DNA from: a virus | IMG/VR virus record: IMGVR_UViG_3300037553_000311 | Span: 1-64,000 of that record | Strand: one strand, 5' to 3' | Length of the DNA: 64,000 bases | Part shown: positions 1-64,000 of the stretch, piece after piece | How positions within the stretch are numbered: the stretch's first letter is position 1 | Layout: each line of letters starts with the position of its first letter | Program-made: the position numbers and the translations under genes | The notes under the pieces: model-generated | The model's database searches: none | Told to the model about the DNA's origin: nothing | Seen by the model: only the letters and a program-made list of their open reading frames with translations

Positions 1-368
1 AGTTTGATCCTAACCTTAATATACTAGCTAAGAAGATATATGGTGGGACTGGTACTGATGAGTTTCGTGGAGTAACTACGGATTCCAATAATAATATCAC
101 ATGTGTTGGATGGACTAGTTCAGAAGGAGCTGGTAATTATGATGCATTAGTAGTGAAGTTATCATCTGATATACCTACTGGTACATTTGTAGGTACAGTA
201 CTCACTAATCTTACCCTAGGTGATAGTAACTTAACATTAGCTGATAGTAACTTAACCTTAGCTGATAGTAATCTTACATTCACTGATAGTAACTTAACCT
301 TAGCTGATAGTAATCTTACATTCGCTGATAGTAACCTGACTCAAGAATCTGATAATATCCTACTGTAA
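1..368 (+). CDS. 3' end of a beta-propeller repeat protein with C-terminal (NLT[L/F]ADS)n heptad repeats (partial)
   Basis: The frame from nt 3 reads FDPNLNILAKKIYGGTGTDEFRGVTTDSNNNITCVGWTSSEGAGNYDALVVK, continuous with ORF 153..368. Same ~51-aa blade as the other copies. Confidence 0.8.
   Translation, partial: FDPNLNILAKKIYGGTGTDEFRGVTTDSNNNITCVGWTSSEGAGNYDALVVKLSSDIPTGTFVGTVLTNLTLGDSNLTLADSNLTLADSNLTFTDSNLTLADSNLTFADSNLTQESDNILL
205..342 (+). repeat. 21-nt coding tandem repeat (gatagtaa[c/t][t/c]t[a/t]ac...), about 6 copies
   Basis: Repeat units directly visible; they encode DSNLTLA/DSNLTFA. Confidence 0.85.
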
Positions 369-525
369 GATTACTACTCAAATACTAATCTAATATACAT
401 ATATGATGAGAGTACTACTTTGAACCTAGTAGTATCACAATTATATCACATCAACTCCGTAGTATACCTAATGATATTAGGTATACTACGTGAAGTGTAT
501 TTATCATATGTCAGATCACATAAGA

Positions 526-550
526 TCTCAAGTATATATTACTATAGTAG
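526..550 (+). promoter_or_regulatory. Early-type promoter t[c/t]tca[a/g]gTATATATtActatagtag. Other copies near 5102, 8322, 22213, 26157, 30847, 38965, 40473, 42735, 54769, 57008, 58398, 59428, 63366
   Basis: 14 near-identical intergenic copies, all on + and upstream of + ORFs. Core resembles the TATATTAC early promoter of phiKZ. Confidence 0.75.
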
Positions 551-741
551 AAGTACATCAGATACAACCAGATGTATCTCTACTGATCTTTGATTAGTAG
601 ATAGCACATCAGATACAACCAGATGTACCTCTACTGATCTAGTAGTATGTATAGATTGTAAATGCATCTTCATCATCCATATATCAACTACCGATATCTA
701 TTGGTAGTTGATTATTTAATCATTAACCATAGGAGCATGAT

Positions 742-1896
742 ATGAGTAACGCAGTTAAAGCACCAGATCTTTCTCTCATCAGTAAATCGAAGAGTCGCAC
801 TATCCAACCGAAGAGTCGCACTATCCCAGTCGACACAACAACTAAAATACAAGAGGCATCTATGTCAGATAAGAAAGATACTACCCCAATCCCATCATCT
901 AACGCTAACGACATCGCTGATGATGGAGTACTCAAATGGACACTCACTGGTGCTGGTGGTGCTGGTAAGAAATCTATCATCAGATACGCTGAAGGTAATA
1001 AAGATACATCCACCCAGATGGTATCGATTGATACGTCAGGATCATCTTCGCTAGGTACTGATATTTCAAATATCGTAGAAATGATCCGTATCAAAGATCT
1101 CAATGGTTCAGGTAAACTCAGAGCTGAGAATCATAAAGTCCTCACTAACTTCATCAGCTCATATGTAAATGATCATCCATTTGAAGATGTCAATGTACTA
1201 GTGTATTCTTTCTCTGGTGGATCAGGTTCAGTCATTGGACCATTACTCACTAATGAGATATTACGTGCTGGTAAAGTAGCTATCGTACTCGGCATTATCG
1301 ATACCGATAGTGAAGTAGATACTATCAATGCACTCAATACACTGAAGACATTACAGAATTATGTATCTAAGCACGATGCATATCTCCCTATCGTACTCTT
1401 TGATAATGATACTACTAGACTCAAAGTAGATAACACTATCGATAAGATACTGGATAATCTCACTAGGTTATTCGATATCCCATATGAAGGTCTCGATAGA
1501 CAAGATCGTATCAAGTTCTTACAACCTAATCACTTCCAAGGTATATCTGGTGGTATCAAACTACTCAATATATCTAGTCAAGATAATGGTGACTGGGAAG
1601 ACTCATCTATAGTTTCACCTGTAGATGAATATGATAAGATCGATGCTACCATGATCATCACTGACCCAGCTACATCTATCAAGTTATCAACTAAATGTAA
1701 TATCACATATAGAGGGTTCCTGACTGATGGATCTAGTAAACCTCTCATAACTAGTATAGGATATGAGATACCTACATCACTCATAGAGAAATTGAATGCT
1801 ATCATACATTCATTCAGATCTATGTCTGTTAAAGAGACTACTGTAATCGATTCTGAATATGTAATCGGTACTGATACTAATGGGTTAGTACTATAG
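742..1896 (+). CDS. phuZ: PhuZ tubulin/FtsZ-like spindle protein
   Basis: GAGGAG N-terminal loop, NGSGK, tubulin signature SFSGGSGS, T7-like GLDRQD; jumbo-phage context. Confidence 0.88.
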   Translation: MSNAVKAPDLSLISKSKSRTIQPKSRTIPVDTTTKIQEASMSDKKDTTPIPSSNANDIADDGVLKWTLTGAGGAGKKSIIRYAEGNKDTSTQMVSIDTSGSSSLGTDISNIVEMIRIKDLNGSGKLRAENHKVLTNFISSYVNDHPFEDVNVLVYSFSGGSGSVIGPLLTNEILRAGKVAIVLGIIDTDSEVDTINALNTLKTLQNYVSKHDAYLPIVLFDNDTTRLKVDNTIDKILDNLTRLFDIPYEGLDRQDRIKFLQPNHFQGISGGIKLLNISSQDNGDWEDSSIVSPVDEYDKIDATMIITDPATSIKLSTKCNITYRGFLTDGSSKPLITSIGYEIPTSLIEKLNAIIHSFRSMSVKETTVIDSEYVIGTDTNGLVL

Positions 1897-1906
1897 GAGA
1901 ATTATT

Positions 1907-2125
1907 ATGAGATATAATAAATACATACTACTGATAGCATGTGTATATGTAATGACATTATTTGGATGCAGTACTAAAGTGATTGAGATTCCAGCACCAC
2001 AGTTACATTTCCCCATCCCACCAGTACATACACTCAAAGCACTGCAAGATATGAATGATCCAGAGACTGATACTTGGATTTATGAATTGAGTCGTCTGAA
2101 GGAGATGATGCACCACTCTAAATAA
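1907..2125 (+). CDS. Small lipoprotein (possibly o-spanin-like)
   Basis: Basic N-terminus, hydrophobic stretch, lipobox LFG-C, Pro-rich mature part, AGGAG RBS. Confidence 0.55.
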   Translation: MRYNKYILLIACVYVMTLFGCSTKVIEIPAPQLHFPIPPVHTLKALQDMNDPETDTWIYELSRLKEMMHHSK

Positions 2126-2199
2126 ATACACCCTATTCCACCATAGTGCTGACGTCAGCACTATGGTGGAATTATGAATACTTTAGGAGGTATTACTTT

Positions 2200-2433
2200 T
2201 TATTTGACAGGCTCATTATCGATTACAAGATCAGCACTACGTACATCAAATGCTTTACGAACCATCGTACACATTGGGAGTACGATTGCATCATCTATCT
2301 TATTAGGAGATAATTTGACCTGCTTTTCAACAAAGGTCACTACAGTATTAGCAAATTCCTTCAAGACATCTTGCGACATCATTCCTAGAAGTGTGCTAAT
2401 CAACATATCCAATAACTTATTTTTCATTACCAT
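2200..2433 (-). CDS. Small hypothetical protein
   Basis: AGGAG RBS on the minus strand; follows nrdJ; hairpin at 2137-2173 downstream. Confidence 0.6.
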   Translation of the reverse strand: MVMKNKLLDMLISTLLGMMSQDVLKEFANTVVTFVEKQVKLSPNKIDDAIVLPMCTMVRKAFDVRSADLVIDNEPVK

Positions 2434-2516
2434 TTCTCCTTACATATTAGTTATTCATAACTTAGCTAGATACATTTCTAGCTATTCATAACATAGATAT
2501 TTAGTATATTAATATA

Positions 2517-4619
2517 CTAAATACATTTACTATAACCACATGTTTTACATATATCACATCCGGATTCATGGATCAGTTCAGCTTGACAGTCTGGACAAAT
2601 ACTACGATAATGATTACCAGAATCACATAGGAATAACTTAAATAACTTACTCAACTGTGCTGGTAGATCAAACATATTACCACTAGATCGTTCTAGTTGC
2701 TTAATGATCTCATCTAAGACTACACCGTACCGTAGTAATAATGATACTAATCTACAAGTCATGACCCAGCTAGTAGCTTTATCACTAAGATCTACTCTAT
2801 TATCAAATGGGAATTTAGCAAACACCTCAATTGGTAACTTACGTTCATCTAACCCTATGATGATGTAAATAGATGATCCATCTGTATCCTTTAATCTATA
2901 TCGCTTAGCATCTAATACATCTGGTAATTCTCTCTTACTCAGTGCAGATACTTCAGTATCATTAGTAGTATTGAGTACCTGATGATCTCTAGATCCATCT
3001 CGATATACAGTAAGACCTTTACATGCTAGATCATACCCCATCATGTATATATCGTATACGTCAGTGATAGTAGCGTCGTTCTTTAGGTTGATAGTTTTAG
3101 ATATCGCTGCATCTACTCCATTAGTTTGTAACGTAGCTTGCATCAATACATGATCTTCAGGCGATATCTCTTGTGCTCCTCTAAATATATTCTGAAAGTT
3201 CTCTGGTATCTCATCATGTCCTAGTACTGTACCAGTGCTAATCACTTTAGCCATGAGTTCATCACTAAAGAATCCTTCACGTTTAGCTACAGTTTCAAAA
3301 TGCTTATTAACTAACATGAGATCAGTACCATCCATGACATGCTTACGTACTACTACTGAAAAGTATGGCTCACATCCAGATGCACAGTCTGCTATCATGG
3401 ATACTGTACCAGTCGGCTGAATTGACGTAAGTGCTGCATTTCTAAGACTGATATCATCTCCACTATTAACATATGCTGAATATGATCCCAACTTACTAGC
3501 TAACTTCATAGATGTATCTGTAGCTATCTTTTTTATAAATCCCATTATATTAGCTGATACACTTCTACCTAATTTACTATTATACGCAATCCCTAATTGG
3601 ATAAGGATATCATGTAATCCCATAATACCTAATCCTAACTTACGAGTACGTTTAGTAGCTATACCGATCTCTCTTATAGGAAACATATTCTTATCTACTA
3701 CGTTATCTAGGAATGTGATACTACTAGCTACTACGTGTGATAACCTTTCATAATCTATAGCGTCATCTTTTATGAAATTACTTAAGTTGATAGAACCTAG
3801 ATTACATGCTTCAAATGGAAGTAATGGTTGTTCCCCACATGGATTTGTAGCTTCGATATCACCGAGATGTGGCGTTGGATTATACTCATTGATTCTATCT
3901 ATGAAAATGACTCCAGGTTCACCATTCTTCCATGCTAGATTGACTATCTGATTAAATACATCTTTAGCTGATATCGATTCAGTTACACTATTAGTACTAG
4001 GTTCGATGAGATCAAATGATGTATCATTCTTAACGCATTCCATGAACTCATCAGTGATAGCTATACTGAAGTTAAAGTTATTGTACTTAGTTTGATCTTC
4101 TTTAGCATGTATGAATTCTACAATATCTGGGTGATCTATACGTAATACTGCCATATTAGCACCACGACGTTTACCACCTTGTTTGATTACATCAGTAGCT
4201 GAATCGAATACTGATATGAATGAGAGAGGACCAGATGCTACACCTTTAGTTGAGTTTACTAAAGAGCTTTTACTACGTAATTTGCTAAAGTTATATCCAG
4301 TACCACCACCTGATTTATGAATGAGTGCTCCATGCTTGATAGATTCAAAGATAGATTCCATTGAGTCTTCTACTGGTAAGACGAAGCATGCTGATAGTTG
4401 ACCTATATCAGTACCAGCATTCATTAGACATGGTGAATTAGGTAAGAAGTCTAGATCATATATGAGACTATAGAAATCACTACGTTCGGTATCATCATTA
4501 CCTATGGCGTCAGATATACGATGACACATGGTATTCCAATCTTCTTTATCACCTTGGGTATTTGTTAAATAGTATCTAGCGTCCAGTACATATTCTGCTG
4601 TATCTGTCAATTGCGACAT
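2517..4619 (-). CDS. nrdJ: Class II (adenosylcobalamin-dependent) ribonucleotide reductase with C-terminal TSCPD/Zn-ribbon region
   Basis: PNSPCLMNAG, LSACFV, QGGKRRGANM, TNPCGEQPL, IQPTGT, KGLTVYRDGSR; C-terminal CPDC...CKTCGYSKC. Confidence 0.92.
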   Translation of the reverse strand: MSQLTDTAEYVLDARYYLTNTQGDKEDWNTMCHRISDAIGNDDTERSDFYSLIYDLDFLPNSPCLMNAGTDIGQLSACFVLPVEDSMESIFESIKHGALIHKSGGGTGYNFSKLRSKSSLVNSTKGVASGPLSFISVFDSATDVIKQGGKRRGANMAVLRIDHPDIVEFIHAKEDQTKYNNFNFSIAITDEFMECVKNDTSFDLIEPSTNSVTESISAKDVFNQIVNLAWKNGEPGVIFIDRINEYNPTPHLGDIEATNPCGEQPLLPFEACNLGSINLSNFIKDDAIDYERLSHVVASSITFLDNVVDKNMFPIREIGIATKRTRKLGLGIMGLHDILIQLGIAYNSKLGRSVSANIMGFIKKIATDTSMKLASKLGSYSAYVNSGDDISLRNAALTSIQPTGTVSMIADCASGCEPYFSVVVRKHVMDGTDLMLVNKHFETVAKREGFFSDELMAKVISTGTVLGHDEIPENFQNIFRGAQEISPEDHVLMQATLQTNGVDAAISKTINLKNDATITDVYDIYMMGYDLACKGLTVYRDGSRDHQVLNTTNDTEVSALSKRELPDVLDAKRYRLKDTDGSSIYIIIGLDERKLPIEVFAKFPFDNRVDLSDKATSWVMTCRLVSLLLRYGVVLDEIIKQLERSSGNMFDLPAQLSKLFKLFLCDSGNHYRSICPDCQAELIHESGCDICKTCGYSKCI

Positions 4620-4714
4620 AGTTAGTATTCCTTATGATTATTAGTGAGTAGATCAGGTGCCATTATGACTAAAATATATCAGATCATAGTACTTATTTAT
4701 TACTAAAATATCAC

Positions 4715-4889
4715 ATTTCCTACCCCTTATAAAATCATGAGTAGGAGATCCCCTATTTCTACCTGTATATCCCTACGTGACCCCCCATATTTGCTATATT
4801 TCGTGTTTGCTACGTGCAGTAATATAGGCGTTCAGAAATGGGTATTTCAGTAAGTATGAAACTTATCTGAAATTAGCAGTATTTGAGAT
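4715..4889 (+). repeat. Repeat element E1 (ctgtatatccctacgtgaccccccatatttgc...aaatgggtattt). Copies at ~9625-9790 (inverted), 12533-12666, 29060-29150 (degenerate), 38680-38850 (palindromic)
   Basis: Direct comparison; 4760-4889 and 12534-12666 are nearly identical. Confidence 0.85.
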
Positions 4890-5233
4890 ATCTGATGACA
4901 TATTAGGCATTATTTGATATGTCATCTAATCGCTAGATCTGATGACATATTAGGCATAATTTGATATGTCATCTAATTGAGCTAATGTACTACATTTGAT
5001 ACATGATTCTTACACACTCTGAGCATGAGCGAACATCTTTACCTACTATCAAGAGTGCTATCGGTAGCTTACTATTTCAGGAGGAGTGTGATCTTCCGAC
5101 ATCTCAGATATATATCATCATAGTAGAAGGTATCAGCTACTACTTGATACCTACCACTGATCTTCGATTAGTAGTAAGTACATCAGATACTATTTGATAT
5201 GCTACCTGATCTAGTGAATATATAACGTATAGG

Positions 5234-5287
5234 ATAATCTATACACATGCTAAAAGTCAGATATCTGACATGATACCTTAGGAGGGT
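5234..5287 (+). promoter_or_regulatory. Conserved leader/RBS block ataatctatac...aaaagtcagatatctgacatgataccttAGGAGGgta. Copies before 5288, 8522, 22407, 39203, 57147, 58585, 63555; 3' part before 42900
   Basis: Near-identical block with a gtcagatatctgac palindrome and a strong Shine-Dalgarno directly before start codons. Confidence 0.85.
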
Positions 5288-6547
5288 ATGAATATGAAAG
5301 TGAATACTGAAGTAATGAATATCGATGGTAACGATGGGTGCGATTTTGATAAAGCAGCTATAGACTCTAATGATAATGAGCATTTTGATAAAGTAGTTAC
5401 TGACGCTAGTGGTAATACCATATGTGTTGGTACTGTCAGATCAGAAATGACCGATAGTCGTGTGGGTATATCATTAGTGAAGTTTGACACTAACCTTAAT
5501 GTACTAGTTAGAAAGGTATATAATGGTAGTGGTGGTGATAGATTCAGACAAGTAATTACTGATTCCGATAATAATATCATCTGTGTTGGATGGAATCATT
5601 CCGAAGGAGCTAGTAATTGGGATGCACTAGTAGTAAAGTTTGACCCTAACCTTAACATATTAGCTAGGACAGTATATAGTGGGACTGATTTGAGTGAGTT
5701 CCGTGGAGTAACAATTGATGATAATGATAACATCATCTGTATTGGTCATATTGCTTCAGAAGGAGCTGGTGGTTGGGATGCGTTAGTGGTGAAGTTTAAT
5801 AGTGATCTCAATGTGCTAGCTAATAAGATCTATAGTGAGACATATTGGGATGAGTTTTATGCAGTAGCTATTGACTCTAGTGGTAATGTCATCTGCACTG
5901 GTCAGACTCAATCAGGAAGAGCTGGTAGTTGGGATGCTCTAGTAGTCAAGTATGATAGTAATCTCAATGTATTAGCTAAGAAGATGTATGGTGGTATTAA
6001 TTTGGATGAGTTCAGTGCAGTAGCTGCTGACTCTAATGGTAATGACATCTGCACTGGTCAGACTCAATCAGGAAGAGCTGGTAGTTGGGATGCTCTAGTA
6101 GTCAAGTATGATAGTAATCTTAGCATATTAGCTAAGAAGATATATGATGGGGCTGGTAGTGATATATTTCATGGGGTAGTTACAGACTCTAATGATAATA
6201 TTATCTGTGTTGGACGTATCTCAGAAGGATCTGGTAATCGTATCGCACTGATAATGAAATTTGACACTAACCTCAATGTACTGACTAGGTATATCTATAA
6301 TGATACTGATAGCGATTGGTTCTATGGAGTTACCACTGATGATGATGACAATATCATCAGTGTTGGATGGACAAATTCAGGTAGTACGTCAGGAGCTGGT
6401 AATTGGGATGTATTAGTGGACAAGTTTGATAATAACCTTAATATACTAGCTAGTAAAGTATATTGTGTGACTGATGATGATGATGACTTTCACACAGTAG
6501 CTACTGACTCTAGTGGTAATATCATAGGCGTTGGATGTACTATCTAA
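5288..6547 (+). CDS. Beta-propeller repeat protein (about 8 blades of ~51 aa)
   Basis: Repeated F.gV.tDsngNiiCvG.t.seg.g..DalvvKfD.nLn.l..k.y motif; conserved promoter and leader upstream. Confidence 0.85.
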   Translation: MNMKVNTEVMNIDGNDGCDFDKAAIDSNDNEHFDKVVTDASGNTICVGTVRSEMTDSRVGISLVKFDTNLNVLVRKVYNGSGGDRFRQVITDSDNNIICVGWNHSEGASNWDALVVKFDPNLNILARTVYSGTDLSEFRGVTIDDNDNIICIGHIASEGAGGWDALVVKFNSDLNVLANKIYSETYWDEFYAVAIDSSGNVICTGQTQSGRAGSWDALVVKYDSNLNVLAKKMYGGINLDEFSAVAADSNGNDICTGQTQSGRAGSWDALVVKYDSNLSILAKKIYDGAGSDIFHGVVTDSNDNIICVGRISEGSGNRIALIMKFDTNLNVLTRYIYNDTDSDWFYGVTTDDDDNIISVGWTNSGSTSGAGNWDVLVDKFDNNLNILASKVYCVTDDDDDFHTVATDSSGNIIGVGCTI

Positions 6548-6610
6548 GATACCGGTACTGATACTCCACTAGTAGTGAAGTTATATGGTAGTAGTGATAC
6601 ATAATCTTAA

Positions 6611-6660
6611 TAAACTCATAGCATACCTATTACGGTATGCTATGAGTTTATTATTTTTTA
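6611..6660. terminator. Palindromic terminator family catagcatacc-N5-7-ggtatgctatg. Copies near 9363, 12766, 38554, 40357, 53407, 56850, 58285, 59316; variants near 458 and 61107
   Basis: Near-perfect inverted repeats right after stop codons, often followed by T-tracts or lying between convergent genes. Confidence 0.8.
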
Positions 6661-6767
6661 TACACTCTCAACATGAGTAATCAGTATCTACTCATATCAC
6701 ATCGGTACACTCTGAGGAGTAGGTAAAGATATTTGCTACTGCTGAGAGTGCATACATGATTTCCTAT

Positions 6768-7352
6768 CTAGTCCGTACTAATAGGTTTAGATAATTCAGA
6801 ATACGCATTCAATATATCTATCACCTCAGTCGTAGATCGTCTAATACCCTTAGTATTGATAAAGTAGCTATAGCTATACTTATCTACAAAATGGAAATAC
6901 ACTAGCACCTTATTATGTAACTCATGAATTTCATCAGCAGTAAGTCCATTAGTATTAGCATAGATATCTGTAGTCTTCAGTAGATCTCCAATAAACTTCC
7001 TATTAGCATATAGGTAATCTTCAAAATCACCACCTATATAGAAAAGGTAATCATGTATATTACAACAACTAGTGATATTCACACCATCTACATCCTCAGG
7101 TATATATTGAGTAATAAATGATCCTTCAGCACCACAACCATTACAGCATTCATCTAATTCATCATCAGTCATATCAAGCATACCATCTGGTATATCTAAC
7201 TGTGACTCTACTAACATATTTCGTATCATAGTACCACCCCAATTCTTTGGATCATTACCAGGTAATTTCATCTTGATTCGTTTTACCATACTCGATAACA
7301 TACTCAATCCAGTCAGTATAGTAGGAGTTAAATTACTCATCATCGTCATCAT
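6768..7352 (-). CDS. Phospholipase A2-like domain protein
   Basis: CNGCG...CCNIHDYLF motif (C-x-x-H-D catalytic dyad) followed by YANRKF. Confidence 0.55.
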   Translation of the reverse strand: MMTMMSNLTPTILTGLSMLSSMVKRIKMKLPGNDPKNWGGTMIRNMLVESQLDIPDGMLDMTDDELDECCNGCGAEGSFITQYIPEDVDGVNITSCCNIHDYLFYIGGDFEDYLYANRKFIGDLLKTTDIYANTNGLTADEIHELHNKVLVYFHFVDKYSYSYFINTKGIRRSTTEVIDILNAYSELSKPISTD

Positions 7353-7498
7353 CTCACCTTTTCATTTATTTATCAATCTTATTACGTCATCTACATCGGT
7401 AAACAAATATAATACTATAGTGGAGTATCAAGTATTATCCGATACTCCACTGATCTTCGATAATCTATCAGTCACCTATATTAAAATGGAGCCTACAT

Positions 7499-8302
7499 AT
7501 GAAAAACATCATCAACATCCTATTAAGAAAGTTATACAATCAGATACCTAATGAGCTACTAGAACTCACATTCAAACCTCATCAATCTAACCTATCACTA
7601 GATAGTATCATAAAAGAAGAAATCATCGTCAATATCGTATTAGTAGATTGTAATTTATATGCTGGTAGACCTACTAAAGTCACATTGACTAGAGAGATGC
7701 TAAAAGATATCAAATCACCTAAGACATCATCTATCATAGGTAATCAATCCATCTACTACATACCACCTGAATATCGTGAATTTAGAGATATCAGTGTCAT
7801 ACTAGATTTAGCATTCCCTACAGCGATAGGACTAGCCTCAGTATATCCTCAGCATCAACAATATGGTAGGACAGTACAAAATGCAGCAGATGATGCCCTC
7901 ACTAGTTTCAATAGACAACCCTCATATCAGACACCTCATGCTATCCTCTTAGGTAATAATTCAATCAAACTATCACCTCCCATGATGCATACTGTAAATT
8001 GGATAGTAAGTTGCATGTTGTCATATGATGATGATTTCACTAACCTAGGTAATAATTGCATCAGACCCTTAGAGAAATGTGTACTACATGCTACTGAAGC
8101 ATATATATATAATAAACTTAGAGTAGCTGTAAATCAAGGATACCTAGAGAGTGGATCACAGTTATCTAGTATATCGGATATCGTAGGTGACTATTCAGAC
8201 GCTAATGAGAAATATGATGAAGCTGTATTACGATTCAGAGGCGCTTCTATATTTGACAAAGAGACTATGTTAGATTATCTATCACTGACTATCGGATCTT
8301 GA
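7499..8302 (+). CDS. Probable conserved phiKZ-like virion protein
   Basis: 267-aa ORF with GGAG RBS; resemblance to jumbo-phage structural proteins is from recall only. Confidence 0.5.
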   Translation: MKNIINILLRKLYNQIPNELLELTFKPHQSNLSLDSIIKEEIIVNIVLVDCNLYAGRPTKVTLTREMLKDIKSPKTSSIIGNQSIYYIPPEYREFRDISVILDLAFPTAIGLASVYPQHQQYGRTVQNAADDALTSFNRQPSYQTPHAILLGNNSIKLSPPMMHTVNWIVSCMLSYDDDFTNLGNNCIRPLEKCVLHATEAYIYNKLRVAVNQGYLESGSQLSSISDIVGDYSDANEKYDEAVLRFRGASIFDKETMLDYLSLTIGS

Positions 8303-8521
8303 CATATGTGATCTCACGCTATCTTAGGTATATATTAACATAGTAGTAAGCATATCAGATACTACTTGATACACTTACTGATCTAGCGATTAGTAAGCAT
8401 ATCAGATACTACTTGATATACTTACTGATCTAGCGATTAGTAAGCATATCAGATACTACTTGATATGCTACCTGATCTTAAAGTCAGATATATCTGACAT
8501 GATACCTTAGGAGGGTAAGTT

Positions 8522-8656
8522 ATGAAAGTAGATAAAGACAGCCTAGTATCGATAATACTATCGATACTAGTCTTGGGAGCATTGATGCTCCCAAGTGGGA
8601 ACGTAATAGATGAATTTATGACACTAGCAGACATAGCTAATGTCATCTATAGATAG
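8522..8656 (+). CDS. 44-aa membrane peptide (MKVDKDSLVSIILSILVLGALMLP...), not in the ORF track
   Basis: Directly behind promoter, three hairpins and the conserved leader/RBS; hairpin terminator at 8662-8700. Confidence 0.65.
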   Translation: MKVDKDSLVSIILSILVLGALMLPSGNVIDEFMTLADIANVIYR

Positions 8657-8782
8657 GATTCAAGGATCACATGAGGTAACTTATATATCTCATGTGATCC
8701 TAACTACTGTATTTATTTTTATCACATACACTATTCACACATAAAAGAGGAGCATGTATATAAAACCAAGAGGTAACTGTTC

Positions 8783-9352
8783 ATGACTACTGATCATATA
8801 AATAACATGTTCTCAAACGAGGACATACTAATATTCGTAGGTAGTACCGATAATGAAAACACAGCAGTAGCACATATGATGAATATATCACCTCCATCTT
8901 ATGTCAAAATCATGTATGATGGGATGATACATCTAGCTGAATCTCACGTCACTAGATCATTCAATGATGTATGTCTAATGTCTAATGGTAATATCGTATG
9001 TATAGGTGAATGTACTATAGATGGTGATACTACTTCTATGATAGTGATGTTTGATTCAGTAGGTTATACTGTACAAATAGGGTCACCTACTGATTATACA
9101 TTACATAGTATTGAACGTCATAGTACTGACATGTTCATATGTGAAGCTAGTGATACATCTACATGTAGTAATGTCATCTTCAATAATACGTTAGATATAG
9201 AATATATTACCGATGTAGTAGATATAGTCATTGACGATGTACCGATTCCACAACATGATGATGATAGTAATGTAGTGATCAGATTTATCGTATGTACTTC
9301 ATTGATAATATCTGCTGCGTTAGTATATTACATTAGTAGGTCAGTAACATAA
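8783..9352 (+). CDS. Degenerate beta-propeller protein with a C-terminal transmembrane anchor
   Basis: FNDVCLMSNGNIVCIGE matches the blade motif; hydrophobic C-terminus FIVCTSLIISAALVYYI. Confidence 0.6.
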   Translation: MTTDHINNMFSNEDILIFVGSTDNENTAVAHMMNISPPSYVKIMYDGMIHLAESHVTRSFNDVCLMSNGNIVCIGECTIDGDTTSMIVMFDSVGYTVQIGSPTDYTLHSIERHSTDMFICEASDTSTCSNVIFNNTLDIEYITDVVDIVIDDVPIPQHDDDSNVVIRFIVCTSLIISAALVYYISRSVT

Positions 9353-10049
9353 TAAAATCCTCATCCATAGCATACCTGTAATAGGTATGCTATGGATATC
9401 GTATCTTATACTACCTGATCAGATGACCTCACTCTCAGCAGTAGCAAACATCTTTCACTACTACTCCAAAGTGCATTTATGTAATGGATCTATACGATAC
9501 TAAATCTATGTAGTTTTGCTACTCTAGATGCATCATATATGATAAGTGATAATGTGATATAAATCTACTCTAATTATACTTAGAATATATGCCTAATATG
9601 TTATCCGATCTAGCAAATATCTCAATTTTCAGATAAGTTTCATACTTACTCAAATACCCATTTCTGAACGCCTATAGAACCGTGTGTAGGAAACACGAAA
9701 TATAGCAAATATGGGGGGTCACGTAGGGATATACAGGTAGAAATATGGGGTCTGTCACCCGTGGTTTTATAAGGGGTAGGAAATGTGCTATTTTAGCACT
9801 TTATTTTAGCTGATATATAGCTAATCTAATCAGATATCAGCTACATTTACCATCTGATTCCATACTAAAAATATATACACTCTGAAGAGTAGCAAAAGAT
9901 ATCTGCTCATCTAGATATTATCACCTATCTCATTCACTCGTCATACCTATTAGATCCATTATCGCCTCCAGCATGATTACATGTCATCTATATCATCTGC
10001 GATAGACTTGAACATATCTAACAGTTATCATTAGTATCCATATAGAAAA

Positions 10050-10500
10050 CTACCAGTCACCTTACAGCTACTACTCATATACATTAGTTACCTACAGTAA
10101 TTATATTCATTATCTATCACCTTACAGCTACTACTTATATATCTACATCTACCAGTTACCTATAGTAATTATACGTATATCTGTTATCACTCTTACTACA
10201 GTTACTACTCATATACTACATACAATTACATCTACCAGTTACCTATAGTAATTATACGTATATCTGTTATCACTCTTACTACAGTTACTACTCATATACT
10301 ACATACAATTACATCTACCAGTTACCTACAGTAATTATATTCATATCTATTATCACTATTACTACCTATATATCTACATCTACCAGTCACCTATGGTAAT
10401 TATGATTATATCTATCACCTTACAGCTACTACCTATATATCTACCAGTTACCTACAGTAATTATATCTATTTCTATCAGTCACTCTTACAACTACTACAT
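10050..10500 (+). repeat. Degenerate G-poor tandem repeat (60-83 nt units; near-exact 83-nt duplication at 10148-10313)
   Basis: Recurring ccagttacctayagtaattat and cagytactac motifs. Confidence 0.85.
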
Positions 10501-10645
10501 AAATCTATGATCATCATACATTCACAACATGCTCATTTCTGAGCATGTTGTGATATATTCATATATGTATACCTAGTGAATGAATCGTATAATCATAACT
10601 GTATCCATATCACATGTACTCTGTGTAAATCGACTATATCAAACC

Positions 10646-10805
10646 TACTCATATAGTCATCCAAATCTGTCCTTCTAATTCTATTGCACACTACAGTATA
10701 GTACTACTAGTATCTTTTATATTACTCTACTCATATAATCATCCAAATCTGTCCTTCTAATTCTATTGCACACTACAGTATAGTACTACTAGTATCTTTT
10801 ATATT
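10646..10805 (+). repeat. 81-nt tandem duplication
   Basis: ctactcatat..tcatccaaatctgtccttctaattctattgcacactacagtatagtactactagtatcttttatatt occurs twice. Confidence 0.9.
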
Positions 10806-12813
10806 GATCTATTCATACTTTACACTCTAATTCTAAAAATATAAGCTCTTATTCACCTAACTTTGCTAATTTTTTAATCTTTACCATAGCAACTGTCGTA
10901 ATAGGCTCTCCGTCGTACCGTGTAGTTTGTACTGTATGAACGAGTTACAAATATTAGTTAGTGTGTATCTTAGAATTTCTAATTCTATTCTATTGGGAGA
11001 AGCGAACTTTGATTCGGAGAATTAAAGTCGCTTCGTAACTAATCTTTTATATATAGGCAGTATATGTAAGGTGCTTGTGTTTTTCCATTTTGTGAGATGA
11101 AAAATCAGATTGCTTCCAAAACAAATAACACGCATCGTAACTTATGTTTTTTTTATTCACACTTCTCCACTTAAAAAATATATAAAAAAAAAGGCGGTGG
11201 ATATATAATAGGTAAGACACTAACACTGCTACCACCGCCACCTTGCGACTGGAGGCGAAGCCGCCAGGAGCTAGTGCATAAATGACCAGGTGCTATAATG
11301 ATCGTCTAGTTATTATTTTATCAATCTCAACTCATGTGAAATTACCATTCTTCTAGAGAGTGGTTCTATCTATCATGGTGAGTGATCTATAATCAAAACT
11401 TGCAATTCCAAAAAGTGAATTTTTGAGTAAATTTATCAACTATTGATGAATTTTTCAATTTACAAAACTGCTCAGTCCCACGTTTACCGGACGTAAGCTT
11501 CACGCCCATGTAGCATGGACGTAGTACGAATAATTTCAGCTCACCCCTTGTTCTATCGGGGATGGTACCAAGCACGGTAATACCGAACGTAAGTCAATTG
11601 AACCCAATCTACGTGAAAGTAGATTGGGTTCAATCGTTATAATATCGGTGGTGAGTCATATTATTATCTCTCAATCACTATAGTATCGCTCGTAGTGATA
11701 TGTCTAATTAGGTGATGAGTGATGAACATCTACATATATTGAGATCGCATATCTAATTTTAATATCAAATACCTACTCCGAAATTAGATATATTTAATAA
11801 ATTTGATATAGATATTAGCTAAAAAGTACATATATCCGATGTATCCAATCTACTCTAAATAGACATATATTCAATCTACTCTAAAATTAGATATCAGGTA
11901 ACGGATCAATTAGTATCTAATATATGCCACATGATCTAGTGATTAGTAGAAGGTATCGGATAATACTTGATACCTCCCACTGATCTAGTGATTAGTAGAG
12001 ATACATCAGATACAGCCAGATGTACTTACTGATCTTCGATTTGATGAAATACATACTACGTTCGATGTAGTAGGTGATTAGCTGATTTTACACTCTTCCA
12101 TTCCTCGGGGTATAAGTTTTGCTAAAAATGCTTACGAGCGGTCTCAGAAGCAAATCATACATTTAGTACAGATGTGATTTGTAGTCATAAATCACCAGTG
12201 CTTATATTACCGATACTAGTGATTTTATCGAACCACTTTCCTCAGGGAATATATCACTTATTTTACATATAAATCACCAGCACCTATAGTGTAATGATAA
12301 TTGCAAATACTCTTCCAATCCTCGGGGTAGATACTTTTTTACTCATATCAGATGACCTCACTTTCAACATGAGTAGATATCTTTCGCTACTACTCAAAGT
12401 GCATATATTTTTAGCATAGAATCAGATGGTAAATGTAGCTGATATCTGATTAGATTAGCTAGATATCAGCTAAAATAAAGTGCTAAAAAAGAGGGTCTGT
12501 CACCCGTGGTTTTATAAGGGGTAGGAGAGGTGCTATTTCTACCTGTATATCCCTACGTGACCCCCCATATTTGCTATATTTCGTGTTTCCTACGTGCAGT
12601 AATATAGGCGTTCAGAAATGGGTATTTCAGTAAGTCTGAAACTTATCTGAAATTAGCAGTATTTGAAGATCCGGTAGTATATTCTAAGTATATTTGAGTA
12701 GTATCTGAATATATCTGATAATGAGATAATGTCAGATATAGTAGTGATGATATATGAACTAAACGTATCCATAGCATACCCGTAATAGGTATGCTATGGA
12801 TATCGTGTATGGA

Positions 12814-14061
12814 TTATAAGCTCTCAAATGATACTAGACATATGTAGAGTGATAATGCTACTATCAGTAATGAGATAGTATTAGATCTTCGTGTGATTTT
12901 ATTATCAGTAATCAAATACTCTATCGATAGTTTATTATTAGTGAGATCATTATTAGTCTTCTGGTATACCGAGTATATCTTCTTAGTATTAGTATAGATA
13001 GCTATCTTACTATTCACATTGACTGACTTATTATGTATAGCAGAATCATAGATGGAATACACTACATCATCTATCAATTTGACTAGACCTACAGATATGA
13101 TAGTACCATTACGTTTAGTTATCACCTTCTCAGATTCATTATCAGCTACCTGTATATTAGCTACATCAGTAATGACTAATATAGCACGTTTCAACATACC
13201 ATAACTTATCATAGGGATGGTATGATTCACCATCTTGATATAACCTTCGTTAACAAACTGAGACTTAGATAATATCTTATTATATACAGCGCTAGATATA
13301 TGACTAAAAGAAGCATTGAGTTCCTTGAGTATCTTCTCACCATCTAGCGTAGTGGTGCGAGAAAATGATTTCATGTAATCATCAGCTTCCTTAGTCTCTA
13401 AGTAGTTACCTACGATATTTTGTAACTGACTACGTATTCGTGTACTAGTATCAGTGATGAGATATAGTACTTTAGCATCATCGTTAAAGTTCATGACAGT
13501 ATTGTAATGGATATTGTCTTTAGATATTATCGTAGTAGACCTATTAGTGGTAACCTTCTTCCATGTATGATCTTGCTTGATACTATACTTGAGTGATAAT
13601 CTTTCCATTACTGTTTGCATGATATCATAATTAGCTCCATGAGGTAGATAGTGATTGATAGCGCTAGCAATGAATCTGTACTGATGATAGTTCAGTACGT
13701 TAGTAGCTGTCTTTATCATCAATTTACTAGGTAATCTACTAGTCATTATCTTATGTATCATATATACAGAGACTAAGTTTAGTGCATCTGACACTACCTT
13801 ATGATCTTTATTGACAGATGGGATAGCTTTTATGATAGCTATGACATCACGTTCATCTAGTGATAGTACTTCAAAGAAGTTAGAGAAGTCATCGGATCTA
13901 AAAACAAACTTCTCTACAGCTAACATGTTAGAGTTGAGTACTAGTGGGTGAGTTTTATATATCTCAAATGATAGCACCATACGATTGAATCGTTCACATA
14001 ATTTAGGTGTAATCTTAAGATCTAGATCCTTATCGAAATGTGTTAGTATATGAGATGACAT
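12814..14061 (-). CDS. Conserved phiKZ-like (probably virion) protein
   Basis: 415-aa ORF in an operon downstream of the terminase. Confidence 0.55.
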   Translation of the reverse strand: MSSHILTHFDKDLDLKITPKLCERFNRMVLSFEIYKTHPLVLNSNMLAVEKFVFRSDDFSNFFEVLSLDERDVIAIIKAIPSVNKDHKVVSDALNLVSVYMIHKIMTSRLPSKLMIKTATNVLNYHQYRFIASAINHYLPHGANYDIMQTVMERLSLKYSIKQDHTWKKVTTNRSTTIISKDNIHYNTVMNFNDDAKVLYLITDTSTRIRSQLQNIVGNYLETKEADDYMKSFSRTTTLDGEKILKELNASFSHISSAVYNKILSKSQFVNEGYIKMVNHTIPMISYGMLKRAILVITDVANIQVADNESEKVITKRNGTIISVGLVKLIDDVVYSIYDSAIHNKSVNVNSKIAIYTNTKKIYSVYQKTNNDLTNNKLSIEYLITDNKITRRSNTISLLIVALSLYICLVSFESL

Positions 14062-14082
14062 CGAGTTTATATCCTCATTGTA

Positions 14083-15702
14083 TTATTTTTTAAATAGAGT
14101 ATCTAGCTGAGACGCTGTCTTATAGGCTCTAGTACTTAGCATATTATCAATACTGATAGCTAATTTAGCATAGTCACTACTTACTCCACCATCACCTAGT
14201 GTATTATTTAGTATAGAAGTAATAATATTACCAGGTAGATTGATGAAGTTGGTAATATTATTATGTAACTTAAACGGTATAGTAGCTAACTGCTTCTCCA
14301 TGATAGAGATATCTTCTATTAATTCATTCCTTATAGCTGGTGGTAGACTACTATCTTTCAGCATGTCGATATTATTAGATACATTACGGCTTAATCGCTT
14401 GATAGTAGTTTCATATGATGAACCACTGAATCTATACAGTTTAGCACCCATGACAGATATACCTACAATTACAGGTATACGCAATGCGACATTGATAGCT
14501 CTCAGTGCAAAACTATCCCGTATGGTACTATTAAACACTGGTATCATGAAACCACGTGCCATCATAGCACTTTGGATCTTACCTATTTTGATTAGCATAC
14601 TATTCAGCTCAGGACTCATACGATACCTACTTACATATTCATCAGCTAATCGTTCCCACATGGTAGTATTATTTTCATCTACATATAGAGATCTAGATCC
14701 TGTACTATTACTTTTACCCTTAGGTGGATTAGGTATTATCATTAACTTGACTGCGGTGAATATAGTATATTTACCCAAATATATACTCAGTAGTAGTATT
14801 AGTATTATCCATAGAGTGTTACCAGCGTAGATATTCTCAGTATCACTGATATCATCATCAGATATCTTAGATAGTAATGTATCGATAGAGCTGGATAATT
14901 TCATTCGTAATTTACTATTATCCCCAGCCTTATCTAGCTTCTTATCCAGTTCTTTCTTAAGACCTTTTGGATCTTTCTTTATCAATTGATCAGTATCACG
15001 TAATGCATTATTGCCATAGTATCCAGTATAACTCAGATCAGCCATATATTCAACCCAAGCAAATACGTGACCTAATTCATGTAGTAATGCTGATACTATT
15101 TCTCTGGATGTAGGTTGATATTTAGTATGAGCTTTAGGTAAGAAATCACCAAGGACAAATATACCAATGGGTAATCCTATCACTACACCAAGAGTACCAG
15201 CTTCTTTGAGTATCTTACCTCGTTCTCTATCTAGACTCTCAGTTACTTTTAATACATCCTTTACAGTATTAGCGTTTCTTAACTGACCTTTTACATTACC
15301 TTCAGCAGCATAAATTAACTTACTCATATAAGTATCGCACTTAGATAAGCATACATATATACTACATACATTATCAATGTTGCTAGGATATGATGTCTCT
15401 AGATTTTTAATTACGACACCGGTGTATTTCTTTACTACCTTCTTAAACTCAGGTTGGACATACTTATCTATGAAAGTCTTCATGCGCCTATGTTTGATAC
15501 TAGCACTAGAACTATCTGTAGGATCACCGTAATCTTTATCATGCTTAGTGGTAAATTCGAATATACTATCGATTAATGAGATAAGCTTCTCAGGGAATTC
15601 TTTACTTGTCTGTAAGCTTATAGATTCAGTAGATCCTAGTACGTCTCTGAACATCGGCATGCTGGAATCTAATGTATCGATACTACCTATTAAAGTACTC
15701 AT
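14083..15702 (-). CDS. Virion-type protein with a zincin-like HExxH motif
   Basis: LLHELGH and downstream ERLADEY; follows the terminase. Confidence 0.55.
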   Translation of the reverse strand: MSTLIGSIDTLDSSMPMFRDVLGSTESISLQTSKEFPEKLISLIDSIFEFTTKHDKDYGDPTDSSSASIKHRRMKTFIDKYVQPEFKKVVKKYTGVVIKNLETSYPSNIDNVCSIYVCLSKCDTYMSKLIYAAEGNVKGQLRNANTVKDVLKVTESLDRERGKILKEAGTLGVVIGLPIGIFVLGDFLPKAHTKYQPTSREIVSALLHELGHVFAWVEYMADLSYTGYYGNNALRDTDQLIKKDPKGLKKELDKKLDKAGDNSKLRMKLSSSIDTLLSKISDDDISDTENIYAGNTLWIILILLLSIYLGKYTIFTAVKLMIIPNPPKGKSNSTGSRSLYVDENNTTMWERLADEYVSRYRMSPELNSMLIKIGKIQSAMMARGFMIPVFNSTIRDSFALRAINVALRIPVIVGISVMGAKLYRFSGSSYETTIKRLSRNVSNNIDMLKDSSLPPAIRNELIEDISIMEKQLATIPFKLHNNITNFINLPGNIITSILNNTLGDGGVSSDYAKLAISIDNMLSTRAYKTASQLDTLFKK

Positions 15703-15711
15703 GATTCTCCC

Positions 15712-17832
15712 TTATATGTTTGTAAAGTATGCATTGATATCTATATCGGGGTAGACATTGATATTAGCTTTAGTATTGACTAAATCGTCAACTGTATCTA
15801 CTCGCTTGATCATATTATTAGCATCGTCAGGTAATAGTGATTTGAGATCATTCAACTTATGTATGATACCTACACGTTTAGTTCTATCTTTCTGTATAGA
15901 TAATCGCTTATCTAGTACCTGTATTCGTAATTGGAGGTCATCTATATCTACTCCATTTTCTATATTCTCCTCTGCTATTATATCTTGCAATATAGTATCC
16001 TTCCTCATATCACTGAATGCATCATACATGCTAAGATTCTTACCAAATAGTACAACCATGCAGGCTAAGATATATCCGACTACTCTATCATCATGTCCAC
16101 TACTAGTATGATCGACTCTACCATTTCTTATAGTCAATCCCTGTATCTCTAGTACTAGTCCAGCATCATTGATCTTATCAGCAGATAATTCTAACGCTCT
16201 CTTAAACACTGTATTATATAAGAATTTCCTACCGATAGTTGCACTGTTAGAGTTTCTAAAGCCAAAGTACTTTCGGTACTTGTCATATAATTCTCCATGG
16301 GCTATATTCACGTTCTTAAATTTATTATCAGCATGATCTTGCACTACTAAGTTGTATATTCTTTTAAATGGATTAATACCTTCCTTATCCAGTTCTAATA
16401 GTACAAGATCTATCACGCCTACTGCCATATTTCTTTCTGGTATATAGAGTATGTTAGGATTCTTTAATAGTTTGACTACTAGTAGAGCTACCTTAATTAA
16501 GTTCACTGTATTACAGATACATACGCCTATGACTTCTAGACTCCTAGCATCTACAAATACGAATGAGGTATTATCATTACCTACATTTTCAGATACATCC
16601 ATACCTAGTACGATTGGTATCCTAACGAAGTTAGCTTGTATCTCTACTTGTTCTTTTGGTATGTACCACCTGATCATGAACTCATCGATATATTGCACAT
16701 ATACAGGTTCTTTCTTACTACTATGTACCTTATCTAGTAATAGGATATCTATAGGAGATGTCTCACTACCACGAGTCCATTTATTCAGATAATCCCTAGC
16801 GATTGTATCTTTAGTACCTTTAGATCTAGCAGCCTTTTCATTAAACCATGCATCATCATAACCTAATTGCTGATAGCTAAATTCACTATAGATCATCTTA
16901 GCACTACTACCACTAGCTACAGTAGCATTTAACTTAGCTTCATCATCTAAGTCATATAAGTGCTCAGTGAATGCAAAACTATCTAGTATCATAGCGTGAG
17001 TATAAGCACCTTCAGTACTATTCAATTTACCAGCAGTAGTAGCTAATATATTACCATATGGGTCATGATTCTTTCTTGCATTATCTACTGCTGTACCAGT
17101 AGAAGCTATAGCTATTGGATATGTGATATCGATATTATTAAAGTAAGCTATCTCATCCCAAAATTGAGAAGGTGTAGTCATACCACGACCTAGTGAATCA
17201 GCACCTGAGTTAGAATTCTGAGCTACATAACTATCACATGTATTACTCAATGCATCATATGTGATCTCTTCACTATTATTAATATCATTAGCTGATGAAT
17301 GTACTAACCATTTTGGTAATCCATCTCTCATATCTTTTAACCTAATGATATTAACTTTCCTCAACTTATTACCTTTAGCTAATATAGAGAATCTGTAGTT
17401 ATATGAGAGGAAATACATTACTGATATAATAATACTTGTTGCTGTAACTGTCTTAAGTGTTTGCCGTGGCGCTATTACTAAATTATCTATATGGTTAAAG
17501 TATAACCAGATGATTGATAAATTACCTCTGTTCACTTTAAATCGCACACCATCAGTACCAATTTCATGGATACGTAGGAGTTCTCTAAATATGTAATATG
17601 GATTAGTCTTAGCTTCTCTCACTATCTTAAGCTTTAACTCTTCTGAATTATCCACTAGGTTATGTGGATCGATATCTGCAAGATCTGGATCTAATAAGAT
17701 TAAGTGGAATAAGTTATTCTTGATTCCCATCCGCTTTAGGACAGCATGCATTCGTACAAATGATCTATTCTTAGTCTGTAAATGTATATGAGTCTCGTCT
17801 AGATGCGCATAATCTTTCTTAAATAGTATCAT
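15712..17832 (-). CDS. terL: Terminase large subunit
   Basis: APRQTLKT Walker A-like, FWDE Walker B, ATTAG motif III, LGMDVSE and GHDD nuclease motifs; 706 aa. Confidence 0.88.
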   Translation of the reverse strand: MILFKKDYAHLDETHIHLQTKNRSFVRMHAVLKRMGIKNNLFHLILLDPDLADIDPHNLVDNSEELKLKIVREAKTNPYYIFRELLRIHEIGTDGVRFKVNRGNLSIIWLYFNHIDNLVIAPRQTLKTVTATSIIISVMYFLSYNYRFSILAKGNKLRKVNIIRLKDMRDGLPKWLVHSSANDINNSEEITYDALSNTCDSYVAQNSNSGADSLGRGMTTPSQFWDEIAYFNNIDITYPIAIASTGTAVDNARKNHDPYGNILATTAGKLNSTEGAYTHAMILDSFAFTEHLYDLDDEAKLNATVASGSSAKMIYSEFSYQQLGYDDAWFNEKAARSKGTKDTIARDYLNKWTRGSETSPIDILLLDKVHSSKKEPVYVQYIDEFMIRWYIPKEQVEIQANFVRIPIVLGMDVSENVGNDNTSFVFVDARSLEVIGVCICNTVNLIKVALLVVKLLKNPNILYIPERNMAVGVIDLVLLELDKEGINPFKRIYNLVVQDHADNKFKNVNIAHGELYDKYRKYFGFRNSNSATIGRKFLYNTVFKRALELSADKINDAGLVLEIQGLTIRNGRVDHTSSGHDDRVVGYILACMVVLFGKNLSMYDAFSDMRKDTILQDIIAEENIENGVDIDDLQLRIQVLDKRLSIQKDRTKRVGIIHKLNDLKSLLPDDANNMIKRVDTVDDLVNTKANINVYPDIDINAYFTNI

Positions 17833-18119
17833 GTAATTTACCTTAGGGTTACGACTACGTTGTATTAGTATAGGACTACACTATTATGATGAGCAGATAT
17901 CTTTTACTCATGCTCAGAGTACAATATTCACCACGACTTCCCATCCCACATACGTGAGATGGGAAGTCATAAGGAGAAAGAATGAATAACGCCAGTATCA
18001 TACGTGGTTGAGGGTACGTATGATACCGATGAACCTGATAGCCTTAGGAGGATAAATGATTACTATTTCGATTCATATTATAGTAGTAACTAATATAATC
18101 ACCTTAGGAGGAAATCCAA

Positions 18120-18392
18120 ATGATGGATGCAATGAGTATGATAAAGAGACTAACTAGAGTCATCAACCTAGTCAGTAATATTAATAGAATGCCGAAGAAT
18201 CTCAGGTCAAGACAAGGACTGAATAACAGTAATGCATTAATCCAACTCAAAGAACGAGCAATTGTACTAAGGGAGAGTATCGAATACTATGTCAATTTTA
18301 ACGATGATGATCCTTTCGTATTAGATGGTACGATTGAATTAGCTGATGACATATGTGAACAGATTTTAGGATGCATCACTCATGTGAATTAA
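18120..18392 (+). CDS. Hypothetical protein
   Basis: AGGAGG RBS; 90 aa. Confidence 0.55.
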   Translation: MMDAMSMIKRLTRVINLVSNINRMPKNLRSRQGLNNSNALIQLKERAIVLRESIEYYVNFNDDDPFVLDGTIELADDICEQILGCITHVN

Positions 18393-19123
18393 GCTCTCAT
18401 CATATTCTCTATAGTATTAGGTATCTCACCATCATTATCATCTACTAGAGCAGATATCATTCCCTCATTCATATAGCTACCTACTATCTTAGATGTAGTA
18501 GATTTAGGTGAATGACTTATCTGATTGAGAGGTACAATGATGGGATCTTTCTTCATAGTAGTATGTCTATAGAATTTGAATGGATCATTAGCATCTCTAA
18601 ACATATGTGAATAGATTAACCCAAATATCGAATGATTGATACCTAATGATACACCAAAACATTCTTCATCATGATTGAATAGACTGATGATGCTATCGTA
18701 AGTTATAAATGGAGGTATCTTACCTAGAGCTAAGAATGTAGTAAATATCACATACACCATATTAGAGTCCTTTACGACATCAGTCTCAGATATGAAGATA
18801 TCTCCTGTATTTAGAGTCAGTACTGTATATGGATAATCATCTTCTACTCTATTCTCTATAGTAGATGGTTGTATACTTATCTTAGCTGGTAATATTAATG
18901 TAGACTCTATCCTAGAGTTGATTACCATCTTTAATATACCTAATGTACTTACCTGATTAGAGATATATAATAAGTCACGTTCTGCATAAAATGCTGGTAT
19001 GTATATCTCTAATTTATCACCTATAAACACCTTAGTATTCTTCACTTGCTTAAAGTATTTGTCGATGGATGATTTAGTCATAGTAGGTTCTCCATAGTAA
19101 TGTGGTTTATATAATATAGGCAT
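18389..19123 (-). CDS. Conserved jumbo-phage protein divergent from the head protease (start possibly 19081)
   Basis: Long ORF; GGAG before the internal Met; position next to the protease. Confidence 0.55.
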   Translation of the reverse strand: MPILYKPHYYGEPTMTKSSIDKYFKQVKNTKVFIGDKLEIYIPAFYAERDLLYISNQVSTLGILKMVINSRIESTLILPAKISIQPSTIENRVEDDYPYTVLTLNTGDIFISETDVVKDSNMVYVIFTTFLALGKIPPFITYDSIISLFNHDEECFGVSLGINHSIFGLIYSHMFRDANDPFKFYRHTTMKKDPIIVPLNQISHSPKSTTSKIVGSYMNEGMISALVDDNDGEIPNTIENMMRA

Positions 19124-19185
19124 ATGTGCAATCGTTCCACATATAAGGTCTATACTATCAATGTCAACTAAAAAAAGGATCTCAC

Positions 19186-20022
19186 ATGAAACCAGATACT
19201 GATATATATTTCACAGTCAGTACTTGCATCGTCGATGATAATCGAGAACTAGGCAAGGGAGTAAGAGATAAAGATGGGTACTTTACTGATGTACCTGTAG
19301 CAGTACTAGGTACAACTACTCGTAATAAGACTAGCTATGATACTAAGTCAGTAATCGATAATATCAAAGGACCTGATTCCACATTCCATATCAGATTGAC
19401 TGAAGGTACTCTATATGGTGAGCATGGACATCCATTTGTAGATCTCAATACTCGCATGGGTATGCAACGTCTTATGTCATTAGAAGCATCTAAAGAATCT
19501 CACCATATCAGATCAGTAAAAGTAAAGCGAGTAGATGATCTCGGTATAGATCTAGTACTCATAGATACCAAAGGATCAGGTCCATATGGTAAATATCATG
19601 ATGAAGCTATGCTAGATCCTTCTAGAAATATAGCCTATTCACTTAGAGGTTTGTCTAAAGGTAAATTAGATAAACGTACTGGCGTCATGAATAAAGAATT
19701 AGTCTCATTAGTTACATTTGACTCTAATGTACCATCTGGTGGATTCAAAGAAGCATCTAAACGATATATGTCATCTACTGAAAACTTATCATACTACTCA
19801 GAAGATGTAGTGGATCAGATCATCATACCAGATGATTATGGTATCATAAGAGAAGTAGCATTAGAAACATTCACTGATACTGAACTAAATGATATACTAA
19901 AGAGTACTAAGATAGTGATAGGTAAAACTATAGAGTACTATATAGATAAGAATAACCAAGTACTAGTGGATCAAGGAACTAGTAAAGGTATATTCCATAC
20001 ACTATTCAACAGAGGTAAATGA
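19186..20022 (+). CDS. Prohead (head maturation) protease, phiKZ gp175-like
   Basis: LYGEHGHP (His), YSLRG (Ser), LVTFD motifs; C-terminal S/A-x-E autocleavage-type sites. Confidence 0.82.
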   Translation: MKPDTDIYFTVSTCIVDDNRELGKGVRDKDGYFTDVPVAVLGTTTRNKTSYDTKSVIDNIKGPDSTFHIRLTEGTLYGEHGHPFVDLNTRMGMQRLMSLEASKESHHIRSVKVKRVDDLGIDLVLIDTKGSGPYGKYHDEAMLDPSRNIAYSLRGLSKGKLDKRTGVMNKELVSLVTFDSNVPSGGFKEASKRYMSSTENLSYYSEDVVDQIIIPDDYGIIREVALETFTDTELNDILKSTKIVIGKTIEYYIDKNNQVLVDQGTSKGIFHTLFNRGK

Positions 20023-20026
20023 TACC

Positions 20027-20650
20027 ATGGGTATATTATCAAATCTAAATATAAAACGTATGCAGGATGATCCATCTAGCAGTGACGTCAATTTTGTATC
20101 AGATCATGGTTACTGTTACAGGATCGTACCTAATACTAAATCAGTCTATGTATATTTCAATTGTGGATTTAGCGATATCAGTACATCACTCAAGTTGATA
20201 GGTATGATAAATTCATTATCTGAAGAACATACTCTACATTTCAGTATCAATAGTCCAGGTGGTGAACTCAATTACATATATGCTCTACTATCAGCTATTA
20301 AACGTACAAAAGCTCTAGTGATCATGTGTAATACAGGATTTGCTGCATCATGTGGATCATTACTATTATCATCTGGAGATCAGATATACATAGCTCCACA
20401 AGCTATCACTATGTTTCATGGTCCAACTAGCTTCAATTATGGTAAATCTATCTACAGTAAAACCTCTAATGATATACTATTAGATACTGTCAAAGTACAT
20501 CTTAAGGATATAGTAGCTAAAGGTATATTGTTAGAAGAAGAGTATGAAGGTATATTTACCAGAGATGATGAGTACTTTATTCCTAGTGACGTTATGATCA
20601 CTAGGCTCAAGAATAATAATCTCTGGTATGAGAAAGGGGGAGTACTATAA
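20027..20650 (+). CDS. ClpP-like serine protease
   Basis: INSPGG, AASCGS (catalytic Ser), MFHGP (catalytic His). Confidence 0.8.
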   Translation: MGILSNLNIKRMQDDPSSSDVNFVSDHGYCYRIVPNTKSVYVYFNCGFSDISTSLKLIGMINSLSEEHTLHFSINSPGGELNYIYALLSAIKRTKALVIMCNTGFAASCGSLLLSSGDQIYIAPQAITMFHGPTSFNYGKSIYSKTSNDILLDTVKVHLKDIVAKGILLEEEYEGIFTRDDEYFIPSDVMITRLKNNNLWYEKGGVL

Positions 20651-21393
20651 TGGATGCATCAGTAGAACAAATAAACGACTTCATTGATACATTCGATGAA
20701 CTAAATGAGGAAGTATCAGGAATAGTATCATTAGAAGATCTAGCTAATGATCTACTAGGTATGGATAGTAATGTCAGTTTCTCCACTATGATGAAAGTAC
20801 AAGATACTACTAAATCTACGTACCTTGAGCAATGTATAGAAACATGCGATGAATCTAAAGCTGAACCTGTAGAGATAGTAAGAGAAGTAGGTAATAATGA
20901 CTATATCACTATAGTTGATATATCTAGTGTATATGAGTTTGCATTTGATGGAGAATCTAAGCCTAATATGTATCAGCAATTAACACAACTCACTAAAGAT
21001 GATACATTGAGTGTAATTTCATGCATACCATTTCACAGATTAAATGGTACTGTCATATTTGATGGATTAGCATATTTCAATGCAATAGCTACATTACCTT
21101 GTAAGACTACATATCGTATTGATACTAAAATAGGTTTCATTGATCTGATGTTAGCTATGAGATGTGATGATGTCATTGTAGGTGAATTTGGTACATTATC
21201 AATAGAGTATGATCAAAAAGCTAATGTCCCAGCTTGTTATAAATTCATGTATGATAATATCGTAGATAGTACTTATGAATACTGGATAGGTAAAGGACTC
21301 ATCACTCAAGAAGAAGTAGATAATCTGAGTAATGATGTGAATAAGTATATACACTTATCTAGTAAAGAGATGATGAATAGGTTAAGTGAATGA
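20650..21393 (+). CDS. Degenerate ClpP-like paralogue with acidic N-terminal extension
   Basis: C-terminal half aligns by eye with the upstream ClpP but lacks Ser/His; start overlaps the ClpP stop (TAATG). Confidence 0.55.
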   Translation: MDASVEQINDFIDTFDELNEEVSGIVSLEDLANDLLGMDSNVSFSTMMKVQDTTKSTYLEQCIETCDESKAEPVEIVREVGNNDYITIVDISSVYEFAFDGESKPNMYQQLTQLTKDDTLSVISCIPFHRLNGTVIFDGLAYFNAIATLPCKTTYRIDTKIGFIDLMLAMRCDDVIVGEFGTLSIEYDQKANVPACYKFMYDNIVDSTYEYWIGKGLITQEEVDNLSNDVNKYIHLSSKEMMNRLSE

Positions 21394-21650
21394 AGTAGAT
21401 AATATCCCGTCGATACCCTCGCCTACACATACCACATGTGTAGTCGAGGGTAGTCTTTATTTCATGCACTTTGAGCATGAGCGATATGCATCTGCTACTG
21501 TAGAGAGTAGATTACTATTTTAGAAGAGCGTGATCTCACGACATCGGACAATATCTAATACACTACATGATCTAGAGATTTTATAATATCCTATACACAT
21601 ATGAATCGTCAGATATCTCATCTGAATTTGATATAATACAGGAGTATATA

Positions 21651-22031
21651 GTGAAATTAGAAATTGACCAGTTCAGCATAGTAGCTGATTATGAGACCAA
21701 GGAAATCATCATTACCAGTTCCAGTAGTGGTGATGAGTACATTATACGTAATATGATATTAGCATACCCCATTGAAGAGGGTATAATGGTGGATACTAAG
21801 AACAACATTATCTGGCTGTCTGGATATGATACAGGTGCTGATACAGATGACAATGAATTCACATTTGTACGAATAGATTTAAGCACAAATAAAGTGATCC
21901 GAAGAAACATTCATGCATGTAATACGGATGTGATCTGGATCATCGGATCAGCTAGGTGGGAACTAGCCGTACGGTACTGTAGTATTCCGTACCGATACGT
22001 CGAATCAACCCTGTGTGTAATCAAGTTCTAA
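21651..22031 (+). CDS. Hypothetical protein with one divergent propeller-like blade
   Basis: AGGAG RBS; GIMVDTKNNIIWLSGY resembles the blade motif. Confidence 0.55.
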   Translation: MKLEIDQFSIVADYETKEIIITSSSSGDEYIIRNMILAYPIEEGIMVDTKNNIIWLSGYDTGADTDDNEFTFVRIDLSTNKVIRRNIHACNTDVIWIIGSARWELAVRYCSIPYRYVESTLCVIKF

Positions 22032-22406
22032 TCACTAGATCAGTGGGAGGTATCAAGTATTATCCGATACCTTCTACTAATTGTATCAGATCAATCACCT
22101 ACTCGTATGGGTAGGTGATTGATCTTCATCTCATGCACTCTGAGCATGAGCGATATGTATCTGCTACTGTAGAGAGTAGATTACTATTTTAGAAGAGTGT
22201 GATCTCGCGACATCTCAAGTATATATCAGTATAGTAGGTATCATATCAGATAATACTTGATATGCTACCTGATCTAGTGATTAGATAAGCATATCAGATA
22301 CTACTTGATATGCTACCTGATCTAGTGATTATATAGCATATAGAATAATCTATACGTACACAAAAAAGTCAGATATATATGACATGATACCTTAGGAGGG
22401 TAAGTT

Positions 22407-22538
22407 ATGAGAGATAAAATTAAAGTAACGAATGAAGATATCATCATTATTGCTGGTTGGACGTATGTTATATGTCCAGTAATAATATTCACGATCATCT
22501 CAGTTATCGCTACAGTTGTAGCGAATAACATCATCTAA
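22407..22538 (+). CDS. 43-aa membrane peptide (MRDKIKVTNEDIIIIAGWTYV...), not in the ORF track
   Basis: Behind promoter, hairpins and conserved leader/RBS; terminator at 22548-22600. Confidence 0.65.
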   Translation: MRDKIKVTNEDIIIIAGWTYVICPVIIFTIISVIATVVANNII

Positions 22539-22624
22539 CTACAAATTATCCTCACCTACACATATCACATGTGTAGGTGAGGATGATATCTTTATTTTTT
22601 ACACTTTAGCATCTACTCATATAT

Positions 22625-25117
22625 TCACCCATACGTGATCTTCACATTATCATTATACCCAGCAGGTACTTCGATACTATCTTTAGTGAGTAATATAGTA
22701 TCACCACTAAAGCCATCTATGAGTACTTGATCATGAGCTATTAGAAATAACTGACTCACTATCTTATTCGTTACTAGCTTATTGATAAGATCAGCTAATA
22801 GATTCTTATGTACAGTATCTAAGTTTCTATCTATCTCATCTACATATACTGGGTAATTATTAAGATCTAACTCGATGATCATAGCTAAGTTAAATGCTAA
22901 TGTAATGATACCTATCTGACCTTGAGAACATTCACTTATATCTCGTATCTTGATACCTTCTATACTAAGAGGGAATACAAAGTTTAATGTATCTACTGGA
23001 TCTATCACCATATGATACGATGTCATCTCACCTATGAAGTAGTTAGTAGTAGTGATGATACTATTAACAAACTCTTTAGTGTAATTGATAGGTAGTTCAG
23101 ATAATGACTCCTCAACTAATTTACTATTAGTATGTAGTGTCTTATATTCATCTATTACAGTATTCACTTCCTTATCTAATCTGATAGCTATAGACTCTTG
23201 TTCTTTACAGATATCAGTGATATCTATAAGCTCTTTCCTTATGTCATTTAGCATCTTATCTAGTATAGTATTCACTCTATTTAAGTAATCGATACTAGCA
23301 CTTACAGATGTATCCTTTTCCATAATCACTATGTTATTTGATAACTCGATAAGCTCACACTTACTAGAGTGAAACTTAGTTAGTAATCTCAGATCATTTA
23401 CATGATTATCACGCTCTAAAGTCTTAGTAATATGTACATTACGTAACTCATCTAATTGGATCTTGTACTTATCTAACTCAGATGTAAGTACTTTAGATGA
23501 GAACTTGATGTTGTTATTAACAGTAGCTTTATCTTTCTCTAAGATATCGATACGCTTGAGTAAGCTCTGATAAGATATATATGATTCACTCTCACGTATG
23601 TAGTTATTGATGATAGTAGATATACCGTTAGGGTAATTTTGCACTATGTTAGGAAGATCACTCATATCTATATATCTGGAGATGGGACCTGATAGTGAGT
23701 TATATATCTCATCTAGGTGTTTCCATACTAGAGTCTGAATTTCTAATTCTTTAGCAAGATTCATACAAGTGGATTCTAGCTTATCTATTCGCTTAGATAA
23801 ACTAATCCCTATCTTGACTAACTTAGCAAGTTCATTCTTTTTAGCTGTGACATGTGAGTTATACTTGATATATAACTCACATGATCCTTTATCACATATG
23901 CTGGCAGTATCGTATTCATTTATCAACTTATTAGCATCTCTCTTACGTTTACTATTAGTACTAGCTTCAATTTTAGCACTACTTAATAGGTTACTATGTT
24001 CACGTAATGATTCTTTTAGTAGTTGATATTCATGTTTACTTAAGATCTTATCATAGGTTACATATGATAAGTTAGTCAGCCAGTAGTTTAGCTTATTATT
24101 AGTCTCTCTAGCGTTATCGATATCATCTATACTGAGAGGTATAAAGTCAGTCTTAAATTCATATGTGTTAGCGTGTACTACTAGATCAGCTAATTCTTCT
24201 TCAGATGAGGTATTAGACTTAGAGATGCTTTTCAGTTTAGCTTCGTAATCGTTTATATTAGTGACTACAGTAGCTAGAGATTTAGTACATTCTAGTATCT
24301 CATTATCTAGCAATTGGATATGTACTGGTAGTGTAGTCAACTTAGTTTCACTACTAGCTCTATCGATATGTGTATATGATAATATGTCATTATAGTTGTC
24401 CCGTAGGGTAGTACGTAAGTCGTCTATATCGATGATTTCACTATCATCACTGACGGTATCTAAGCCCTCCAGTAACCCATTTACCTTAGTTATCCATATG
24501 AGTAATAGTTTCTCCTGATCTTCATACTTCTTCTTAGTATCATTTAGCTTTAGTAACTTATCAGTATCTAGCTGTTGTGATGATAATTGAGCTTGACGTT
24601 GATATAATCTATCTAAGTTATTACTAGCTGAAGTAGTAGCCTTCCTTACAATTTTATGTCTATCTATGAATAAGCTAATATCAATAGGGTTCATATCTAA
24701 GAGTACTGATTTTCTCTGACTAGGTCTCATATTACATATATCTAATGAGCACTTGAGTATAGTCTGTTTAGTGGTATCTAGTTTTAGATACTTATATATG
24801 AGTTCTCTCTGTACTCCATTAGTACCATTCTTATTTAGATTAGTACCATTCTGTATAAATAGATGACCCATCTCTCTGCTATATCTGAGTTCATATATGT
24901 CATTCTCATATTCTAATGTAAGCTCTTTATACCCAGTCTTAGTGAATAAGCTCTTATTATTATCATAAGGATATAGTTCATTGAGTACACTAGATTTAGC
25001 ATACCCATTCCTACCAGTAATGATAGTGATGGGTGAATCAAATTCAGCTTCAAAGTGTTTAATGTTAGCTACTTGAAATCTAATGAAGTTATGCAATACG
25101 ATCTTTAGTATCTTCAT
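22625..25117 (-). CDS. sbcC: SbcC/Rad50-like SMC ATPase
   Basis: GRNGYAKS Walker A, long coiled coil with central Cys pair, CSQGQ signature, VYVDEID Walker B, IAHD H-loop. Confidence 0.85.
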   Translation of the reverse strand: MKILKIVLHNFIRFQVANIKHFEAEFDSPITIITGRNGYAKSSVLNELYPYDNNKSLFTKTGYKELTLEYENDIYELRYSREMGHLFIQNGTNLNKNGTNGVQRELIYKYLKLDTTKQTILKCSLDICNMRPSQRKSVLLDMNPIDISLFIDRHKIVRKATTSASNNLDRLYQRQAQLSSQQLDTDKLLKLNDTKKKYEDQEKLLLIWITKVNGLLEGLDTVSDDSEIIDIDDLRTTLRDNYNDILSYTHIDRASSETKLTTLPVHIQLLDNEILECTKSLATVVTNINDYEAKLKSISKSNTSSEEELADLVVHANTYEFKTDFIPLSIDDIDNARETNNKLNYWLTNLSYVTYDKILSKHEYQLLKESLREHSNLLSSAKIEASTNSKRKRDANKLINEYDTASICDKGSCELYIKYNSHVTAKKNELAKLVKIGISLSKRIDKLESTCMNLAKELEIQTLVWKHLDEIYNSLSGPISRYIDMSDLPNIVQNYPNGISTIINNYIRESESYISYQSLLKRIDILEKDKATVNNNIKFSSKVLTSELDKYKIQLDELRNVHITKTLERDNHVNDLRLLTKFHSSKCELIELSNNIVIMEKDTSVSASIDYLNRVNTILDKMLNDIRKELIDITDICKEQESIAIRLDKEVNTVIDEYKTLHTNSKLVEESLSELPINYTKEFVNSIITTTNYFIGEMTSYHMVIDPVDTLNFVFPLSIEGIKIRDISECSQGQIGIITLAFNLAMIIELDLNNYPVYVDEIDRNLDTVHKNLLADLINKLVTNKIVSQLFLIAHDQVLIDGFSGDTILLTKDSIEVPAGYNDNVKITYG

Positions 25118-25252
25118 ATTAGTATCCTCTTGTACATTAGTGATTAATATATATTACCAGTTGTTATTTGATAGTATTACTGTATCCATAGAATATCGCT
25201 AATATATTCTAAAACATTGAATCCACTCCACTAATATAACAGGTAAGCATAT

Positions 25253-26023
25253 ATGGATAACATAATCGTAACTAAAACAGAGGAACAATATCGTAAAGAT
25301 ATCGACACTAATAATGTATCTAAGGTAAGTGTATATGAGAACAATAAAATACCACAACATGTAGCATTCATATCAGACTTGAGCATGTATCTACCAGATA
25401 TATTCGAGGTACCATCATGTGATAATAATGAAATGTATGCTCGTATAGTAGATAATGTGAATACCTTAAGATTTAAAGCAGTAGAGTTAATAGATACATG
25501 TCCTATCTGTGGTAGTAAACTCACAGTGCTAGATACATTAGCTGATAGCTTAATCATATGCTTTAATCTAAATTGTACAACTGCGCCACTGGAGCATTAC
25601 TTATGTAGGAAATTATACATACTCACTAATCACATGATAGAAGATCACATCATCATGCATTGGATAAGTGAGTTACGTACTAGTGATAAAACAGTCACAT
25701 TTACATCAATCTTAACACATGTGATAAATTCTATACATGAAGACCACGATCCATATACTGATGAAAAGCAATTGATCATAGATAGTATTCGTAATCTAAC
25801 AATAGATAGATTCATCAACCTAGTAACAGTATTAGATGTAATAGAAAACCCAGATACATTCGGTATCGAGTTTGATTCATCATTAGTGAACCTAATCAAC
25901 CGAGTATCTAATAATCTCAATGATAATATTGATCATACTAAATCGATGATAGATATGACTAATATGATACTAACTAACCTGGAATTATTAGAGTTATATA
26001 AACGATGCTACATTACCACTTAG
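25253..26023 (+). CDS. Protein with a LigA-type Zn finger, no adenylation domain
   Basis: CPICGSKL...IICFNLNC resembles the NAD-ligase C4 finger; no KxDG motif seen. Confidence 0.5.
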   Translation: MDNIIVTKTEEQYRKDIDTNNVSKVSVYENNKIPQHVAFISDLSMYLPDIFEVPSCDNNEMYARIVDNVNTLRFKAVELIDTCPICGSKLTVLDTLADSLIICFNLNCTTAPLEHYLCRKLYILTNHMIEDHIIMHWISELRTSDKTVTFTSILTHVINSIHEDHDPYTDEKQLIIDSIRNLTIDRFINLVTVLDVIENPDTFGIEFDSSLVNLINRVSNNLNDNIDHTKSMIDMTNMILTNLELLELYKRCYITT

Positions 26024-26176
26024 GATTGAGTAATATCATTACTACTATATATACATGTATGGGATAATGCAGAGTACATATCAGATACTATCTACCATTG
26101 AAACTGTGTAATAATATTATGCTAGTATATATAGTAGTAATCTAAATCAGTCACTATTTCAGGTATATATCACTAT

Positions 26177-26300
26177 AGTAGAAGGTATCAGATAATACTT
26201 GATACCTCCCACTGATCTTTGATTAGTAGAAGGTATCAGATAATACTTGATACCTCCCACTGATCTAGCGATTAGTAGAAGGTATCAGATATAATCAGAT
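26177..26300 (+). repeat. Tandem 48-49-nt stem-loop array (hairpin B) directly downstream of the promoter; about 17 loci in the window
   Basis: agtagaaggtatc-agataatactt-gatacctcccact units joined by gatctttgatt/gatctagcgatt linkers. Confidence 0.85.
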
Positions 26301-26406
26301 ATGCTAATAGTAATGTATATGTGAAGTAACTATAATCATCATTGGAATACTTAATTGGTAAGTGTTTCATCTAACGTAGTAAGTTATAAAAAAAGGAGCA
26401 AGTAAT

Positions 26407-26862
26407 ATGGATAAGGAAACTAAGGATGTTAAAAAAGTAGGCAATTACGATGAAGCAACTAAGTTCATTAATGATCACATCAAGCTCATTTCAGATAAAC
26501 CTGGTAAGATCATCTATCAGATGAATCGTGACCCATATGTCAAATTCATGACAAGTAAGGGAATCACTAAAGATTCTCTTGAGCAGATCACTGACGCTAA
26601 TCATGAGTTCATGCATGGTTCGATGTTGGTGGCGAAAGATAAGCTCGTCGAGCATAATGATGAAGATCGTGTGGAACTTCGTTTCCGCTGCCCAGATGGT
26701 CGTCAGGATGTAATCATCAAACGATCTAAAGATGTACGTAATCTGAAATCTGGTGAGACTTTCACCAAATATGGTACCGTGTCAGTAATTAAACGACTCC
26801 GTACTCAGATGGATAAAGGTATTATCGACGCAATTGCTGCTGAGATTGAGAAGACCGTATAA
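26407..26862 (+). CDS. Basic small protein, possibly DNA-binding
   Basis: AGGAG RBS; VRNLKSGETF resembles the HU arm RNPxTGE. Confidence 0.5.
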   Translation: MDKETKDVKKVGNYDEATKFINDHIKLISDKPGKIIYQMNRDPYVKFMTSKGITKDSLEQITDANHEFMHGSMLVAKDKLVEHNDEDRVELRFRCPDGRQDVIIKRSKDVRNLKSGETFTKYGTVSVIKRLRTQMDKGIIDAIAAEIEKTV

Positions 26863-26925
26863 TGCACATCGTTAGACTTCTCCAATGTTGGGGGAGTCTA
26901 ACGATATCTTTACTAGGAGATAATC

Positions 26926-27273
26926 ATGAGTACAGATATGTTACCGATTAATAGTAAGTCACCGATGGATATGTCACCGATTAATAGTAAATCACAAGTC
27001 AACTTAGATTTTGATAGTAAAGTGTTACCTGATAAGTTAGTAGCTAATCTCATCACTGGTGAATTTAAAGTAGGTGAAGTCGATATACAAATGAAAGATG
27101 TCGAGGTTGGTATCATCGCCACAGAGACTAATGTAGCAGAAGTAATCGAGTGGTTAGAAACACTCACAGTAACAACTGTAATCATAGTGACTCCTAAAGG
27201 ATTCTCTATGGATACATTAGATCATTTCATAGAAGTGGCACGATCTCATAATGATAACTGTAATCATAGTTAA
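26926..27273 (+). CDS. Hypothetical protein with an N-terminal 11-aa duplication
   Basis: AGGAG RBS; DMLPINSKS/DMSPINSKS. Confidence 0.6.
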   Translation: MSTDMLPINSKSPMDMSPINSKSQVNLDFDSKVLPDKLVANLITGEFKVGEVDIQMKDVEVGIIATETNVAEVIEWLETLTVTTVIIVTPKGFSMDTLDHFIEVARSHNDNCNHS

Positions 27274-27643
27274 CAATACATTAGTGATTGTACCATTAAC
27301 TATGTCGCTCAATGTTGCATTATATCACCCTCTAGTAATGGATGCTCGTATATCATCTGTATTGACTCCTACAGTACTGATGGTAGAACTGCTATCTATT
27401 ATGTCATTGAGCGACATAACTAATGGTATAATCTAACTACAAATTATCCTCACCTACACATATCACATGTGTAGGTGAGGATGATATCTTTATTTTTTAC
27501 ACTTTAGCATGAGCAAGAGATGTTTGCTCCTACTCAGAGTACATCAGAACCAGTGTACATAGATGTTATTTTTCATACGATCCATTCATATGTATAGGTA
27601 TATAATCGATATGACATTACGCTTTTTTTTAGGAGTATGTATT

Positions 27644-29056
27644 ATGAGTATTAAAAAAATAGTATCTAAAGCATGTATGCATTCATGTCTAGTGAAGAAG
27701 AAATTCACTGAAGCTGTCATCGTAAAAGAGAGAACACTGTATGATGATGGTAGTACATCATCTAGGTTAGCTACATATGTAGATCCTAAGAGATCTTTCT
27801 ACATGACTCAGAAGAGATATCGTGATTATAAGTATAAGATTGAACTAGAGGATATATCTAAGTTAGATAAGTTCACAGTAAAGAATATAGATCTACGAAG
27901 AAAGTTAGCTGAAGTACTAGGTCTACGTCCTGGATATCATAAAGATGCTGTCCTATTTAGATCTCCTTATATATTTGGTGCTGATATTTCAATAGAGTCT
28001 CTAATCAAGATGCACTACATGAATACATTTGAAATAGATATACCACCAACATATGGATTCTTAGATATTGAAACATCGATAGATACAGATGAGATTATGC
28101 TCATATCGTATATAGCAAATGGTACAGTATATTTATGCGTACTAGATCACTTCTTATATAGAGAAGAGACAGATACTAATGGTAATATCAATCGTATCAA
28201 AGTATCAGAAGTAGAGATGAATAATTATCTGCTGAAATCACTAGGTGATTATACTAGTAAGTTAAATCCATCTAAAAAGATACCACAGAATCTCATCTCT
28301 ACTATGAAAGGATTAAAGTATGAGCTTAAAGTATTCACTAATGAGATAGAACTGATAGCATGGACTTTTAAGAATATCCATCATGAGCAAGTAGATATGA
28401 TAGGTATTTGGAATATGGGTTATGATATCCCATATATACTAGATAGGTTGAAATTATTGAAAGTATCATCTGAATCTATTTTCTGTGACCCTACGTTAGA
28501 TGAATCATTCCGTTACGTATCTTATATTGCAGATAAGAATAAGAGGATAGCACATTTCACTCTAAAGTGGGATTACCTACATTGTACTTCTGGTTCTCAA
28601 TTTATAGATAGTATGAGTCTATTTAGTCAGGTACGTAGAACTGCTGGATTTAGAGCAAAATATACACTAGATGCTATACTAGATGAGGAATTAGGTCTAT
28701 CTAAATTACCATTAAAAGATGGTGGTTCTCATGCAGTCAATCAGCGACGTCACTTCATGGATTATACTGTATATAATGCATTCGATAGTATATCATTATA
28801 TCTACTAGAGATGAAGAATAATGATCTATTAGCGATGTCTATTCTTGCTGGTATGACTCCAATATCTAAGTTTGCAGCAGCTGGTATCAAAAGTACCAAT
28901 AGTACTTATCGTCATCATTTAGCTAAAGGTAAGATCTTAGCTAGTGTTAGTAATCTTGATAACTATGTGAAGTTAGATAAGTTATTTAGTAATTGTGGTG
29001 GTCTAGTATTACCTCCGCATAATGTTGAAAATGTAGGGATATGCTTAGATATCTAG
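27644..29056 (+). CDS. Family-B DNA polymerase, N-terminal/3'-5' exonuclease part
   Basis: ExoI FLDIET, ExoII WNMGYDIPYI, YTLD, ExoIII YNAFD, ending with CGGLVLPP (YxGG-like). AGGAG RBS before 27644. Confidence 0.8.
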   Translation: MSIKKIVSKACMHSCLVKKKFTEAVIVKERTLYDDGSTSSRLATYVDPKRSFYMTQKRYRDYKYKIELEDISKLDKFTVKNIDLRRKLAEVLGLRPGYHKDAVLFRSPYIFGADISIESLIKMHYMNTFEIDIPPTYGFLDIETSIDTDEIMLISYIANGTVYLCVLDHFLYREETDTNGNINRIKVSEVEMNNYLLKSLGDYTSKLNPSKKIPQNLISTMKGLKYELKVFTNEIELIAWTFKNIHHEQVDMIGIWNMGYDIPYILDRLKLLKVSSESIFCDPTLDESFRYVSYIADKNKRIAHFTLKWDYLHCTSGSQFIDSMSLFSQVRRTAGFRAKYTLDAILDEELGLSKLPLKDGGSHAVNQRRHFMDYTVYNAFDSISLYLLEMKNNDLLAMSILAGMTPISKFAAAGIKSTNSTYRHHLAKGKILASVSNLDNYVKLDKLFSNCGGLVLPPHNVENVGICLDI

Positions 29057-29163
29057 TACTGTATACTCCTACGTGAAGGTCATATTTAGCCTATTTTAGA
29101 TTCACCACTCCCGATATAATAGGTACTGAGAATGGAGTATATAGATAATTGGAGAATGTCACC

Positions 29164-29463
29164 ATGTCAAATGATACCACTAGTAGTGATAATAAAGTAC
29201 CGACTACACTTTCTTTATACGTGAGTCAGTGTGATTTTAAATCAGCATACCCATGTATCATGCGTACAGCTAATATATCTAGAGATACGTTCACAGGAGT
29301 AGTATATAGTATCGAAGGTAGAGATAGATCATCAATCATAGATTACTATTCTAACCTGATACATCTAAGAGAAAATGCAGTATACTTATGTAGTGAGTAT
29401 CATAATTTCCCAGATTACCTAGAGATGGATGATGTGGTAAGTCAGTACTTATCTACTCAGTGA
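29164..29463 (+). CDS. Family-B DNA polymerase motif A fragment
   Basis: CDFKSAYP...NISRDT matches DxxSLYP...NIS.ET; own GGAG RBS and ATG at 29164. Confidence 0.75.
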   Translation: MSNDTTSSDNKVPTTLSLYVSQCDFKSAYPCIMRTANISRDTFTGVVYSIEGRDRSSIIDYYSNLIHLRENAVYLCSEYHNFPDYLEMDDVVSQYLSTQ

Positions 29464-29538
29464 TTATGCACATATCTTTTTATTCACCAGCATCATACCT
29501 ATAGGTGATAAATGAAAAATTAATTATAAGGTGACATT

Positions 29539-30198
29539 ATGCAGTATGTATTCTTTACAGGACGGAATAGAGTAGGTAAGACAACATTATCTCTAGCATT
29601 ACATCAGTATCTAATTAGTAATGGTAGTGATGTTGAAATAGTATCATTTGCAGAGGCTATGAGGTATGAGATAGTTGAATATTATGGTATCCCATATGAT
29701 GTAATATTTGATAAGAGTATAGATAAGAATACATATATGATCACATTAGGTGATTACCCATATCTAAATGAAGCTGTAGAGTTACATATATCTAGTGGAC
29801 TTACTGATAATGAGGATACATTTAAGTCAACCACATATACATTACGAGAACTACTTATAACACATGGTACTCATATCAGACGTAAAGATGATAATGATTA
29901 TTGGGTGAAGTTATTTTCACATCATGCCATGGTGCTAGCTGAACGTGGAGTAGATATGATGATCGTAGATGATGCTAGATATCAGAATGAATTTGATACT
30001 ATAGCTACATGTGATCTCATATTCTGGTTAGATAATGGATTCACAGGTACGTCAGATCTACCACAAGATAATGTTGTCGCTTGGTATCGTGCAAATAGAG
30101 ATAGATGTATCAGCATGGATATACCTATCCCACTGTCACCGAGTAAATGTGATATCATACTACAAGATGTAATTAAACACATAGGAGATCGTACATGA
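29539..30198 (+). CDS. Deoxynucleoside monophosphate kinase-like P-loop protein
   Basis: GRNRVGKT, SFAEAMR, RELLITHGT..RR, DDARYQNE. Confidence 0.75.
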   Translation: MQYVFFTGRNRVGKTTLSLALHQYLISNGSDVEIVSFAEAMRYEIVEYYGIPYDVIFDKSIDKNTYMITLGDYPYLNEAVELHISSGLTDNEDTFKSTTYTLRELLITHGTHIRRKDDNDYWVKLFSHHAMVLAERGVDMMIVDDARYQNEFDTIATCDLIFWLDNGFTGTSDLPQDNVVAWYRANRDRCISMDIPIPLSPSKCDIILQDVIKHIGDRT

Positions 30199-30758
30199 TA
30201 CATAGTAAGACTACGTTAAACTGTCTCTCAATCGATCTTGGATCTAATCTCGGTTGGGTGAAAAGTCGAATCACATTACAACCTAAGCTCAAGTTAGACG
30301 TGACTGAGCATAATACAATAAATCTAAATAAGCTCACTGATATAGAGATGCGGAATGATTTTAATAATGTGTATCATCGGAACCGTGTCAAGTTGACTAT
30401 CTTAGAAGACATACTAACAAAACTGACTAGTCGTCTTAAATATGATCTATATATAGTGGAAGATGTATTTGCTAATCCATATAGAGTAGCAGCTTTTAAA
30501 TCTCTACTACTGATGATGGATACATTAGAGCGTATAGTTAATATTAAACATGGTAAGAGACTACACACGATAGCACCAATGGCTATCAAAAAGATAGTAG
30601 CTGATATGGGTAATGCTGATAAGATGGCTGTACAAGAAGCATTACTAGCTAATGAAGATATCACTATCAGGAAGCCAGATCTATTAACTGAACATACAAG
30701 TGATGCAATCGGTGTAGCGTACGCCTTCAGTAAAAAGTACCTACTCAATAGTATTTGA
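30195..30758 (+). CDS. ruvC: RuvC-like Holliday junction resolvase
   Basis: LSIDLG, IVEDVF, P..IKK.V...GNADK, H.SDAIGVA. Confidence 0.85.
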   Translation: MIHSKTTLNCLSIDLGSNLGWVKSRITLQPKLKLDVTEHNTINLNKLTDIEMRNDFNNVYHRNRVKLTILEDILTKLTSRLKYDLYIVEDVFANPYRVAAFKSLLLMMDTLERIVNIKHGKRLHTIAPMAIKKIVADMGNADKMAVQEALLANEDITIRKPDLLTEHTSDAIGVAYAFSKKYLLNSI

Positions 30759-30927
30759 CATATATCACTACTCACTACCGCATACGTGGTAGTGAGTAGT
30801 GTCTTTGTTTATTCACTCTGAAGTAGTAGTAAAAGATATCTACTCATCTCAAGTATATATTACTACAGTAGATCATATTAAACGATAGCGTGAAATAGTT
30901 CACTCATATACATCATCAGGAGATACC

Positions 30928-32235
30928 ATGATTAACATATCTAAATTAGACACCAGCGAGATCTCATCAGCTAAACTATTAGCAAGTATATGCTACCAGC
31001 CATCATTATCAGTAGCTAAACAAAAGTGTCAAAGTGTCCCACTCAAGAGAGGATTATATAACACTGGACATCATACTACGTTTGAGAGTACCCATCATAC
31101 ATTTATGATAGAATCTATACCGGTGTCACTAGTCACATTTGGACTACATATGAATCACCCATTTTATAACTCACTACAACGGAGTGGTAGATATTGTACA
31201 GACATGTTCAATTCAGATACACTACTACCTCACGTCAGTGAATTTATAGATAAGTATCTCATAGGGAATGACTTTAATGTAGCTGATAGATTGAGACTGA
31301 TAACATATGTATTCTCAGGAGTAAAGTTATATCAAGACTATATCGATATCATCACAGAAGATGCAATCTTAGCTATAGTTAAAGAACGTCCTAACTTACC
31401 TAGTAAAGTTATCAATATGCAAGCTACTAGATTTGCTCAAGAGCAATTACGCTGTGTCATATCTACAATTACCCCAACAGGATTAGCTCATACATTATCT
31501 ACTATCGCATTAGCTAGTATGTATAATGTATCTTGGAATCAACCATTGAGAGATATCCTATTTGATATGGTAAAGTTATCTACTACAGGTACAGAGTTAG
31601 AATTTATACTAGATGGAGTTCGACCTATAAATCATTGGGTACCTACTATGTCCACTCATGATGTATCTTTAGCTATATCACCTATCGTATCTAACGTGTC
31701 TGGTAAGCATCCAAATATACTTAACACTATACCAGATAAGCTCAATCTATCACCATATGATCCACATACTTCAGATACATTAGATGATAACATCACTACA
31801 GAGATATCTACATCTATCATGAGTTATGGACAAGATCAACGTCATCGTACCATAGAGAGATCTAATCCTCATATCACATGTAGTTTATATATACCACCAT
31901 TACTAAGGAGACATAGTGAATTAGTAGCTAGATATAGTGACATCAAACAGAACTGGATAAGTATGACTAGACACTATGGTCTTGATAAACTCATCCACTT
32001 CATTCCATATGGATCAATGGTGAAATATACTGAACGAGCTACTACTAAAGCATTTCATCATAAGACAGCTAAACGATTATGTCTTAAATCTCAAGAAGAG
32101 ATATATGAAGTAGCTAGGTTAAGTAATATAGCTAATGGAACTAATCTATCACCACCATGCATCTCTCGCAGATGTCGTGAGACGGTAACATGTGGTCGTG
32201 TACGTGATTCTGATGTCAGTAGAGATTTGATATAA
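30928..32235 (+). CDS. thyX: ThyX-like FAD-dependent thymidylate synthase (long, two-domain form)
   Basis: GHHTTFE, QRSGRY, QDQRHR, RLC..SQ.EI motifs. Confidence 0.65.
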   Translation: MINISKLDTSEISSAKLLASICYQPSLSVAKQKCQSVPLKRGLYNTGHHTTFESTHHTFMIESIPVSLVTFGLHMNHPFYNSLQRSGRYCTDMFNSDTLLPHVSEFIDKYLIGNDFNVADRLRLITYVFSGVKLYQDYIDIITEDAILAIVKERPNLPSKVINMQATRFAQEQLRCVISTITPTGLAHTLSTIALASMYNVSWNQPLRDILFDMVKLSTTGTELEFILDGVRPINHWVPTMSTHDVSLAISPIVSNVSGKHPNILNTIPDKLNLSPYDPHTSDTLDDNITTEISTSIMSYGQDQRHRTIERSNPHITCSLYIPPLLRRHSELVARYSDIKQNWISMTRHYGLDKLIHFIPYGSMVKYTERATTKAFHHKTAKRLCLKSQEEIYEVARLSNIANGTNLSPPCISRRCRETVTCGRVRDSDVSRDLI

Positions 32236-32288
32236 ACAAAGATTACCTTCACTCACGCAGTAACATGCGTGAGTGAAGGTATCATTTT

Positions 32289-33287
32289 TTATCCCCGATA
32301 TGCTAATAGTAATACAAATACATCGTCATATAATTCAATCGTATATATGTCATCATGTTTCAATGCCATACGTAATGTGTCAAGATCATCAGTATCAAAT
32401 AGTAGCTTAGTGTTATATGCATCTAACATATCAGCTAGATCTATAGTGAAGTTACCCATTACACTAGCATCTCTAATAGTCCCAATGATATTACTCAATC
32501 GTACATCATTTAATGTCTTGATACCCATCTTACCAGTATTAAAATCTAACCACATGAGAGCTGAAGATAGATTATTATTACCGATACTGATGATATTATC
32601 CTCTATCTTATCTAAGAAATCATCACCTCTATTCACATCGATAGCTTTAGTATCATCACTCAATATATCAATATAAGCACCATTCAAGATATCTACATTA
32701 GATAGTTTCTTTATCTCAGAGAATGACCACCCATTTACATAATAAGGACGCATTACTTGCTTAGTAAATAACTTAGTTACTAATCTAGATGCAGGAGTAC
32801 AATCAACAGTATCACTCACTGATGTATATACTTTATCTATAACAAACTTACCATATATACCAGTAGTTACTGGATCATCAGATAATTCATCATCTATACC
32901 TAAGTATACTAATCTAAAGATCTTGATCTTAGGCGATAGAGTATTATGTCTCACGCTAATCTTACCAGCGTATATATGGTATCCTGGTCTAAGTGCTATC
33001 AATGCATGTTTACCATTCACTTGCTTATTTAACTTATTAAACAAGATAGCATCTAGTAGCTCATCATTACTACCAGAAATGATAGTACCTAATGATGATA
33101 CATATTTATCATTACGACCACCTGTCTCCCAGAAGGTGACTTCATTCTTTCTTATATTCACAGGGATATATACTTCCTCACCTACTGTGATATACATGCG
33201 CATCAGCTCTACTATATCTGGTACAGCGAATGTACTCTTAGCATGAGATGTATCTGTTATGATCTTACTGACTATTATTTTATTCAT
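32289..33287 (-). CDS. Hypothetical protein
   Basis: 332-aa ORF with GGAG RBS. Confidence 0.65.
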   Translation of the reverse strand: MNKIIVSKIITDTSHAKSTFAVPDIVELMRMYITVGEEVYIPVNIRKNEVTFWETGGRNDKYVSSLGTIISGSNDELLDAILFNKLNKQVNGKHALIALRPGYHIYAGKISVRHNTLSPKIKIFRLVYLGIDDELSDDPVTTGIYGKFVIDKVYTSVSDTVDCTPASRLVTKLFTKQVMRPYYVNGWSFSEIKKLSNVDILNGAYIDILSDDTKAIDVNRGDDFLDKIEDNIISIGNNNLSSALMWLDFNTGKMGIKTLNDVRLSNIIGTIRDASVMGNFTIDLADMLDAYNTKLLFDTDDLDTLRMALKHDDIYTIELYDDVFVLLLAYRG

Positions 33288-33460
33288 TACACTCTCTCCA
33301 TATGTTACATTTAAAGAAAGTGAGCAACTTAGTTAATCTCACGATACCACATGCGATCCATTTAAGTGGGTGATTCTTATTATGCGGCATATCGAATCTA
33401 TCTATTATTATACAGTGTATCATGATATAAATTCCTATAGTATTTATGATGTGTCTATCA

Positions 33461-35014
33461 TTATTTGATACCTAATATTGACTCAATGTCAATGTGCTCT
33501 ATCTTAGATGTAGTAGGATTAGAGTGTATATTTCTAACAAATGCTGGGTTACTATGGACGTCATCTGGTATACCTATAATAGGATCTTCAAATAGGTAAG
33601 CACAGAACTTGTCTACTTCTGGAGTATCATCAACATATCTATGTTTACCCCATTGCATAGTTAGCCAAGATCTACCAGCATCATCGAGTTCAATGTTCAT
33701 ATAAGCTACGAAATCAAATTCTCTCCCTATACCAATACTACCAGCAGTATGTCGTTCACCGAATTGCTTTACTGGATGTGGGACACCTGATCCTACGATA
33801 TCACTAGCACCTCTATTTAATTGTGCGGCAGTAAAGAACGTAGTACCGACTGCTTTAAAGAAGTTACATGTTCGATTACATAGCTGATTTATCAATACAT
33901 CATTACCAGAGCGACTAAATTTACCATCACCTTTCTTCATTAGCAGTAAGTAATCTATGATGCAAGCTACTATATTGTATCCTGAGTTAGTATACTTTTC
34001 ATGTAACCTAACTAAGTCATCATAACCAAATTCATCAGGTAAATATCTCTCAATCACTATAGTGAATTCGCCACGATTAAAGTAATCATAGATGGCATTT
34101 ACTACATCTTCATCTGTCATATCACCTGATGGATTATTACCAGTGATAGACTTATACATCTGATTGAACATTTTCATCATACTCATGTATCCGATATCTT
34201 CAAATGATATAATCAGGATCACTGGCTGTTTCCCAGGTATCTTAGGTGGAGTACTATAATCATTTATCCACTTAGCTAAAGACCTCAGCATACTACTCTT
34301 GTAATTATGTTGCCTAGCACAGAATAATACACTCTCACCTAAATAGAAACCACCTTTACTACCACACATCTTATTGAGACCTTGTAGTCCAGTCTTCAAT
34401 ATGTAATCTACATGTCTATCTTTATACATAGAGACAGCATCTTTGATACTAGACTTCTTACTAAAGTCAATCTTCTCTACAGGACCACCTTTACCTATGA
34501 AACTATCGATATCCATGATAGTATTCTTAAAGTCACCTATGAGGTCTTTTATCTCTGTAATCTTATCAGTCTGATCTTCTACGTTATAAGCTAGTTTACA
34601 TTCTCTAATGCTCCCATATAACTTACTGATATATGAGTTACTCTTATGCCATATAACTATGTTGTTGAGCTTCTCAGATAGGTTAGCTAATGTAGTAGCA
34701 TTTGTCTTAGTCTTCAGTAATCCACGGATAGTTTCCTTTATCACCTTATCTCGTCTGAATACCTTATTACTTAAGTATCGAGTCATCAGGTTACTGATAT
34801 CTGACTTGTTTTCTTCTAGTAGTAATCCCTGGGAGATAACATCTTTGCATAACGATATATATAGATTACAGTAATTGATATTATTAGTACTCAATGATGA
34901 TGCGCTATCGACGTATAATTCAAATAGCTCATCAGCTAGATGCTTAGTTTTTACAGTATTGATATGCATTAGTAGTCTTAGTAAGTCATAAAATAAAGTA
35001 GCATCGATGTGCAT
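33461..35014 (-). CDS. dnaB: DnaB-like replicative helicase
   Basis: TGLQGLN, ARQHNYKS (degenerate Walker A), IIDYL, AQLNR, KHR; divergent from the capsid operon as in phiKZ. Confidence 0.82.
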   Translation of the reverse strand: MHIDATLFYDLLRLLMHINTVKTKHLADELFELYVDSASSLSTNNINYCNLYISLCKDVISQGLLLEENKSDISNLMTRYLSNKVFRRDKVIKETIRGLLKTKTNATTLANLSEKLNNIVIWHKSNSYISKLYGSIRECKLAYNVEDQTDKITEIKDLIGDFKNTIMDIDSFIGKGGPVEKIDFSKKSSIKDAVSMYKDRHVDYILKTGLQGLNKMCGSKGGFYLGESVLFCARQHNYKSSMLRSLAKWINDYSTPPKIPGKQPVILIISFEDIGYMSMMKMFNQMYKSITGNNPSGDMTDEDVVNAIYDYFNRGEFTIVIERYLPDEFGYDDLVRLHEKYTNSGYNIVACIIDYLLLMKKGDGKFSRSGNDVLINQLCNRTCNFFKAVGTTFFTAAQLNRGASDIVGSGVPHPVKQFGERHTAGSIGIGREFDFVAYMNIELDDAGRSWLTMQWGKHRYVDDTPEVDKFCAYLFEDPIIGIPDDVHSNPAFVRNIHSNPTTSKIEHIDIESILGIK

Positions 35015-35118
35015 AATAATTCTCCAAAAATAATAGATTAATGTGTATGTGAATATACCTAGATTATTGTCTAAATGTATTCACTTTAACTACCAGCTCT
35101 AATGAGAGGAAACTACCC

Positions 35119-36327
35119 GTGGTGACTGATAATAGAATAAATATAATGCGTCTGATAGCTAAATATGTAGATGCTATTTATCTACGTAAAGCTACTAGAG
35201 ATGATACATCACATATATCTAATGCAGCTCATAATCTAGTGAAGACTACTAGAATCACATTGAGGTCATCTAATTTAACTAAGTTAGAGAAGCACGTATT
35301 CGATAACTTAGATAGAGTATATCAGAATGTTACTACTAATACATTAAGTAGATATACAGATCTAGCTAACTTAGAATCATTAGTACATATGTCAGAACCA
35401 ACACTATCGATAATTGTCAATCCTATCATCAAATACCTGAAGAGTACATTAGCTATAGTAGGAGTACTAGATTACTCAGATACTAATATAGTTTTACCAA
35501 GGATACATATCACACCTAAAGATGAATTAGGTATCAATCACTGTAATCGCACATTATTTACTACTGAATATTCTATGACTACTAACTCATCATATAATTC
35601 AATATATGCTAAGATCATCATCCCTGGTGAAATAGTAACACATACTCATCTGATAGATCTATGTAGTCTAGTAGCGATATCATCTCCACCATGTATAGGT
35701 AGTGTATCTCTATCAGAATATTTAAGTAGTCAAGTTGTAAGACGATATGTATATCTTACCAGATATGCAGTAGTAGATACTGAACAAATATTAGAATACC
35801 TCAGTATCAATAATAATAACGTAATCACATTAGAGGAGATATTACATAATGTCAAATCAGATAGTTTTGTAAAGACGATAGGTACTTTCGAAGAACTAGA
35901 TGATGATACTACTGATAATCCAGATGAAGATCAAGTAGATCCCGACGATGATAGTGGAGATAATCCCGATGAAGATACTACTGATAATCCACAAGACGAT
36001 CAAGCAGATCCCGACGATGATAGTGGGGATGATCCAGCAAATACGCCTCCTCCTAGTGCTTCCAAAACTGATGAAGAGGGCGATAACGATAATACACACG
36101 ATAGTAAGAAAAGTCTCTTAGGTTTAGATTTAGAACTAGCTAAAGATGAGACACTCGATGATCTAATGTACAAGATGTACGTAGTAAATATACTTGATAA
36201 AGTAATAGCTGGTACTGATTATACCGCTGAAGTAGTTTCGGCAGCAACCATATGGAAGAGTCAGTATATATTCCTAGTGAGCGTTAAAGAGACGGAACGA
36301 TTCTTAACTAATTTGAAAATAAAATAA
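35119..36327 (+). CDS. Conserved protein preceding the capsid gene, with an acidic low-complexity repeat
   Basis: Position between helicase and MCP; DTTDNP..DQ.DPDDDSGD occurs twice. Confidence 0.6.
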   Translation: MVTDNRINIMRLIAKYVDAIYLRKATRDDTSHISNAAHNLVKTTRITLRSSNLTKLEKHVFDNLDRVYQNVTTNTLSRYTDLANLESLVHMSEPTLSIIVNPIIKYLKSTLAIVGVLDYSDTNIVLPRIHITPKDELGINHCNRTLFTTEYSMTTNSSYNSIYAKIIIPGEIVTHTHLIDLCSLVAISSPPCIGSVSLSEYLSSQVVRRYVYLTRYAVVDTEQILEYLSINNNNVITLEEILHNVKSDSFVKTIGTFEELDDDTTDNPDEDQVDPDDDSGDNPDEDTTDNPQDDQADPDDDSGDDPANTPPPSASKTDEEGDNDNTHDSKKSLLGLDLELAKDETLDDLMYKMYVVNILDKVIAGTDYTAEVVSAATIWKSQYIFLVSVKETERFLTNLKIK

Positions 36328-36339
36328 AGGAAATTACCC

Positions 36340-38529
36340 ATGAGCAATATTAACTTTGAAGAATTTATTGGTAGCTGCGAATCTCTTGATCTCCAAGCTA
36401 CTCCAGATAATATGAATCATAATGAAGTACATGTGATCGGTGGCGTATATGGTCATGTGAAAGAGTTCCTCGTTCAGACTAATCTTGCTGGCGATCAGAT
36501 GGCTTCACTTGAGTCATTCAATACTGCTATCAGCAACTTTAATCCTCAGGTAGCTCTTACTGATATCGGTCCTGAAGATATCCAGACACTTTGCGCATCT
36601 TGTGGTATCAGTGAAGTAGATATGCGTGCTGCTGTTGAATCAGTAGGACTGTGTATTCATAACTACACTAATAACTATGACCTTCAGACTCACTTCGCAT
36701 CTTCTTCACCTTCCGCTTCTCATGGTGAATTTGAGATGAGGGATCTCGATACAATCTATGATCCTAAAGTAGTTGACAATATGTACATGGACCCAAAAGC
36801 AGCCATTGAAGCATTTGGTGCCACTACTAATAATACTATCACTGATGCTAAAGTAGCTATCACTGTAAGTATCCTTAGGTTTCACCGTTCAGTTATTCAA
36901 CGTCTGCTTCCAACAGTCCCCACTACTTCGAACATCATGACTTTCAAAGTAGATCATCTTGAGACATATGACCTCACCAAGTCTCGTGATAATAATAGTT
37001 CAGTACGTGAAGGTGATCATCAGACTCCATTCGTTGACCTGTACAGAGATCCATCACCAGCGAATATCGATCCTAAGCCTATCGTTTTGCGTACAGCTAA
37101 TGATACTACTCCTAATAAACTGATCGATGAGAATATTGTTAAAATTGGTACTGAACTCAACATGTTCGATTACTCTCTCGATGCTGGTACCTATGGGTAC
37201 AATCATGTCGATTACACAGATCTTGTAGGTGATGATGTACGTATCAAATCTCTCTACATTACAGTGGGTGATGGTAGCGTTACTGAGATGGTTCCAGTTA
37301 ACACTATGACAGAATCAGGAGCTCGTTTGGTAATGAGCCTCAATAATAATGATTCAGCTGATCGTTCAGCTAATCTCACTGGTGTAACTGGTCTCAAAGA
37401 TGTTACTACTATCATGGATGGTACAGTATCTACAATCCTTGATGGCTTCAGTGCAGATGCAGTAATCAAAGTATCATACAACGTATCTGGTAGCATCAAC
37501 CTTAGGACTTCTAACTTGATCGTTCACGGTATCATCTCTGTTGAACTTTCTACTGTATCTGGTAATGCTGTAATCAGTGCTGATCAGACCCTGTTCGACA
37601 CTCTCACTATCGAGCTTGCAGCTTATGAAGTAGCAGCTAATTTCTCAGAAGAGAATGTACGTAAGACAACTAAAGCTCTCCGTATCCTCTCTAAACAATA
37701 TGGTTACGAGATCAAAGGATCAGCTAATACAGTAGTACAGTATTCTCTGAATCAGACTCGTCCAGAAGTAGTAATCGATGGTCTTGCTAAACTCCAGGGT
37801 ATCGGAATCGATGATCGTGGTATCAATATCATCATGAATGGTATCAGTGAGATCAAAGACAAAATCACAGCAGAAGCTGCTCTCGATATCCATTACTCTA
37901 AATCTATTGCTAACTCTTATGTTAGTGGACAACGTATTCGCCCTTATGTATATCAGGGTAATATCGATGTGACAAATAGTGTAACTATCAAAGAGTCAGA
38001 TCGTCTTGGTGATGTCCGTTCTTATACTGAGAAAATCATGCTGGAAGTAGTAACACGTTTGATGAATGAGTCTTTTTATCAACAAGAGCTTGGTACTGGT
38101 GAGAAAGTAGTATTCAATGTACTCACCTCAGGATTTATCAAAGATGCACTCTTGACAGTTCCTCATTATCATGATCACTTGAGAGATACTTCAGCAGATG
38201 CAGTCAATGATGGTCAGGTAGAATTCCGTAGAACTCTTCCTAATGGTGTAGTGTTGAATATCTTTACCACTACATTTGAGTACATGACTGATCGTATCAT
38301 CATGGTACCAGTACGTCCTAATAATCCTCGTAGTACTCTGAACTTTGCTTGCAATGCAGTACGTGGTTCATTTGTAGCTCAAGCTACTCCTAGTGTAGAT
38401 GGAGCTATTTACAATCAGCTCATCGCTAGTACTCGTGAGATGCCTATCGTACTCACACCTATGGCAGCTATGTTGACTGTCACTGGACTGTCTGCTGTAT
38501 TTGAAGGTAATGGCGGACTCGGTGCATAA
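36340..38529 (+). CDS. Major capsid protein (phiKZ gp120-like)
   Basis: 729 aa, distinct high-expression-like codon usage, propeptide with S/A-x-E sites (ASLESF, AAIEAF), DnaB-x-MCP gene order, terminator after. Confidence 0.8.
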   Translation: MSNINFEEFIGSCESLDLQATPDNMNHNEVHVIGGVYGHVKEFLVQTNLAGDQMASLESFNTAISNFNPQVALTDIGPEDIQTLCASCGISEVDMRAAVESVGLCIHNYTNNYDLQTHFASSSPSASHGEFEMRDLDTIYDPKVVDNMYMDPKAAIEAFGATTNNTITDAKVAITVSILRFHRSVIQRLLPTVPTTSNIMTFKVDHLETYDLTKSRDNNSSVREGDHQTPFVDLYRDPSPANIDPKPIVLRTANDTTPNKLIDENIVKIGTELNMFDYSLDAGTYGYNHVDYTDLVGDDVRIKSLYITVGDGSVTEMVPVNTMTESGARLVMSLNNNDSADRSANLTGVTGLKDVTTIMDGTVSTILDGFSADAVIKVSYNVSGSINLRTSNLIVHGIISVELSTVSGNAVISADQTLFDTLTIELAAYEVAANFSEENVRKTTKALRILSKQYGYEIKGSANTVVQYSLNQTRPEVVIDGLAKLQGIGIDDRGINIIMNGISEIKDKITAEAALDIHYSKSIANSYVSGQRIRPYVYQGNIDVTNSVTIKESDRLGDVRSYTEKIMLEVVTRLMNESFYQQELGTGEKVVFNVLTSGFIKDALLTVPHYHDHLRDTSADAVNDGQVEFRRTLPNGVVLNIFTTTFEYMTDRIIMVPVRPNNPRSTLNFACNAVRGSFVAQATPSVDGAIYNQLIASTREMPIVLTPMAAMLTVTGLSAVFEGNGGLGA

Positions 38530-39202
38530 GTAGTACATGTAGTAGATACTAAACTCCATAGCATACCTATCATGGGTATGCTATGGAGGTCTTAGTGTAC
38601 TTGATTGATAGATACAGCTTACGCCTTATACTAGTGATGGTAGTGATACTCGAATATAGCAAATATGCACTTTGAAACTCAAATCGTTATAGAACCGCAT
38701 GTAGTGATTTGAAAATAGGCTAAAAAGAGCTTCCACGTATATCCCTACGTGAAGGTCATATTTGGGCATATTTGGATTTACTACGTACGGTTCTATAGTG
38801 GGTGAAAATGGTGTATTTGAGTTACTTATTATCTTATCTGAAATATCCTGGGATTTTGAGATAGATGATCTATTAGTAGCTTATTATTTCAGATACTATC
38901 TACTATTGAAACTGTGTAATAATATTATGCTAGTATATATAGTAGTAATCTAAATCAGTCACTATTTCAGGTATATATCACTATAGTAGAAGGTATCAGA
39001 TAATACTTGATACCTCCCACTGATCTTTGATTAGTAGAAGATATCAGATAATACTTGATACCTCCCACTGATCTAGCGATTAGTAGAAGGTATCAGATAT
39101 AACCAGATGTACTTACTGATCTTAGATGAGATAACGTATAGATTAATCTATACGTACACTAAAAGTCAGATATCTGACATGATAGCCTTAGGAGGGTAAG
39201 TT

Positions 39203-40339
39203 ATGAAAGTGAGTAATGAAGTAATGAATATCGATGGTAATGATGGATGTGATTTTGATGAGTTCTACGCAGTAGCTACTGACTCTAGTGGTAATACCAT
39301 ATGTGTTGGCGTTATCAAAACAGAAGGAGCTGGTGGTGATGATGCATTAGTAGTCAAGTATGATACTAATCTTAATGTACTAGCTAGGAAAATATATGGT
39401 GGTATTAATTTGGATGAGTTCAGTGGGGTAGTTATAGATTCCAATAACAACATCATATGTGTTGGGAATACTTATAGTGAAGATAGTGGTATTGATGAAG
39501 CACTAGTAGTCAAGTTCGATCCTAACCTTGACATAATTGCTAAGAAAGTATACGGTGGTAGTGGTATTGATAGGTTCTATGAAGTAGTTACTGATGATAA
39601 TGATAATATCATATGTGTTGGACGTACTGTTTCAGAAGGATCTGGTGATTATGATGCACTAGTAGTAAAGTTTGATAATGACCTTAACATACTAGCTAAG
39701 AGGATATATGATGGAGCTGGTAATTACCGATTCTATGAAGTAGCTACTGACTCTAATGGTAATATCATATGTGCTGGACGTACTCAAACAGAAGGAGCTG
39801 ATTCTGATGTTGCTCTAGTAGTCAAGTACGATCCTAACCTTGACATAATTGCTAAGAAAATATATGATGGTAGTGGTGCTGATGCATTTTATACAGTAGC
39901 TACTGACTCTAATGATAATATCATATGTATTGGATGGACTGTCTCAGAAGAAACTGATTCTGATGAAGCACTAGTAGTCAAGTTCGATACTAACCTTAAC
40001 ATATTGACTAAGAAGATATATGATGGTATTGATTGGTTCAATGGAGTAGCTATAGACTCTAATGATAATATCATATGTGTTGGACGTACTGCTTCAGGTA
40101 GTACGTCAGGAACTGGTAACCATGACACATTAGTAGTCAAGTTCGATCCTAACCTTGACATAATTACTAAGAAATTACATAATGATGCAATTATTGATAG
40201 GTTCTATGAAGTAGTTACTGATGATAATGATAATATTATCTGTGTTGGACGTACTGTTTCAGAAGGATCTGGTAGTTTCGATGCATCAGTAGTCAAATTT
40301 GATCCTAATCTTAATATGCTAGTTAATAAGATACAGTAG
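39203..40339 (+). CDS. Beta-propeller repeat protein (about 7 blades)
   Basis: Same blade repeat and the same MKVSNEVMNIDGNDG N-terminus. Confidence 0.85.
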   Translation: MKVSNEVMNIDGNDGCDFDEFYAVATDSSGNTICVGVIKTEGAGGDDALVVKYDTNLNVLARKIYGGINLDEFSGVVIDSNNNIICVGNTYSEDSGIDEALVVKFDPNLDIIAKKVYGGSGIDRFYEVVTDDNDNIICVGRTVSEGSGDYDALVVKFDNDLNILAKRIYDGAGNYRFYEVATDSNGNIICAGRTQTEGADSDVALVVKYDPNLDIIAKKIYDGSGADAFYTVATDSNDNIICIGWTVSEETDSDEALVVKFDTNLNILTKKIYDGIDWFNGVAIDSNDNIICVGRTASGSTSGTGNHDTLVVKFDPNLDIITKKLHNDAIIDRFYEVVTDDNDNIICVGRTVSEGSGSFDASVVKFDPNLNMLVNKIQ

Positions 40340-40633
40340 TTGGATGTGATCTAAATATACATCATAGCATACCTATTACGGGTATGCTATGATGTATTAT
40401 TTTTTATGCACTCTCAGCATGAGCAATAAGTATCTACTACTCATAATAGTGTGATCTATTAGTAGCTTACTATTTGAGGTATATATCATCATAGTAGAAG
40501 GTATCATATAATACTTGATGCATCTCTACTGATCTTCGATTAGTAAGTATATCAGATACTACTTTGATATACTACCTGATCTTCGATGAGATAAGCATAT
40601 CAGATAAACGTCAAATACACGGAGGATATCATA

Positions 40634-41227
40634 ATGATGACAGATGACACTACGATTGATAATGTAGGTAAGGTCGGAGCGATTGTTTGGGATGATGAAT
40701 TATTATCATCTAGTGAAGTAGCTAGTAAATTATCAATCACTAAGAAGTATCTACAAAAGCTATATAGTTCAGGATGTAACACTGAAGCTAAATTACGACA
40801 GTGGAAGAGATCTCAGGGTAATAAAGAAGATATCATCATATATAATACTACCAATGGTGAACTATCTCTATCTGAGATAATAGATAAGCATCATTATGTA
40901 ATCGACCGTGTGATACTACTAAAACGTATCGATGATTATGGTGAAGATAGTGAAGCTATCTGGTTACCAGTAAATCATGTTCAATTCAAACGATGCTTAT
41001 CTGAGTTCGGAATCGAATACGTATCTCATACGTCGAATTACCAGGTGATACGAGATGTAAAATTCGATCGAACTAATCACTGTGCTAGAGTCTATGGGTT
41101 CAGATATACATGTGAACATTATAATGATTGTCAAGAATACCGACTAGTGAATAAAACACATCATCCACGTTACGTTAAGGATAAATGTTTCGTGAATAGT
41201 GAGTTAGAAGTTAATATGACATCTTGA
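40634..41227 (+). CDS. Hypothetical early protein (possible N-terminal HTH, C-terminal Cys/His cluster)
   Basis: GGAGG RBS; promoter at 40473; LSSSEVASKLSIT is HTH-like. Confidence 0.55.
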   Translation: MMTDDTTIDNVGKVGAIVWDDELLSSSEVASKLSITKKYLQKLYSSGCNTEAKLRQWKRSQGNKEDIIIYNTTNGELSLSEIIDKHHYVIDRVILLKRIDDYGEDSEAIWLPVNHVQFKRCLSEFGIEYVSHTSNYQVIRDVKFDRTNHCARVYGFRYTCEHYNDCQEYRLVNKTHHPRYVKDKCFVNSELEVNMTS

Positions 41228-41319
41228 TAAATGTCAATCACCCACCTACGCATATGACATGCGTAGGTGGGTATAAATCATTTGTAGTATAAATTACAAC
41301 TATATTAGAGGATAGTATA

Positions 41320-41652
41320 ATGCAGGTAATCAACATGACACCATATGTAATCAGTATATTGAATTCAGATAGCATGGTAATAACTAAGCTCAAACCATCA
41401 GGTAATACAGTAAGATTAGTCAGTACCACTAGTCGTATGGATGTTGTATATTCTGGTAATATTCCTATACCACTGACAGCTACAGTATTTGGTGAACCTG
41501 AAGGCTTACCAAATACTGTAGCTGGTATAGTGTATATAGTCGATGCTTCTGTGAAAGATAAGTATCCAGAAAGAGATGATCTAGTAACACCAAATGAACC
41601 AGTGCGTAATAGACTAGGTAATATCATCGGGTACTGTAGTCTACGTATCTAA
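41320..41652 (+). CDS. Small hypothetical phage protein
   Basis: INMTP...GLP....VYIV.......PER.DL..P...VR...G.IIG pattern recalled from phage hypothetical proteins; GAGG RBS. Confidence 0.6.
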   Translation: MQVINMTPYVISILNSDSMVITKLKPSGNTVRLVSTTSRMDVVYSGNIPIPLTATVFGEPEGLPNTVAGIVYIVDASVKDKYPERDDLVTPNEPVRNRLGNIIGYCSLRI

Positions 41653-41672
41653 TCACCTGTCCTCATATGATA

Positions 41673-42578
41673 CTACTTTTTAATCAATGCTGCTGATTTC
41701 ACTGATCCCAGTACGCCAACTAACCAATGTTCAGTATGATGTAACTCTTTAATGCTCATCCCATAAGTATTAATCAAATCACCAGTATCTCTTACTACAG
41801 TAGCTACCTTCTTTAATTTAGAGATATCTACCTTACTAATATCCACATTAGATAGTATCTTATATGTATTATCTAGTACCTTATATAGTTTACGTAATAC
41901 CTTCTCAGATGATATTGCATCGTTAAATTCACCACTACTCTTCAAGCATGTATCTACTGATGTCTTTAACGCTACATTACTGTTAAACATCGTACCAAAT
42001 CTAGTAAGTTTATTAGGTAATTTCACTATCACTATATCCTGTATCTTATGGGATACTTCAGATACTATATCCACCATATTGTTATTATCCAATGTATCAA
42101 GTATAGTGACAGCATGTTCCATATCATCTGATTTGATGCATTTATTAAATGAAGTATAGTTAGTTAACATCTCTTTAGAGCGTGATAACATGTTGAAATC
42201 TACCATTACCTTATTCATGTATCTGGTAAGATCTTCAGGTGCTAACGTGAATGGTATCGTAGGACACATGACAGTGCGGATCTTAGAGTAATCTACACGA
42301 TATGTCAATTTAGTAGCTGTCTTATTACTAGAGATGTATCCTTCTAATTCACTACGTCGTACGTTTTTTAGGAATGATGTTAAGTTAGTACCTATATTAG
42401 ATAATACTTTCCTCAAGTAGTCTGATAGTGCGATTAAGATTCTACTAGCTACATTGACTAAACCCTCTAATGATACAGACTCTTTACACCTATCATAGTT
42501 AATGAATAATGCATCTAATTCAGTGAGTAATTCAGCTTCAGTTCGTTCATAATTGGTAGACAATTCAGGTAACAGCAT
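41673..42578 (-). CDS. Probable internal head/virion protein
   Basis: Acidic N-terminus ending in VSLEG (gp175-type cleavage motif); helical body. Confidence 0.5.
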   Translation of the reverse strand: MLLPELSTNYERTEAELLTELDALFINYDRCKESVSLEGLVNVASRILIALSDYLRKVLSNIGTNLTSFLKNVRRSELEGYISSNKTATKLTYRVDYSKIRTVMCPTIPFTLAPEDLTRYMNKVMVDFNMLSRSKEMLTNYTSFNKCIKSDDMEHAVTILDTLDNNNMVDIVSEVSHKIQDIVIVKLPNKLTRFGTMFNSNVALKTSVDTCLKSSGEFNDAISSEKVLRKLYKVLDNTYKILSNVDISKVDISKLKKVATVVRDTGDLINTYGMSIKELHHTEHWLVGVLGSVKSAALIKK

Positions 42579-42899
42579 TGTGGATTCTCTCCTAGTTGTA
42601 ATAAAGTATTAATTGTTATAGCCTTATAGCTATATAATAAAGTATATGAGTATTATACGCAACCTATATGATTAACTAACTTAGCTAGGTAGGTACTTAT
42701 TTTTAAGTATCAGTAGAAGTGCCATCTCAACAACTTTCAGGTATATATTAAGATAGTAGTATAGGATATTAAGAGTGGTTCTTAGTATCTAAGTAGTACC
42801 TAGTCTTTAGTTCCTAGGTTGAAAAGAACGATGAGTTAGTGCGTAAACTTACCAGTACAACTACTGGGCTGATAACGCATACAAGTACCTTAGGAGGGT

Positions 42900-43127
42900 A
42901 TGAATATGAAATATCAAATCAAGATAGAAACTGGCAATGACGTGATCGACATCAATATTGAGATGAGTTTAAAAGAAGCAATCGCCCTATCACGGGAATC
43001 TGAAGCGGTTATATACCGCTTCTGCAAAGAGTCTGATATCAAGATTACCGACATCGGTGAGCTCTTCAGTACTGCCATGTCGAAACTGAAGGAACGCATG
43101 AAGCGTTCCTCCTCCTCCAAAGAGTAG
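42900..43127 (+). CDS. Small early protein
   Basis: Promoter at 42735; same ccttaggagggtATGAATATGAAA start block as the propeller genes; hairpin and T-tract at 43132-43190. Confidence 0.7.
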   Translation: MNMKYQIKIETGNDVIDINIEMSLKEAIALSRESEAVIYRFCKESDIKITDIGELFSTAMSKLKERMKRSSSSKE

Positions 43128-43360
43128 TACCTCCCCCCAACTTATCTAGTAGTATTAGATAAGTTGGGGGTTACTACTTTATTATTTTTTTATAATAACT
43201 ATTCATAGCTACTAGACTAGGTTATATAGTGAAATTATTTATCATAGAACCTCATAATCTTATAGATCAGGTAGTATATCGAGTAGTGTCTGATATGCTA
43301 TCTAATCACTAGATCAGGTGTCTGTTTTTTGTAATCTAATAATACACGGAGAATGTAATC

Positions 43361-44710
43361 ATGTCGCTACTAACTAGTCTAAATAATAAAGATCTATCTC
43401 TAGGTAGATTTAGCCTTAACACTGGAACTCATTTTGATATAGCTACTGGTAAGTTCATCCCAGGTAAGGTGAAAAATAAATCCACTATGATACTCAATGG
43501 TGGATTAGCTATGACTAACGCTATCACTGGTAGAGAACAAACATTTAAGTCATCTGTAGCTATAGGGTATTTTGTTAGAGCTATCAAGAACTACGAGAAA
43601 TCTATTGGTGTAGTATATGATTCAGAGATATCCATAGCTGGAGTCGAACGAGTTATCCAATTAGGTGGAGCTGATCCGTTACCTAACGATCCGTTGTATG
43701 ATCGCATTGAACTTTTCGATAAGACTCATGCTGACTTAGGTCAAGTATTTAAAGTAGTGCAAGATATAGCACGTAATAAAGAAAAGCATCGTAAAGATCT
43801 CATAGAAGAGACACCATTTATAGATCGTCACGGTAAGTTCTTAAAGGCATGGCGACCTACTTTAGTATTGATTGATAGCTTCTCAGCAGGTGAATTCACT
43901 AAGCAAGCTGAAGTATTTGAACAATATACAGTAGGTGATGCTAAAACTAATACAGTATATATGGGTGACGGTAATGCTAAAACTCAGTTCATGAGTCAGC
44001 TACCAGCATTAGCAGCTAAAGGTATCTACTTTATATTGACAGCCCATATAGGTGATAAGATCAAGATGGACCCATATGCTGCTAGTAATAAAGACTTACC
44101 ACATATGAGAGGATCAGATCATATCAAGCGAGTAGGTACACAATTCACATTCCAGTCTAATAATCTACTAGAGACTAGAAAGGTAGGTATACTCCAAGAT
44201 ACTAATAAGAAATGTCAATACCCTCACGATTCAGGTTCACCTGTTGAGCTACAAGAGATAATTTCTATAATATGTCGTTGTAAGAATAATGTATCTGGCT
44301 CTATCGTACATCATATCAGTTCTCAGTATTATGGGATACAGGAGTACTTGGAATACTTTAATCTCATCAAGAATAGTAAGACGTCATTAATGTCAGGTAC
44401 TCTCACGTACAAGTTAGGATTTGGTGATTGGGAATTTAACCGTAAGAATATTAGACAGCTCATTAAAGATGATTATGAGTTTCGTAGGACATTAGAGATA
44501 CTAGGACAGTTTTTATATATACGTAATAACTGGAACTTACCTGAAGTATCATCGATTGGATATGTTGAGTTCTGTAAGAAGCTTACAGAGGCTAATAGTA
44601 AATCATCTGATATAATTAACAGTACTGGAATCTGGTCATTTAATGCAGATAAACAAGACCGTAGTTATATGTCTATATTAGACATAGTAGCTCTGATCAA
44701 TCAAAAATAA
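43361..44710 (+). CDS. uvsX: UvsX/RecA-like recombinase
   Basis: TGREQTFKS Walker A, YDSE, LIDSFS Walker B, CKNN. Confidence 0.78.
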   Translation: MSLLTSLNNKDLSLGRFSLNTGTHFDIATGKFIPGKVKNKSTMILNGGLAMTNAITGREQTFKSSVAIGYFVRAIKNYEKSIGVVYDSEISIAGVERVIQLGGADPLPNDPLYDRIELFDKTHADLGQVFKVVQDIARNKEKHRKDLIEETPFIDRHGKFLKAWRPTLVLIDSFSAGEFTKQAEVFEQYTVGDAKTNTVYMGDGNAKTQFMSQLPALAAKGIYFILTAHIGDKIKMDPYAASNKDLPHMRGSDHIKRVGTQFTFQSNNLLETRKVGILQDTNKKCQYPHDSGSPVELQEIISIICRCKNNVSGSIVHHISSQYYGIQEYLEYFNLIKNSKTSLMSGTLTYKLGFGDWEFNRKNIRQLIKDDYEFRRTLEILGQFLYIRNNWNLPEVSSIGYVEFCKKLTEANSKSSDIINSTGIWSFNADKQDRSYMSILDIVALINQK

Positions 44711-44722
44711 GATGGAGTAGTT

Positions 44723-46582
44723 ATGTTCATATTGCAGAATAATATCCCACTGACTAAAGTTGGGTCAGTATATAAGTATAATTTAGGATTTGAGACATTA
44801 GTAGTAACTGATCCATCATTAGTGATTGATAGATTGAACTACAGAATAGATCGGACTATCGGTCTGAGTCGTAGTTATGATCACATGATGAACCTTAATA
44901 TATCAGCTAAGGTATCTATCACATCCGATCCATTTGAATATACATGTACTAGTGATACTACCAGATTATTAGCTATCGAACAGATAGTCTCTCATGATGG
45001 TGAGATCATAGATATCGCATCTAACGTAGGTACTGTAGAGTATCACACATATAGTATCAAGTCGAATGATATATATGGTAGTGAAATAGCTGGAGCACTT
45101 ATCAATGTCACTGTACCAGAAGACGCTACAGATATCATATTGACAGTGACATCTACTCTGACTAATGATACAGGTACTACTGAACATGTCACATATCTAT
45201 CTACAGGTGAGGTAGCTACTGGTACTGGAGGTACTGGGGCTACTGGAGCTACTGGAGCTACTGGAGCCGATGGGAGAGATGGAATAGATGGAATAGATGG
45301 AATAGATGGAATAGATGGAGTCGATGGGAGAGATGGAGTCGATGGTGCTGATGGTGCTGATGGAATAGATGGAATAGGTGGAGTGGGAGCATTACCACCG
45401 ACTGCACCATTACTAGATATCCCATTCAAGATTAATATGGATACTTCCCAAGGTAATATAGTAACTAATTATATCAGAAATTCACCAGCTACTCACATTG
45501 ACCGGTATGGTATGATGATAAGTAGTGATGTAAATACACCAAGATTTACTAAAAATGGGATGATGCGTGAAGGTGTCGGTACTAACTATTTTCTTAATAG
45601 TAACTCACTTAACGCATATACACTAACTAACGCTACTCAGTCAATCGGCTATGATAGTGTATTAGCTATAGATGTAACTAACGTAGATAAAGACGGACAA
45701 TCACCTTGGACATTAGATGCTGATACTACATTACCTATCAGTGATCATACTGATGTGACATATAGTGTCAGATTACGTACAAGTGATCCATTATCTGTAG
45801 AGATGCAGATATTAGATGATGCCGGTGTAGTACTAGCTTCATCTATAATCACTACTAGTGATACGACCGAATTATATACAGTATCAGCAGATATATCTAA
45901 TATATCATCAGGTACTGTATCAGTGAAGCTCATTCCAGATAGTAATTCATCAGTATCTCGATTAGTAGTAGCTACATCTCAAGTGGAACCATTACCATTT
46001 GTATCTAGTTTCATACTTACTACTGATACACACATGACTCGTGAAATGGAATCGATCGTTATCAGTTATGATGATAATTTCCCTAGTAATGATCATGGTG
46101 TCACTGTACTCCTCGATGTATATATTAGAGGTACGTTACCATCACTAGATTCATGCTTCACATCAGGTAGTCTATCTATGTATATATCAGATCATGGTAG
46201 TAGTGTTCCTGTAGCTAAAGCTGCCATATCGGAAACTGATAGTACAGGTACATATCCTATTAATAATAAACTTAGAATGGGAGTAGTATATGATCCAGAT
46301 AATAATCTACTACAGTTATATGTAGATGGTGTAATTGTCGATACTACAAACATCACAGGTGATACTGATGTACCATTAGGTTCTGGGATGTCTCTTAGTG
46401 ATTTCTTTACTCAGGTCTATGATGGTAGTTATACTGATGATACATCTCCAGTACTATTACAGGGTAATGTTGACTTTCAATCAGCATTACTTATGATAGG
46501 TTCAGAGTTTACATTTATGGAATTTAGTAACTTAAGAGTAATATCTGAAGTATGTAGTGAAGTACAGATGATGAATTTATAA
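44723..46582 (+). CDS. Tail-fibre-like protein with collagen-like Gly-X-Y repeat and C-terminal lectin/LamG-like region
   Basis: (GAT)n(GID)n run at ~45215-45390; RNSPATHID...PRF...EGVGTNY; LYVDGV. Confidence 0.65.
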   Translation: MFILQNNIPLTKVGSVYKYNLGFETLVVTDPSLVIDRLNYRIDRTIGLSRSYDHMMNLNISAKVSITSDPFEYTCTSDTTRLLAIEQIVSHDGEIIDIASNVGTVEYHTYSIKSNDIYGSEIAGALINVTVPEDATDIILTVTSTLTNDTGTTEHVTYLSTGEVATGTGGTGATGATGATGADGRDGIDGIDGIDGIDGVDGRDGVDGADGADGIDGIGGVGALPPTAPLLDIPFKINMDTSQGNIVTNYIRNSPATHIDRYGMMISSDVNTPRFTKNGMMREGVGTNYFLNSNSLNAYTLTNATQSIGYDSVLAIDVTNVDKDGQSPWTLDADTTLPISDHTDVTYSVRLRTSDPLSVEMQILDDAGVVLASSIITTSDTTELYTVSADISNISSGTVSVKLIPDSNSSVSRLVVATSQVEPLPFVSSFILTTDTHMTREMESIVISYDDNFPSNDHGVTVLLDVYIRGTLPSLDSCFTSGSLSMYISDHGSSVPVAKAAISETDSTGTYPINNKLRMGVVYDPDNNLLQLYVDGVIVDTTNITGDTDVPLGSGMSLSDFFTQVYDGSYTDDTSPVLLQGNVDFQSALLMIGSEFTFMEFSNLRVISEVCSEVQMMNL

Positions 46583-46645
46583 CACACTATCCTACTTGAT
46601 CACACTAATGTTAGTGTGATCAAGTAGTCTCTCTTTTTTTTAGAT

Positions 46646-48262
46646 TTAGAGTAGTGCTTCTAAGTAACTAGCTTTAGTTATTACATGATATGCGTTTTTA
46701 TTAGTCATTACGCTAATAAAATTTCTACCACCTTCAGTCAACTCACCATATATGGTATTATTAGTTTCACCAGCAGCTATAGCAAATGCTTGGTTTAGAT
46801 GTATAGACCAACCACGATCAATAGTATTCATCTCATTAAACCCTGGATCAGTGGTGCTAAAATCTCGATATGTTGAATGAGCTTCTCGTAATGATGTACC
46901 GTCGTTATGAGCTAACCCGACTACACCGATTATATATTTATCATAAGCTACTGTCATCATCTCTAAAGTAGAGTTGAGAACTAATTCAGATGTTACTATA
47001 TCTACTTTAGTTTTTAAATTGATATAATCTGTAATAGATGGGTGGATATCGGTATTGGTCAATTGTGTGATATCATCATATAGCGGTATCAGGTAGTACT
47101 GATTCACAACGAACAATTCAGGAAAACGTGATTTCCATACTGGTAGACTACCTAATCCACTATCTATGAGTAAATTTATTATAACTTGTCTAGCTTCTAT
47201 AAAGTTTAGCTCTCTACCACGGTACATTATGTTAAATGTAAGGTACCTTGATTGGTTATCAAATACATGTAATGTAGTGAATGTTTGCATACCAGATTGA
47301 TCATCGGTAGTAAGGCCAGGTACTAGAATATTATTAGCTGTAGATCTAGATAAGATAGCTGAATCAAATGGATCGGATAGATGAGATGGATCTAATAATG
47401 TCTCTAATGGTAATGGTGGTACGACTGAGAGTACAGTGAAAAGAGGATAATCGTTCCTAAATGGAGCTCTACCAAACCATGCAGTCAACTCTAGTATTTC
47501 ACCACCTTTATCGAATGAGAAAGTACCCCAGCTAGGAACATGTCTATGTAAGTTTACATCGTCATGTACATGTAAGATATCACATGTATTAGATATATCT
47601 ATTGAGCTTGCAACATACCCAGTAAATGATACATCTGATGTAAGTACATTATCGATATCGACTAAGGTATCATCTGGAATAGTACCATAGTTCAGGTACT
47701 CGATGATATTGAATAGGTACTCTTTATCTTGTTCAGTGAGACTCTCAATGAGAGTTATCTCAGATGCTTCCAGTTTAGTATGATCAAATGTGAGATTGTA
47801 TTTACGATTAGATGTTATGACTACAGGTGTAGATAGTAATGTCTCATTAGCCATTCCAACTAATGTAGTATTATCATATACCATCTTAGGATGTACATCA
47901 TTTACATCATCATATAACGTAGCATATGACCAAGCTGTGACAGCGTCAGTTAGTGAATCATATTGCATCATCGTTACTGTAAATGGATCAGCGATATTAC
48001 CGTAGCTATCGATGATATCAGGTATCATCAGATTACCTATTGTGGTATCATCATTATTGTGAAAAGATTGTCTATATACGATAGGTAATCTTTGAGTTCT
48101 AGTATCTGTAAACTCAATAGGTTGAACCATATGTTCAATCATTTCACGATCAAGGTAGCCACATGGGATAGTTGTAGTTTCTAGATTTAATAAGGTGATG
48201 TTGGGATCAAATACTGATCCATCAGATACGAAGCTATGAATTGCCATAAGAGTTATCTCCAT
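46646..48262 (-). CDS. Probable virion structural protein
   Basis: 538-aa ORF within the structural block. Confidence 0.5.
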   Translation of the reverse strand: MEITLMAIHSFVSDGSVFDPNITLLNLETTTIPCGYLDREMIEHMVQPIEFTDTRTQRLPIVYRQSFHNNDDTTIGNLMIPDIIDSYGNIADPFTVTMMQYDSLTDAVTAWSYATLYDDVNDVHPKMVYDNTTLVGMANETLLSTPVVITSNRKYNLTFDHTKLEASEITLIESLTEQDKEYLFNIIEYLNYGTIPDDTLVDIDNVLTSDVSFTGYVASSIDISNTCDILHVHDDVNLHRHVPSWGTFSFDKGGEILELTAWFGRAPFRNDYPLFTVLSVVPPLPLETLLDPSHLSDPFDSAILSRSTANNILVPGLTTDDQSGMQTFTTLHVFDNQSRYLTFNIMYRGRELNFIEARQVIINLLIDSGLGSLPVWKSRFPELFVVNQYYLIPLYDDITQLTNTDIHPSITDYINLKTKVDIVTSELVLNSTLEMMTVAYDKYIIGVVGLAHNDGTSLREAHSTYRDFSTTDPGFNEMNTIDRGWSIHLNQAFAIAAGETNNTIYGELTEGGRNFISVMTNKNAYHVITKASYLEALL

Positions 48263-48517
48263 TATTGTGATATATTAAATGAACAAGGTATCATTATAAA
48301 TGATATAGTGGTAGTGATGCTTGAAATCATATTACCACTATACTATTATGAGTATGTCACTGTAAGTATATGTACTCATAATTATAAGAAGTACTAAGCA
48401 TGAATGATCTGTCACTGGTCTTTGACTATCTTCCATATGGGAGTGAAATTGAGTTACAGGCTAATATCTGTAGTGAATCTTGAAAATAATCTTAATATCA
48501 TCACTAGGAGTACATAT

Positions 48518-50122
48518 ATGCCTACATTAGATACGTTAATACCAGAAAGTGCTAAACAGATAGTTAATCCTATCTCAGAATTGATAAGTAGACGAATCAT
48601 ACGTTCATTAGGTTTGACAGAATTATTTAAGGGTAACCTATTTATCTATACTACCGGAAACGATTCATCTAAATTTAAAGATAGCTCTGGTAATGTTAGA
48701 GTCTCTAAGAATAGATGTGATGTCACAGTAGAGCCTAATTATAATCCTAACGATACAATCTTTGATACGTTTACTACTAAAGATAAAGATATCCACATGG
48801 GTTCTAATAGAGGTCTATTTGGAGAAACTCCAATATTGCGAGATAAGCGACCTAATGTATATCTCTATGAAGTATCTGTACCATGCTCAGTTGAGCTCAA
48901 ATTCAAGATGAAACTCAAATCAGTAGAACTAGCTGACCTAGTATCTACATCGATATATGCTAAAGCGATGTCATCATCTACTATATATAATTACAACGAT
49001 GTGGAGTATAATTACCCACTAGCTGATAGACTCATCATGATGCTATATAAGGTATATAAGTTACAGGATGATTTAACTATGACATTCCAAGAGTATCTCA
49101 AGATAGCTAGTGGTGATGCTATTAGAATATTAGTAAATAGACATCAGCTAGACTCTGGTAATAAGGAGCTAGTGATATATCGAGAGATGACTAATGTATT
49201 AGGAGTACTAGATTACTCAGCAGATCCACCAGATGAAGATGAGCGTAATAATAAAGTAGTAGATAGGTACTCAGTGGAGTTTAACTATAAGTTCCAATTT
49301 AGTAAACCATCACTACTACGTTTGAAGTTCCCAATTATGATAAATAATCAGTTATTCGGTAGCTCATTGATAAAGAAAGCATATACACATAATGATCCAG
49401 ATAAGGTAAGGACACATCCTAATTCGGTCATCAATGAATTCTTTATGAGTAAGAATCAAGTAGTGAGTTTAAAGAAAGCATATCCTCTCACTAGGTATCC
49501 AGATTACGATGATTGGAATCATACTCCAGCTATGCATCATCGTTACGCTAATCAATATCAGTCAGTATTTAAAGGTATCCTAGCTGTAGAGGTAGATCCT
49601 AATGATGCAACATTATCATTAGGTGTAGATATACCTAATGACATCTACCCACTATTACCTACTGAATTAGCTAATGCTATAGATGAATTAACTACATTAG
49701 AAGATAAGATCAATGTCTTAAAGCGTGAGAGTATATTCAACATAGCTATCTTTAGTAATGATAATCTCATGACTTATGATAATATCAATATCACTGATGA
49801 TCTAGTCTTATCTGTAATAGACAGAATATCAATTACTAAGGTATATCGGATAGTGATATCACTCGTAGTAGATATTACTATACTAGATGCTAAGTATATA
49901 TATTACATGTTAAACAACCCAGACTACTATGTCAGTTATCTTGAATATTTCGCTCAGTATCTGGAACGTCATGGGTACATTACCATCACTAATAATAGTA
50001 TCACTGGGGACGAACAGCTATATCTACCAGCTACATATCAACAAGGTCCTACATTAGGAGCTCGTCATGGATATGGTAGATCGATAGTACTAAATAATAT
50101 TACAATAAACACCAGTAGATAG
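48518..50122 (+). CDS. Probable virion/baseplate protein
   Basis: AGGAG RBS before Met at 48518; operon with the next three genes. Confidence 0.55.
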   Translation: MPTLDTLIPESAKQIVNPISELISRRIIRSLGLTELFKGNLFIYTTGNDSSKFKDSSGNVRVSKNRCDVTVEPNYNPNDTIFDTFTTKDKDIHMGSNRGLFGETPILRDKRPNVYLYEVSVPCSVELKFKMKLKSVELADLVSTSIYAKAMSSSTIYNYNDVEYNYPLADRLIMMLYKVYKLQDDLTMTFQEYLKIASGDAIRILVNRHQLDSGNKELVIYREMTNVLGVLDYSADPPDEDERNNKVVDRYSVEFNYKFQFSKPSLLRLKFPIMINNQLFGSSLIKKAYTHNDPDKVRTHPNSVINEFFMSKNQVVSLKKAYPLTRYPDYDDWNHTPAMHHRYANQYQSVFKGILAVEVDPNDATLSLGVDIPNDIYPLLPTELANAIDELTTLEDKINVLKRESIFNIAIFSNDNLMTYDNINITDDLVLSVIDRISITKVYRIVISLVVDITILDAKYIYYMLNNPDYYVSYLEYFAQYLERHGYITITNNSITGDEQLYLPATYQQGPTLGARHGYGRSIVLNNITINTSR

Positions 50123-50130
50123 GAGAGCAT

Positions 50131-51594
50131 ATGCCATTAGTAAAATTGACAGATAGAGATGATCCATCTACCAGATTAGGATCTAGTCAGCAAGTGATAG
50201 AATCTAAACACATAGATACCGCAGTAAAGAATACATTCATTAATCGAACAGCTATATCTCCTGATACATATGGAGATATATTTGGCGCAATATTGACATA
50301 CCCAGAAGGAGTAGAAGTCACTGTAGAGTATTATAAGCGTAGAATACCATATATCAATAAGCAAACTGGAGATCACAGTTTCTCATTAGAACGAGCTGCT
50401 GTACATTCTAGCTATGACTTAATTAAACAGCTACAATTCAGGATAAAGGATGAGTTAAATATAGAGATAGATCCTAATAGTACTGAGACTAAAATAGATG
50501 GTGAATGTATCATGTATCCTGGTCTCTCACCTAACGTAGGAGATATATTTTACCTCAATCTACCAGATGATAATATCGGCGTATTCATAGTAGATCTAGT
50601 AACACCATTATCTATTAGGAAAGGTACTAATTACCTTATCAACTTTCACCTATATGCATTCTTAGATGACACTATTCATGATAAGCTTGAATCATCTGTA
50701 GTAGATGTATTATACTTTGATAAGCAGAAGTACTTTGATGAGAATGTTACCTTACTCAGTGATGACTCATATCATCAGCTAGTAAAACTCAAGAATACTA
50801 GATCTAAGCTAATCAATCTCATGATGTCTCAGTTTCATGATACATATGAGAAGACATTGATACGATCAGATACGTTATATGATCCATACCTGGTAAAGTT
50901 CATGACTGATAAAGTATCAGTACATGATACTAAGAGGGATATATGTCAAATAGCTCCTACTTACTTAGATATATTCCCTAATACTATCTGGTCAGCTCTC
51001 ATTGATAATAGTCTTACTCACCTAGATATCACATCACATCGATATGTGAAGTATAACTTTTACCTATGGGATGTAACTATATCTAATCTAGATGAACAAC
51101 CAATAGTATTCTTACATGGTGAAGACTTTAAAGAGAAAGAAGATAGGATACAGGATATCGGATTTGCAGATAGACCAGTGACAGATAAGTACTTAAGTTA
51201 TCATTTCTCATCTAACCTGTACTATGCACTGATTCATGCATTTGAGACATCTCCTATAACTAATATATCAGATCATTTAGGTGATATAGATAGTGATACA
51301 CGATATACTAATCACCTCTATGATACTGCATATTCATTAGTAACTAAACAGTATGAGCCATTAGAGTACTTTTATACATGTGGTATCACATTAGGATCTA
51401 ATAACGATATAGGCTTATCTGAGTTTGAATACCTCATATATGATAAGCTGATTAATGATAATGTAGATATTCCATTCTTAGTAGATGATGTACTCAGTAC
51501 TTTCCCGTTTACTCATCTCACTGATAATGATAAATTCTACTATATCCCAGTACTGATACATCTATCTGATGTAGCTATACGTAGACTAACATAA
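50131..51594 (+). CDS. Probable virion structural protein
   Basis: AGGAG RBS; EG..VTVEYY, YPG..PNVGD and YDPYL resemble phiKZ virion proteins (recall). Confidence 0.55.
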   Translation: MPLVKLTDRDDPSTRLGSSQQVIESKHIDTAVKNTFINRTAISPDTYGDIFGAILTYPEGVEVTVEYYKRRIPYINKQTGDHSFSLERAAVHSSYDLIKQLQFRIKDELNIEIDPNSTETKIDGECIMYPGLSPNVGDIFYLNLPDDNIGVFIVDLVTPLSIRKGTNYLINFHLYAFLDDTIHDKLESSVVDVLYFDKQKYFDENVTLLSDDSYHQLVKLKNTRSKLINLMMSQFHDTYEKTLIRSDTLYDPYLVKFMTDKVSVHDTKRDICQIAPTYLDIFPNTIWSALIDNSLTHLDITSHRYVKYNFYLWDVTISNLDEQPIVFLHGEDFKEKEDRIQDIGFADRPVTDKYLSYHFSSNLYYALIHAFETSPITNISDHLGDIDSDTRYTNHLYDTAYSLVTKQYEPLEYFYTCGITLGSNNDIGLSEFEYLIYDKLINDNVDIPFLVDDVLSTFPFTHLTDNDKFYYIPVLIHLSDVAIRRLT

Positions 51595-51604
51595 GGAGGA
51601 GATC

Positions 51605-52048
51605 ATGGGTTATTATGGTCACGATATTCATACCACATTGAGTGGTTTTATTAATGGAGTACCTTATCCATGCGAACTACCTCTATATTACTTTGATGAT
51701 CTAGAAAGTATGACTAATGGTAAGATAAAGAATGTATCTAAGGTAGATGTAGATGCTAGAGTCAGATCTAGAGTCACTATATCAGCTATGATAGATATGG
51801 TCGATAGGACTATACCATTTAGGATACTCAAAGATGATGATATCATCACTATATATGAGTACCTCAATGAGTATGTACATGAGATGGATAAGTATCTTGA
51901 TGTACCTGATGTAGCTGACTACTCTAGGAAGTCTAAGGTATTTGTAACTATGCTTAAGCGATCTATCCGTATCATATCTAAGTATAATAAGAGAGCTAAA
52001 GCTATCTACCTGGATGAAACCTTTATGCAAAAGATGCTAGGTAAATGA
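51605..52048 (+). CDS. Conserved hypothetical protein
   Basis: AGGAGG RBS; operon context. Confidence 0.6.
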   Translation: MGYYGHDIHTTLSGFINGVPYPCELPLYYFDDLESMTNGKIKNVSKVDVDARVRSRVTISAMIDMVDRTIPFRILKDDDIITIYEYLNEYVHEMDKYLDVPDVADYSRKSKVFVTMLKRSIRIISKYNKRAKAIYLDETFMQKMLGK

Positions 52049-52055
52049 GGTCATT

Positions 52056-53402
52056 ATGTTATTAGCAACTAGTATGTTAGTAGAGCAGTTAAATCGTATC
52101 ATCGGTATTGATAGATCTAACATATACTCTATGAACTTGACACTAAAGAACTATGATGATCCAGAGTTCATAATAGATAAGATAGTAGTAGACAAACTAA
52201 GACATAAGCAATTGTTCAATGTCAACGTAACTGATGATATACAAGTCACTGCTAACCTATTCCCAGATGATTTATTAAAGATAGTGAATCTACAATCTAA
52301 CCTCTATGCTGAGATAGTAATCGAATATGTAGATAGAGATACATTCGATATCATACTGGAAGAAGAACCTAAGATATATAGATATGGTGTATTTATCCAT
52401 GAGCTAGAAGATATATCAAAACGCATCGGTATCCAAGGATTGACTCAAGTTAATAAAGGTGCTGAAAAAGATCTCACTAAGGGCTCTCATGTATCTAGGA
52501 CATACCCTATCAATTTCCAACTCATATCGGAGACGAACTACGCAGTAAATAAACAAATGTTTAATGGACTCATCACTGATATCACAATGAGTAAAGCTAT
52601 AATGTATATAGCGTCAGTACTAGGTATCAAAAAGATCAACATGATCCCACCACATAACACTACTCAATATAAGCATATCCATATACCACCAAATATGAGT
52701 TCATATAAAGTCATATTTGATTACTTGCAAACTAAGTTCGGTATCTATGATAAAGGATTATCATACTACTACACTGACGAAGTACTCTACCTCTATCCAG
52801 CATATGATACTGAAATAGAGAGACCTGATAAGCTAAAGATAGTCAAAGTGAGTCCTAGTACATATAGTGGACTCAATAACTATCATGACCTACAAGGTAA
52901 AGTACTCACTATCGTATCTAATACTGACATAGAACATACTACCATGTCTAATGTAGCTATGGAGAATGAAGGATCTAATAAAGTATATGCATCATCAGAT
53001 AGGATGCTAGATGGTCAAGTAGATCCAAAGACCATGACTATAAGTGATACTTGTCTAACTATATCTAATAATAAATCTCACTCCATAGTGAAGAACTCAG
53101 CTATACCTTCATATGAAGAACCCACTAATAACATCTTCACTAAGTTATCTAGTCTAGCTATGGGTAATGCTGAAATGATTACGCTAGGGTGGAACATGGC
53201 TAGGTTATATATGTTAAAACCTGGTACACCGATCGAGTATATCTATGATGGTGAAGATCAAGTCATGATGAAATCTGGTATATTAGAAGCTATCACATAT
53301 ACTACAATGCTACAGTTACGTAAGAATGATCAATTTGTATATACTACTCTAGCTACACTGATGGTGCGATTAAGTACCGATAGTGAAGTATACATTGCAT
53401 AA
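52056..53402 (+). CDS. Probable baseplate hub-like protein
   Basis: YLQTKFGIYDKG..YY...LYLYP and LKPGTP patterns; 448 aa. Confidence 0.5.
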   Translation: MLLATSMLVEQLNRIIGIDRSNIYSMNLTLKNYDDPEFIIDKIVVDKLRHKQLFNVNVTDDIQVTANLFPDDLLKIVNLQSNLYAEIVIEYVDRDTFDIILEEEPKIYRYGVFIHELEDISKRIGIQGLTQVNKGAEKDLTKGSHVSRTYPINFQLISETNYAVNKQMFNGLITDITMSKAIMYIASVLGIKKINMIPPHNTTQYKHIHIPPNMSSYKVIFDYLQTKFGIYDKGLSYYYTDEVLYLYPAYDTEIERPDKLKIVKVSPSTYSGLNNYHDLQGKVLTIVSNTDIEHTTMSNVAMENEGSNKVYASSDRMLDGQVDPKTMTISDTCLTISNNKSHSIVKNSAIPSYEEPTNNIFTKLSSLAMGNAEMITLGWNMARLYMLKPGTPIEYIYDGEDQVMMKSGILEAITYTTMLQLRKNDQFVYTTLATLMVRLSTDSEVYIA

Positions 53403-53449
53403 GCACTCATCCATAGCATACCTATCTGGTATGCTATGGATGATGTATA

Positions 53450-54613
53450 TTACATAATTAGTGAATCTAACTTCTCTTTTATCCTATCTCTAATGAATGG
53501 GTTACTTGTAGATTGCCAAAACTTAGTATTGAGTAACCTACCTATCTCTATCTCTAATATCTTCTTTAACTGTTCAGATCTAGTAGCACCTGGTTGTAAC
53601 TTATATATATTCACTAGTAATGATAGTATCGGATACTGTTGGATGAAATTGAGATAATAATACTGACGATTAGTATTGAGTACGTAATGATCATCTCTCA
53701 TATTTTGTATCTCAGCTAATAGACTAGTACCATGTCCTACCAGTAATGAGTTCACTAACTGATCTGGTTTCATAGTACCCGATATGACATTATCTATGAG
53801 TAGAGTGACTTCGTCTATAGCTTTATCTATATTAGCTCTAGCAAAGAAAGTCCTATCGCCATAGATGAGTTTACACTTATCAAATATGTAATCCTTATCT
53901 ATAAGCTTACCGAGTACTATATCTTCTATTATATTAATAAACCACCTCTTAGATACATCATATAAGATAGGTAATATGCAATATGAATATATGAATGGGT
54001 AGTTATTAGATGTGATATCCTTATTATTCTTATTCAGTATCTTATACTTAGTATAGAGCATGAGTAGATCAGTCAAGTTGATTCCGAACATAGCTTCTAT
54101 CGGTGGACTGATTTCATAACGTAATCTAGTAGCAGTATTATCTAACCGCATCTCAGACGTATCCATCATCAAATTACTCAATGGTCTAATCTTACCCCAT
54201 GTAATCATAGAGTCACTACCTAGTGGTAATGGATCTAATATATCATACCTACTAGTGATGAGTACGTATTCAGTAGTGGACATAAACTCATTATAACAGA
54301 AAGCATTCTCTCTTATGATATCTTTCTTGATGTACTCTGAATACGCTGGTCCAGATAGTTCCTTCTGGATACGTACAAATCGCTCCATGTCATTATTAAA
54401 CTTAGTCAAGTGACGTATATCAGCTCTCACTATTAAGCTATTGATAATATCTATACCTTTAGATGGTATCGGATCAGTAATCGTCCTAGCATTACGTCTT
54501 ATTATATTAGTAACGCCTTTGTGTAAATGACTTAGATACTTTTCAGTCCTTGGTAGCTTAATGACACCGACACCTGATATCTTACTTAAAAAGCGTTTTA
54601 ATGTAATGAGCAT
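53450..54613 (-). CDS. Probable virion structural protein
   Basis: Long ORF; likely start MLITLK after an AAGGA RBS. Confidence 0.5.
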   Translation of the reverse strand: MLITLKRFLSKISGVGVIKLPRTEKYLSHLHKGVTNIIRRNARTITDPIPSKGIDIINSLIVRADIRHLTKFNNDMERFVRIQKELSGPAYSEYIKKDIIRENAFCYNEFMSTTEYVLITSRYDILDPLPLGSDSMITWGKIRPLSNLMMDTSEMRLDNTATRLRYEISPPIEAMFGINLTDLLMLYTKYKILNKNNKDITSNNYPFIYSYCILPILYDVSKRWFINIIEDIVLGKLIDKDYIFDKCKLIYGDRTFFARANIDKAIDEVTLLIDNVISGTMKPDQLVNSLLVGHGTSLLAEIQNMRDDHYVLNTNRQYYYLNFIQQYPILSLLVNIYKLQPGATRSEQLKKILEIEIGRLLNTKFWQSTSNPFIRDRIKEKLDSLIM

Positions 54614-54933
54614 GATGTTATATCCTTTAGTTATGTAGTAATAGGTCATCCTAATACTATAGTATCGCATCTAGTATAATAGTCTACATATGAGTAGTAA
54701 CTTATTTACCCTACTGATGTATTCATGTAAATCTGGTAATATTATAGCTGACATAAGATCAGTCACTATTTCAGGTATATATCACTATAGTAGATATACA
54801 TCAGATACTACTTTGATGTACCTCCACTGATCTAGCGATTAGTAGATATACATCAGATACTACTTTGATGCACATTTATCTTAACCAAGTACATGGTATG
54901 ACATCATGTACACATATTAAATAGGAGATCATA

Positions 54934-55131
54934 ATGATTGAAACATTCAGGTACGAAAAGAATAATCATCAACCAATTAGAGTACTCGGTAATATAAATG
55001 ACCAAGTCGAGTATATGGATGAAAGCGCTATAGATTCTCATACACGTATATATCACTTTGGTGACAATATGTCTATCATTGATGCTATGGGTGAATCACG
55101 AGAGTATTTCGGTAGCACTTTTGTAGTTTAG
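54934..55131 (+). CDS. Small early protein
   Basis: Promoter at 54769, hairpins and AGGAG RBS. Confidence 0.6.
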   Translation: MIETFRYEKNNHQPIRVLGNINDQVEYMDESAIDSHTRIYHFGDNMSIIDAMGESREYFGSTFVV

Positions 55132-55258
55132 TAATGTAACATAATAAGTGTATACTATATTATGAAACCCTTGGTATACTACATTAGTAGTTACCAAATG
55201 GTATAAATACCGTATGTCACATAATCGTGACTAATATATTATCCTAAGGAGGATATCC

Positions 55259-56830
55259 ATGCCAGTAATCGAAAGTGTAAAAGATCAAGAAGTAGGTAAT
55301 CCAGTATCTGGTACTATCAATGAGCGCCCAGCAGCTCCAACGATTGGTGACATCATGAGTATTCATGGTATCAGAGGAGGTCAGTCTCAAGAAGCCTCTG
55401 AATATATCGATCGTATCAAGAAAGCTGTACAAGCTTTCACCACTACTGAGAAAGTACAAGTACGACGTCTCGGTAATGATGAAAACATTACCGTGTTTAC
55501 AGTAGGTAAAGATTCAGTGATCCTCAGGACAGATTCTGAAGTAGTATCTAATCTCAATGAACTATTAGTAGAAGCTGATCTTCAGCGTGTCTATAAAGAG
55601 TTCAAAGCGATTTACCCTGAGAATCAGTTAATCAACATCATCGCATGTAATAAGTACATGTACGGGAAAGCTTCCCAGATGACTACTTACATTAAAGAAT
55701 TATTACATACTCGTAACTCTGAGTTCATTAAGAACTTCACAGTGAAATCATTCACTCGTAAGTATAAGCTCGAAATCGATACTGATGTAACTGCCGTGAA
55801 ACAGTATCTTGAGATGAATAGCCCTAATGCTACACGTACTGTAGACTTCGGGTTCACAGCATCAGTAGTAGATAATGAGCAAGATAGTAGTGGTGGATAT
55901 CAGAAGCGTGAACCTATCTTCGCTGTCAGTGGATATGTAGACTTTGTTGAGATCGCTCAAAGTAGCGGATATATCGCTGGTTTCAGCACAGGACCAAGTC
56001 GATTCCAACCGATAATTCACGTGACTGAAATCTGTAGTACTATCGTATCATCTAAGATACTTGCACTCGCTATCCCATTAGCAGCAGAGATCTTTGTCAA
56101 TCGGGAATTGTGGAAGACACCATTCCTCACGCTTGGACGTACTGATATCAATATCGGTAATCTTCTTCTTGATCCAGAGAAGAATACTCCATATAAAGCA
56201 AAGACAGCTACTGATATCGCTCGTACATTTACTAATATCGAACCACCATTATTCACAGTAGATGTAATCAGTGGAGCTGCTGGTCTTCCTGGTCTGAATC
56301 GTTTCACTAACCCAGATCGTCATCACCTTATCTCTCAAGATATTGCTGACTTCTTGGATACAGATGAAAGAGGAATTCTCCCATCAGATGGAAAAGCAGT
56401 ATCCTATAATGTCGATCGTGAGATTGTAGGTATCGTGGAATCAGCTAAAGGTCTCAAAGGTGCTTCGTTATTAGACACTAGAGATATCAGTTACCTATTC
56501 GCTACATCTCTCTTGGGATATAGTGATAAGATACGCCACCTCATGCGTGGTAGTAGTGATCCAATTGCCAAATATGAACTCATCAAAGAGATCATCGGTG
56601 AAGTAATCCCTACAGGTCTCAATACGATCGCATTGATCAATGGTGATTTTATCACTAAGATAGCTGTCATCATCTCATCTAAGATCGACATCGTATTACC
56701 GACTAACAATACTGCTCAGCAGATAGATATCTCCAAATACACTGATCTCACTTACAATGGTGTAAGTACGTTCAGTACATCTAACAATAGTAATATGAAC
56801 TTTCAGCAAGGTAGTTATACCAGCTACTAA
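55259..56830 (+). CDS. chmA: Candidate chimallin (phage nuclear shell protein)
   Basis: Early promoter upstream, AGGAGG RBS, MCP-like codon usage, upstream of nvRNAP beta' as for phiKZ gp54-gp55; VSGYVDF...FQPIIHVT resembles chimallin from recall. Confidence 0.55.
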   Translation: MPVIESVKDQEVGNPVSGTINERPAAPTIGDIMSIHGIRGGQSQEASEYIDRIKKAVQAFTTTEKVQVRRLGNDENITVFTVGKDSVILRTDSEVVSNLNELLVEADLQRVYKEFKAIYPENQLINIIACNKYMYGKASQMTTYIKELLHTRNSEFIKNFTVKSFTRKYKLEIDTDVTAVKQYLEMNSPNATRTVDFGFTASVVDNEQDSSGGYQKREPIFAVSGYVDFVEIAQSSGYIAGFSTGPSRFQPIIHVTEICSTIVSSKILALAIPLAAEIFVNRELWKTPFLTLGRTDINIGNLLLDPEKNTPYKAKTATDIARTFTNIEPPLFTVDVISGAAGLPGLNRFTNPDRHHLISQDIADFLDTDERGILPSDGKAVSYNVDREIVGIVESAKGLKGASLLDTRDISYLFATSLLGYSDKIRHLMRGSSDPIAKYELIKEIIGEVIPTGLNTIALINGDFITKIAVIISSKIDIVLPTNNTAQQIDISKYTDLTYNGVSTFSTSNNSNMNFQQGSYTSY

Positions 56831-57146
56831 TCATCCTAAGTCTATCATCCTCCATAGCATACCTATCTAGGTATGCTATGGAGCATTTAGTGTGTCATGT
56901 AGCTTCTCTTTTTATGCACTCTTAGGAGTAGCAATAAGTATCTACTACTCCTAAGAGTGTAGTTCATCAGTAGCTTACTATTTCAGGAGGAATGTGTCCT
57001 CACTACATCTCAGGTATATATTACCATAGTAGATGTACATCAGATACTACTTGATGTACATCTACTGATCTAGTAATGAGATAACGTATAGAATAATCTA
57101 TACACATGCTAAAAGTCAGATATCTGACATGATACCTTAGGAGGGT

Positions 57147-58262
57147 ATGAATATGAAAGTAAGTAATGAAGTAATTATTACCGATGGATGTGATTTCGAT
57201 AAAGCAGCTATAGACACCGCTGGTAATATCATCTGCATTGGCACTGTCAGATCGGAAGAATCTGATACTAACTTTCCACTAATAGTTAAGTATGATGTCA
57301 ATGGTGATATCATACTTAAGAAGATGTATTATGATATTAATTTAGATAAGATCCGTGGAGTAACCACTGATTCTAATGGAGACATCATCTGCATTGGCAC
57401 TGTCAGATCGGAAGAATCTGATACTAAATATCCATTAATAGTTAAGTTTGATACTAATCTTAATGTACTAGCTAAGATGATATGTGATACTGGTGATGAT
57501 TGGTTCAATAAAGTTACCACAGATGCTAATGACAATATCATCTTAGCTGGATGTGCTCTCTCAGAAGAAATTAGTGGTATTGATGCATTAGTGGTTAAGT
57601 ATGACCCTAATCTCAATATACTAGCTAGAAAAACATATGGCGATGGTGGTGAGGAATTTAACCAAGTAACCACTGATTCTAGTGGTAATGTCATATGTGT
57701 TGGATGGACAAATTCAGAAAGAATTGGTACTAATGCCGATGCATTAGTGGTCAAATTTGACAATGACCTTAACATAATTACTAGTAATACATATGATGAT
57801 ACCGATATTGATTGGTTCTATGGTGTAGCTATAGATTCCAATAACAACATCATATGTGTTGGACATACTAGCTCAGGTAGTACGTCAGGAGCTGATTGTT
57901 ATGATGCATTAGTGGTTAAGTATGACACTAATCTTAACATGCTAGCTGATACGATATATAGTGGTATTGGTAATGATTGGTTCGATGCAGTAATCACTGA
58001 TTCTAGTGGTAATGTCATATGTATTGGATGTACTGATTCAGGTAGTACGTCAGCAGCTGGTAATTATGACATGCTAGTGTCGAAGTATGACGCTGATCTC
58101 AATGTATTAGATAGTAATACATATGGTGATACTAGTAGTGATGAATTATATGCAGTAGCTACTAATCATAACGGTGATATAGTATGTGTTGGAGATACAT
58201 TATCAGATAGTACGTCAGGACCTAGTAATTATGTTATACGAGTAGTAAAGTTCACTAGCTGA
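57147..58262 (+). CDS. Beta-propeller repeat protein (about 7 blades)
   Basis: Blade repeats and shared leader. Confidence 0.85.
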   Translation: MNMKVSNEVIITDGCDFDKAAIDTAGNIICIGTVRSEESDTNFPLIVKYDVNGDIILKKMYYDINLDKIRGVTTDSNGDIICIGTVRSEESDTKYPLIVKFDTNLNVLAKMICDTGDDWFNKVTTDANDNIILAGCALSEEISGIDALVVKYDPNLNILARKTYGDGGEEFNQVTTDSSGNVICVGWTNSERIGTNADALVVKFDNDLNIITSNTYDDTDIDWFYGVAIDSNNNIICVGHTSSGSTSGADCYDALVVKYDTNLNMLADTIYSGIGNDWFDAVITDSSGNVICIGCTDSGSTSAAGNYDMLVSKYDADLNVLDSNTYGDTSSDELYAVATNHNGDIVCVGDTLSDSTSGPSNYVIRVVKFTS

Positions 58263-58584
58263 GATCATACATGATCTAAACATTCCCATAGCATACCGAT
58301 ATCAGGTATGCTATGGGTTTATTATTTTTTATGCACTCTGAACATGAGTAGATATCTTTACTTACTCTCAAGAGTGAATCCATCTAATATACTACTATTT
58401 CAAGTATATATCATTATAGTAGAAGGTATCAGCTACTACTTGATACCTACCACTGATCTTCGATTAGTAGTAAGTATCAGATACTACTTTGATGTACATC
58501 TACTAATCTAGCGAATATATAGCGTATAGAATAATCTATACGTACACTAAACGTCAGATATATGACACGATACCTTAGGAGGGT

Positions 58585-59289
58585 ATGAATATGGAAGTAA
58601 GTAATGAAGTAATGAATATATATGGTAATGATGGAGATCAATTCGATAAAGCAGCTATAGACACCGCTGGTAATATCATCTGCATTGGACATGTTAAATC
58701 AGAAGGATCTGATACTAAATATCCATTAGTAGTTAAGTATGATACTAATCTTAATGTACTATTTAAGAAGATGTATTATGATATTAATTTGGATGAGTTC
58801 CGTGGAGTAACTACGGATTCTAGTGGTAATATCATCTGCATTGGATGGACTGTCTCAGAAGAAACTGATTCTGATGTTGCAGTGGTAGTCAAGTTCGATA
58901 CTAATCTTAACATAATCGCTAAGAGAATATATGGTGATAGTGGTGGTGATTGGTTCAATGGAGTAGCTACTGACTCTAGTGGTAATGTCATCTGTGTTGG
59001 ACATACTACCCCAGGTAGTACGTCAGGAGCTGGTAGTTATGATGCATTAGTAGTCAAGTTCGATACTAATCTTAACATAATCGCTAAGAGAATATATAGT
59101 GATAGTGGAGATAGTGGTGATGAATTTGACCAAGTAACTACTGACTCTAATGATAATGTCATCTGTGTTGGATGGACTGATTCAGAAGGAGCTGGTAGTT
59201 CTGAATATCCTAATCGTGTAGATGCATTAATAGTGAAGTATGATAGTGATCTTGATATACATTGGACGTACTCATTCAGAAGTATCTAG
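58585..59289 (+). CDS. Beta-propeller repeat protein, short form (about 4 blades)
   Basis: Blade repeats and shared leader. Confidence 0.82.
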   Translation: MNMEVSNEVMNIYGNDGDQFDKAAIDTAGNIICIGHVKSEGSDTKYPLVVKYDTNLNVLFKKMYYDINLDEFRGVTTDSSGNIICIGWTVSEETDSDVAVVVKFDTNLNIIAKRIYGDSGGDWFNGVATDSSGNVICVGHTTPGSTSGAGSYDALVVKFDTNLNIIAKRIYSDSGDSGDEFDQVTTDSNDNVICVGWTDSEGAGSSEYPNRVDALIVKYDSDLDIHWTYSFRSI

Positions 59290-59584
59290 TAGTGATGATA
59301 CATGATCTAAACATACCCATAGCATACCTGATATCGGTATGCTATGGGAATATTATTTTTATGCACTCTGAACATGAGCAAACATCTTTACCTACTCTCA
59401 AGAGTGAATCCATCTAATATACTACTATCTCAAGTATATATTACTATAGTAGAGATGCATCAGATAATACTTGATACATCTCTACTGATCTTCGATTAGT
59501 AGAAGGTATCAGATAATACTTGATACCTCCTACTAGATCAGATAGCGCATCATATTAATAATCACACATAGGAGATACCACATC

Positions 59585-61090
59585 ATGAAAGTACTACCAA
59601 AGATACTCAACCTAGACGAGCTCTATCATAAGACCCCTAACAAAATCATCTTCAATGAACTACTCATCAGTAAGACACCAGAAGAAATCATAGATATCAT
59701 CTGTGATGTAGGTAGTGATAAATCAGACACATTAGCTAGATGCTCATGTGATGCACTCGTAGGTAATTATTACGAAGGTCTCATCTGCGCTAAGTGTAAT
59801 TCTAAATGCATCAGTTCACTCTACTCTAATATCACAATAGATACATGGCTAGAGATACCTAACTCTATAACTAAAGTACTCAATCCACAAGTATATATCA
59901 TCCTATCTAAATGGATGGGTAATAATGCTAAGAAGGTACCTTACCTAGATACTATCGTCAATATCAAAGCTGAACTAGATGAAGAACTCAAGCCTCATAT
60001 ATTAGGTCAAGGCTTCAATTACTTCTATAGTAACTTCAGTTCTATAATCAATCACTTTGCTAATATCAGAGCTAAGAAACCTTCTACTAAAGCATTACTC
60101 AAGTTCCTAGATAATAATAAGCATAATATGTGGTGCACTAAGCTACCAACTGTCAGTAGTATATTACAACCAGTGACTAAAGCTAATGGATTTGTAAGAT
60201 ATGTATATCCTAATATCGGATACCTCATCAAGTCTATTATCAATCTCAATGGTATACTCTTATCAGAGAAGATGATGAACTTTAGTGTGAATCATATAGA
60301 GAGACATTTCTTCGCTGTATATTCAGCATTCATTGATTATGTCACAACTATAGCTAAAGAACGTCTCCCAGCAAAGAAGCATCTACTACGTAAACATATA
60401 TTTGGTAGTAGACTCCATTGTACAGCTAGGTCAGTAGCTATACCACTCATAGTAAATCATGAAGCAGATGATGTACATATCCCATGGAAGATAGGAGTAT
60501 CTTGCTGGAAGTATCACATCATCTCTATGTTGATCAATAGACATAGTCACACGATAGCTGATGCATTTAACAGAGTATCTAAAGCTATCAATGTATATGA
60601 TCACACGATAGATAAGATAATGCAAACACTCATCAAAGAGTGCCCGTATAAAGGTCTACCAGTACTAATCAATCGGAACCCTTCACTACAGATCGGTTCT
60701 ATACAGTTACTCTTTGTAACTAAAATCAAACCAGGTTTCACTAAACCACCAACACTGATTGAAGAAGACTCAGTGGATAATATGATACTAACAGGTGGAA
60801 AGGTCACGAATAAGGTAAAGTATAAGTTTCCAAAAGAAGTGACATTAGCTGTAGACGATGGTACCATAGCATCATCTCCACTAATCATCGCTGGTTTCAA
60901 TTTAGATTATGATGGGGATGAGTTACATGTATTCCCAATATTCGAGATGAACATGGTACCTAAGTTAAAGGTACTACATCCAGTATCAAAGATATTCAGC
61001 AGTAAGTACATCGGAGTTTCTAATGATGTATCACTTAGTAACCAGCAGTTTATTCTCCTAGACGGGTTTGTAAACGATCCTGATATCTGA
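59585..61090 (+). CDS. Non-virion RNA polymerase beta' N-terminal subunit (phiKZ gp55-like)
   Basis: CSC...CAKC Zn finger, RKHIFGSR..TARSV, NRNPSL, catalytic NLDYDGDE. Confidence 0.88.
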   Translation: MKVLPKILNLDELYHKTPNKIIFNELLISKTPEEIIDIICDVGSDKSDTLARCSCDALVGNYYEGLICAKCNSKCISSLYSNITIDTWLEIPNSITKVLNPQVYIILSKWMGNNAKKVPYLDTIVNIKAELDEELKPHILGQGFNYFYSNFSSIINHFANIRAKKPSTKALLKFLDNNKHNMWCTKLPTVSSILQPVTKANGFVRYVYPNIGYLIKSIINLNGILLSEKMMNFSVNHIERHFFAVYSAFIDYVTTIAKERLPAKKHLLRKHIFGSRLHCTARSVAIPLIVNHEADDVHIPWKIGVSCWKYHIISMLINRHSHTIADAFNRVSKAINVYDHTIDKIMQTLIKECPYKGLPVLINRNPSLQIGSIQLLFVTKIKPGFTKPPTLIEEDSVDNMILTGGKVTNKVKYKFPKEVTLAVDDGTIASSPLIIAGFNLDYDGDELHVFPIFEMNMVPKLKVLHPVSKIFSSKYIGVSNDVSLSNQQFILLDGFVNDPDI

Positions 61091-61264
61091 CCATATTACA
61101 CTCTAATCTCTATAGCACACTATTACAGTGTGCTATAGAGATTATGTAATAACTTTTAATAGCATCTTACCTATATTATGAGAGATACGTCGTCCCACAT
61201 GGAGTTCGTATCAAATACGATAATCAACACGATAAGTTAGTCGTGACATTTAAGGAGAAGTATA

Positions 61265-63070
61265 ATGAATTCATTAACAGCACCTGGTAAGATGCACTGT
61301 TTCAACTGTGGAAAATACAAGCTAGAGAAACACTTCATGGGTAAACCATCTGGACGATTTGCAATCTGTATGAATTGTATTAATGAGTATCTACCTAACG
61401 ACAAAGCTCAAATCACTGACATGAAACCAGTTCATTCTGGAATGTGTACTAGTGATAAATGTAATCGTACTACTGACCTATATACATTCAATGACAAGAT
61501 CATATGCTTACCATGTTTATATAAGTTATTAGTTAGTTGTATGACTGGTGATAATAGTAATTATATTACATGCTCTCGATGTGGAGACAATCAACCGATA
61601 TCTTCTTTTGCTAATAGTGGTAGAACAGTTAACTGGGGTAAGAAGTCAATATGTCGAGGATGTATCAGTGGGAGCGATCACGTTAAGCATAAACTTATAT
61701 CAGATATGACTGATAAAGAAATTACAATCACTGAGAAGAAGTGTGGTCATTGTGGAGTAGTGAAAACTATCAATCACTTCAATCGCCGGAATACTTCAGA
61801 CGATGGTCTTGCCACACATTGTCAGGTATGTACTAAGTATATAAGAGATTGTCGAACAGCTAATTTAGCTAAGCTTCCAGATAAGAATCTACCTATCGAT
61901 GAATATACTGATCTATTAAAACATGTTCACTTCATATGCATCAAATGTAATTCACCCAAACAACTTTCTAATTTCCCTAGCTTTAAAGATACATATAAAC
62001 ATGTATGCAATAGTTGTACAACATCCAGATTATCAACAACAGCTACTAGTACGTATGCTGATTTTCAAATCAAGTACAAAGCGGCTAATACTAATCTAGA
62101 ACACGAAGATGTCCAAAGGTGCTCTAATTGTAAATCGATCAAACCACTATCTCATTTTCATCAGCACCTCAATGGTGTAGGGGGTGGAATTTCAAAGACC
62201 ACGTCATGGTGTAAAGCTTGTAGGGTAATTCAGGCAAAGGATCGATGGGGAGATATAAAAGATCATCATGCGGGTGTATGTAAGAAATATAAAGCTAAAT
62301 TCCCTGAGAGACGTCTAGCTACTAATTTAGTTAGAACCTCTTTGTTAGATGTCGATGGTATCGTATCTAGATTACCAAATAATTATGTCTATCATCATTG
62401 GAACTATTCTACTGAACATCACTTAGATGTTATCCAATTGAGTAAAGCTATTCATATCAACTTACATTTAAGATTAGAATATCATAGAGATCTTGAAACA
62501 GGTACATTCATATTTAGAGATAAGAAAACAGGTGAGCTTTTAGATACTAAAAAGAAGCACGTGTTGGTTATTGATGAGATCAAAAGTTCAAATCCTAAAC
62601 TAATTGAACCTATAATAAGTGATCGTCAAGGATTGAAGACTAAATATATAACTAGTAATAAACCTTATGCTAATTTGATAGTACCTGTCACAGATGAGAC
62701 TGAAAAGGTATTCTGTAGGTCTTGTAAAAACTATCTACTGCCTGCATATTTTAATGAGGTACAGACTAATGGTAATGTTAAATTCATTTATGATGTTTGT
62801 ACTAGATGTAATACTGTATTAGGAGCTAGACACGATGTGAATAATGATCCAGAAATCAGTAGTATAGATGAGTTGAATACTAAGGATACTCGTGATTACA
62901 GTATCGTTTCGAAACATTGCTATGGGTGTTTAGAATTGAAACCGTTAGCATCATTTCCTCGATCAGCTGCTAATATTTTAACTGGTAGGCATCGGTATTG
63001 CGCCGATTGTGCTAAGTATATACGTGGTACTGACAGTAAACAGGATCACATCAATCATGATGAGTTGTAG
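61265..63070 (+). CDS. Multi-zinc-ribbon protein with a putative HNH nuclease domain
   Basis: Many CxxC pairs of the KxCxxC..K....F type; YHHWNY...DVIQL..AIHINLH is HNH-like. Confidence 0.6.
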   Translation: MNSLTAPGKMHCFNCGKYKLEKHFMGKPSGRFAICMNCINEYLPNDKAQITDMKPVHSGMCTSDKCNRTTDLYTFNDKIICLPCLYKLLVSCMTGDNSNYITCSRCGDNQPISSFANSGRTVNWGKKSICRGCISGSDHVKHKLISDMTDKEITITEKKCGHCGVVKTINHFNRRNTSDDGLATHCQVCTKYIRDCRTANLAKLPDKNLPIDEYTDLLKHVHFICIKCNSPKQLSNFPSFKDTYKHVCNSCTTSRLSTTATSTYADFQIKYKAANTNLEHEDVQRCSNCKSIKPLSHFHQHLNGVGGGISKTTSWCKACRVIQAKDRWGDIKDHHAGVCKKYKAKFPERRLATNLVRTSLLDVDGIVSRLPNNYVYHHWNYSTEHHLDVIQLSKAIHINLHLRLEYHRDLETGTFIFRDKKTGELLDTKKKHVLVIDEIKSSNPKLIEPIISDRQGLKTKYITSNKPYANLIVPVTDETEKVFCRSCKNYLLPAYFNEVQTNGNVKFIYDVCTRCNTVLGARHDVNNDPEISSIDELNTKDTRDYSIVSKHCYGCLELKPLASFPRSAANILTGRHRYCADCAKYIRGTDSKQDHINHDEL

Positions 63071-63554
63071 ATCAGAATGTCTAAGTAAGTCAAGCATATA
63101 TCTTATATAGATGAACTCTATACTAAACTCTCATAACGCTCTCTACATCGGGAGCGTTATGAGAGAGCGTGTGATGATGTTTTTATTAGCTGATGATCCA
63201 CTCTAATAATAGAGCTTCTCTTTTTTTACGGATGCACTTTCAGCATGAGATAATATCTTTTACTACTACTCAAAGTGCATATATTTTTAGTATAGAATCA
63301 GATGGTAAATGTAGATATTCATATCGGATCTTTGATATATCCCTAGTTACTATATAAGCTCTATATTTCAGGTATATATTACTATAGTAGAGATGCATCA
63401 GATGATACTTGATGCATCTCTACTGATCTCTGATTAGTAGATGTGCATAAGATACAACCTGATGTACATCTACTGATCTAGTAATGAGATAGCGTATAGA
63501 ATAATCTATACACACGCTAAAAGTCAGATATCTGACATGATACCTTAGGAGGGT

Positions 63555-64000
63555 ATGAATATGAAAGTGAGTAATGAAGTAATGAATATCTATGGTAACG
63601 ATGGAGATCAATTCGATAAAGTAGCGATAGATTCTAGTGGTAATGTCATCTGTGCTGGTACTATCGGATCAGAAGGGACTGGTAGTCATGTGGGTATATT
63701 AATAATCAAGTATGATATTAACCTTAATGTACTAGTTAGAAAGGTATATGGTGGTAGTGGTGGTGATAGGTTCGGACAAGTAACTACGGACTCTAATAAT
63801 AACGTCATCTGTGTTGGATATACACTATCAGGAAGAGCTGGTGATTATGATACACTAGTAGTGAAGTTTGATAGTGATCTTAATCTACTAGCTAGGAAGA
63901 CATATGGTGGTATTATTTTGGATGAGTTCAGTGCAGTAGCTACTGACTCTAATGATAATGTCATCTGTGCTGGGTATACTACTAGTGAAGATAATTGTTA
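63555..64000 (+). CDS. Beta-propeller repeat protein, 5' part (runs off the window)
   Basis: Leader block, then MNMKVSNEVMNIYGNDGDQFDKVAIDSSGNVIC... Confidence 0.85.
   Translation, partial: MNMKVSNEVMNIYGNDGDQFDKVAIDSSGNVICAGTIGSEGTGSHVGILIIKYDINLNVLVRKVYGGSGGDRFGQVTTDSNNNVICVGYTLSGRAGDYDTLVVKFDSDLNLLARKTYGGIILDEFSAVATDSNDNVICAGYTTSEDNC

Follow-up and report, generated by a model that had tools for sequence, protein, structure and literature searches.

A PhuZ-encoding uncultured jumbo phage is predicted to start most of its early messages with one to three hairpins that share a conserved loop, and these hairpins, judging from the DNA sequence, most likely form a portable 5' leader module. 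They lie on a 92,684-bp contig representing ~32% of the phage genome; the window, that is the whole stretch of DNA analysed here, comprises 64,000 nucleotides of it. Among the explanations considered, we give about even chances to one in which the units are transcribed into stem-loops at the 5' termini of early mRNAs, which they protect or insulate while presenting their loop to a putative partner, and belong to a recombining cassette of terminator, promoter and leader.

A covariance model of the element, R1, whose construction had been suggested in the preliminary description, recognised 36 units in the contig (>40 bits, E < 1e-5), 31 on the plus and 5 on the minus strand, 27 of them inside the window; two loop-flipped units come in addition to these 36. 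Unit length varies between 44 and 50 nt without keeping to multiples of 3, so the units are not coding. Stems measure ~10-17 bp and loops 7-11 nt. The loop and its closing pairs are nearly invariant: with at most two mismatches, the window has 22 copies of the 17-nt motif ATCAGATAMTACTTGAT, composed of both, where shuffles predict 0.28. As described previously, the loop reads AGATAMTACTT or AGATACAACCA and the linkers are conserved; the family contains at least four loop variants.

The mid-stem pairs covary. At four of them AU alternates with GC, or UA with CG, and the compensatory changes reported earlier proved to be well above chance: double-change cells number 36, where shuffles give 16.9, and none of 500 shuffles reaches as high; controls in which the pairing partner was slid gave far lower values than the real pairing. 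This covariation rests on few (~4-6) stem families multiplied by duplication and recombination, and in quasi-palindromes template switching during replication can yield covariation without selection. Several units are chimeric, their arms being derived from different stem families and poorly matched, a feature that had been overlooked. The antisense strand folds as well as the sense strand (-15.9 vs -16.5 kcal/mol, sense vs antisense, p = 0.3), and this equality leaves no mark of the plus RNA as the selected strand. Furthermore, 7 of ~40 units (5 inverted and 2 loop-flipped) offer a complementary loop to the plus transcript.

The element was found at all 13 sites previously named. Two core genes are preceded by it, as had been claimed: PhuZ (742-1896), whose leader at 533-640 on the plus strand contains a promoter (533-550) and two units (542-589 and 592-640) with the loop AGATACAACCA, and the nvRNAP beta-type subunit gene (59585-61090), with a promoter and two units at 59435-59540 (plus). 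On the other hand, the third core gene proposed, a chimallin at 55259-56830, has no PDB, Pfam, PHROG or phage match and its AlphaFold model has a pLDDT of 37, so this name was not adopted. This 523-aa gene and the small ORF 54934-55131 share a plus-strand leader at 54776-54881, with a promoter and two units (54785-54833 and a weak one of 29 bits, 54837-54881).

Many modules precede paralogous repeat-protein genes, and all of the following are on the plus strand. The leader of 5288-6547 (5109-5212) combines a promoter (5109-5126) with unit 5118-5163 and the chimeric unit 5166-5212, while that of 39203-40339 (38972-39122) has a promoter and three units (38981-39026, 39029-39074 and the chimeric 39078-39122) within a block 91% identical to 26078-26391. 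A promoter and a single unit with a perfect 17-bp stem (57015-57071) lead gene 57147-58262, and a promoter and two units (63373-63479) lead gene 63555-64808. The remaining promoter-led plus-strand arrays carry three units at 8329-8478 (8338-8384, 8388-8431, 8432-8478), followed by the leader hairpin GTCAGATATATCTGAC and the RBS CCTTAGGAGGG; two at 22220-22323 (22229-22275, 22276-22323); three at 26164-26316, the third of which (26270-26316) is degenerate at 23 bits, ahead of 26407-26862; two at 40480-40582 (40489-40535, chimeric, and 40537-40582) ahead of 40634-41227; and two at 58405-58509, the second chimeric, ahead of 58585-59289.

Two arrays or units, beginning at 11941 and at 22037, lie outside leaders. 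The array at 11941-12035 (plus), already noted as lacking a promoter, indeed consists of two promoterless units in an ORF-poor region of 3.4 kb, with a degenerate inverted unit ahead (~11885-11935). A solitary inverted unit at 22037-22082 (minus) lies right behind the stop of ORF 21651-22031 and is identical to 11941-11986 save for the first base. A second solitary inverted unit, diverged, was found at 43264-43310 (minus), between the plus-strand genes 42900-43127 and 43361-44710. At 7406-7456 (plus), a weaker promoter copy is followed by one unit (7415-7456) whose loop is reverse-complemented (AAGTATTATCC) with the flanks in sense; it forms the leader of the DUF7484 gene 7499-8302. The preliminary description had missed the inverted units at 22037-22082 and 43264-43310 as well as this loop-inverted one.

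The leader hairpins are anchored to the promoter. The early promoter, AGGTATATATYAC-TATAGT-AG, resembles the virion-RNA-polymerase early consensus of AR9 and phiKZ; written AGGTATATATTAC-(TATAGT)-AG, it can be likened to the AR9 early consensus AAATATATATTAT-(6N)-G+1. With at most two mismatches, the promoter TATATATYACTATAGTAG occurs 15 times in the window, always on the plus strand, against 0.22 expected. Good promoter copies run into hairpin unit(s) at zero offset in 12 of 14 cases in the window and in 20 of ~25 in the contig, and hairpin 1 always starts from the TAGTAG that closes the promoter motif, in agreement with the earlier claim that hairpins directly follow the promoter. Between the last unit and the ATG there are ~37 to 100 nt, depending on the leader.

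Transcription of AR9, phiKZ and phiR1-37 starts 6 nt past the early-promoter motif (PMC5312081; for phiKZ and phiR1-37 also PMC7598289). Since the same rule places the start here at the base of hairpin 1, we infer that +1 is A17. With this assignment the first paired base is located at +1 to +9 in 19 of 21 leaders, and the conserved lower stem TAGT/ACTG of hairpin 1 would be impossible in RNA. The first 55 nt of the leaders have a mean predicted MFE of -13.9 kcal/mol, versus -7.8 for random windows. Five promoters do not carry the hairpin family; at the strongest of these (42742 and contig positions 68319, 68931 and 72620) an unrelated hairpin begins at +3 to +7 in four cases out of four. At contig position 78565, half a unit leads directly into the RBS.

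In the favoured explanation, the phage virion RNA polymerase would transcribe the units as the opening 45-150 nt of its early mRNAs. Since the terminal TAGTAG would serve both as the promoter end and as the 5' arm of hairpin 1, the message would open with a stem-loop of 10-17 bp and almost no free 5' end, possibly followed by one or two more units. The likeliest job of this structure would be to shield or insulate the 5' ends of the earliest transcripts from 5'-end-dependent decay, by RppH with RNase E or by RNase J; base pairing at the 5' terminus is a known block to both RppH and RNase E (review PMC3997798). A sequence-specific contact with a candidate protein or RNA would probably come from the loop and closing pairs, which hardly vary, and recombining copies of the cassette could spread the module to accessory and core genes alike. 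We count in favour of this reading the fixed offset, the likeness of the promoter to that of AR9, the 5' structure, including that of the unrelated leaders, the RBS-abutting half unit, the conserved loop on covarying stems, and the spread and insertion of cassettes; against it, the equal folding of both strands, the complementary loops, the non-leader units, the chimeras, the lower stem lost from hairpin 1 if +1 is A17, the few stem families behind the covariation and the relatives without the family. The earlier, broader proposal of a structured cis-RNA at early 5' ends is partly supported: the fixed promoter offset, the varying distance to the ATG and the conserved loop on a covarying stem speak for it, whereas the antisense folding, the complementary loops and the few families behind the covariation weaken it.

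Known 5'-terminal stabilisers, namely the stem-loops of ompA, papA and T7 phi10 (Emory, Bouvet and Belasco 1992, as reviewed in PMC3997798), are comparable in having a helix within a few nucleotides of the (here predicted) 5' end, whatever the downstream gene. However, they are single hairpins without a conserved loop, whereas the present family is dispersed, with an invariant loop, tandem copies and a start site placed by analogy. Stabilisers are recognised by a helix ~0-4 nt from the mRNA 5' end, to be compared here with a first paired base at +1 to +9 when the start is positioned by the AR9/phiKZ rule.

The hairpins could instead be mainly a loop-specific protein-binding tag on virion-polymerase transcripts, the stems merely presenting the loop and the copy number setting avidity. 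Such a tag may serve to hand early mRNAs to ribosomes, to move them out of an early compartment or to modify the polymerase in a nut/put-like way. The 11-nt loop and ATC/GAT closing pairs are the most conserved part of units with variable stems, arrays of one to three units share a conserved linker, and units are anchored to the promoter rather than to the RBS, all of which would suit a tag. Nevertheless, we consider this unlikely: seven units have a complementary loop, at least four loop variants exist, the element is absent from relatives that have the same promoter type, and no partner was identified, loop-complementary targets (RBS or other sites) showing no enrichment. The lambda nut (boxA + boxB) and HK022 put sites are similar in being hairpins close to the promoter of an early transcript, whose loop is sequence-specific and which stand beside a conserved linear element. 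On the other hand, units here are far longer than boxB, no N-like partner was found, and each cassette has its own terminator and promoter, contrary to antitermination; being bounded by a terminator and then a fresh promoter, cassettes have no need for read-through. The more specific version, in which the loop is the docking site of a dedicated virion-delivered or host protein that marks virion-polymerase transcripts, so that 5' arrays would select the earliest mRNAs for protection, translation or exit from the early compartment, appears quite unlikely.

The organization of the cassettes raises another possibility, that the units act mainly as DNA, as homology patches or palindromes of a mobile regulatory cassette driving gene gain, loss and swapping, with any RNA effect incidental. 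The cassette runs from a terminator through a bulged hairpin, the promoter and the hairpins, sometimes with a common leader, to the RBS. Its terminator-type hairpin (CCATAGCATACC...GGTATGCTATGG, with a T tract) is a separate element 5' of the promoter, and the units themselves have no U tract. Modules are 84-91% identical across 160-310 bp ahead of unrelated genes. Two cassettes lie between the 523-aa gene and the RNAP gene, whereas in the closest relative, L092, the only contig compared among the 58-61% relatives P0002-P0004, a 524-aa gene adjoins the RNAP gene. Together with these copies and insertions, the chimeric units, such as crossovers in the conserved loop would give, and the unit with linker copied inverted to a gene 3' end (22037-22082 vs 11941-11986) are consistent with a DNA role. 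Yet a homology patch would have no need to fold into a hairpin, to keep its loop conserved while its arms covary, or to begin always at the predicted +1, and hairpins also open unrelated leaders, which makes this explanation likewise unlikely.

The nearest known kind is the promoter-early stem-loop (PeSL) mobile regulatory cassette of T4-type phages (Arbiol et al. 2010, PMC2839356; Comeau et al. 2014, PMC4122927), of which the present family is not a member. Both are repeated intergenic modules of early promoter, stem-loop and RBS, concentrated before accessory genes in near-identical copies; those of PeSLs mark points of insertion or replacement relative to a related phage, and those here may do the same, going by one comparison, with L092. 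They differ in that the promoter here, AGGTATATATYACTATAGTAG, is of the jumbo-phage vRNAP type (AR9/phiKZ consensus, PMC5312081) rather than sigma-70, with all copies on one strand, and in that the hairpins belong to the leader, 3' of the promoter, where they number one to three per array and have a conserved 11-nt loop and no U tract. Moreover, in PeSLs it is the stem-loop, lying across or ahead of the promoter, that ends transcription arriving from upstream, a task left here to the separate terminator.

A very unlikely alternative is that the hairpins work as single-stranded or cruciform DNA, either as REP/BIME-like palindromes for an HUH (RAYT-type) enzyme or as a promoter-proximal structure needed by the virion polymerase. 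The REP/BIME elements of enterobacteria are also dispersed imperfect palindromes in transcribed intergenic DNA, clustered and in both orientations. REPs carry GTAG at the palindrome foot, and GTAG is present at the 5' foot of the units, both strands of which fold equally well; covarying arms would suit any extruded hairpin. However, the units are tied to promoters with a strong orientation bias (31 to 5), five promoters lack the family, and a search of the contig, ~32% of the genome, for the Y1 (RAYT) transposase PF01797 gave only a 14-bit match, noise within a Peptidase_S80 ORF. As for the polymerase, the N4-type vRNAP promoter is a short DNA hairpin (5-7 bp, 3-nt loop) 5' of +1, unlike the stems of 14-17 bp and 7-11-nt loops found here 3' of an AT-rich motif.

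It is highly improbable that the hairpins are RNase III processing sites of the T7/SP82 early RNA type, trimming the leader to a defined, stable 5' end. Units recur in early leaders, and helices of 17 bp interrupted by mismatches (GATTAGTAG...CTACTGATC) are possible in internal ones, but these remain below the typical substrate length of ~20-22 bp, a search of the contig for a phage RNase III gene gave none, and nothing specific indicates cleavage. Scarcely credible is the idea that these spacerless tandem structured repeats behind strong early promoters serve, after processing, as decoy or anti-defence small RNAs, CRISPR-repeat mimics for instance, since the unit exceeds usual CRISPR repeats in both length and pairing, every array runs on into an mRNA, and an exact-match search for the core 19-mer in one genome for each of 185,579 prokaryote species (GTDB) returned only 9 scattered single matches and no arrays.

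Searches of Rfam and of related jumbo phages, as suggested in the preliminary description, yielded no member of the family: Rfam gave 0 matches in the window at the gathering threshold, and R1 retrieved no family member from ~1.2 Mb of loci around RNAP-beta homologues. L092 has the same promoter at the syntenic site and no hairpin family, and an identical 18-mer promoter is present in two IMG/VR records, 3-4 times in each, unaccompanied by hairpins. More generally, the family is missing from relatives whose promoters are the same or AR9-like, and 5' structure of any kind is mostly missing there too, so the hairpin is not a general requirement of such phages. An exact-pattern scan of IMG/VR for loop, promoter and linker yielded scattered single chance matches only. 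So far a single uncultured contig is the sole source of the element, whose generality is low. AR9 and phiKZ early promoters share the AT-rich core ATATATTAY and the same inferred start spacing, whereas the early leaders of AR9 have no structure (mean MFE over the first 45 nt, -2.75 kcal/mol) and the 5' UTRs of phiKZ, most of them 31-40 nt long, have no reported hairpin family (PMC8244752). Repeats in another relative, L095, were rejected as leader hairpins, being coding repeats instead. A clustering of GATC (Dam/SeqA idea) was also rejected, its frequency in the contig being ordinary, and a tRNA scan was empty.

Provided that virion-polymerase transcripts begin with the hairpins, these would represent one way in which a jumbo phage could protect or standardise its first messages before making any protein; phiKZ meets the need for mRNA protection later, with the inhibitor Dip, which counters the RNA degradosome (PMC4980113). 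The cassettes also illustrate how inserted genes may bring along a phage-polymerase promoter and leader, which then come to drive core genes, among them those of PhuZ and an RNA polymerase subunit. Such a compact module of promoter, 5' hairpin and RBS is a candidate part for expression systems based on jumbo-phage polymerases. Should the loop prove to be a docking site, it would constitute an RNA "address tag", a kind undescribed for any jumbo phage.

Finally, a variant of the family, also missed in the preliminary description, is present on the minus strand at 4885-4975. Its two units have the stem GATGACATAT/ATATGTCATC and the loop CAAATWATGCCTA, together with the common linker of the family, AGATCTAGCGATTAG, and are located 5' of the RNR large-subunit gene (4619-2517), without a canonical early promoter.

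The contig that begins with the window is linear and viral, 92,684 bp long with 35% G+C, and covers an estimated ~32% of its genome; the window is its first 64 kb. It encodes a PhuZ tubulin (742-1896), a phiKZ-type major capsid protein (36340-38529) and an nvRNAP beta-type subunit (59585-61090), as well as an S80 prohead protease, RNR, terminase, a DnaB-like helicase and PolB, and is therefore assigned, on gene content, to a phiKZ-like, PhuZ-encoding jumbo phage. The RNAP subunit shares at most 28% identity with that of any sequenced phage, and no nucleotide match to sequenced phages was found; in the best metagenomic relative, contig L092, this subunit is 63% identical.

The preliminary description had listed arrays of conserved-loop hairpins behind early promoters, and the element is present at every listed site. 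In the window, 22 copies of the loop and its closing pairs were counted where 0.28 would be expected. A covariance model trained on 27 units detected 36 units that scored above 40 bits across the whole contig, 31 on the + and 5 on the - strand, as well as two units with only the loop inverted and a few degenerate ones; hits on the opposite strand at the same places are palindrome echoes. Each unit reads (GAT)TAGTAG, a 5' arm of variable sequence with ATC at its end, the 11-nt loop, a 3' arm starting with GAT, and CTACTGATCT, which a 2-4-nt linker separates from the following GATTAGTAG. The 14-17-bp stems contain one or two internal mismatches (MFE -9 to -25 kcal/mol). Since the loop, AGATAMTACTT with variants AGATACAACCA, AGCTACTACTT and GGATAATACTT, is quasi-palindromic, ViennaRNA often draws it as 7 nt. 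The linker and its flanks (CTACTGATC-nnn-GATTAGTAG) form a 9-bp hairpin in their own right, so an array can also fold with unit and linker hairpins in alternation. The sorted alignment groups the stems into a few families (AAGGTATC, GAGATGCATC, ATGTACATC, AAGCATATC), and chimeric units at 40489, 5166, 58462 and 39078 combine arms from different families and pair poorly.

The early promoter, (tttC)AGGTATATATYACTATAGTAG, occurs 15 times in the window (0.22 expected), always on the + strand. One to three units follow at zero offset behind 12 of the 14 good copies, and across the contig units do so behind 20 of ~25. Since the start codon lies anywhere from ~37 to 100 nt beyond the last unit and the leader beyond the array is often unrelated, the arrays are anchored to the promoter and not to the RBS. 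AR9 early promoters have the form AAATATATATTAT-(6N)-G+1, and in phiKZ and phiR1-37 transcription likewise starts 6 nt past an AT-rich motif (PMC5312081, PMC7598289). By this spacing rule, the predicted +1 would be the A or G ending TAGTAG, at the foot of the first hairpin. If +1 is that A (A17), 19 of 21 leaders have their first paired base at +1 to +9; the mean folding energy over the first 55 nt is -13.9 kcal/mol, compared with -7.8 for random windows. Half a unit at contig position 78565 immediately precedes an RBS, which also places the unit within a 5' UTR. Behind four promoters without the hairpin family, unrelated hairpins begin at +3 to +7, pointing to a general preference of this phage for a structured 5' end.

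The compensatory stem changes claimed previously were borne out: 36 double-change cells were counted against 16.9 in shuffles, none of 500 shuffles scored as high, slid controls gave at most 9, and at four mid-stem pairs AU is exchanged with GC, or UA with CG. Searches of Rfam, IMG/VR, GTDB genomes and every relative fetched did not turn up the family, which is therefore lineage-specific, and the covariation derives wholly from paralogues of one genome. Covariation among paralogues weighs less than covariation among orthologues would, because template switching during replication of DNA palindromes can also produce compensatory changes.

The proposal of a structured cis-RNA stands in part. The fixed place relative to the predicted +1, the conserved loop with variable stems and the 31:5 orientation bias speak for RNA. 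On the other hand, several features count against a firm call: the antisense strand folds as well as the sense; the complementary loop is presented by two loop-flipped units and by five inverted units, each of which lies in a spacer or leader transcribed from the + strand; a unit with its linker is copied in inverse orientation at the 3' end of a gene (22037-22082); the array at 11941 has no promoter; and the chimeric units imply crossovers within the loop. We regard it as an even call that the units are transcribed 5'-terminal stem-loops on a recombining early-expression cassette. [quoted passage not shown] Host RNA decay matters to jumbo phages, phiKZ producing the degradosome inhibitor Dip (PMC4980113). 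The invariant loop suggests an additional specific contact with a putative partner. Less likely rivals are a loop-specific protein tag, a recombination module acting purely as DNA, a REP-like or cruciform DNA element, RNase III sites and decoy RNAs.

Most promoters are preceded by an intrinsic-terminator-like hairpin with a T tract and by a conserved bulged hairpin (CACTCTGAGCATGAG...AAGAGTG; 5003-5057, 21455-21509, 22124-22178, 40397-40451, 58322-58376, 59352-59406 and 63223-63277). The latter sits 40-70 nt upstream of many early promoters, usually after a CCATAGCATACC/GGTATGCTATGG hairpin with a T tract, and is a candidate extended promoter or terminator. Many cassettes also share a small downstream hairpin, GTCAGATATCTGAC, and the RBS CCTTAGGAGGG, and whole modules before unrelated genes are 84-91% identical across 160-310 bp. 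A second conserved early leader (~140 nt; window 42742-42900, contig 68319-68477 and 72620-72774) lies behind the same promoter, opens with an unrelated 9-11-bp hairpin at ~+7 and ends in the same RBS, CCTTAGGAGGGTATG. In L092 the RNAP gene follows the homologue of the 523-aa gene (55259-56830) by 82 nt with no promoter between, whereas here the two genes are set apart by a pair of repeat-protein cassettes that each bring their own promoter and hairpins; the hairpin leader of the RNAP gene therefore looks, from this gene order, like a by-product of cassette insertion.

The label 'chimallin' for the 523-aa product is putative, its sole basis being the conserved position beside the RNAP gene. 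Sequence, profile and structure searches returned no similarity to solved structures or known phage proteins, and AlphaFold gave a low-confidence model (pLDDT 37). The protein and its 524-aa L092 counterpart (984-2558; 54-55% identity) always adjoin the nvRNAP beta-type gene and occupy the position of the shell protein in phiKZ.

L092 carries the same promoter variant as the window, upstream of the small leader ORF of its 524-aa gene, with a non-homologous leader. The more distant contigs L097 and L098, from the same metagenome (Ga0114934; RNAP subunit 41-43% identical, 25% G+C), use AAATATATATTAT, identical to the motif of Bacillus phage AR9, and have short, mostly unstructured leaders; AR9 early leaders are unstructured. 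Nor is such an element described in the transcriptome papers on phiKZ and 201phi2-1 (PMC8244752, PMC11512511, PMC10914365). The nearest known kind is the PeSL cassette of T4-type phages, a functional and evolutionary likeness rather than membership (PMC2839356, PMC4122927): both are portable promoter modules, and the present cassettes may likewise be hot spots of gene shuffling, but the promoter type differs, and the stem-loop sits elsewhere and has another role. The novelty lies in a promoter for a phage polymerase, in tandem arrays, and in a loop that is conserved while its stems covary; the family is known from one uncultured contig.

Paralogous genes of 156-bp (52-aa) repeats lie at 5288-6547, 39203-40339, 57147-58262, 58585-59289 and 63555-64808, and also at 1-160, most of them on hairpin cassettes; the one member searched, 5288-6547, had no Pfam or PHROG match. 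The 3.4-kb region 9350-12810, which contains the promoter-less array, has no ORF above 64 aa. Tandem repeats lie in it (83 bp x 2.7 at 10144-10365; 82 bp x 2.1 at 10645-10817), as do copies of a ~130-bp dispersed element that recurs near 4760-4890 and, in inverse orientation, near 9600-9780. The region may be an origin, the end of the genome or a collection of decayed cassettes. A 601-aa protein (61265-63070), encoded between the RNAP gene and the cassette after it, shows Lar-like/HNH-endonuclease VII-type zinc-finger matches and a Stc1 domain. Finally, a tail-fibre-like gene (44723-46582) contains a tandem 9-bp repeat at 45235-45405 encoding collagen-like Gly-X-Y.

Follow-up and report, generated by a model that had tools for sequence, protein, structure and literature searches.

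Blade exchange among SBBP-type beta-propeller genes: a large family in an uncultured phiKZ-like jumbo phage

Paralogous propeller proteins are known in phiKZ, where the gp131-gp135 set includes gp131, whose C-terminal propeller has seven blades and lies at the periphery of the baseplate. Lineage-specific expansions of repeat families are found in large viruses, such as the kelch and ankyrin families of poxviruses and the repeat families of mimivirus, in which one binding fold is present as many paralogues that turn over through duplication and recombination and vary mainly on their binding surfaces. SBBP-type propellers (Pfam PF06739), including the C-terminal propeller of CylK (PDB 7RON/7FH6), are closed and seven-bladed and are built of repeats of about 50 aa. 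CylK itself is a bacterial enzyme that catalyses Friedel-Crafts alkylation and carries an additional N-terminal domain; most cellular SBBP proteins are secreted or located at the surface. An expansion of zinc ribbons has been described in Bacillus phage G (PMC7824862). Phage tail fibres such as T4 gp37/gp38 (PMC3157838) are modular: their N-terminal anchor is conserved, whereas the distal part that binds the receptor recombines. In T4-type phages, promoter-early stem-loop (PeSL) elements are mobile regulatory cassettes (PMC2839356, PMC4122927), and a consensus has been published for the early promoters of phiKZ, 201phi2-1, OBP and N1M2, which are read by the virion RNA polymerase (PMC7058600 Table 2; PMC7598289).

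The window (the whole stretch of DNA analysed, 64 kb) was part of a 92.7-kb contig from an uncultured, phiKZ-like jumbo phage. The terminase shared 35-39% identity with those of phiKZ-like phages, and other markers of the phiKZ type were PhiKZ_MCP, an S80 prohead protease and an RNAP beta subunit. Five complete or near-complete SBBP-type propeller genes (B-F) and the end of a sixth (A) were found in the window, with ORFs where the preliminary description had placed them (5288, 39203, 57147, 58585, 63555 and the end at 1-368), and 7-8 further members were located beyond it, at 65.5-72.5 kb and 82.5 kb of the contig. On the whole contig the family comprised at least 13 genes and 70 blades, each of about 52 aa, and took up about 14% (13.7%) of the sequence. 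It is a large and lineage-specific family with additional members on sibling contigs, and in this it resembles the repeat expansions of large viruses; the differences are that it belongs to a phage, is made of SBBP propellers, lies behind early promoters of the virion RNA polymerase (vRNAP) and exchanges blades with fibre-like genes.

All six genes of the window were on the + strand, and blade number differed among them, as had been described. The translated 3' end of gene A (3..368) was identical to the final 121 aa of P0010, which together with P0013 (654 aa) represented its full forms. Gene A is a long member: its N-terminal domain is tail-fibre-like and is followed by 6-7 blades and, at the C-terminus, by DSNLTLA heptad repeats; a periodic repeat of 42 nt was seen in the DNA. 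Gene B (5288..6547; 419 aa) had seven full blades and a partial eighth; blades B4 and B5 were a recent tandem duplicate, exact over 75 nt (5890 vs 6046). Gene C (39203..40339; 378 aa) encoded a seven-bladed propeller in which the DNA of blades C3 and C7 was 86% identical. Gene D (57147..58262; 371 aa) had six full blades and a partial seventh, and gene E (58585..59289; 234 aa) had four blades only, the last of which shared a 54-nt exact tract with the final blade of gene L (82.5 kb on the contig). Gene F (63555..64000, continuing to 64808 on the contig; 417 aa) had 6 blades and two degenerate ones, with two blade subtypes, FD.NLN and FSGSDLS, mixed.

Gene E (29.5 bits) and the full form of gene A matched the SBBP Pfam model over the cut-off, and phmmer gave a match to CylK (E=1e-12). 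The AF2 model of gene C (pLDDT 88, pTM 0.89) had 28 strands and matched the CylK propeller with a TM of 0.85 among the Foldseek PDB matches, and gene B was modelled with 7 closed blades and floppy termini. Profile matches and models showed that the window genes encode SBBP-type propellers. Unlike their cellular relatives, the phage proteins had no signal peptides, as had been claimed and as was read directly from the translations, and they were mostly free-standing and present in many copies. With phiKZ gp131-gp135 they have in common that they are paralogous propeller proteins in a phiKZ-type phage; no sequence match to that set was seen, and it was absent among the Foldseek PDB matches listed.

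The upstream regions of the five genes, aligned together with the RBS and the first ~17 codons, had a mean column identity of 82% over 268 columns, and the leader motifs occurred 5-6 times vs 0-0.2 expected by chance. Besides the promoter motif and the RBS, the cassette of gene B (5102..5287, + strand) contained two hairpin units of ~48 nt and a pair of short palindromes. Those of gene C (38965..39202), directly 3' of the phiKZ-type major capsid gene, gene D (57008..57146) and gene F (63366..63554) were likewise early-promoter cassettes on the + strand, and gene E was preceded on that strand by a terminator/hairpin/promoter module with leader (58263..58584). The promoter motif TTTCARGTATATATTAC..ATAGTAG agreed with the published phiKZ-like early-promoter consensus (PMC7058600 Table 2; PMC7598289), so that the description of the genes as early was borne out at the level of promoter class. 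It was present in ~24 copies on the contig, on the + strand in every case, in front of most family genes and all of the short ones (B-F), and also upstream of thyX (30928) and an RNAP subunit gene (59585). The leader of the propeller genes recurred with the promoter, the RBS and similar first codons (M..K.KVTNE) at 22213..22539 (+ strand), joined to an unrelated, hydrophobic 43-aa membrane-peptide ORF (22408-22539). The expression cassettes had been called identical among the propeller genes; the shared promoter, leader, RBS and N-terminus were real, but the promoter and hairpin part was genome-wide. The cassette is a general early-gene module of the phage, not a device specific to the propellers.

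Direct repeats bracketed two of the genes. The segment 58263-58493 recurred at 59294-59524 (231 bp, 88% identity; + strand), so that the copies bracketed gene E, and the second copy of the module carried the early promoter of the RNAP subunit gene at 59585. The first copy of a 271-bp direct repeat (63051..63318, + strand) was 94% identical to 64789-65057 of the contig, and the two copies enclosed the entire gene F cassette; because this repeat begins within coding sequence, a zinc-finger/HNH protein and gene F share the NHDEL end. These repeats around genes E and F resemble PeSL, in which composites of early promoter and stem-loop/terminator lie genome-wide, flank variable genes and offer homology for gain, loss or swapping. 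PeSL differ in having host sigma-70 promoters, whereas a virion multisubunit RNAP is concerned here, in another phage group, and the present modules, which contain arrays of ~48-nt hairpins, are longer.

All identities quoted earlier between blades were exact: a 30-mer at 5988/39396, a 26-mer at 57318/58765, a 44-mer at 57198/58645 and a 17-mer in four genes (6378, 40095, 57874 and 59012), as well as intragenic duplications at 5890/6046 (75 nt), 39565/40192 (45 nt) and 39614/40241 (33 nt). Blades failed to cluster by gene: in a tree of blades labelled by gene of origin there were 30 label changes (minimum 10; shuffled mean 43.6). The first and last blade types held their positions, contrary to a free combinatorial order of blades. 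A 3SEQ-type test, using only sites that differed between the parents, gave seven significant triplets after Bonferroni correction, and the PHI test was significant for all sites (p<=0.004) and for third positions (0.014); limited to third positions of window genes B-F alone, it was not significant (p=0.26). The mosaics detected in this way lay below the level of whole blades. Nucleotide mosaics were visible by eye, with exact tracts of 30-75 nt inside blades that were elsewhere 65-85% identical. Blade D2 was a significant mosaic, its middle like D1/E1 and its flanks like E2.

Proteins predicted from assembled metagenome contigs were compared among strains, and core proteins were essentially identical across sibling contigs, whereas propeller-family genes differed. 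A variant of gene B (P0016/P0128) had exactly one blade fewer and variants of gene A differed by exactly one 52-aa blade, and such single-blade indels fell exactly on exact repeats of 66-75 nt, where assemblers can collapse copies. The strain variant P0129 of gene F had 9 substitutions confined to a 21-residue stretch, and a B/E chimera was found on a 1,027-bp contig. P0208 and P0027 were identical over 347 aa and then carried different blades, as in modular tail fibres, except that here propeller blades are exchanged and the apparent partners include early-promoter genes without a fibre anchor. The first blade of the long gene P0208 agreed residue for residue with positions 169-245 of gene F. 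Genes F, A and C were connected with long genes by exact tracts of 77, 40, 42 and 31 aa, the 31-aa tract being common to genes C and A. Exact matches between genes of the contig itself reached 24 aa at most, with a median of 9.5. Recombination events appeared to be commoner than point changes among the sibling contigs. The tree, the 3SEQ-type and PHI tests and the sibling contigs together upheld the claim that recombination or gene conversion moves blade pieces between and within genes and is still ongoing.

Column entropy peaked right after C-x-G and ahead of the next F, which confirmed the loop bias described before. The dN/dS was 0.8-1.5 in loop columns, a value inflated by picking these columns from the same data, and 0.26-0.36 in the framework, with similar dS. 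In propellers generally, one face carries both the B-C and the D-A loops, and this variable face probably binds ligands.

These observations are probably best explained by a phiKZ-like phage with a large SBBP propeller family, the short members of which are expressed early and which evolves by birth-and-death and ordinary homologous recombination. The short members B-F would be free-standing propellers of about seven blades, each behind a standard early promoter and structured leader, and since this promoter belongs to the virion RNA polymerase their synthesis would take place in the cytoplasm within the first minutes after infection. Unequal crossing-over between adjacent blades would add or remove exactly one blade, short-tract gene conversion would copy blade parts from one paralogue to another, also across the divide of short and long genes, and through the repeated promoter/terminator modules flanking each gene entire cassettes, or the ends of genes, could become duplicated or change places. 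Selection would preserve the four strands of each blade together with its two tight turns and leave the B-C and D-A loops to change about neutrally or faster. The shuffling would presumably be done by phage recombination enzymes. Of the recombination genes reported for this region, a UvsX-like recombinase (43361..44710, + strand) and an SbcC/SMC-like gene (22625-25117) were confirmed, but RuvC was absent among the ORFs scanned; the UvsX-like recombinase could plausibly carry out blade exchanges.

It is unlikely, though worth weighing, that the short propellers are accessory virion proteins, serving as extra receptor-binding heads docked on the fibre or baseplate by their conserved, flexible N-terminal peptide. 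In the long members (gene A, P0208) the same blades stood between an N-terminal domain of tail-fibre type, with a weak match to phrog_6049 (E=4e-4) and 27-32% identity to Nitratiruptor phage tail-fibre genes, and the C-terminal heptad repeats. The exact tracts common to short and long fibre-like genes agree with this, and viral structural analogues of the propeller fold were mostly virion or fibre proteins, which favours a virion over an intracellular role. The N-terminal peptide of 15-19 residues was more conserved than the blades and disordered in the AF2 models. However, it was conserved to the same degree as the neighbouring non-coding leader and may be just part of a homogenised cassette, and among other contig proteins it occurred on the 43-aa ORF and on no other protein class. 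Every short gene also had the promoter class of thyX and the RNAP subunit, whereas the capsid gene adjoining gene C had no early promoter. If these were virion proteins, the family would provide several adhesins that set the host range, and host recognition would be altered when blades are exchanged with the long fibre genes.

It is very doubtful that the genes are old, static paralogues, with mosaics produced by framework constraint, codon preference and short alignments and with variants that are assembly artefacts in repeats. Most blades are indeed old, because most blade pairs are only about 65% identical in DNA (mean blade identity 66%) with a dS of 0.3-1.0, and the repertoire is mostly old with few recent events. 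Many of the long exact matches lay in the most conserved segment, DALVVKF..L..K.YGG, a run test limited to synonymous codons was not significant, and the single-blade indels lay at collapsible repeats. However, the exact tracts of 31-77 aa spanned variable loops and exceeded every match between genes of the contig itself (reported as 3-8 times longer), the triplet tests used only sites at which the parents differed, and synonymous codon identity was 0.65 vs 0.51 expected from codon usage. As an artefact, the patch in gene F would require the assembly to switch twice and regain the register, and several contigs carried each of the forms; the first blade of P0208 equalled F blade 4 in two different assemblies.

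Programmed combinatorial diversification, a bank of blade cassettes actively recombined in the manner of VLR, vlsE or pilS, as the preliminary description proposed, is highly improbable: the size of the family, loop-focused variation with a dN/dS of about 1 or above, the apparent excess of recombination over point changes and the exchange between short and fibre-like genes fit it, but no silent donor cassette, single expression or acceptor site or reverse transcriptase was found in the 92.7-kb contig, nor any dedicated enzyme or recombination signal, every family copy had its own promoter, RBS and intact frame and was under purifying selection, the blades are mostly old, terminal blade types are fixed and the flanking cassette is generic. 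Ongoing blade recombination and early genes thus stand from that proposal; nothing indicates a programmed or dedicated mechanism.

For the favoured reading, a recombining family with early-expressed short members, the promoter consensus suggests that the short propellers are made early, and the proteins would then act on host molecules early in infection; a host-defence target is pure conjecture. The propeller genes encode a fast-changing set of putative binding proteins of this phage rather than a dedicated diversification machine.

The five ORFs described earlier as propeller genes, B (5288–6547), C (39203–40339), D (57147–58262), E (58585–59289) and F (63555–64808), and the ORF end at 3–368 (gene A), all on the + strand, did translate into tandem repeats of about 52 aa of the form F..V..D..GN.IC.G.T.S(loop)DALVVKFD.NLN.L..K.YGG...D. 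A blade HMM matched 75 repeats on the contig, every one of them on the + strand, in 12 genes and one degenerate member (67405–68148). Beyond 64,000, where positions are contig coordinates, the family includes the tandem genes G–K (65.5–72.5 kb) and gene L (82.5 kb). Its coding sequence takes up 13.7% of the contig; for the window alone, the share is 7.9%. Comparison with Pfam SBBP (PF06739; gathering cut-off 20.5 bits) gave 29.5 bits for gene E, 39.2 bits for P0010, a database protein that is the full form of gene A, and 16.8 bits, under the cut-off, for gene C. Genes B, D and F individually had no Pfam SBBP match; the remaining genes aligned unambiguously with E and A as a single family. Pfam DPOA2_OB matches on C and E were spurious, of low-complexity type. 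A large protein search matched bacterial and archaeal SBBP and delta-60 repeat proteins, many with secretion or sorting domains, and a literature search found no SBBP propeller family described in phages.

AF2 modelled gene C as a closed seven-bladed propeller with 28 strands (pLDDT 88.3, pTM 0.89) and gene B as seven closed blades with a floppy N-terminus and a floppy, partial eighth blade. The best PDB match was the CylK propeller (TM 0.85; phmmer E=1e-12), and the closest entries in a viral structure library were giant-virus collagen/propeller proteins and cyanophage structural proteins. The repeats are thus predicted by these models to fold as four-stranded blades of a closed propeller. 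An ESM Atlas search with the N-terminal domain of the long genes gave nothing above 0.76. The short members G, E and K (3–4 blades) form no closed propeller alone and may be decaying genes or may pair.

Several irregular members were observed. In gene B (5288–5390), a blade is begun (FDKAAIDSNDNEH) and stops after 13 residues, and then a new blade starts; the break looks like a mark left by illegitimate or unequal exchange. Gene F has a degenerate tail (contig 64650–64808), with a 7-residue tandem duplication (YTPLVVKYYTPLVVKF), a decayed last blade and a borrowed NHDEL end. Between G (3 blades) and H (7 blades), at contig 65553–67206, lie a stop and a 34-nt spacer that holds a repeated RBS/start module. 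Genes A (200–368), I (70200–70364) and J (71620–71779) end in DSNLTLA-type heptads after SDIPTGTF.G.V.TNLTL; the heptad-tail DNA of the three genes has a 42-nt period, and the heptads vary between strain alleles.

DNA identity between pairs of blades averaged 66%, with 70–89% for the best partners in different genes and a maximum of 94% for the tandem pair K2/K3 (blades 2 and 3 of gene K). The maximum-likelihood blade tree required 30 changes of gene label (minimum 10; shuffled mean 43.6). It therefore did not follow gene of origin, and blades clustered by subfamily. The first blades B1, F1, D1 and E1 and some last blades (E4/L7, D7/H7) kept their positions, so blade order is not free. Exact tracts of 30–75 nt occurred within blades that were elsewhere 65–85% identical. 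A 3SEQ-type exact test of 185,136 triplets left seven significant after Bonferroni correction, mainly those involving D2, whose middle resembles D1/E1 and whose flanks resemble E2, and B4/B5; third-by-third identity profiles of B4, D2, D5 and E4 displayed the switches directly. The PHI test gave p<=0.004 with all sites; restricted to third positions, it gave 0.014 across all blades, 0.013 within the tandem genes and 0.26 within B–F. A run test on synonymous codons only found no significant pair after multiple testing.

Column entropy peaked just after C-x-G (B-C loop) and just before the next F (D-A loop), and the strands, the DS.GN turn and the D.NLN turn were nearly fixed. In pooled Nei-Gojobori estimates, dN/dS was 0.26–0.36 for framework columns and 0.8–1.5 for loop columns, with similar dS; the loop columns were chosen from the same data, so these ratios are no proof of positive selection. 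The loop-biased variation noticed earlier is thereby borne out, and it fits relaxed or diversifying selection on the loops. From general propeller topology, both loops would be expected on the same face.

The same phage was present on 4–6 contigs from several sources. Contig-end effects aside, its core proteins were essentially identical across these sibling contigs: about 5,300 aligned residues held one to three substitutions. Strain comparisons were made at the protein level on assembled contigs, in which repeat collapse can mimic single-blade deletions of the kind seen in P0016/P0128 (three contigs), which is gene B with B4 and B5 merged at a 75-nt exact repeat, and in the gene A alleles P0013 and P0010, which differ by exactly one 52-aa blade and a few heptad-repeat residues. 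P0013 comes from a 78,813-bp contig. This contig and another of 67,461 bp had been considered as a second lineage, an idea that was dropped: P0013 is a full-length gene A allele, so the two contigs probably represent adjacent regions of the same genome or of a sibling. P0126, on a contig of just 1,027 bp, begins with the opening 3.5 blades of B and continues with the last blade of E; where the two parts meet, the aligned B and E sequences have about 11 nt in common.

P0129 (three contigs) was identical to gene F except for nine substitutions within 21 residues, at positions 173–193 of F. In this patch, gene F of the window has the version of P0208 and P0027, a donor-like match; a donor was also sought for the P0129 version, and none was found. 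The patch suggests that conversion covered tracts of unequal length in two strains. P0208 (704 aa) and P0027 (551 aa) are, like gene A, long proteins with a tail-fibre-like N-terminus; their first 347 aa are identical and the blades beyond differ. Exact amino acid tracts linked F 169–245 with P0208 279–355 (77 aa), F 247–286 with P0208 357–396 (40 aa), A 1–42 with P0208 531–572 (42 aa) and C 197–227 with a stretch of gene A (31 aa), and loop residues were included in all four short/long exact tracts. Exact matches between genes within the contig had a median of 9.5 aa and reached 24 aa at the longest. Of the three outcomes that the preliminary description had named as contrary to diversification, namely blade trees following gene of origin, absent loop bias and absent population polymorphism, none was seen, the last being judged at the protein level. 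Recombination among blades is real and probably ongoing.

The window is the initial 64 kb of a 92,684-bp IMG/VR contig with a GC content of about 34%. CheckV put the completeness of the contig at 32%, which implies a genome near 290 kb. Encoded in it are a PhiKZ major capsid family protein (36340–38529; PF25620, E=3e-30), an S80 prohead protease (19186–20022; PF20034, E=7e-24), a multisubunit RNA polymerase beta-type subunit (59585–61090; phrog_2987, E=2e-78) and a terminase with 35–39% identity to phiKZ-like phage terminases. At the level of sequence, these capsid, protease, polymerase and terminase markers show a distant phiKZ-like jumbo phage, of the group formed by Chimalliviridae and relatives. 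The phiKZ-type S80 protease gene is directly followed by a ClpP-like protease gene (19186–20650). ORF 55259–56830 (523 aa), a candidate for chimallin, the nuclear shell protein, has an early promoter upstream, is nearly invariant between strains and had no match in Pfam, in PHROGs or among PDB sequences. Scanning the window for Rfam families and tRNAs found nothing, and a Megablast query of 13 kb matched no GenBank phage. No close relatives were found in the IMG/VR and JGI metagenome records scanned with gene B, the database protein P0133 and the 55259 ORF; the sole viral locus from the metagenome scans (L024) had a blade fragment only and no promoter motif.

The five upstream regions of B–F aligned with 82% mean column identity, so the shared expression cassette of the preliminary description holds; it is not specific to propeller genes, since its promoter and hairpins occur genome-wide. 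The promoter motif T[CT]TCA[AG]GTATATAT[CT]A..ATAGTAG (core TTTCARGTATATATTAC..ATAGTAG, including TATATTAC) was present in about 24 copies on the contig, on the + strand only. Example copies on the + strand of the window lie at 526, 8322, 26157, 30847, 42735, 54769 and 59428. The same motif stands upstream of thyX (30928) and of the gene for the RNA polymerase subunit (59585), and is absent in front of the capsid gene. It closely resembles the early consensus sequences published for phiKZ, 201phi2-1, OBP and N1M2 (PMC7058600, Table 2). Early promoters of phiKZ-like phages are read by the virion RNA polymerase (PMC7598289), and the conserved AT-rich motif with TATATTAC found upstream of early operons in that class is present here. 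The promoter is followed, here as elsewhere in the genome, by one to three hairpin units of about 48 nt with a conserved loop. A leader of about 85 nt, with two short palindromes and a ribosome site, is common to the five propeller genes and a 43-aa hydrophobic ORF (22408). Its consensus folds into three small hairpins and is too conserved for covariation, so that RNA structure and protein-binding palindromes are indistinguishable. The final 25 nt, CCTTAGGAGGGTATGAATATGAAA, which encode MNMK, were present even at unrelated ORFs with a different leader. The genome-wide promoter and hairpins, together with this 25-nt end, make the cassette the phage's general early-gene module, and the shared N-terminus of the propeller genes is partly cassette sequence. 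The tandem genes G–K and gene L have other ribosome-site modules and other N-termini. At 22213–22539, the 43-aa ORF (MRDKIKVTNEDIII..., one predicted membrane span) stands behind the propeller promoter, leader and RBS with similar first codons; it looks like a propeller cassette with the body replaced.

Judged from sequence features, namely an early promoter and no signal peptide, the favoured role of the short propellers is that of cytoplasmic binders acting early. Most early genes of phiKZ-like phages are, to our knowledge, still uncharacterised. A role as virion adhesins is a live alternative: the long relatives are fibre-like, the viral analogues of the propeller fold are biased to virion proteins, and the N-terminal peptide, M(NM)KVSNEVMNIDGNDG, is conserved and flexible. 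This peptide is disordered in the AF2 models, carries S-x-E in four of the five propeller genes and occurs within the contig only in the five propellers and one 43-aa ORF. N-terminal capsid-targeting or docking peptides of the T4 internal-protein and secondary receptor-binding-protein types are shared by otherwise different proteins, and are needed for particle incorporation.

As to mechanism, the blade exchange is indistinguishable from ordinary homologous recombination in a repeat family, and the phage encodes a UvsX-like recombinase. A more elaborate scheme, which we consider unlikely, would unite the short early genes and the long fibre-like genes in one exchange network, with a bank of a dozen or more paralogues as intragenomic donor library; gene conversion would copy blades or part-blades into receptor-binding (or host-factor-binding) genes, giving the phage population a recombination-based specificity generator distinct from diversity-generating retroelements (DGRs) and invertible fibre segments. 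The dedicated diversification system proposed in the preliminary description was not upheld: each copy is an intact gene that looks separately expressed and is under purifying selection; the search turned up neither silent cassettes nor a single acceptor site, a recombination signal or a reverse transcriptase; most blades are old; and the cassette is generic. For programmed cassette variation of the vlsE, pilS or VLR kind, there were no promoterless silent donors feeding one expression site; all family genes or operons have a promoter and/or RBS of their own and keep the reading frame intact, with a framework dN/dS of about 0.3. A DGR, whose hallmarks are a reverse transcriptase and paired template and variable repeats with changes specific to adenines, was rejected, because the 92.7-kb contig (about a third of the genome) had no RVT_1 match and the substitutions in the gene F patch had no asparagine-codon pattern.

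The closest frameworks are the lineage-specific repeat-protein expansions of large viruses and the PeSL cassettes of T4-type phages (PMC2839356, PMC4122927). PeSL cassettes are composite promoter/stem-loop modules at the borders of variable genes, and a module of this kind is likewise repeated here. In PeSL systems, indels and replacements between close genomes are bounded by the modules; the sole sign of this here, an indirect one, is the direct repeats bracketing E and F. Gene E is bracketed by 231-bp direct repeats (88% identical) and the gene F cassette by 271-bp direct repeats (94% identical; 63051–63318 and contig 64789–65057). The 271-bp repeat begins within coding sequence, so that gene F and the preceding zinc-finger/HNH-like protein (61265–63070) both end in NHDEL. 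The latter, a 601-aa protein with Lar-like, endonuclease VII/HNH and Stc1 zinc-finger matches, adjoins the gene F cassette upstream.

A family that takes up about 14% of the fragment must matter to the phage. With these genes, the concept of the mobile regulatory cassette would reach beyond T4-type phages to those transcribing with a virion RNA polymerase of their own. Should the short propellers bind host molecules, they would be a natural series of related binders with one scaffold and different loops, suited to screening against components of host defence or of the envelope. Blade exchange between early and fibre-like genes, should read-level data bear it out, would be an uncommon way for a phage to gain new specificities in host recognition.

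Follow-up and report, generated by a model that had tools for sequence, protein, structure and literature searches.

A conserved break before motif A in the DNA polymerase genes of phiKZ-like giant phages, with a decayed repeat element in the junction of one of them

In the phage studied here, the N part of a phiKZ-type family B DNA polymerase (DNAP-N) is encoded by two adjacent genes that are separated immediately before motif A, and sequence comparison places this break far back in time, as the common property of a whole clade of relatives. We consider it highly probable that the split is an old feature of a deep clade, that its products N1 and N2 together with the C part of the enzyme (DNAP-C) function as three separate chains, and that repeat element E1 arrived later as an insertion in the junction. 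The window, i.e., the whole stretch of DNA that was analyzed, covers positions 1 to 64,000 of an IMG/VR virus record of 92.7 kb (35% G+C), which is about 32% complete according to CheckV and originates from an uncultured marine giant phage. A megablast search with the polymerase region gave no match to cultured phages; tblastn matched the DNAP-N1 gene, at 26 to 29% identity, with genes annotated as "DNA polymerase" in phiKZ-like giant phages that infect Pseudomonas, Erwinia, Salmonella, Vibrio, and others.

Anatomy of the divided polymerase gene

DNAP-N1 (ORF1; positions 27644 to 29056, plus strand) encodes a protein of 470 aa that comprises the N-terminal domain and the 3'-5' exonuclease part of a family B polymerase. 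Its start is likely the ATG at 27644, 8 nt ahead of which an AGGAG is located (27631 to 27635), and the resulting product is the same as that of the gene callers (P0001). ORF1 matches PF03104 above the cut-off (E = 1.9e-6) and positions 7 to 445 of phrog_3011 (E = 9.7e-76). The exonuclease motifs Exo I (DxE), Exo II (Nx3FD-like), and Exo III (Yx3D) are present as D141-I-E143, N257...D261, and Y377-N-A-F-D381, and the residues D141/E143, N257/D261, and Y377/D381 are invariant across 32 homologues; a search of the PDB sequences with an N1 profile found no match. The protein terminates with ...CGGLVLPPHNVENVGICLDI (VGICLDI*) at a TAG codon (29054 to 29056). A reading of ...ICLDI as a duplicate of the beginning of motif A was rejected, and chimallivirus homologues have about 10 more residues at this place.

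DNAP-N2 (ORF2; 29164 to 29463, plus strand) lies in a different frame and encodes only 99 aa, namely, motif A (D24-F-K-S-A-Y-P30, encoded at 29233 to 29253) and the following helices. The motif agrees with the family B pattern DxxSLYPS, which contains a catalytic Asp. It is preceded on the same strand by a ribosome-binding site of its own, GGAG at 29151 to 29154, 9 nt ahead of the ATG at 29164. The intergenic gap between the two genes (29057 to 29163, plus strand) measures 107 nt; in relatives, the corresponding value is mostly between -4 and 14 nt. An earlier note on this DNA had already described the end of ORF1 at GICLDI*, the separate frame, GGAG and ATG of ORF2, and the length of the gap, all of which were confirmed.

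ORF2 matches positions 482 to 563 of phrog_3011 (E = 1.1e-9), and this family of 576 positions is therewith matched colinearly from end to end, but by two ORFs. N1 and N2 are likewise colinear with the single genes of the Vibrio phages pVa-21 (586 aa) and vB_pir03 (575 aa), which bears out the proposal that an already divided phiKZ-type polymerase has undergone a further split yielding a tiny subunit with the motif A aspartate. A word search with the single ORF2 sequence retrieved nothing except ORF2 itself. An N2 profile aligned with motif A of solved PolB structures, i.e., residues 400 to 424 of the Thermococcus enzyme and 406 to 433 of RB69, the E values for Thermococcus, Pyrococcus, and RB69 ranging from 3e-4 to 1e-2, and 17 to 18 columns are invariant among the seven to eight aligned N2 orthologues. 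N2 of the window starts 11 residues upstream of the starts used by its relatives.

Upstream, the polymerase operon is bordered by a terminator-like hairpin with a 19-pair stem followed by a T run (27443 to 27485, plus strand). N2 is followed on the plus strand by a dNMP kinase-like gene (29539 to 30198; PF21448, E = 9.9e-7), a syntenic neighbor that is also present in the related loci L010, L011, L089, and L091, and by a RuvC-like gene (30195 to 30758; weak match to PF02075, E = 0.0028), after which a second terminator-like hairpin is found (30766 to 30801). Farther downstream, an early-promoter-like box at 30855 precedes a gene for a ThyX-type thymidylate synthase at 30928 to 32235 (PF02511, E = 4e-8). 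A scan for sigma-70 promoters returned fewer sites than shuffled sequences, and the sigma-70 model is uninformative for phages of this type. Elsewhere in the window, gene families of 156-nt repeat units with patchwork identity occupy positions 5288 to 6547, 39203 to 40339, 57147 to 59300, and 63555 to 64000, and a run of 9-nt repeats (GGAGCTACT, GGAATAGAT, and similar) at 45235 to 45405 encodes a collagen-like Gly-X-Y stretch.

Age and spread of the split

A search of 5.8 billion proteins with ORF1 yielded 47 clusters. The closest 32 (39 to 100% identical) have lengths of 447 to 471 aa; the 15 more distant ones measure 539 to 598 aa and continue past the break to include motif A. Alignment of the 32 short forms showed one common stop position for 29 of them, following ...GG.VL.P....VG.xL.x, the exceptions being P0020 and P0032, which are a few residues longer, and P0030 and P0031, which end one residue earlier. 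At least 31 clusters with 39 to 59% identity end within one to three codons of the ORF1 stop. In a quick maximum-likelihood tree, 31 short forms constitute one clade (SH-aLRT 100), in which the window protein is nested beside P0002; one more short form, P0032, pairs with a fused form.

The junctions themselves were compared in the loci L010/L090, L087, L088, L089, L091, and L011, with those of P0002 (59%), P0003, P0013, and P0018 left out. The gap between N1 and N2 is 3 nt in L010/L090, where both genes share the frame, and 11 nt in L088 and 14 nt in both L087 and L089, where the frame differs; in L091, the two genes overlap by 4 nt, again in different frames. Sequences resembling Shine-Dalgarno motifs are found ahead of the N2 starts in related loci, and genes for the dNMP kinase and the RuvC-like protein usually follow. 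L011 has a gap of 1,920 nt with a 180-aa ORF and a 415-aa ORF that matches an endonuclease PHROG. In this locus (L011:5347-7158), the break is the same and its occupant is a different one: the 180-aa ORF is Cys-rich, and the 415-aa ORF corresponds to phrog_681 (E = 4e-7).

Small proteins of the N2 type are widespread. A profile of seven N2 orthologues was run against 1.84 billion representatives and retrieved 289 proteins with E values up to 0.001. Among the best 150 of these 289 matches, 61 are no longer than 180 aa (about 44 of them with a recognizable motif A), and 74 represent the C-terminal ends of fused proteins of 530 to 923 aa. The short N2-like proteins begin either just before motif A, as in the window, or before the GG motif. 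About ten of the profile matches begin exactly at MYPS and look like second exons that were called as genes.

Two further observations concern the same part of the gene. A second kind of split, located about 25 codons earlier and thus before the GG motif, is present at L092:6251-6273, where the small subunit has 125 aa; about a dozen clusters of the profile search belong to this earlier-split type, e.g., P0050, P0068, and P0071. Group I introns (RF00028, 51 to 92 bits) reside in or just after the same N part of the polymerase in five distant chimallivirus-type loci (L060:5328-5679 and 5833-6166; L037:6372-6693; L056:5462-5790; L028:5305-5675; L057:5354-5701), and the intron of L056 starts just after ...AHLGD, right before motif A.

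Repeat element E1 in the junction

The gap of the window phage contains a degenerate copy of the TACGTG element E1, as the earlier note had recognized. The copy is a full-length one (29059 to 29150, plus strand). It matches positions 1 to 93 of a profile that was made from the other six copies (nhmmer, E = 2.2e-10), is 66 to 71% identical to single copies, and occupies the space between the N1 stop codon and the N2 ribosome-binding site almost exactly. Its 5' part is conserved, including the 20-mer CCTACGTGAAGGTCATATTT at 29068 to 29087, which recurs at 38744 to 38763, as claimed before (0.02 matches expected by chance), and at a third exact site, 80281 to 80300 of the whole record; the second CTACGT box has been lost.

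Beside the gap copy, the 92.7-kb record holds six clear copies of this element of about 92 to 118 nt. Type A (93 to 98% identity) is represented at 4763 to 4862 (plus; nhmmer E = 2.4e-30), at 9637 to 9736 (minus; E = 6.2e-30), at 12543 to 12642 (plus; E = 2.7e-30), relative to which the preceding copy is inverted, and from about 65158 of the record. Type B, the one closest to the gap copy, is found at 38735 to 38834 (plus; E = 3.8e-24) and, with 99% identity, at 80272 to 80356 of the whole record. All six are situated in long spacers, in most cases downstream of a terminator and upstream of a repeated early-promoter-like box. None of about 165 related loci contains E1, and its 16-mer core occurs in one IMG/VR contig only, an unrelated one with 44% GC that is a chance match; on these comparisons, E1 can be regarded as a lineage-specific repeat. 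Searches for Rfam families and tRNAs in E1 were negative, as was a search of the gap for a terminator-like hairpin, and its candidacy as a structured RNA was rejected (consensus energy of only -3.6 kcal/mol, few compensatory pairs).

Some features of the other E1 copies deserve a separate record. About 3.4 kb of the window (9353 to 12813) are devoid of ORFs of at least 80 aa and are flanked by the oppositely oriented copies at 9637 to 9736 (minus) and 12543 to 12642 (plus). A 39-nt segment that adjoins E1 on its 5' side is found in either orientation with respect to the element, i.e., it is flipped between window positions 12500 to 12538 and 9755 to 9793, and is also found at 65101 to 65139 of the whole record. 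A weak, inverted partial copy (38687 to 38739, minus) abuts the type B copy at 38735 to 38834, which results in a palindrome-like pair, and TTTAGCCTATTTT of the gap copy is an exact 13-nt match to this inverted arm. A further type B-like copy (...GGATTCACTACGTACGG...) that is absent from the 92.7-kb record was seen in the same metagenomes (Logan X2 record 3, X3 record 6, and X8 record 10, aligning at window positions 29057 to 29090) and presumably stems from the missing genome part or from a close relative.

Does the gap copy have a task of its own? It might, e.g., bind a protein or act as a promoter inside the operon and thereby make the expression of N2 independent of that of N1, a role that we regard as improbable. 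The proximity of its 5' part to the other copies, including the exact 20-mer, the 11-nt inverted repeat formed by its ends (91% complementary), and the position of the six other copies in long regulatory spacers are compatible with such a role. On the other side, the copy is decayed outside its 5' part and has lost the second CTACGT box, a conserved RNA structure is lacking, and the other copies are situated between terminators and promoters, not inside operons. There is a slim chance that E1, as a small piece of mobile or regulatory DNA, is able to settle in junctions of a few bases and that it would act as an internal control point of the polymerase operon. If so, the supply of the 99-residue subunit with the catalytic aspartate, and hence the polymerase activity, would be set independently of the exonuclease subunit. 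We infer instead that E1 is a tolerated insertion and not a functional part of the gene.

The earlier note had held E1 responsible for the split. Such an origin would agree with the almost exact fit of E1 into the space between stop codon and ribosome-binding site and with the N2 start 11 codons upstream of that in relatives, but it is contradicted by these relatives themselves, which at 39 to 59% identity lack E1 and have their stop codons at most one to three codons away from the same position, and by the monophyly of the short forms, inside which the window protein is nested. The split therefore predates E1, since relatives end at the same position without the element, and a breaking of a continuous DNAP-N gene by the E1 insertion in the window phage is very unlikely. 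As far as sequence comparison can tell, E1 did not cause the split but entered a junction that was already intergenic. Routine termination of homologues at this position without E1 hence speaks against the causal part of the former claim, and it strengthens the part according to which the tiny subunit is a separate one.

A single chain restored across the gap is equally far-fetched, whether through ribosomal bypass as in T4 gene 60 or through splicing at the level of RNA or protein; a spliced or bypassed insert had also been considered earlier. A hop from GAT (29048 to 29050) to GAT (29188 to 29190) would give GICLD-NKVPTT, which aligns closely with fused homologues at the junction. It would have to span about 137 nt, however, the last sense codon before the TAG is ATC with no in-frame ATH landing codon before motif A, and the folding of 29030 to 29200 is no better than that of shuffled sequences (z = 0.46). 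Group I introns are present in the same region of distant relatives, in which the RF00028 test was positive, but the window lacks any RF00028 match at the gathering score and the region from 28700 to 29600 lacks one even at an E value of 10. In a split intein, the first half would be expected to carry an Int-N of about 100 aa and the second half an Int-C of about 35 to 50 aa, but neither end carries an extension of this size: ORF1 ends where fused homologues continue, and ORF2 has just 11 extra residues. Moreover, N2 possesses its own Shine-Dalgarno sequence and ATG, like its counterparts in related loci.

Least credible of all is a decaying pseudogene or an assembly artefact, to which the stop codon and the frame change within what is one gene in cultured phiKZ-like phages might point, but both ORFs have intact catalytic motifs that are maintained across the deep clade, and independent contigs from several studies carry an identical sequence free of variants. 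In Logan contigs from four marine metagenome runs, the N1/N2 junction is covered without a single difference, indel, or joint; X2 record 2 spans 28788 to 29500, X3 record 5 spans the entire stretch, and X8 record 9 spans 29006 to 29156, run X8 being one that was not flagged as a possible source of the DNA. A search for sequencing runs that contain this stretch yielded none with RNA. The confirmation of the assembly from other data, for which the earlier note had called, is thereby available, and the assembly error that might have undone its reading is excluded because independent metagenome contigs carry the identical junction.

A putative three-chain polymerase and its known counterparts

Taken together, these results are best accommodated by an old split with a late insertion. 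The phage would be a member of a deep clade, among the phiKZ-like (chimallivirus-type) giant phages, in which the DNAP-N gene (gp82 in PhiKZ) was presumably split once, long ago, within the loop that connects the GG motif with motif A. The products would be N1 with about 450 to 470 aa (N-terminal domain and exonuclease) and N2 with about 85 to 100 aa (the motif A strand with the catalytic Asp and helices), each apparently with a translation start of its own. N2 begins, in most relatives, no more than 14 nt from the N1 stop or overlaps it, and we infer a translational coupling of the two genes because these junctions are so tight. In the window phage, the 92-nt E1 copy would then have inserted itself behind the N1 stop codon and ahead of the N2 ribosome-binding site, so that a formerly tiny junction grew to 107 nt, and would have decayed afterwards; N2 retains a good GGAG-N9-ATG. 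The N2 start 11 residues upstream would also fit a replacement of the old start region by E1, as opposed to a clean insertion.

Most likely, N1, N2, and the separately encoded DNAP-C assemble unjoined into one family B polymerase. A search with PF00136 detected no polymerase domain in the 92.7-kb fragment, and tblastn with the DNAP-C sequences of two relatives found no match in it; the DNAP-C gene of the window phage, on which motif B (fingers) and motif C (DTD) would be expected, is thus located outside the fragment, and only part of the three-piece enzyme is visible in this genome. In the genome of L011, DNAP-C is a separate, distant gene. There, N1 occupies L011:4001-5350, N2 occupies L011:7271-7564, and DNAP-C is encoded at G001:142369-144372. 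An AlphaFold model of the fused homologue P0034 (mean pLDDT of 85.6) is confidently folded from residue 1 to about 430 and again in the terminal helices, and the stretch from GG to motif A has a pLDDT of 31 to 54. The model would agree with a break-tolerant linker and with a tail that depends on DNAP-C, and the position of the break appears, from a reading of the alignment, to coincide with this low-pLDDT linker.

Family B polymerases made from two separately translated genes are known from the split gene 43 (43A/43B) of T4-related Aeromonas phages and from the PolB of Methanothermobacter. They resemble the polymerase discussed here in being encoded by two genes without an intein and without splicing, and they differ in the position of the split and in the lineage. 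To our knowledge, neither comprises a piece as small as about 90 to 100 aa.

Foreign DNA at the break of an essential replication gene is a feature that the locus shares with the T4 gene 60 bypass, with homing-endonuclease cassettes that split phage genes, and with the split-intein "fractured genes" of Dassa et al. (2009; PMC2677866). Unlike in these descriptions of fractured genes and of T4 gene 60, the window has neither split-intein halves nor a pair of take-off and landing codons at the stop codon. The inserts vary among relatives while the break is constant and are therefore later occupants of the break. A constant break that contains nothing, a repeat, or an endonuclease cassette, with group I introns nearby, would mark a recurrent landing site of selfish DNA before motif A. 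For annotation, it follows that the small gene should be named a polymerase subunit and that the exonuclease gene should not be flagged as truncated.

The closest counterpart is the PhiKZ polymerase, a stable 1:1 complex of DNAP-N (gp82, 638 aa) with DNAP-C (gp50, 731 aa) (Basu et al., 2026, preprint; PMC13648687). Its polymerase site combines D562 of DNAP-N (motif A) with D426 of DNAP-C (motif C), the polymerase-dead variant was made by mutating the motif A residue D562, and DNAP-N contributes its last 50 residues to a palm-insertion domain that consists mostly of DNAP-C (PMC13648687). By position, N2 would correspond to the motif A strand and the tail of this DNAP-N and, going by the PhiKZ structure, may dock mainly on DNAP-C. 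The papers retrieved, PMC13648687 among them, are confined to the two-gene form and do not contain a three-piece one. Both polymerases belong to the same family and share the first split, with an N part that comprises the N-terminal domain, the exonuclease, and motif A and a C part that is encoded by a distant gene; in contrast to PhiKZ, DNAP-N is here cut again just before motif A, the Asp resides on a 99-aa chain, and three chains would result. An active site assembled from three loose chains, one of which has fewer than 100 residues, would extend the two-chain PhiKZ enzyme solved in 2026 and offer a test case from nature for the extent to which a family B polymerase can be divided without losing its ability to assemble.
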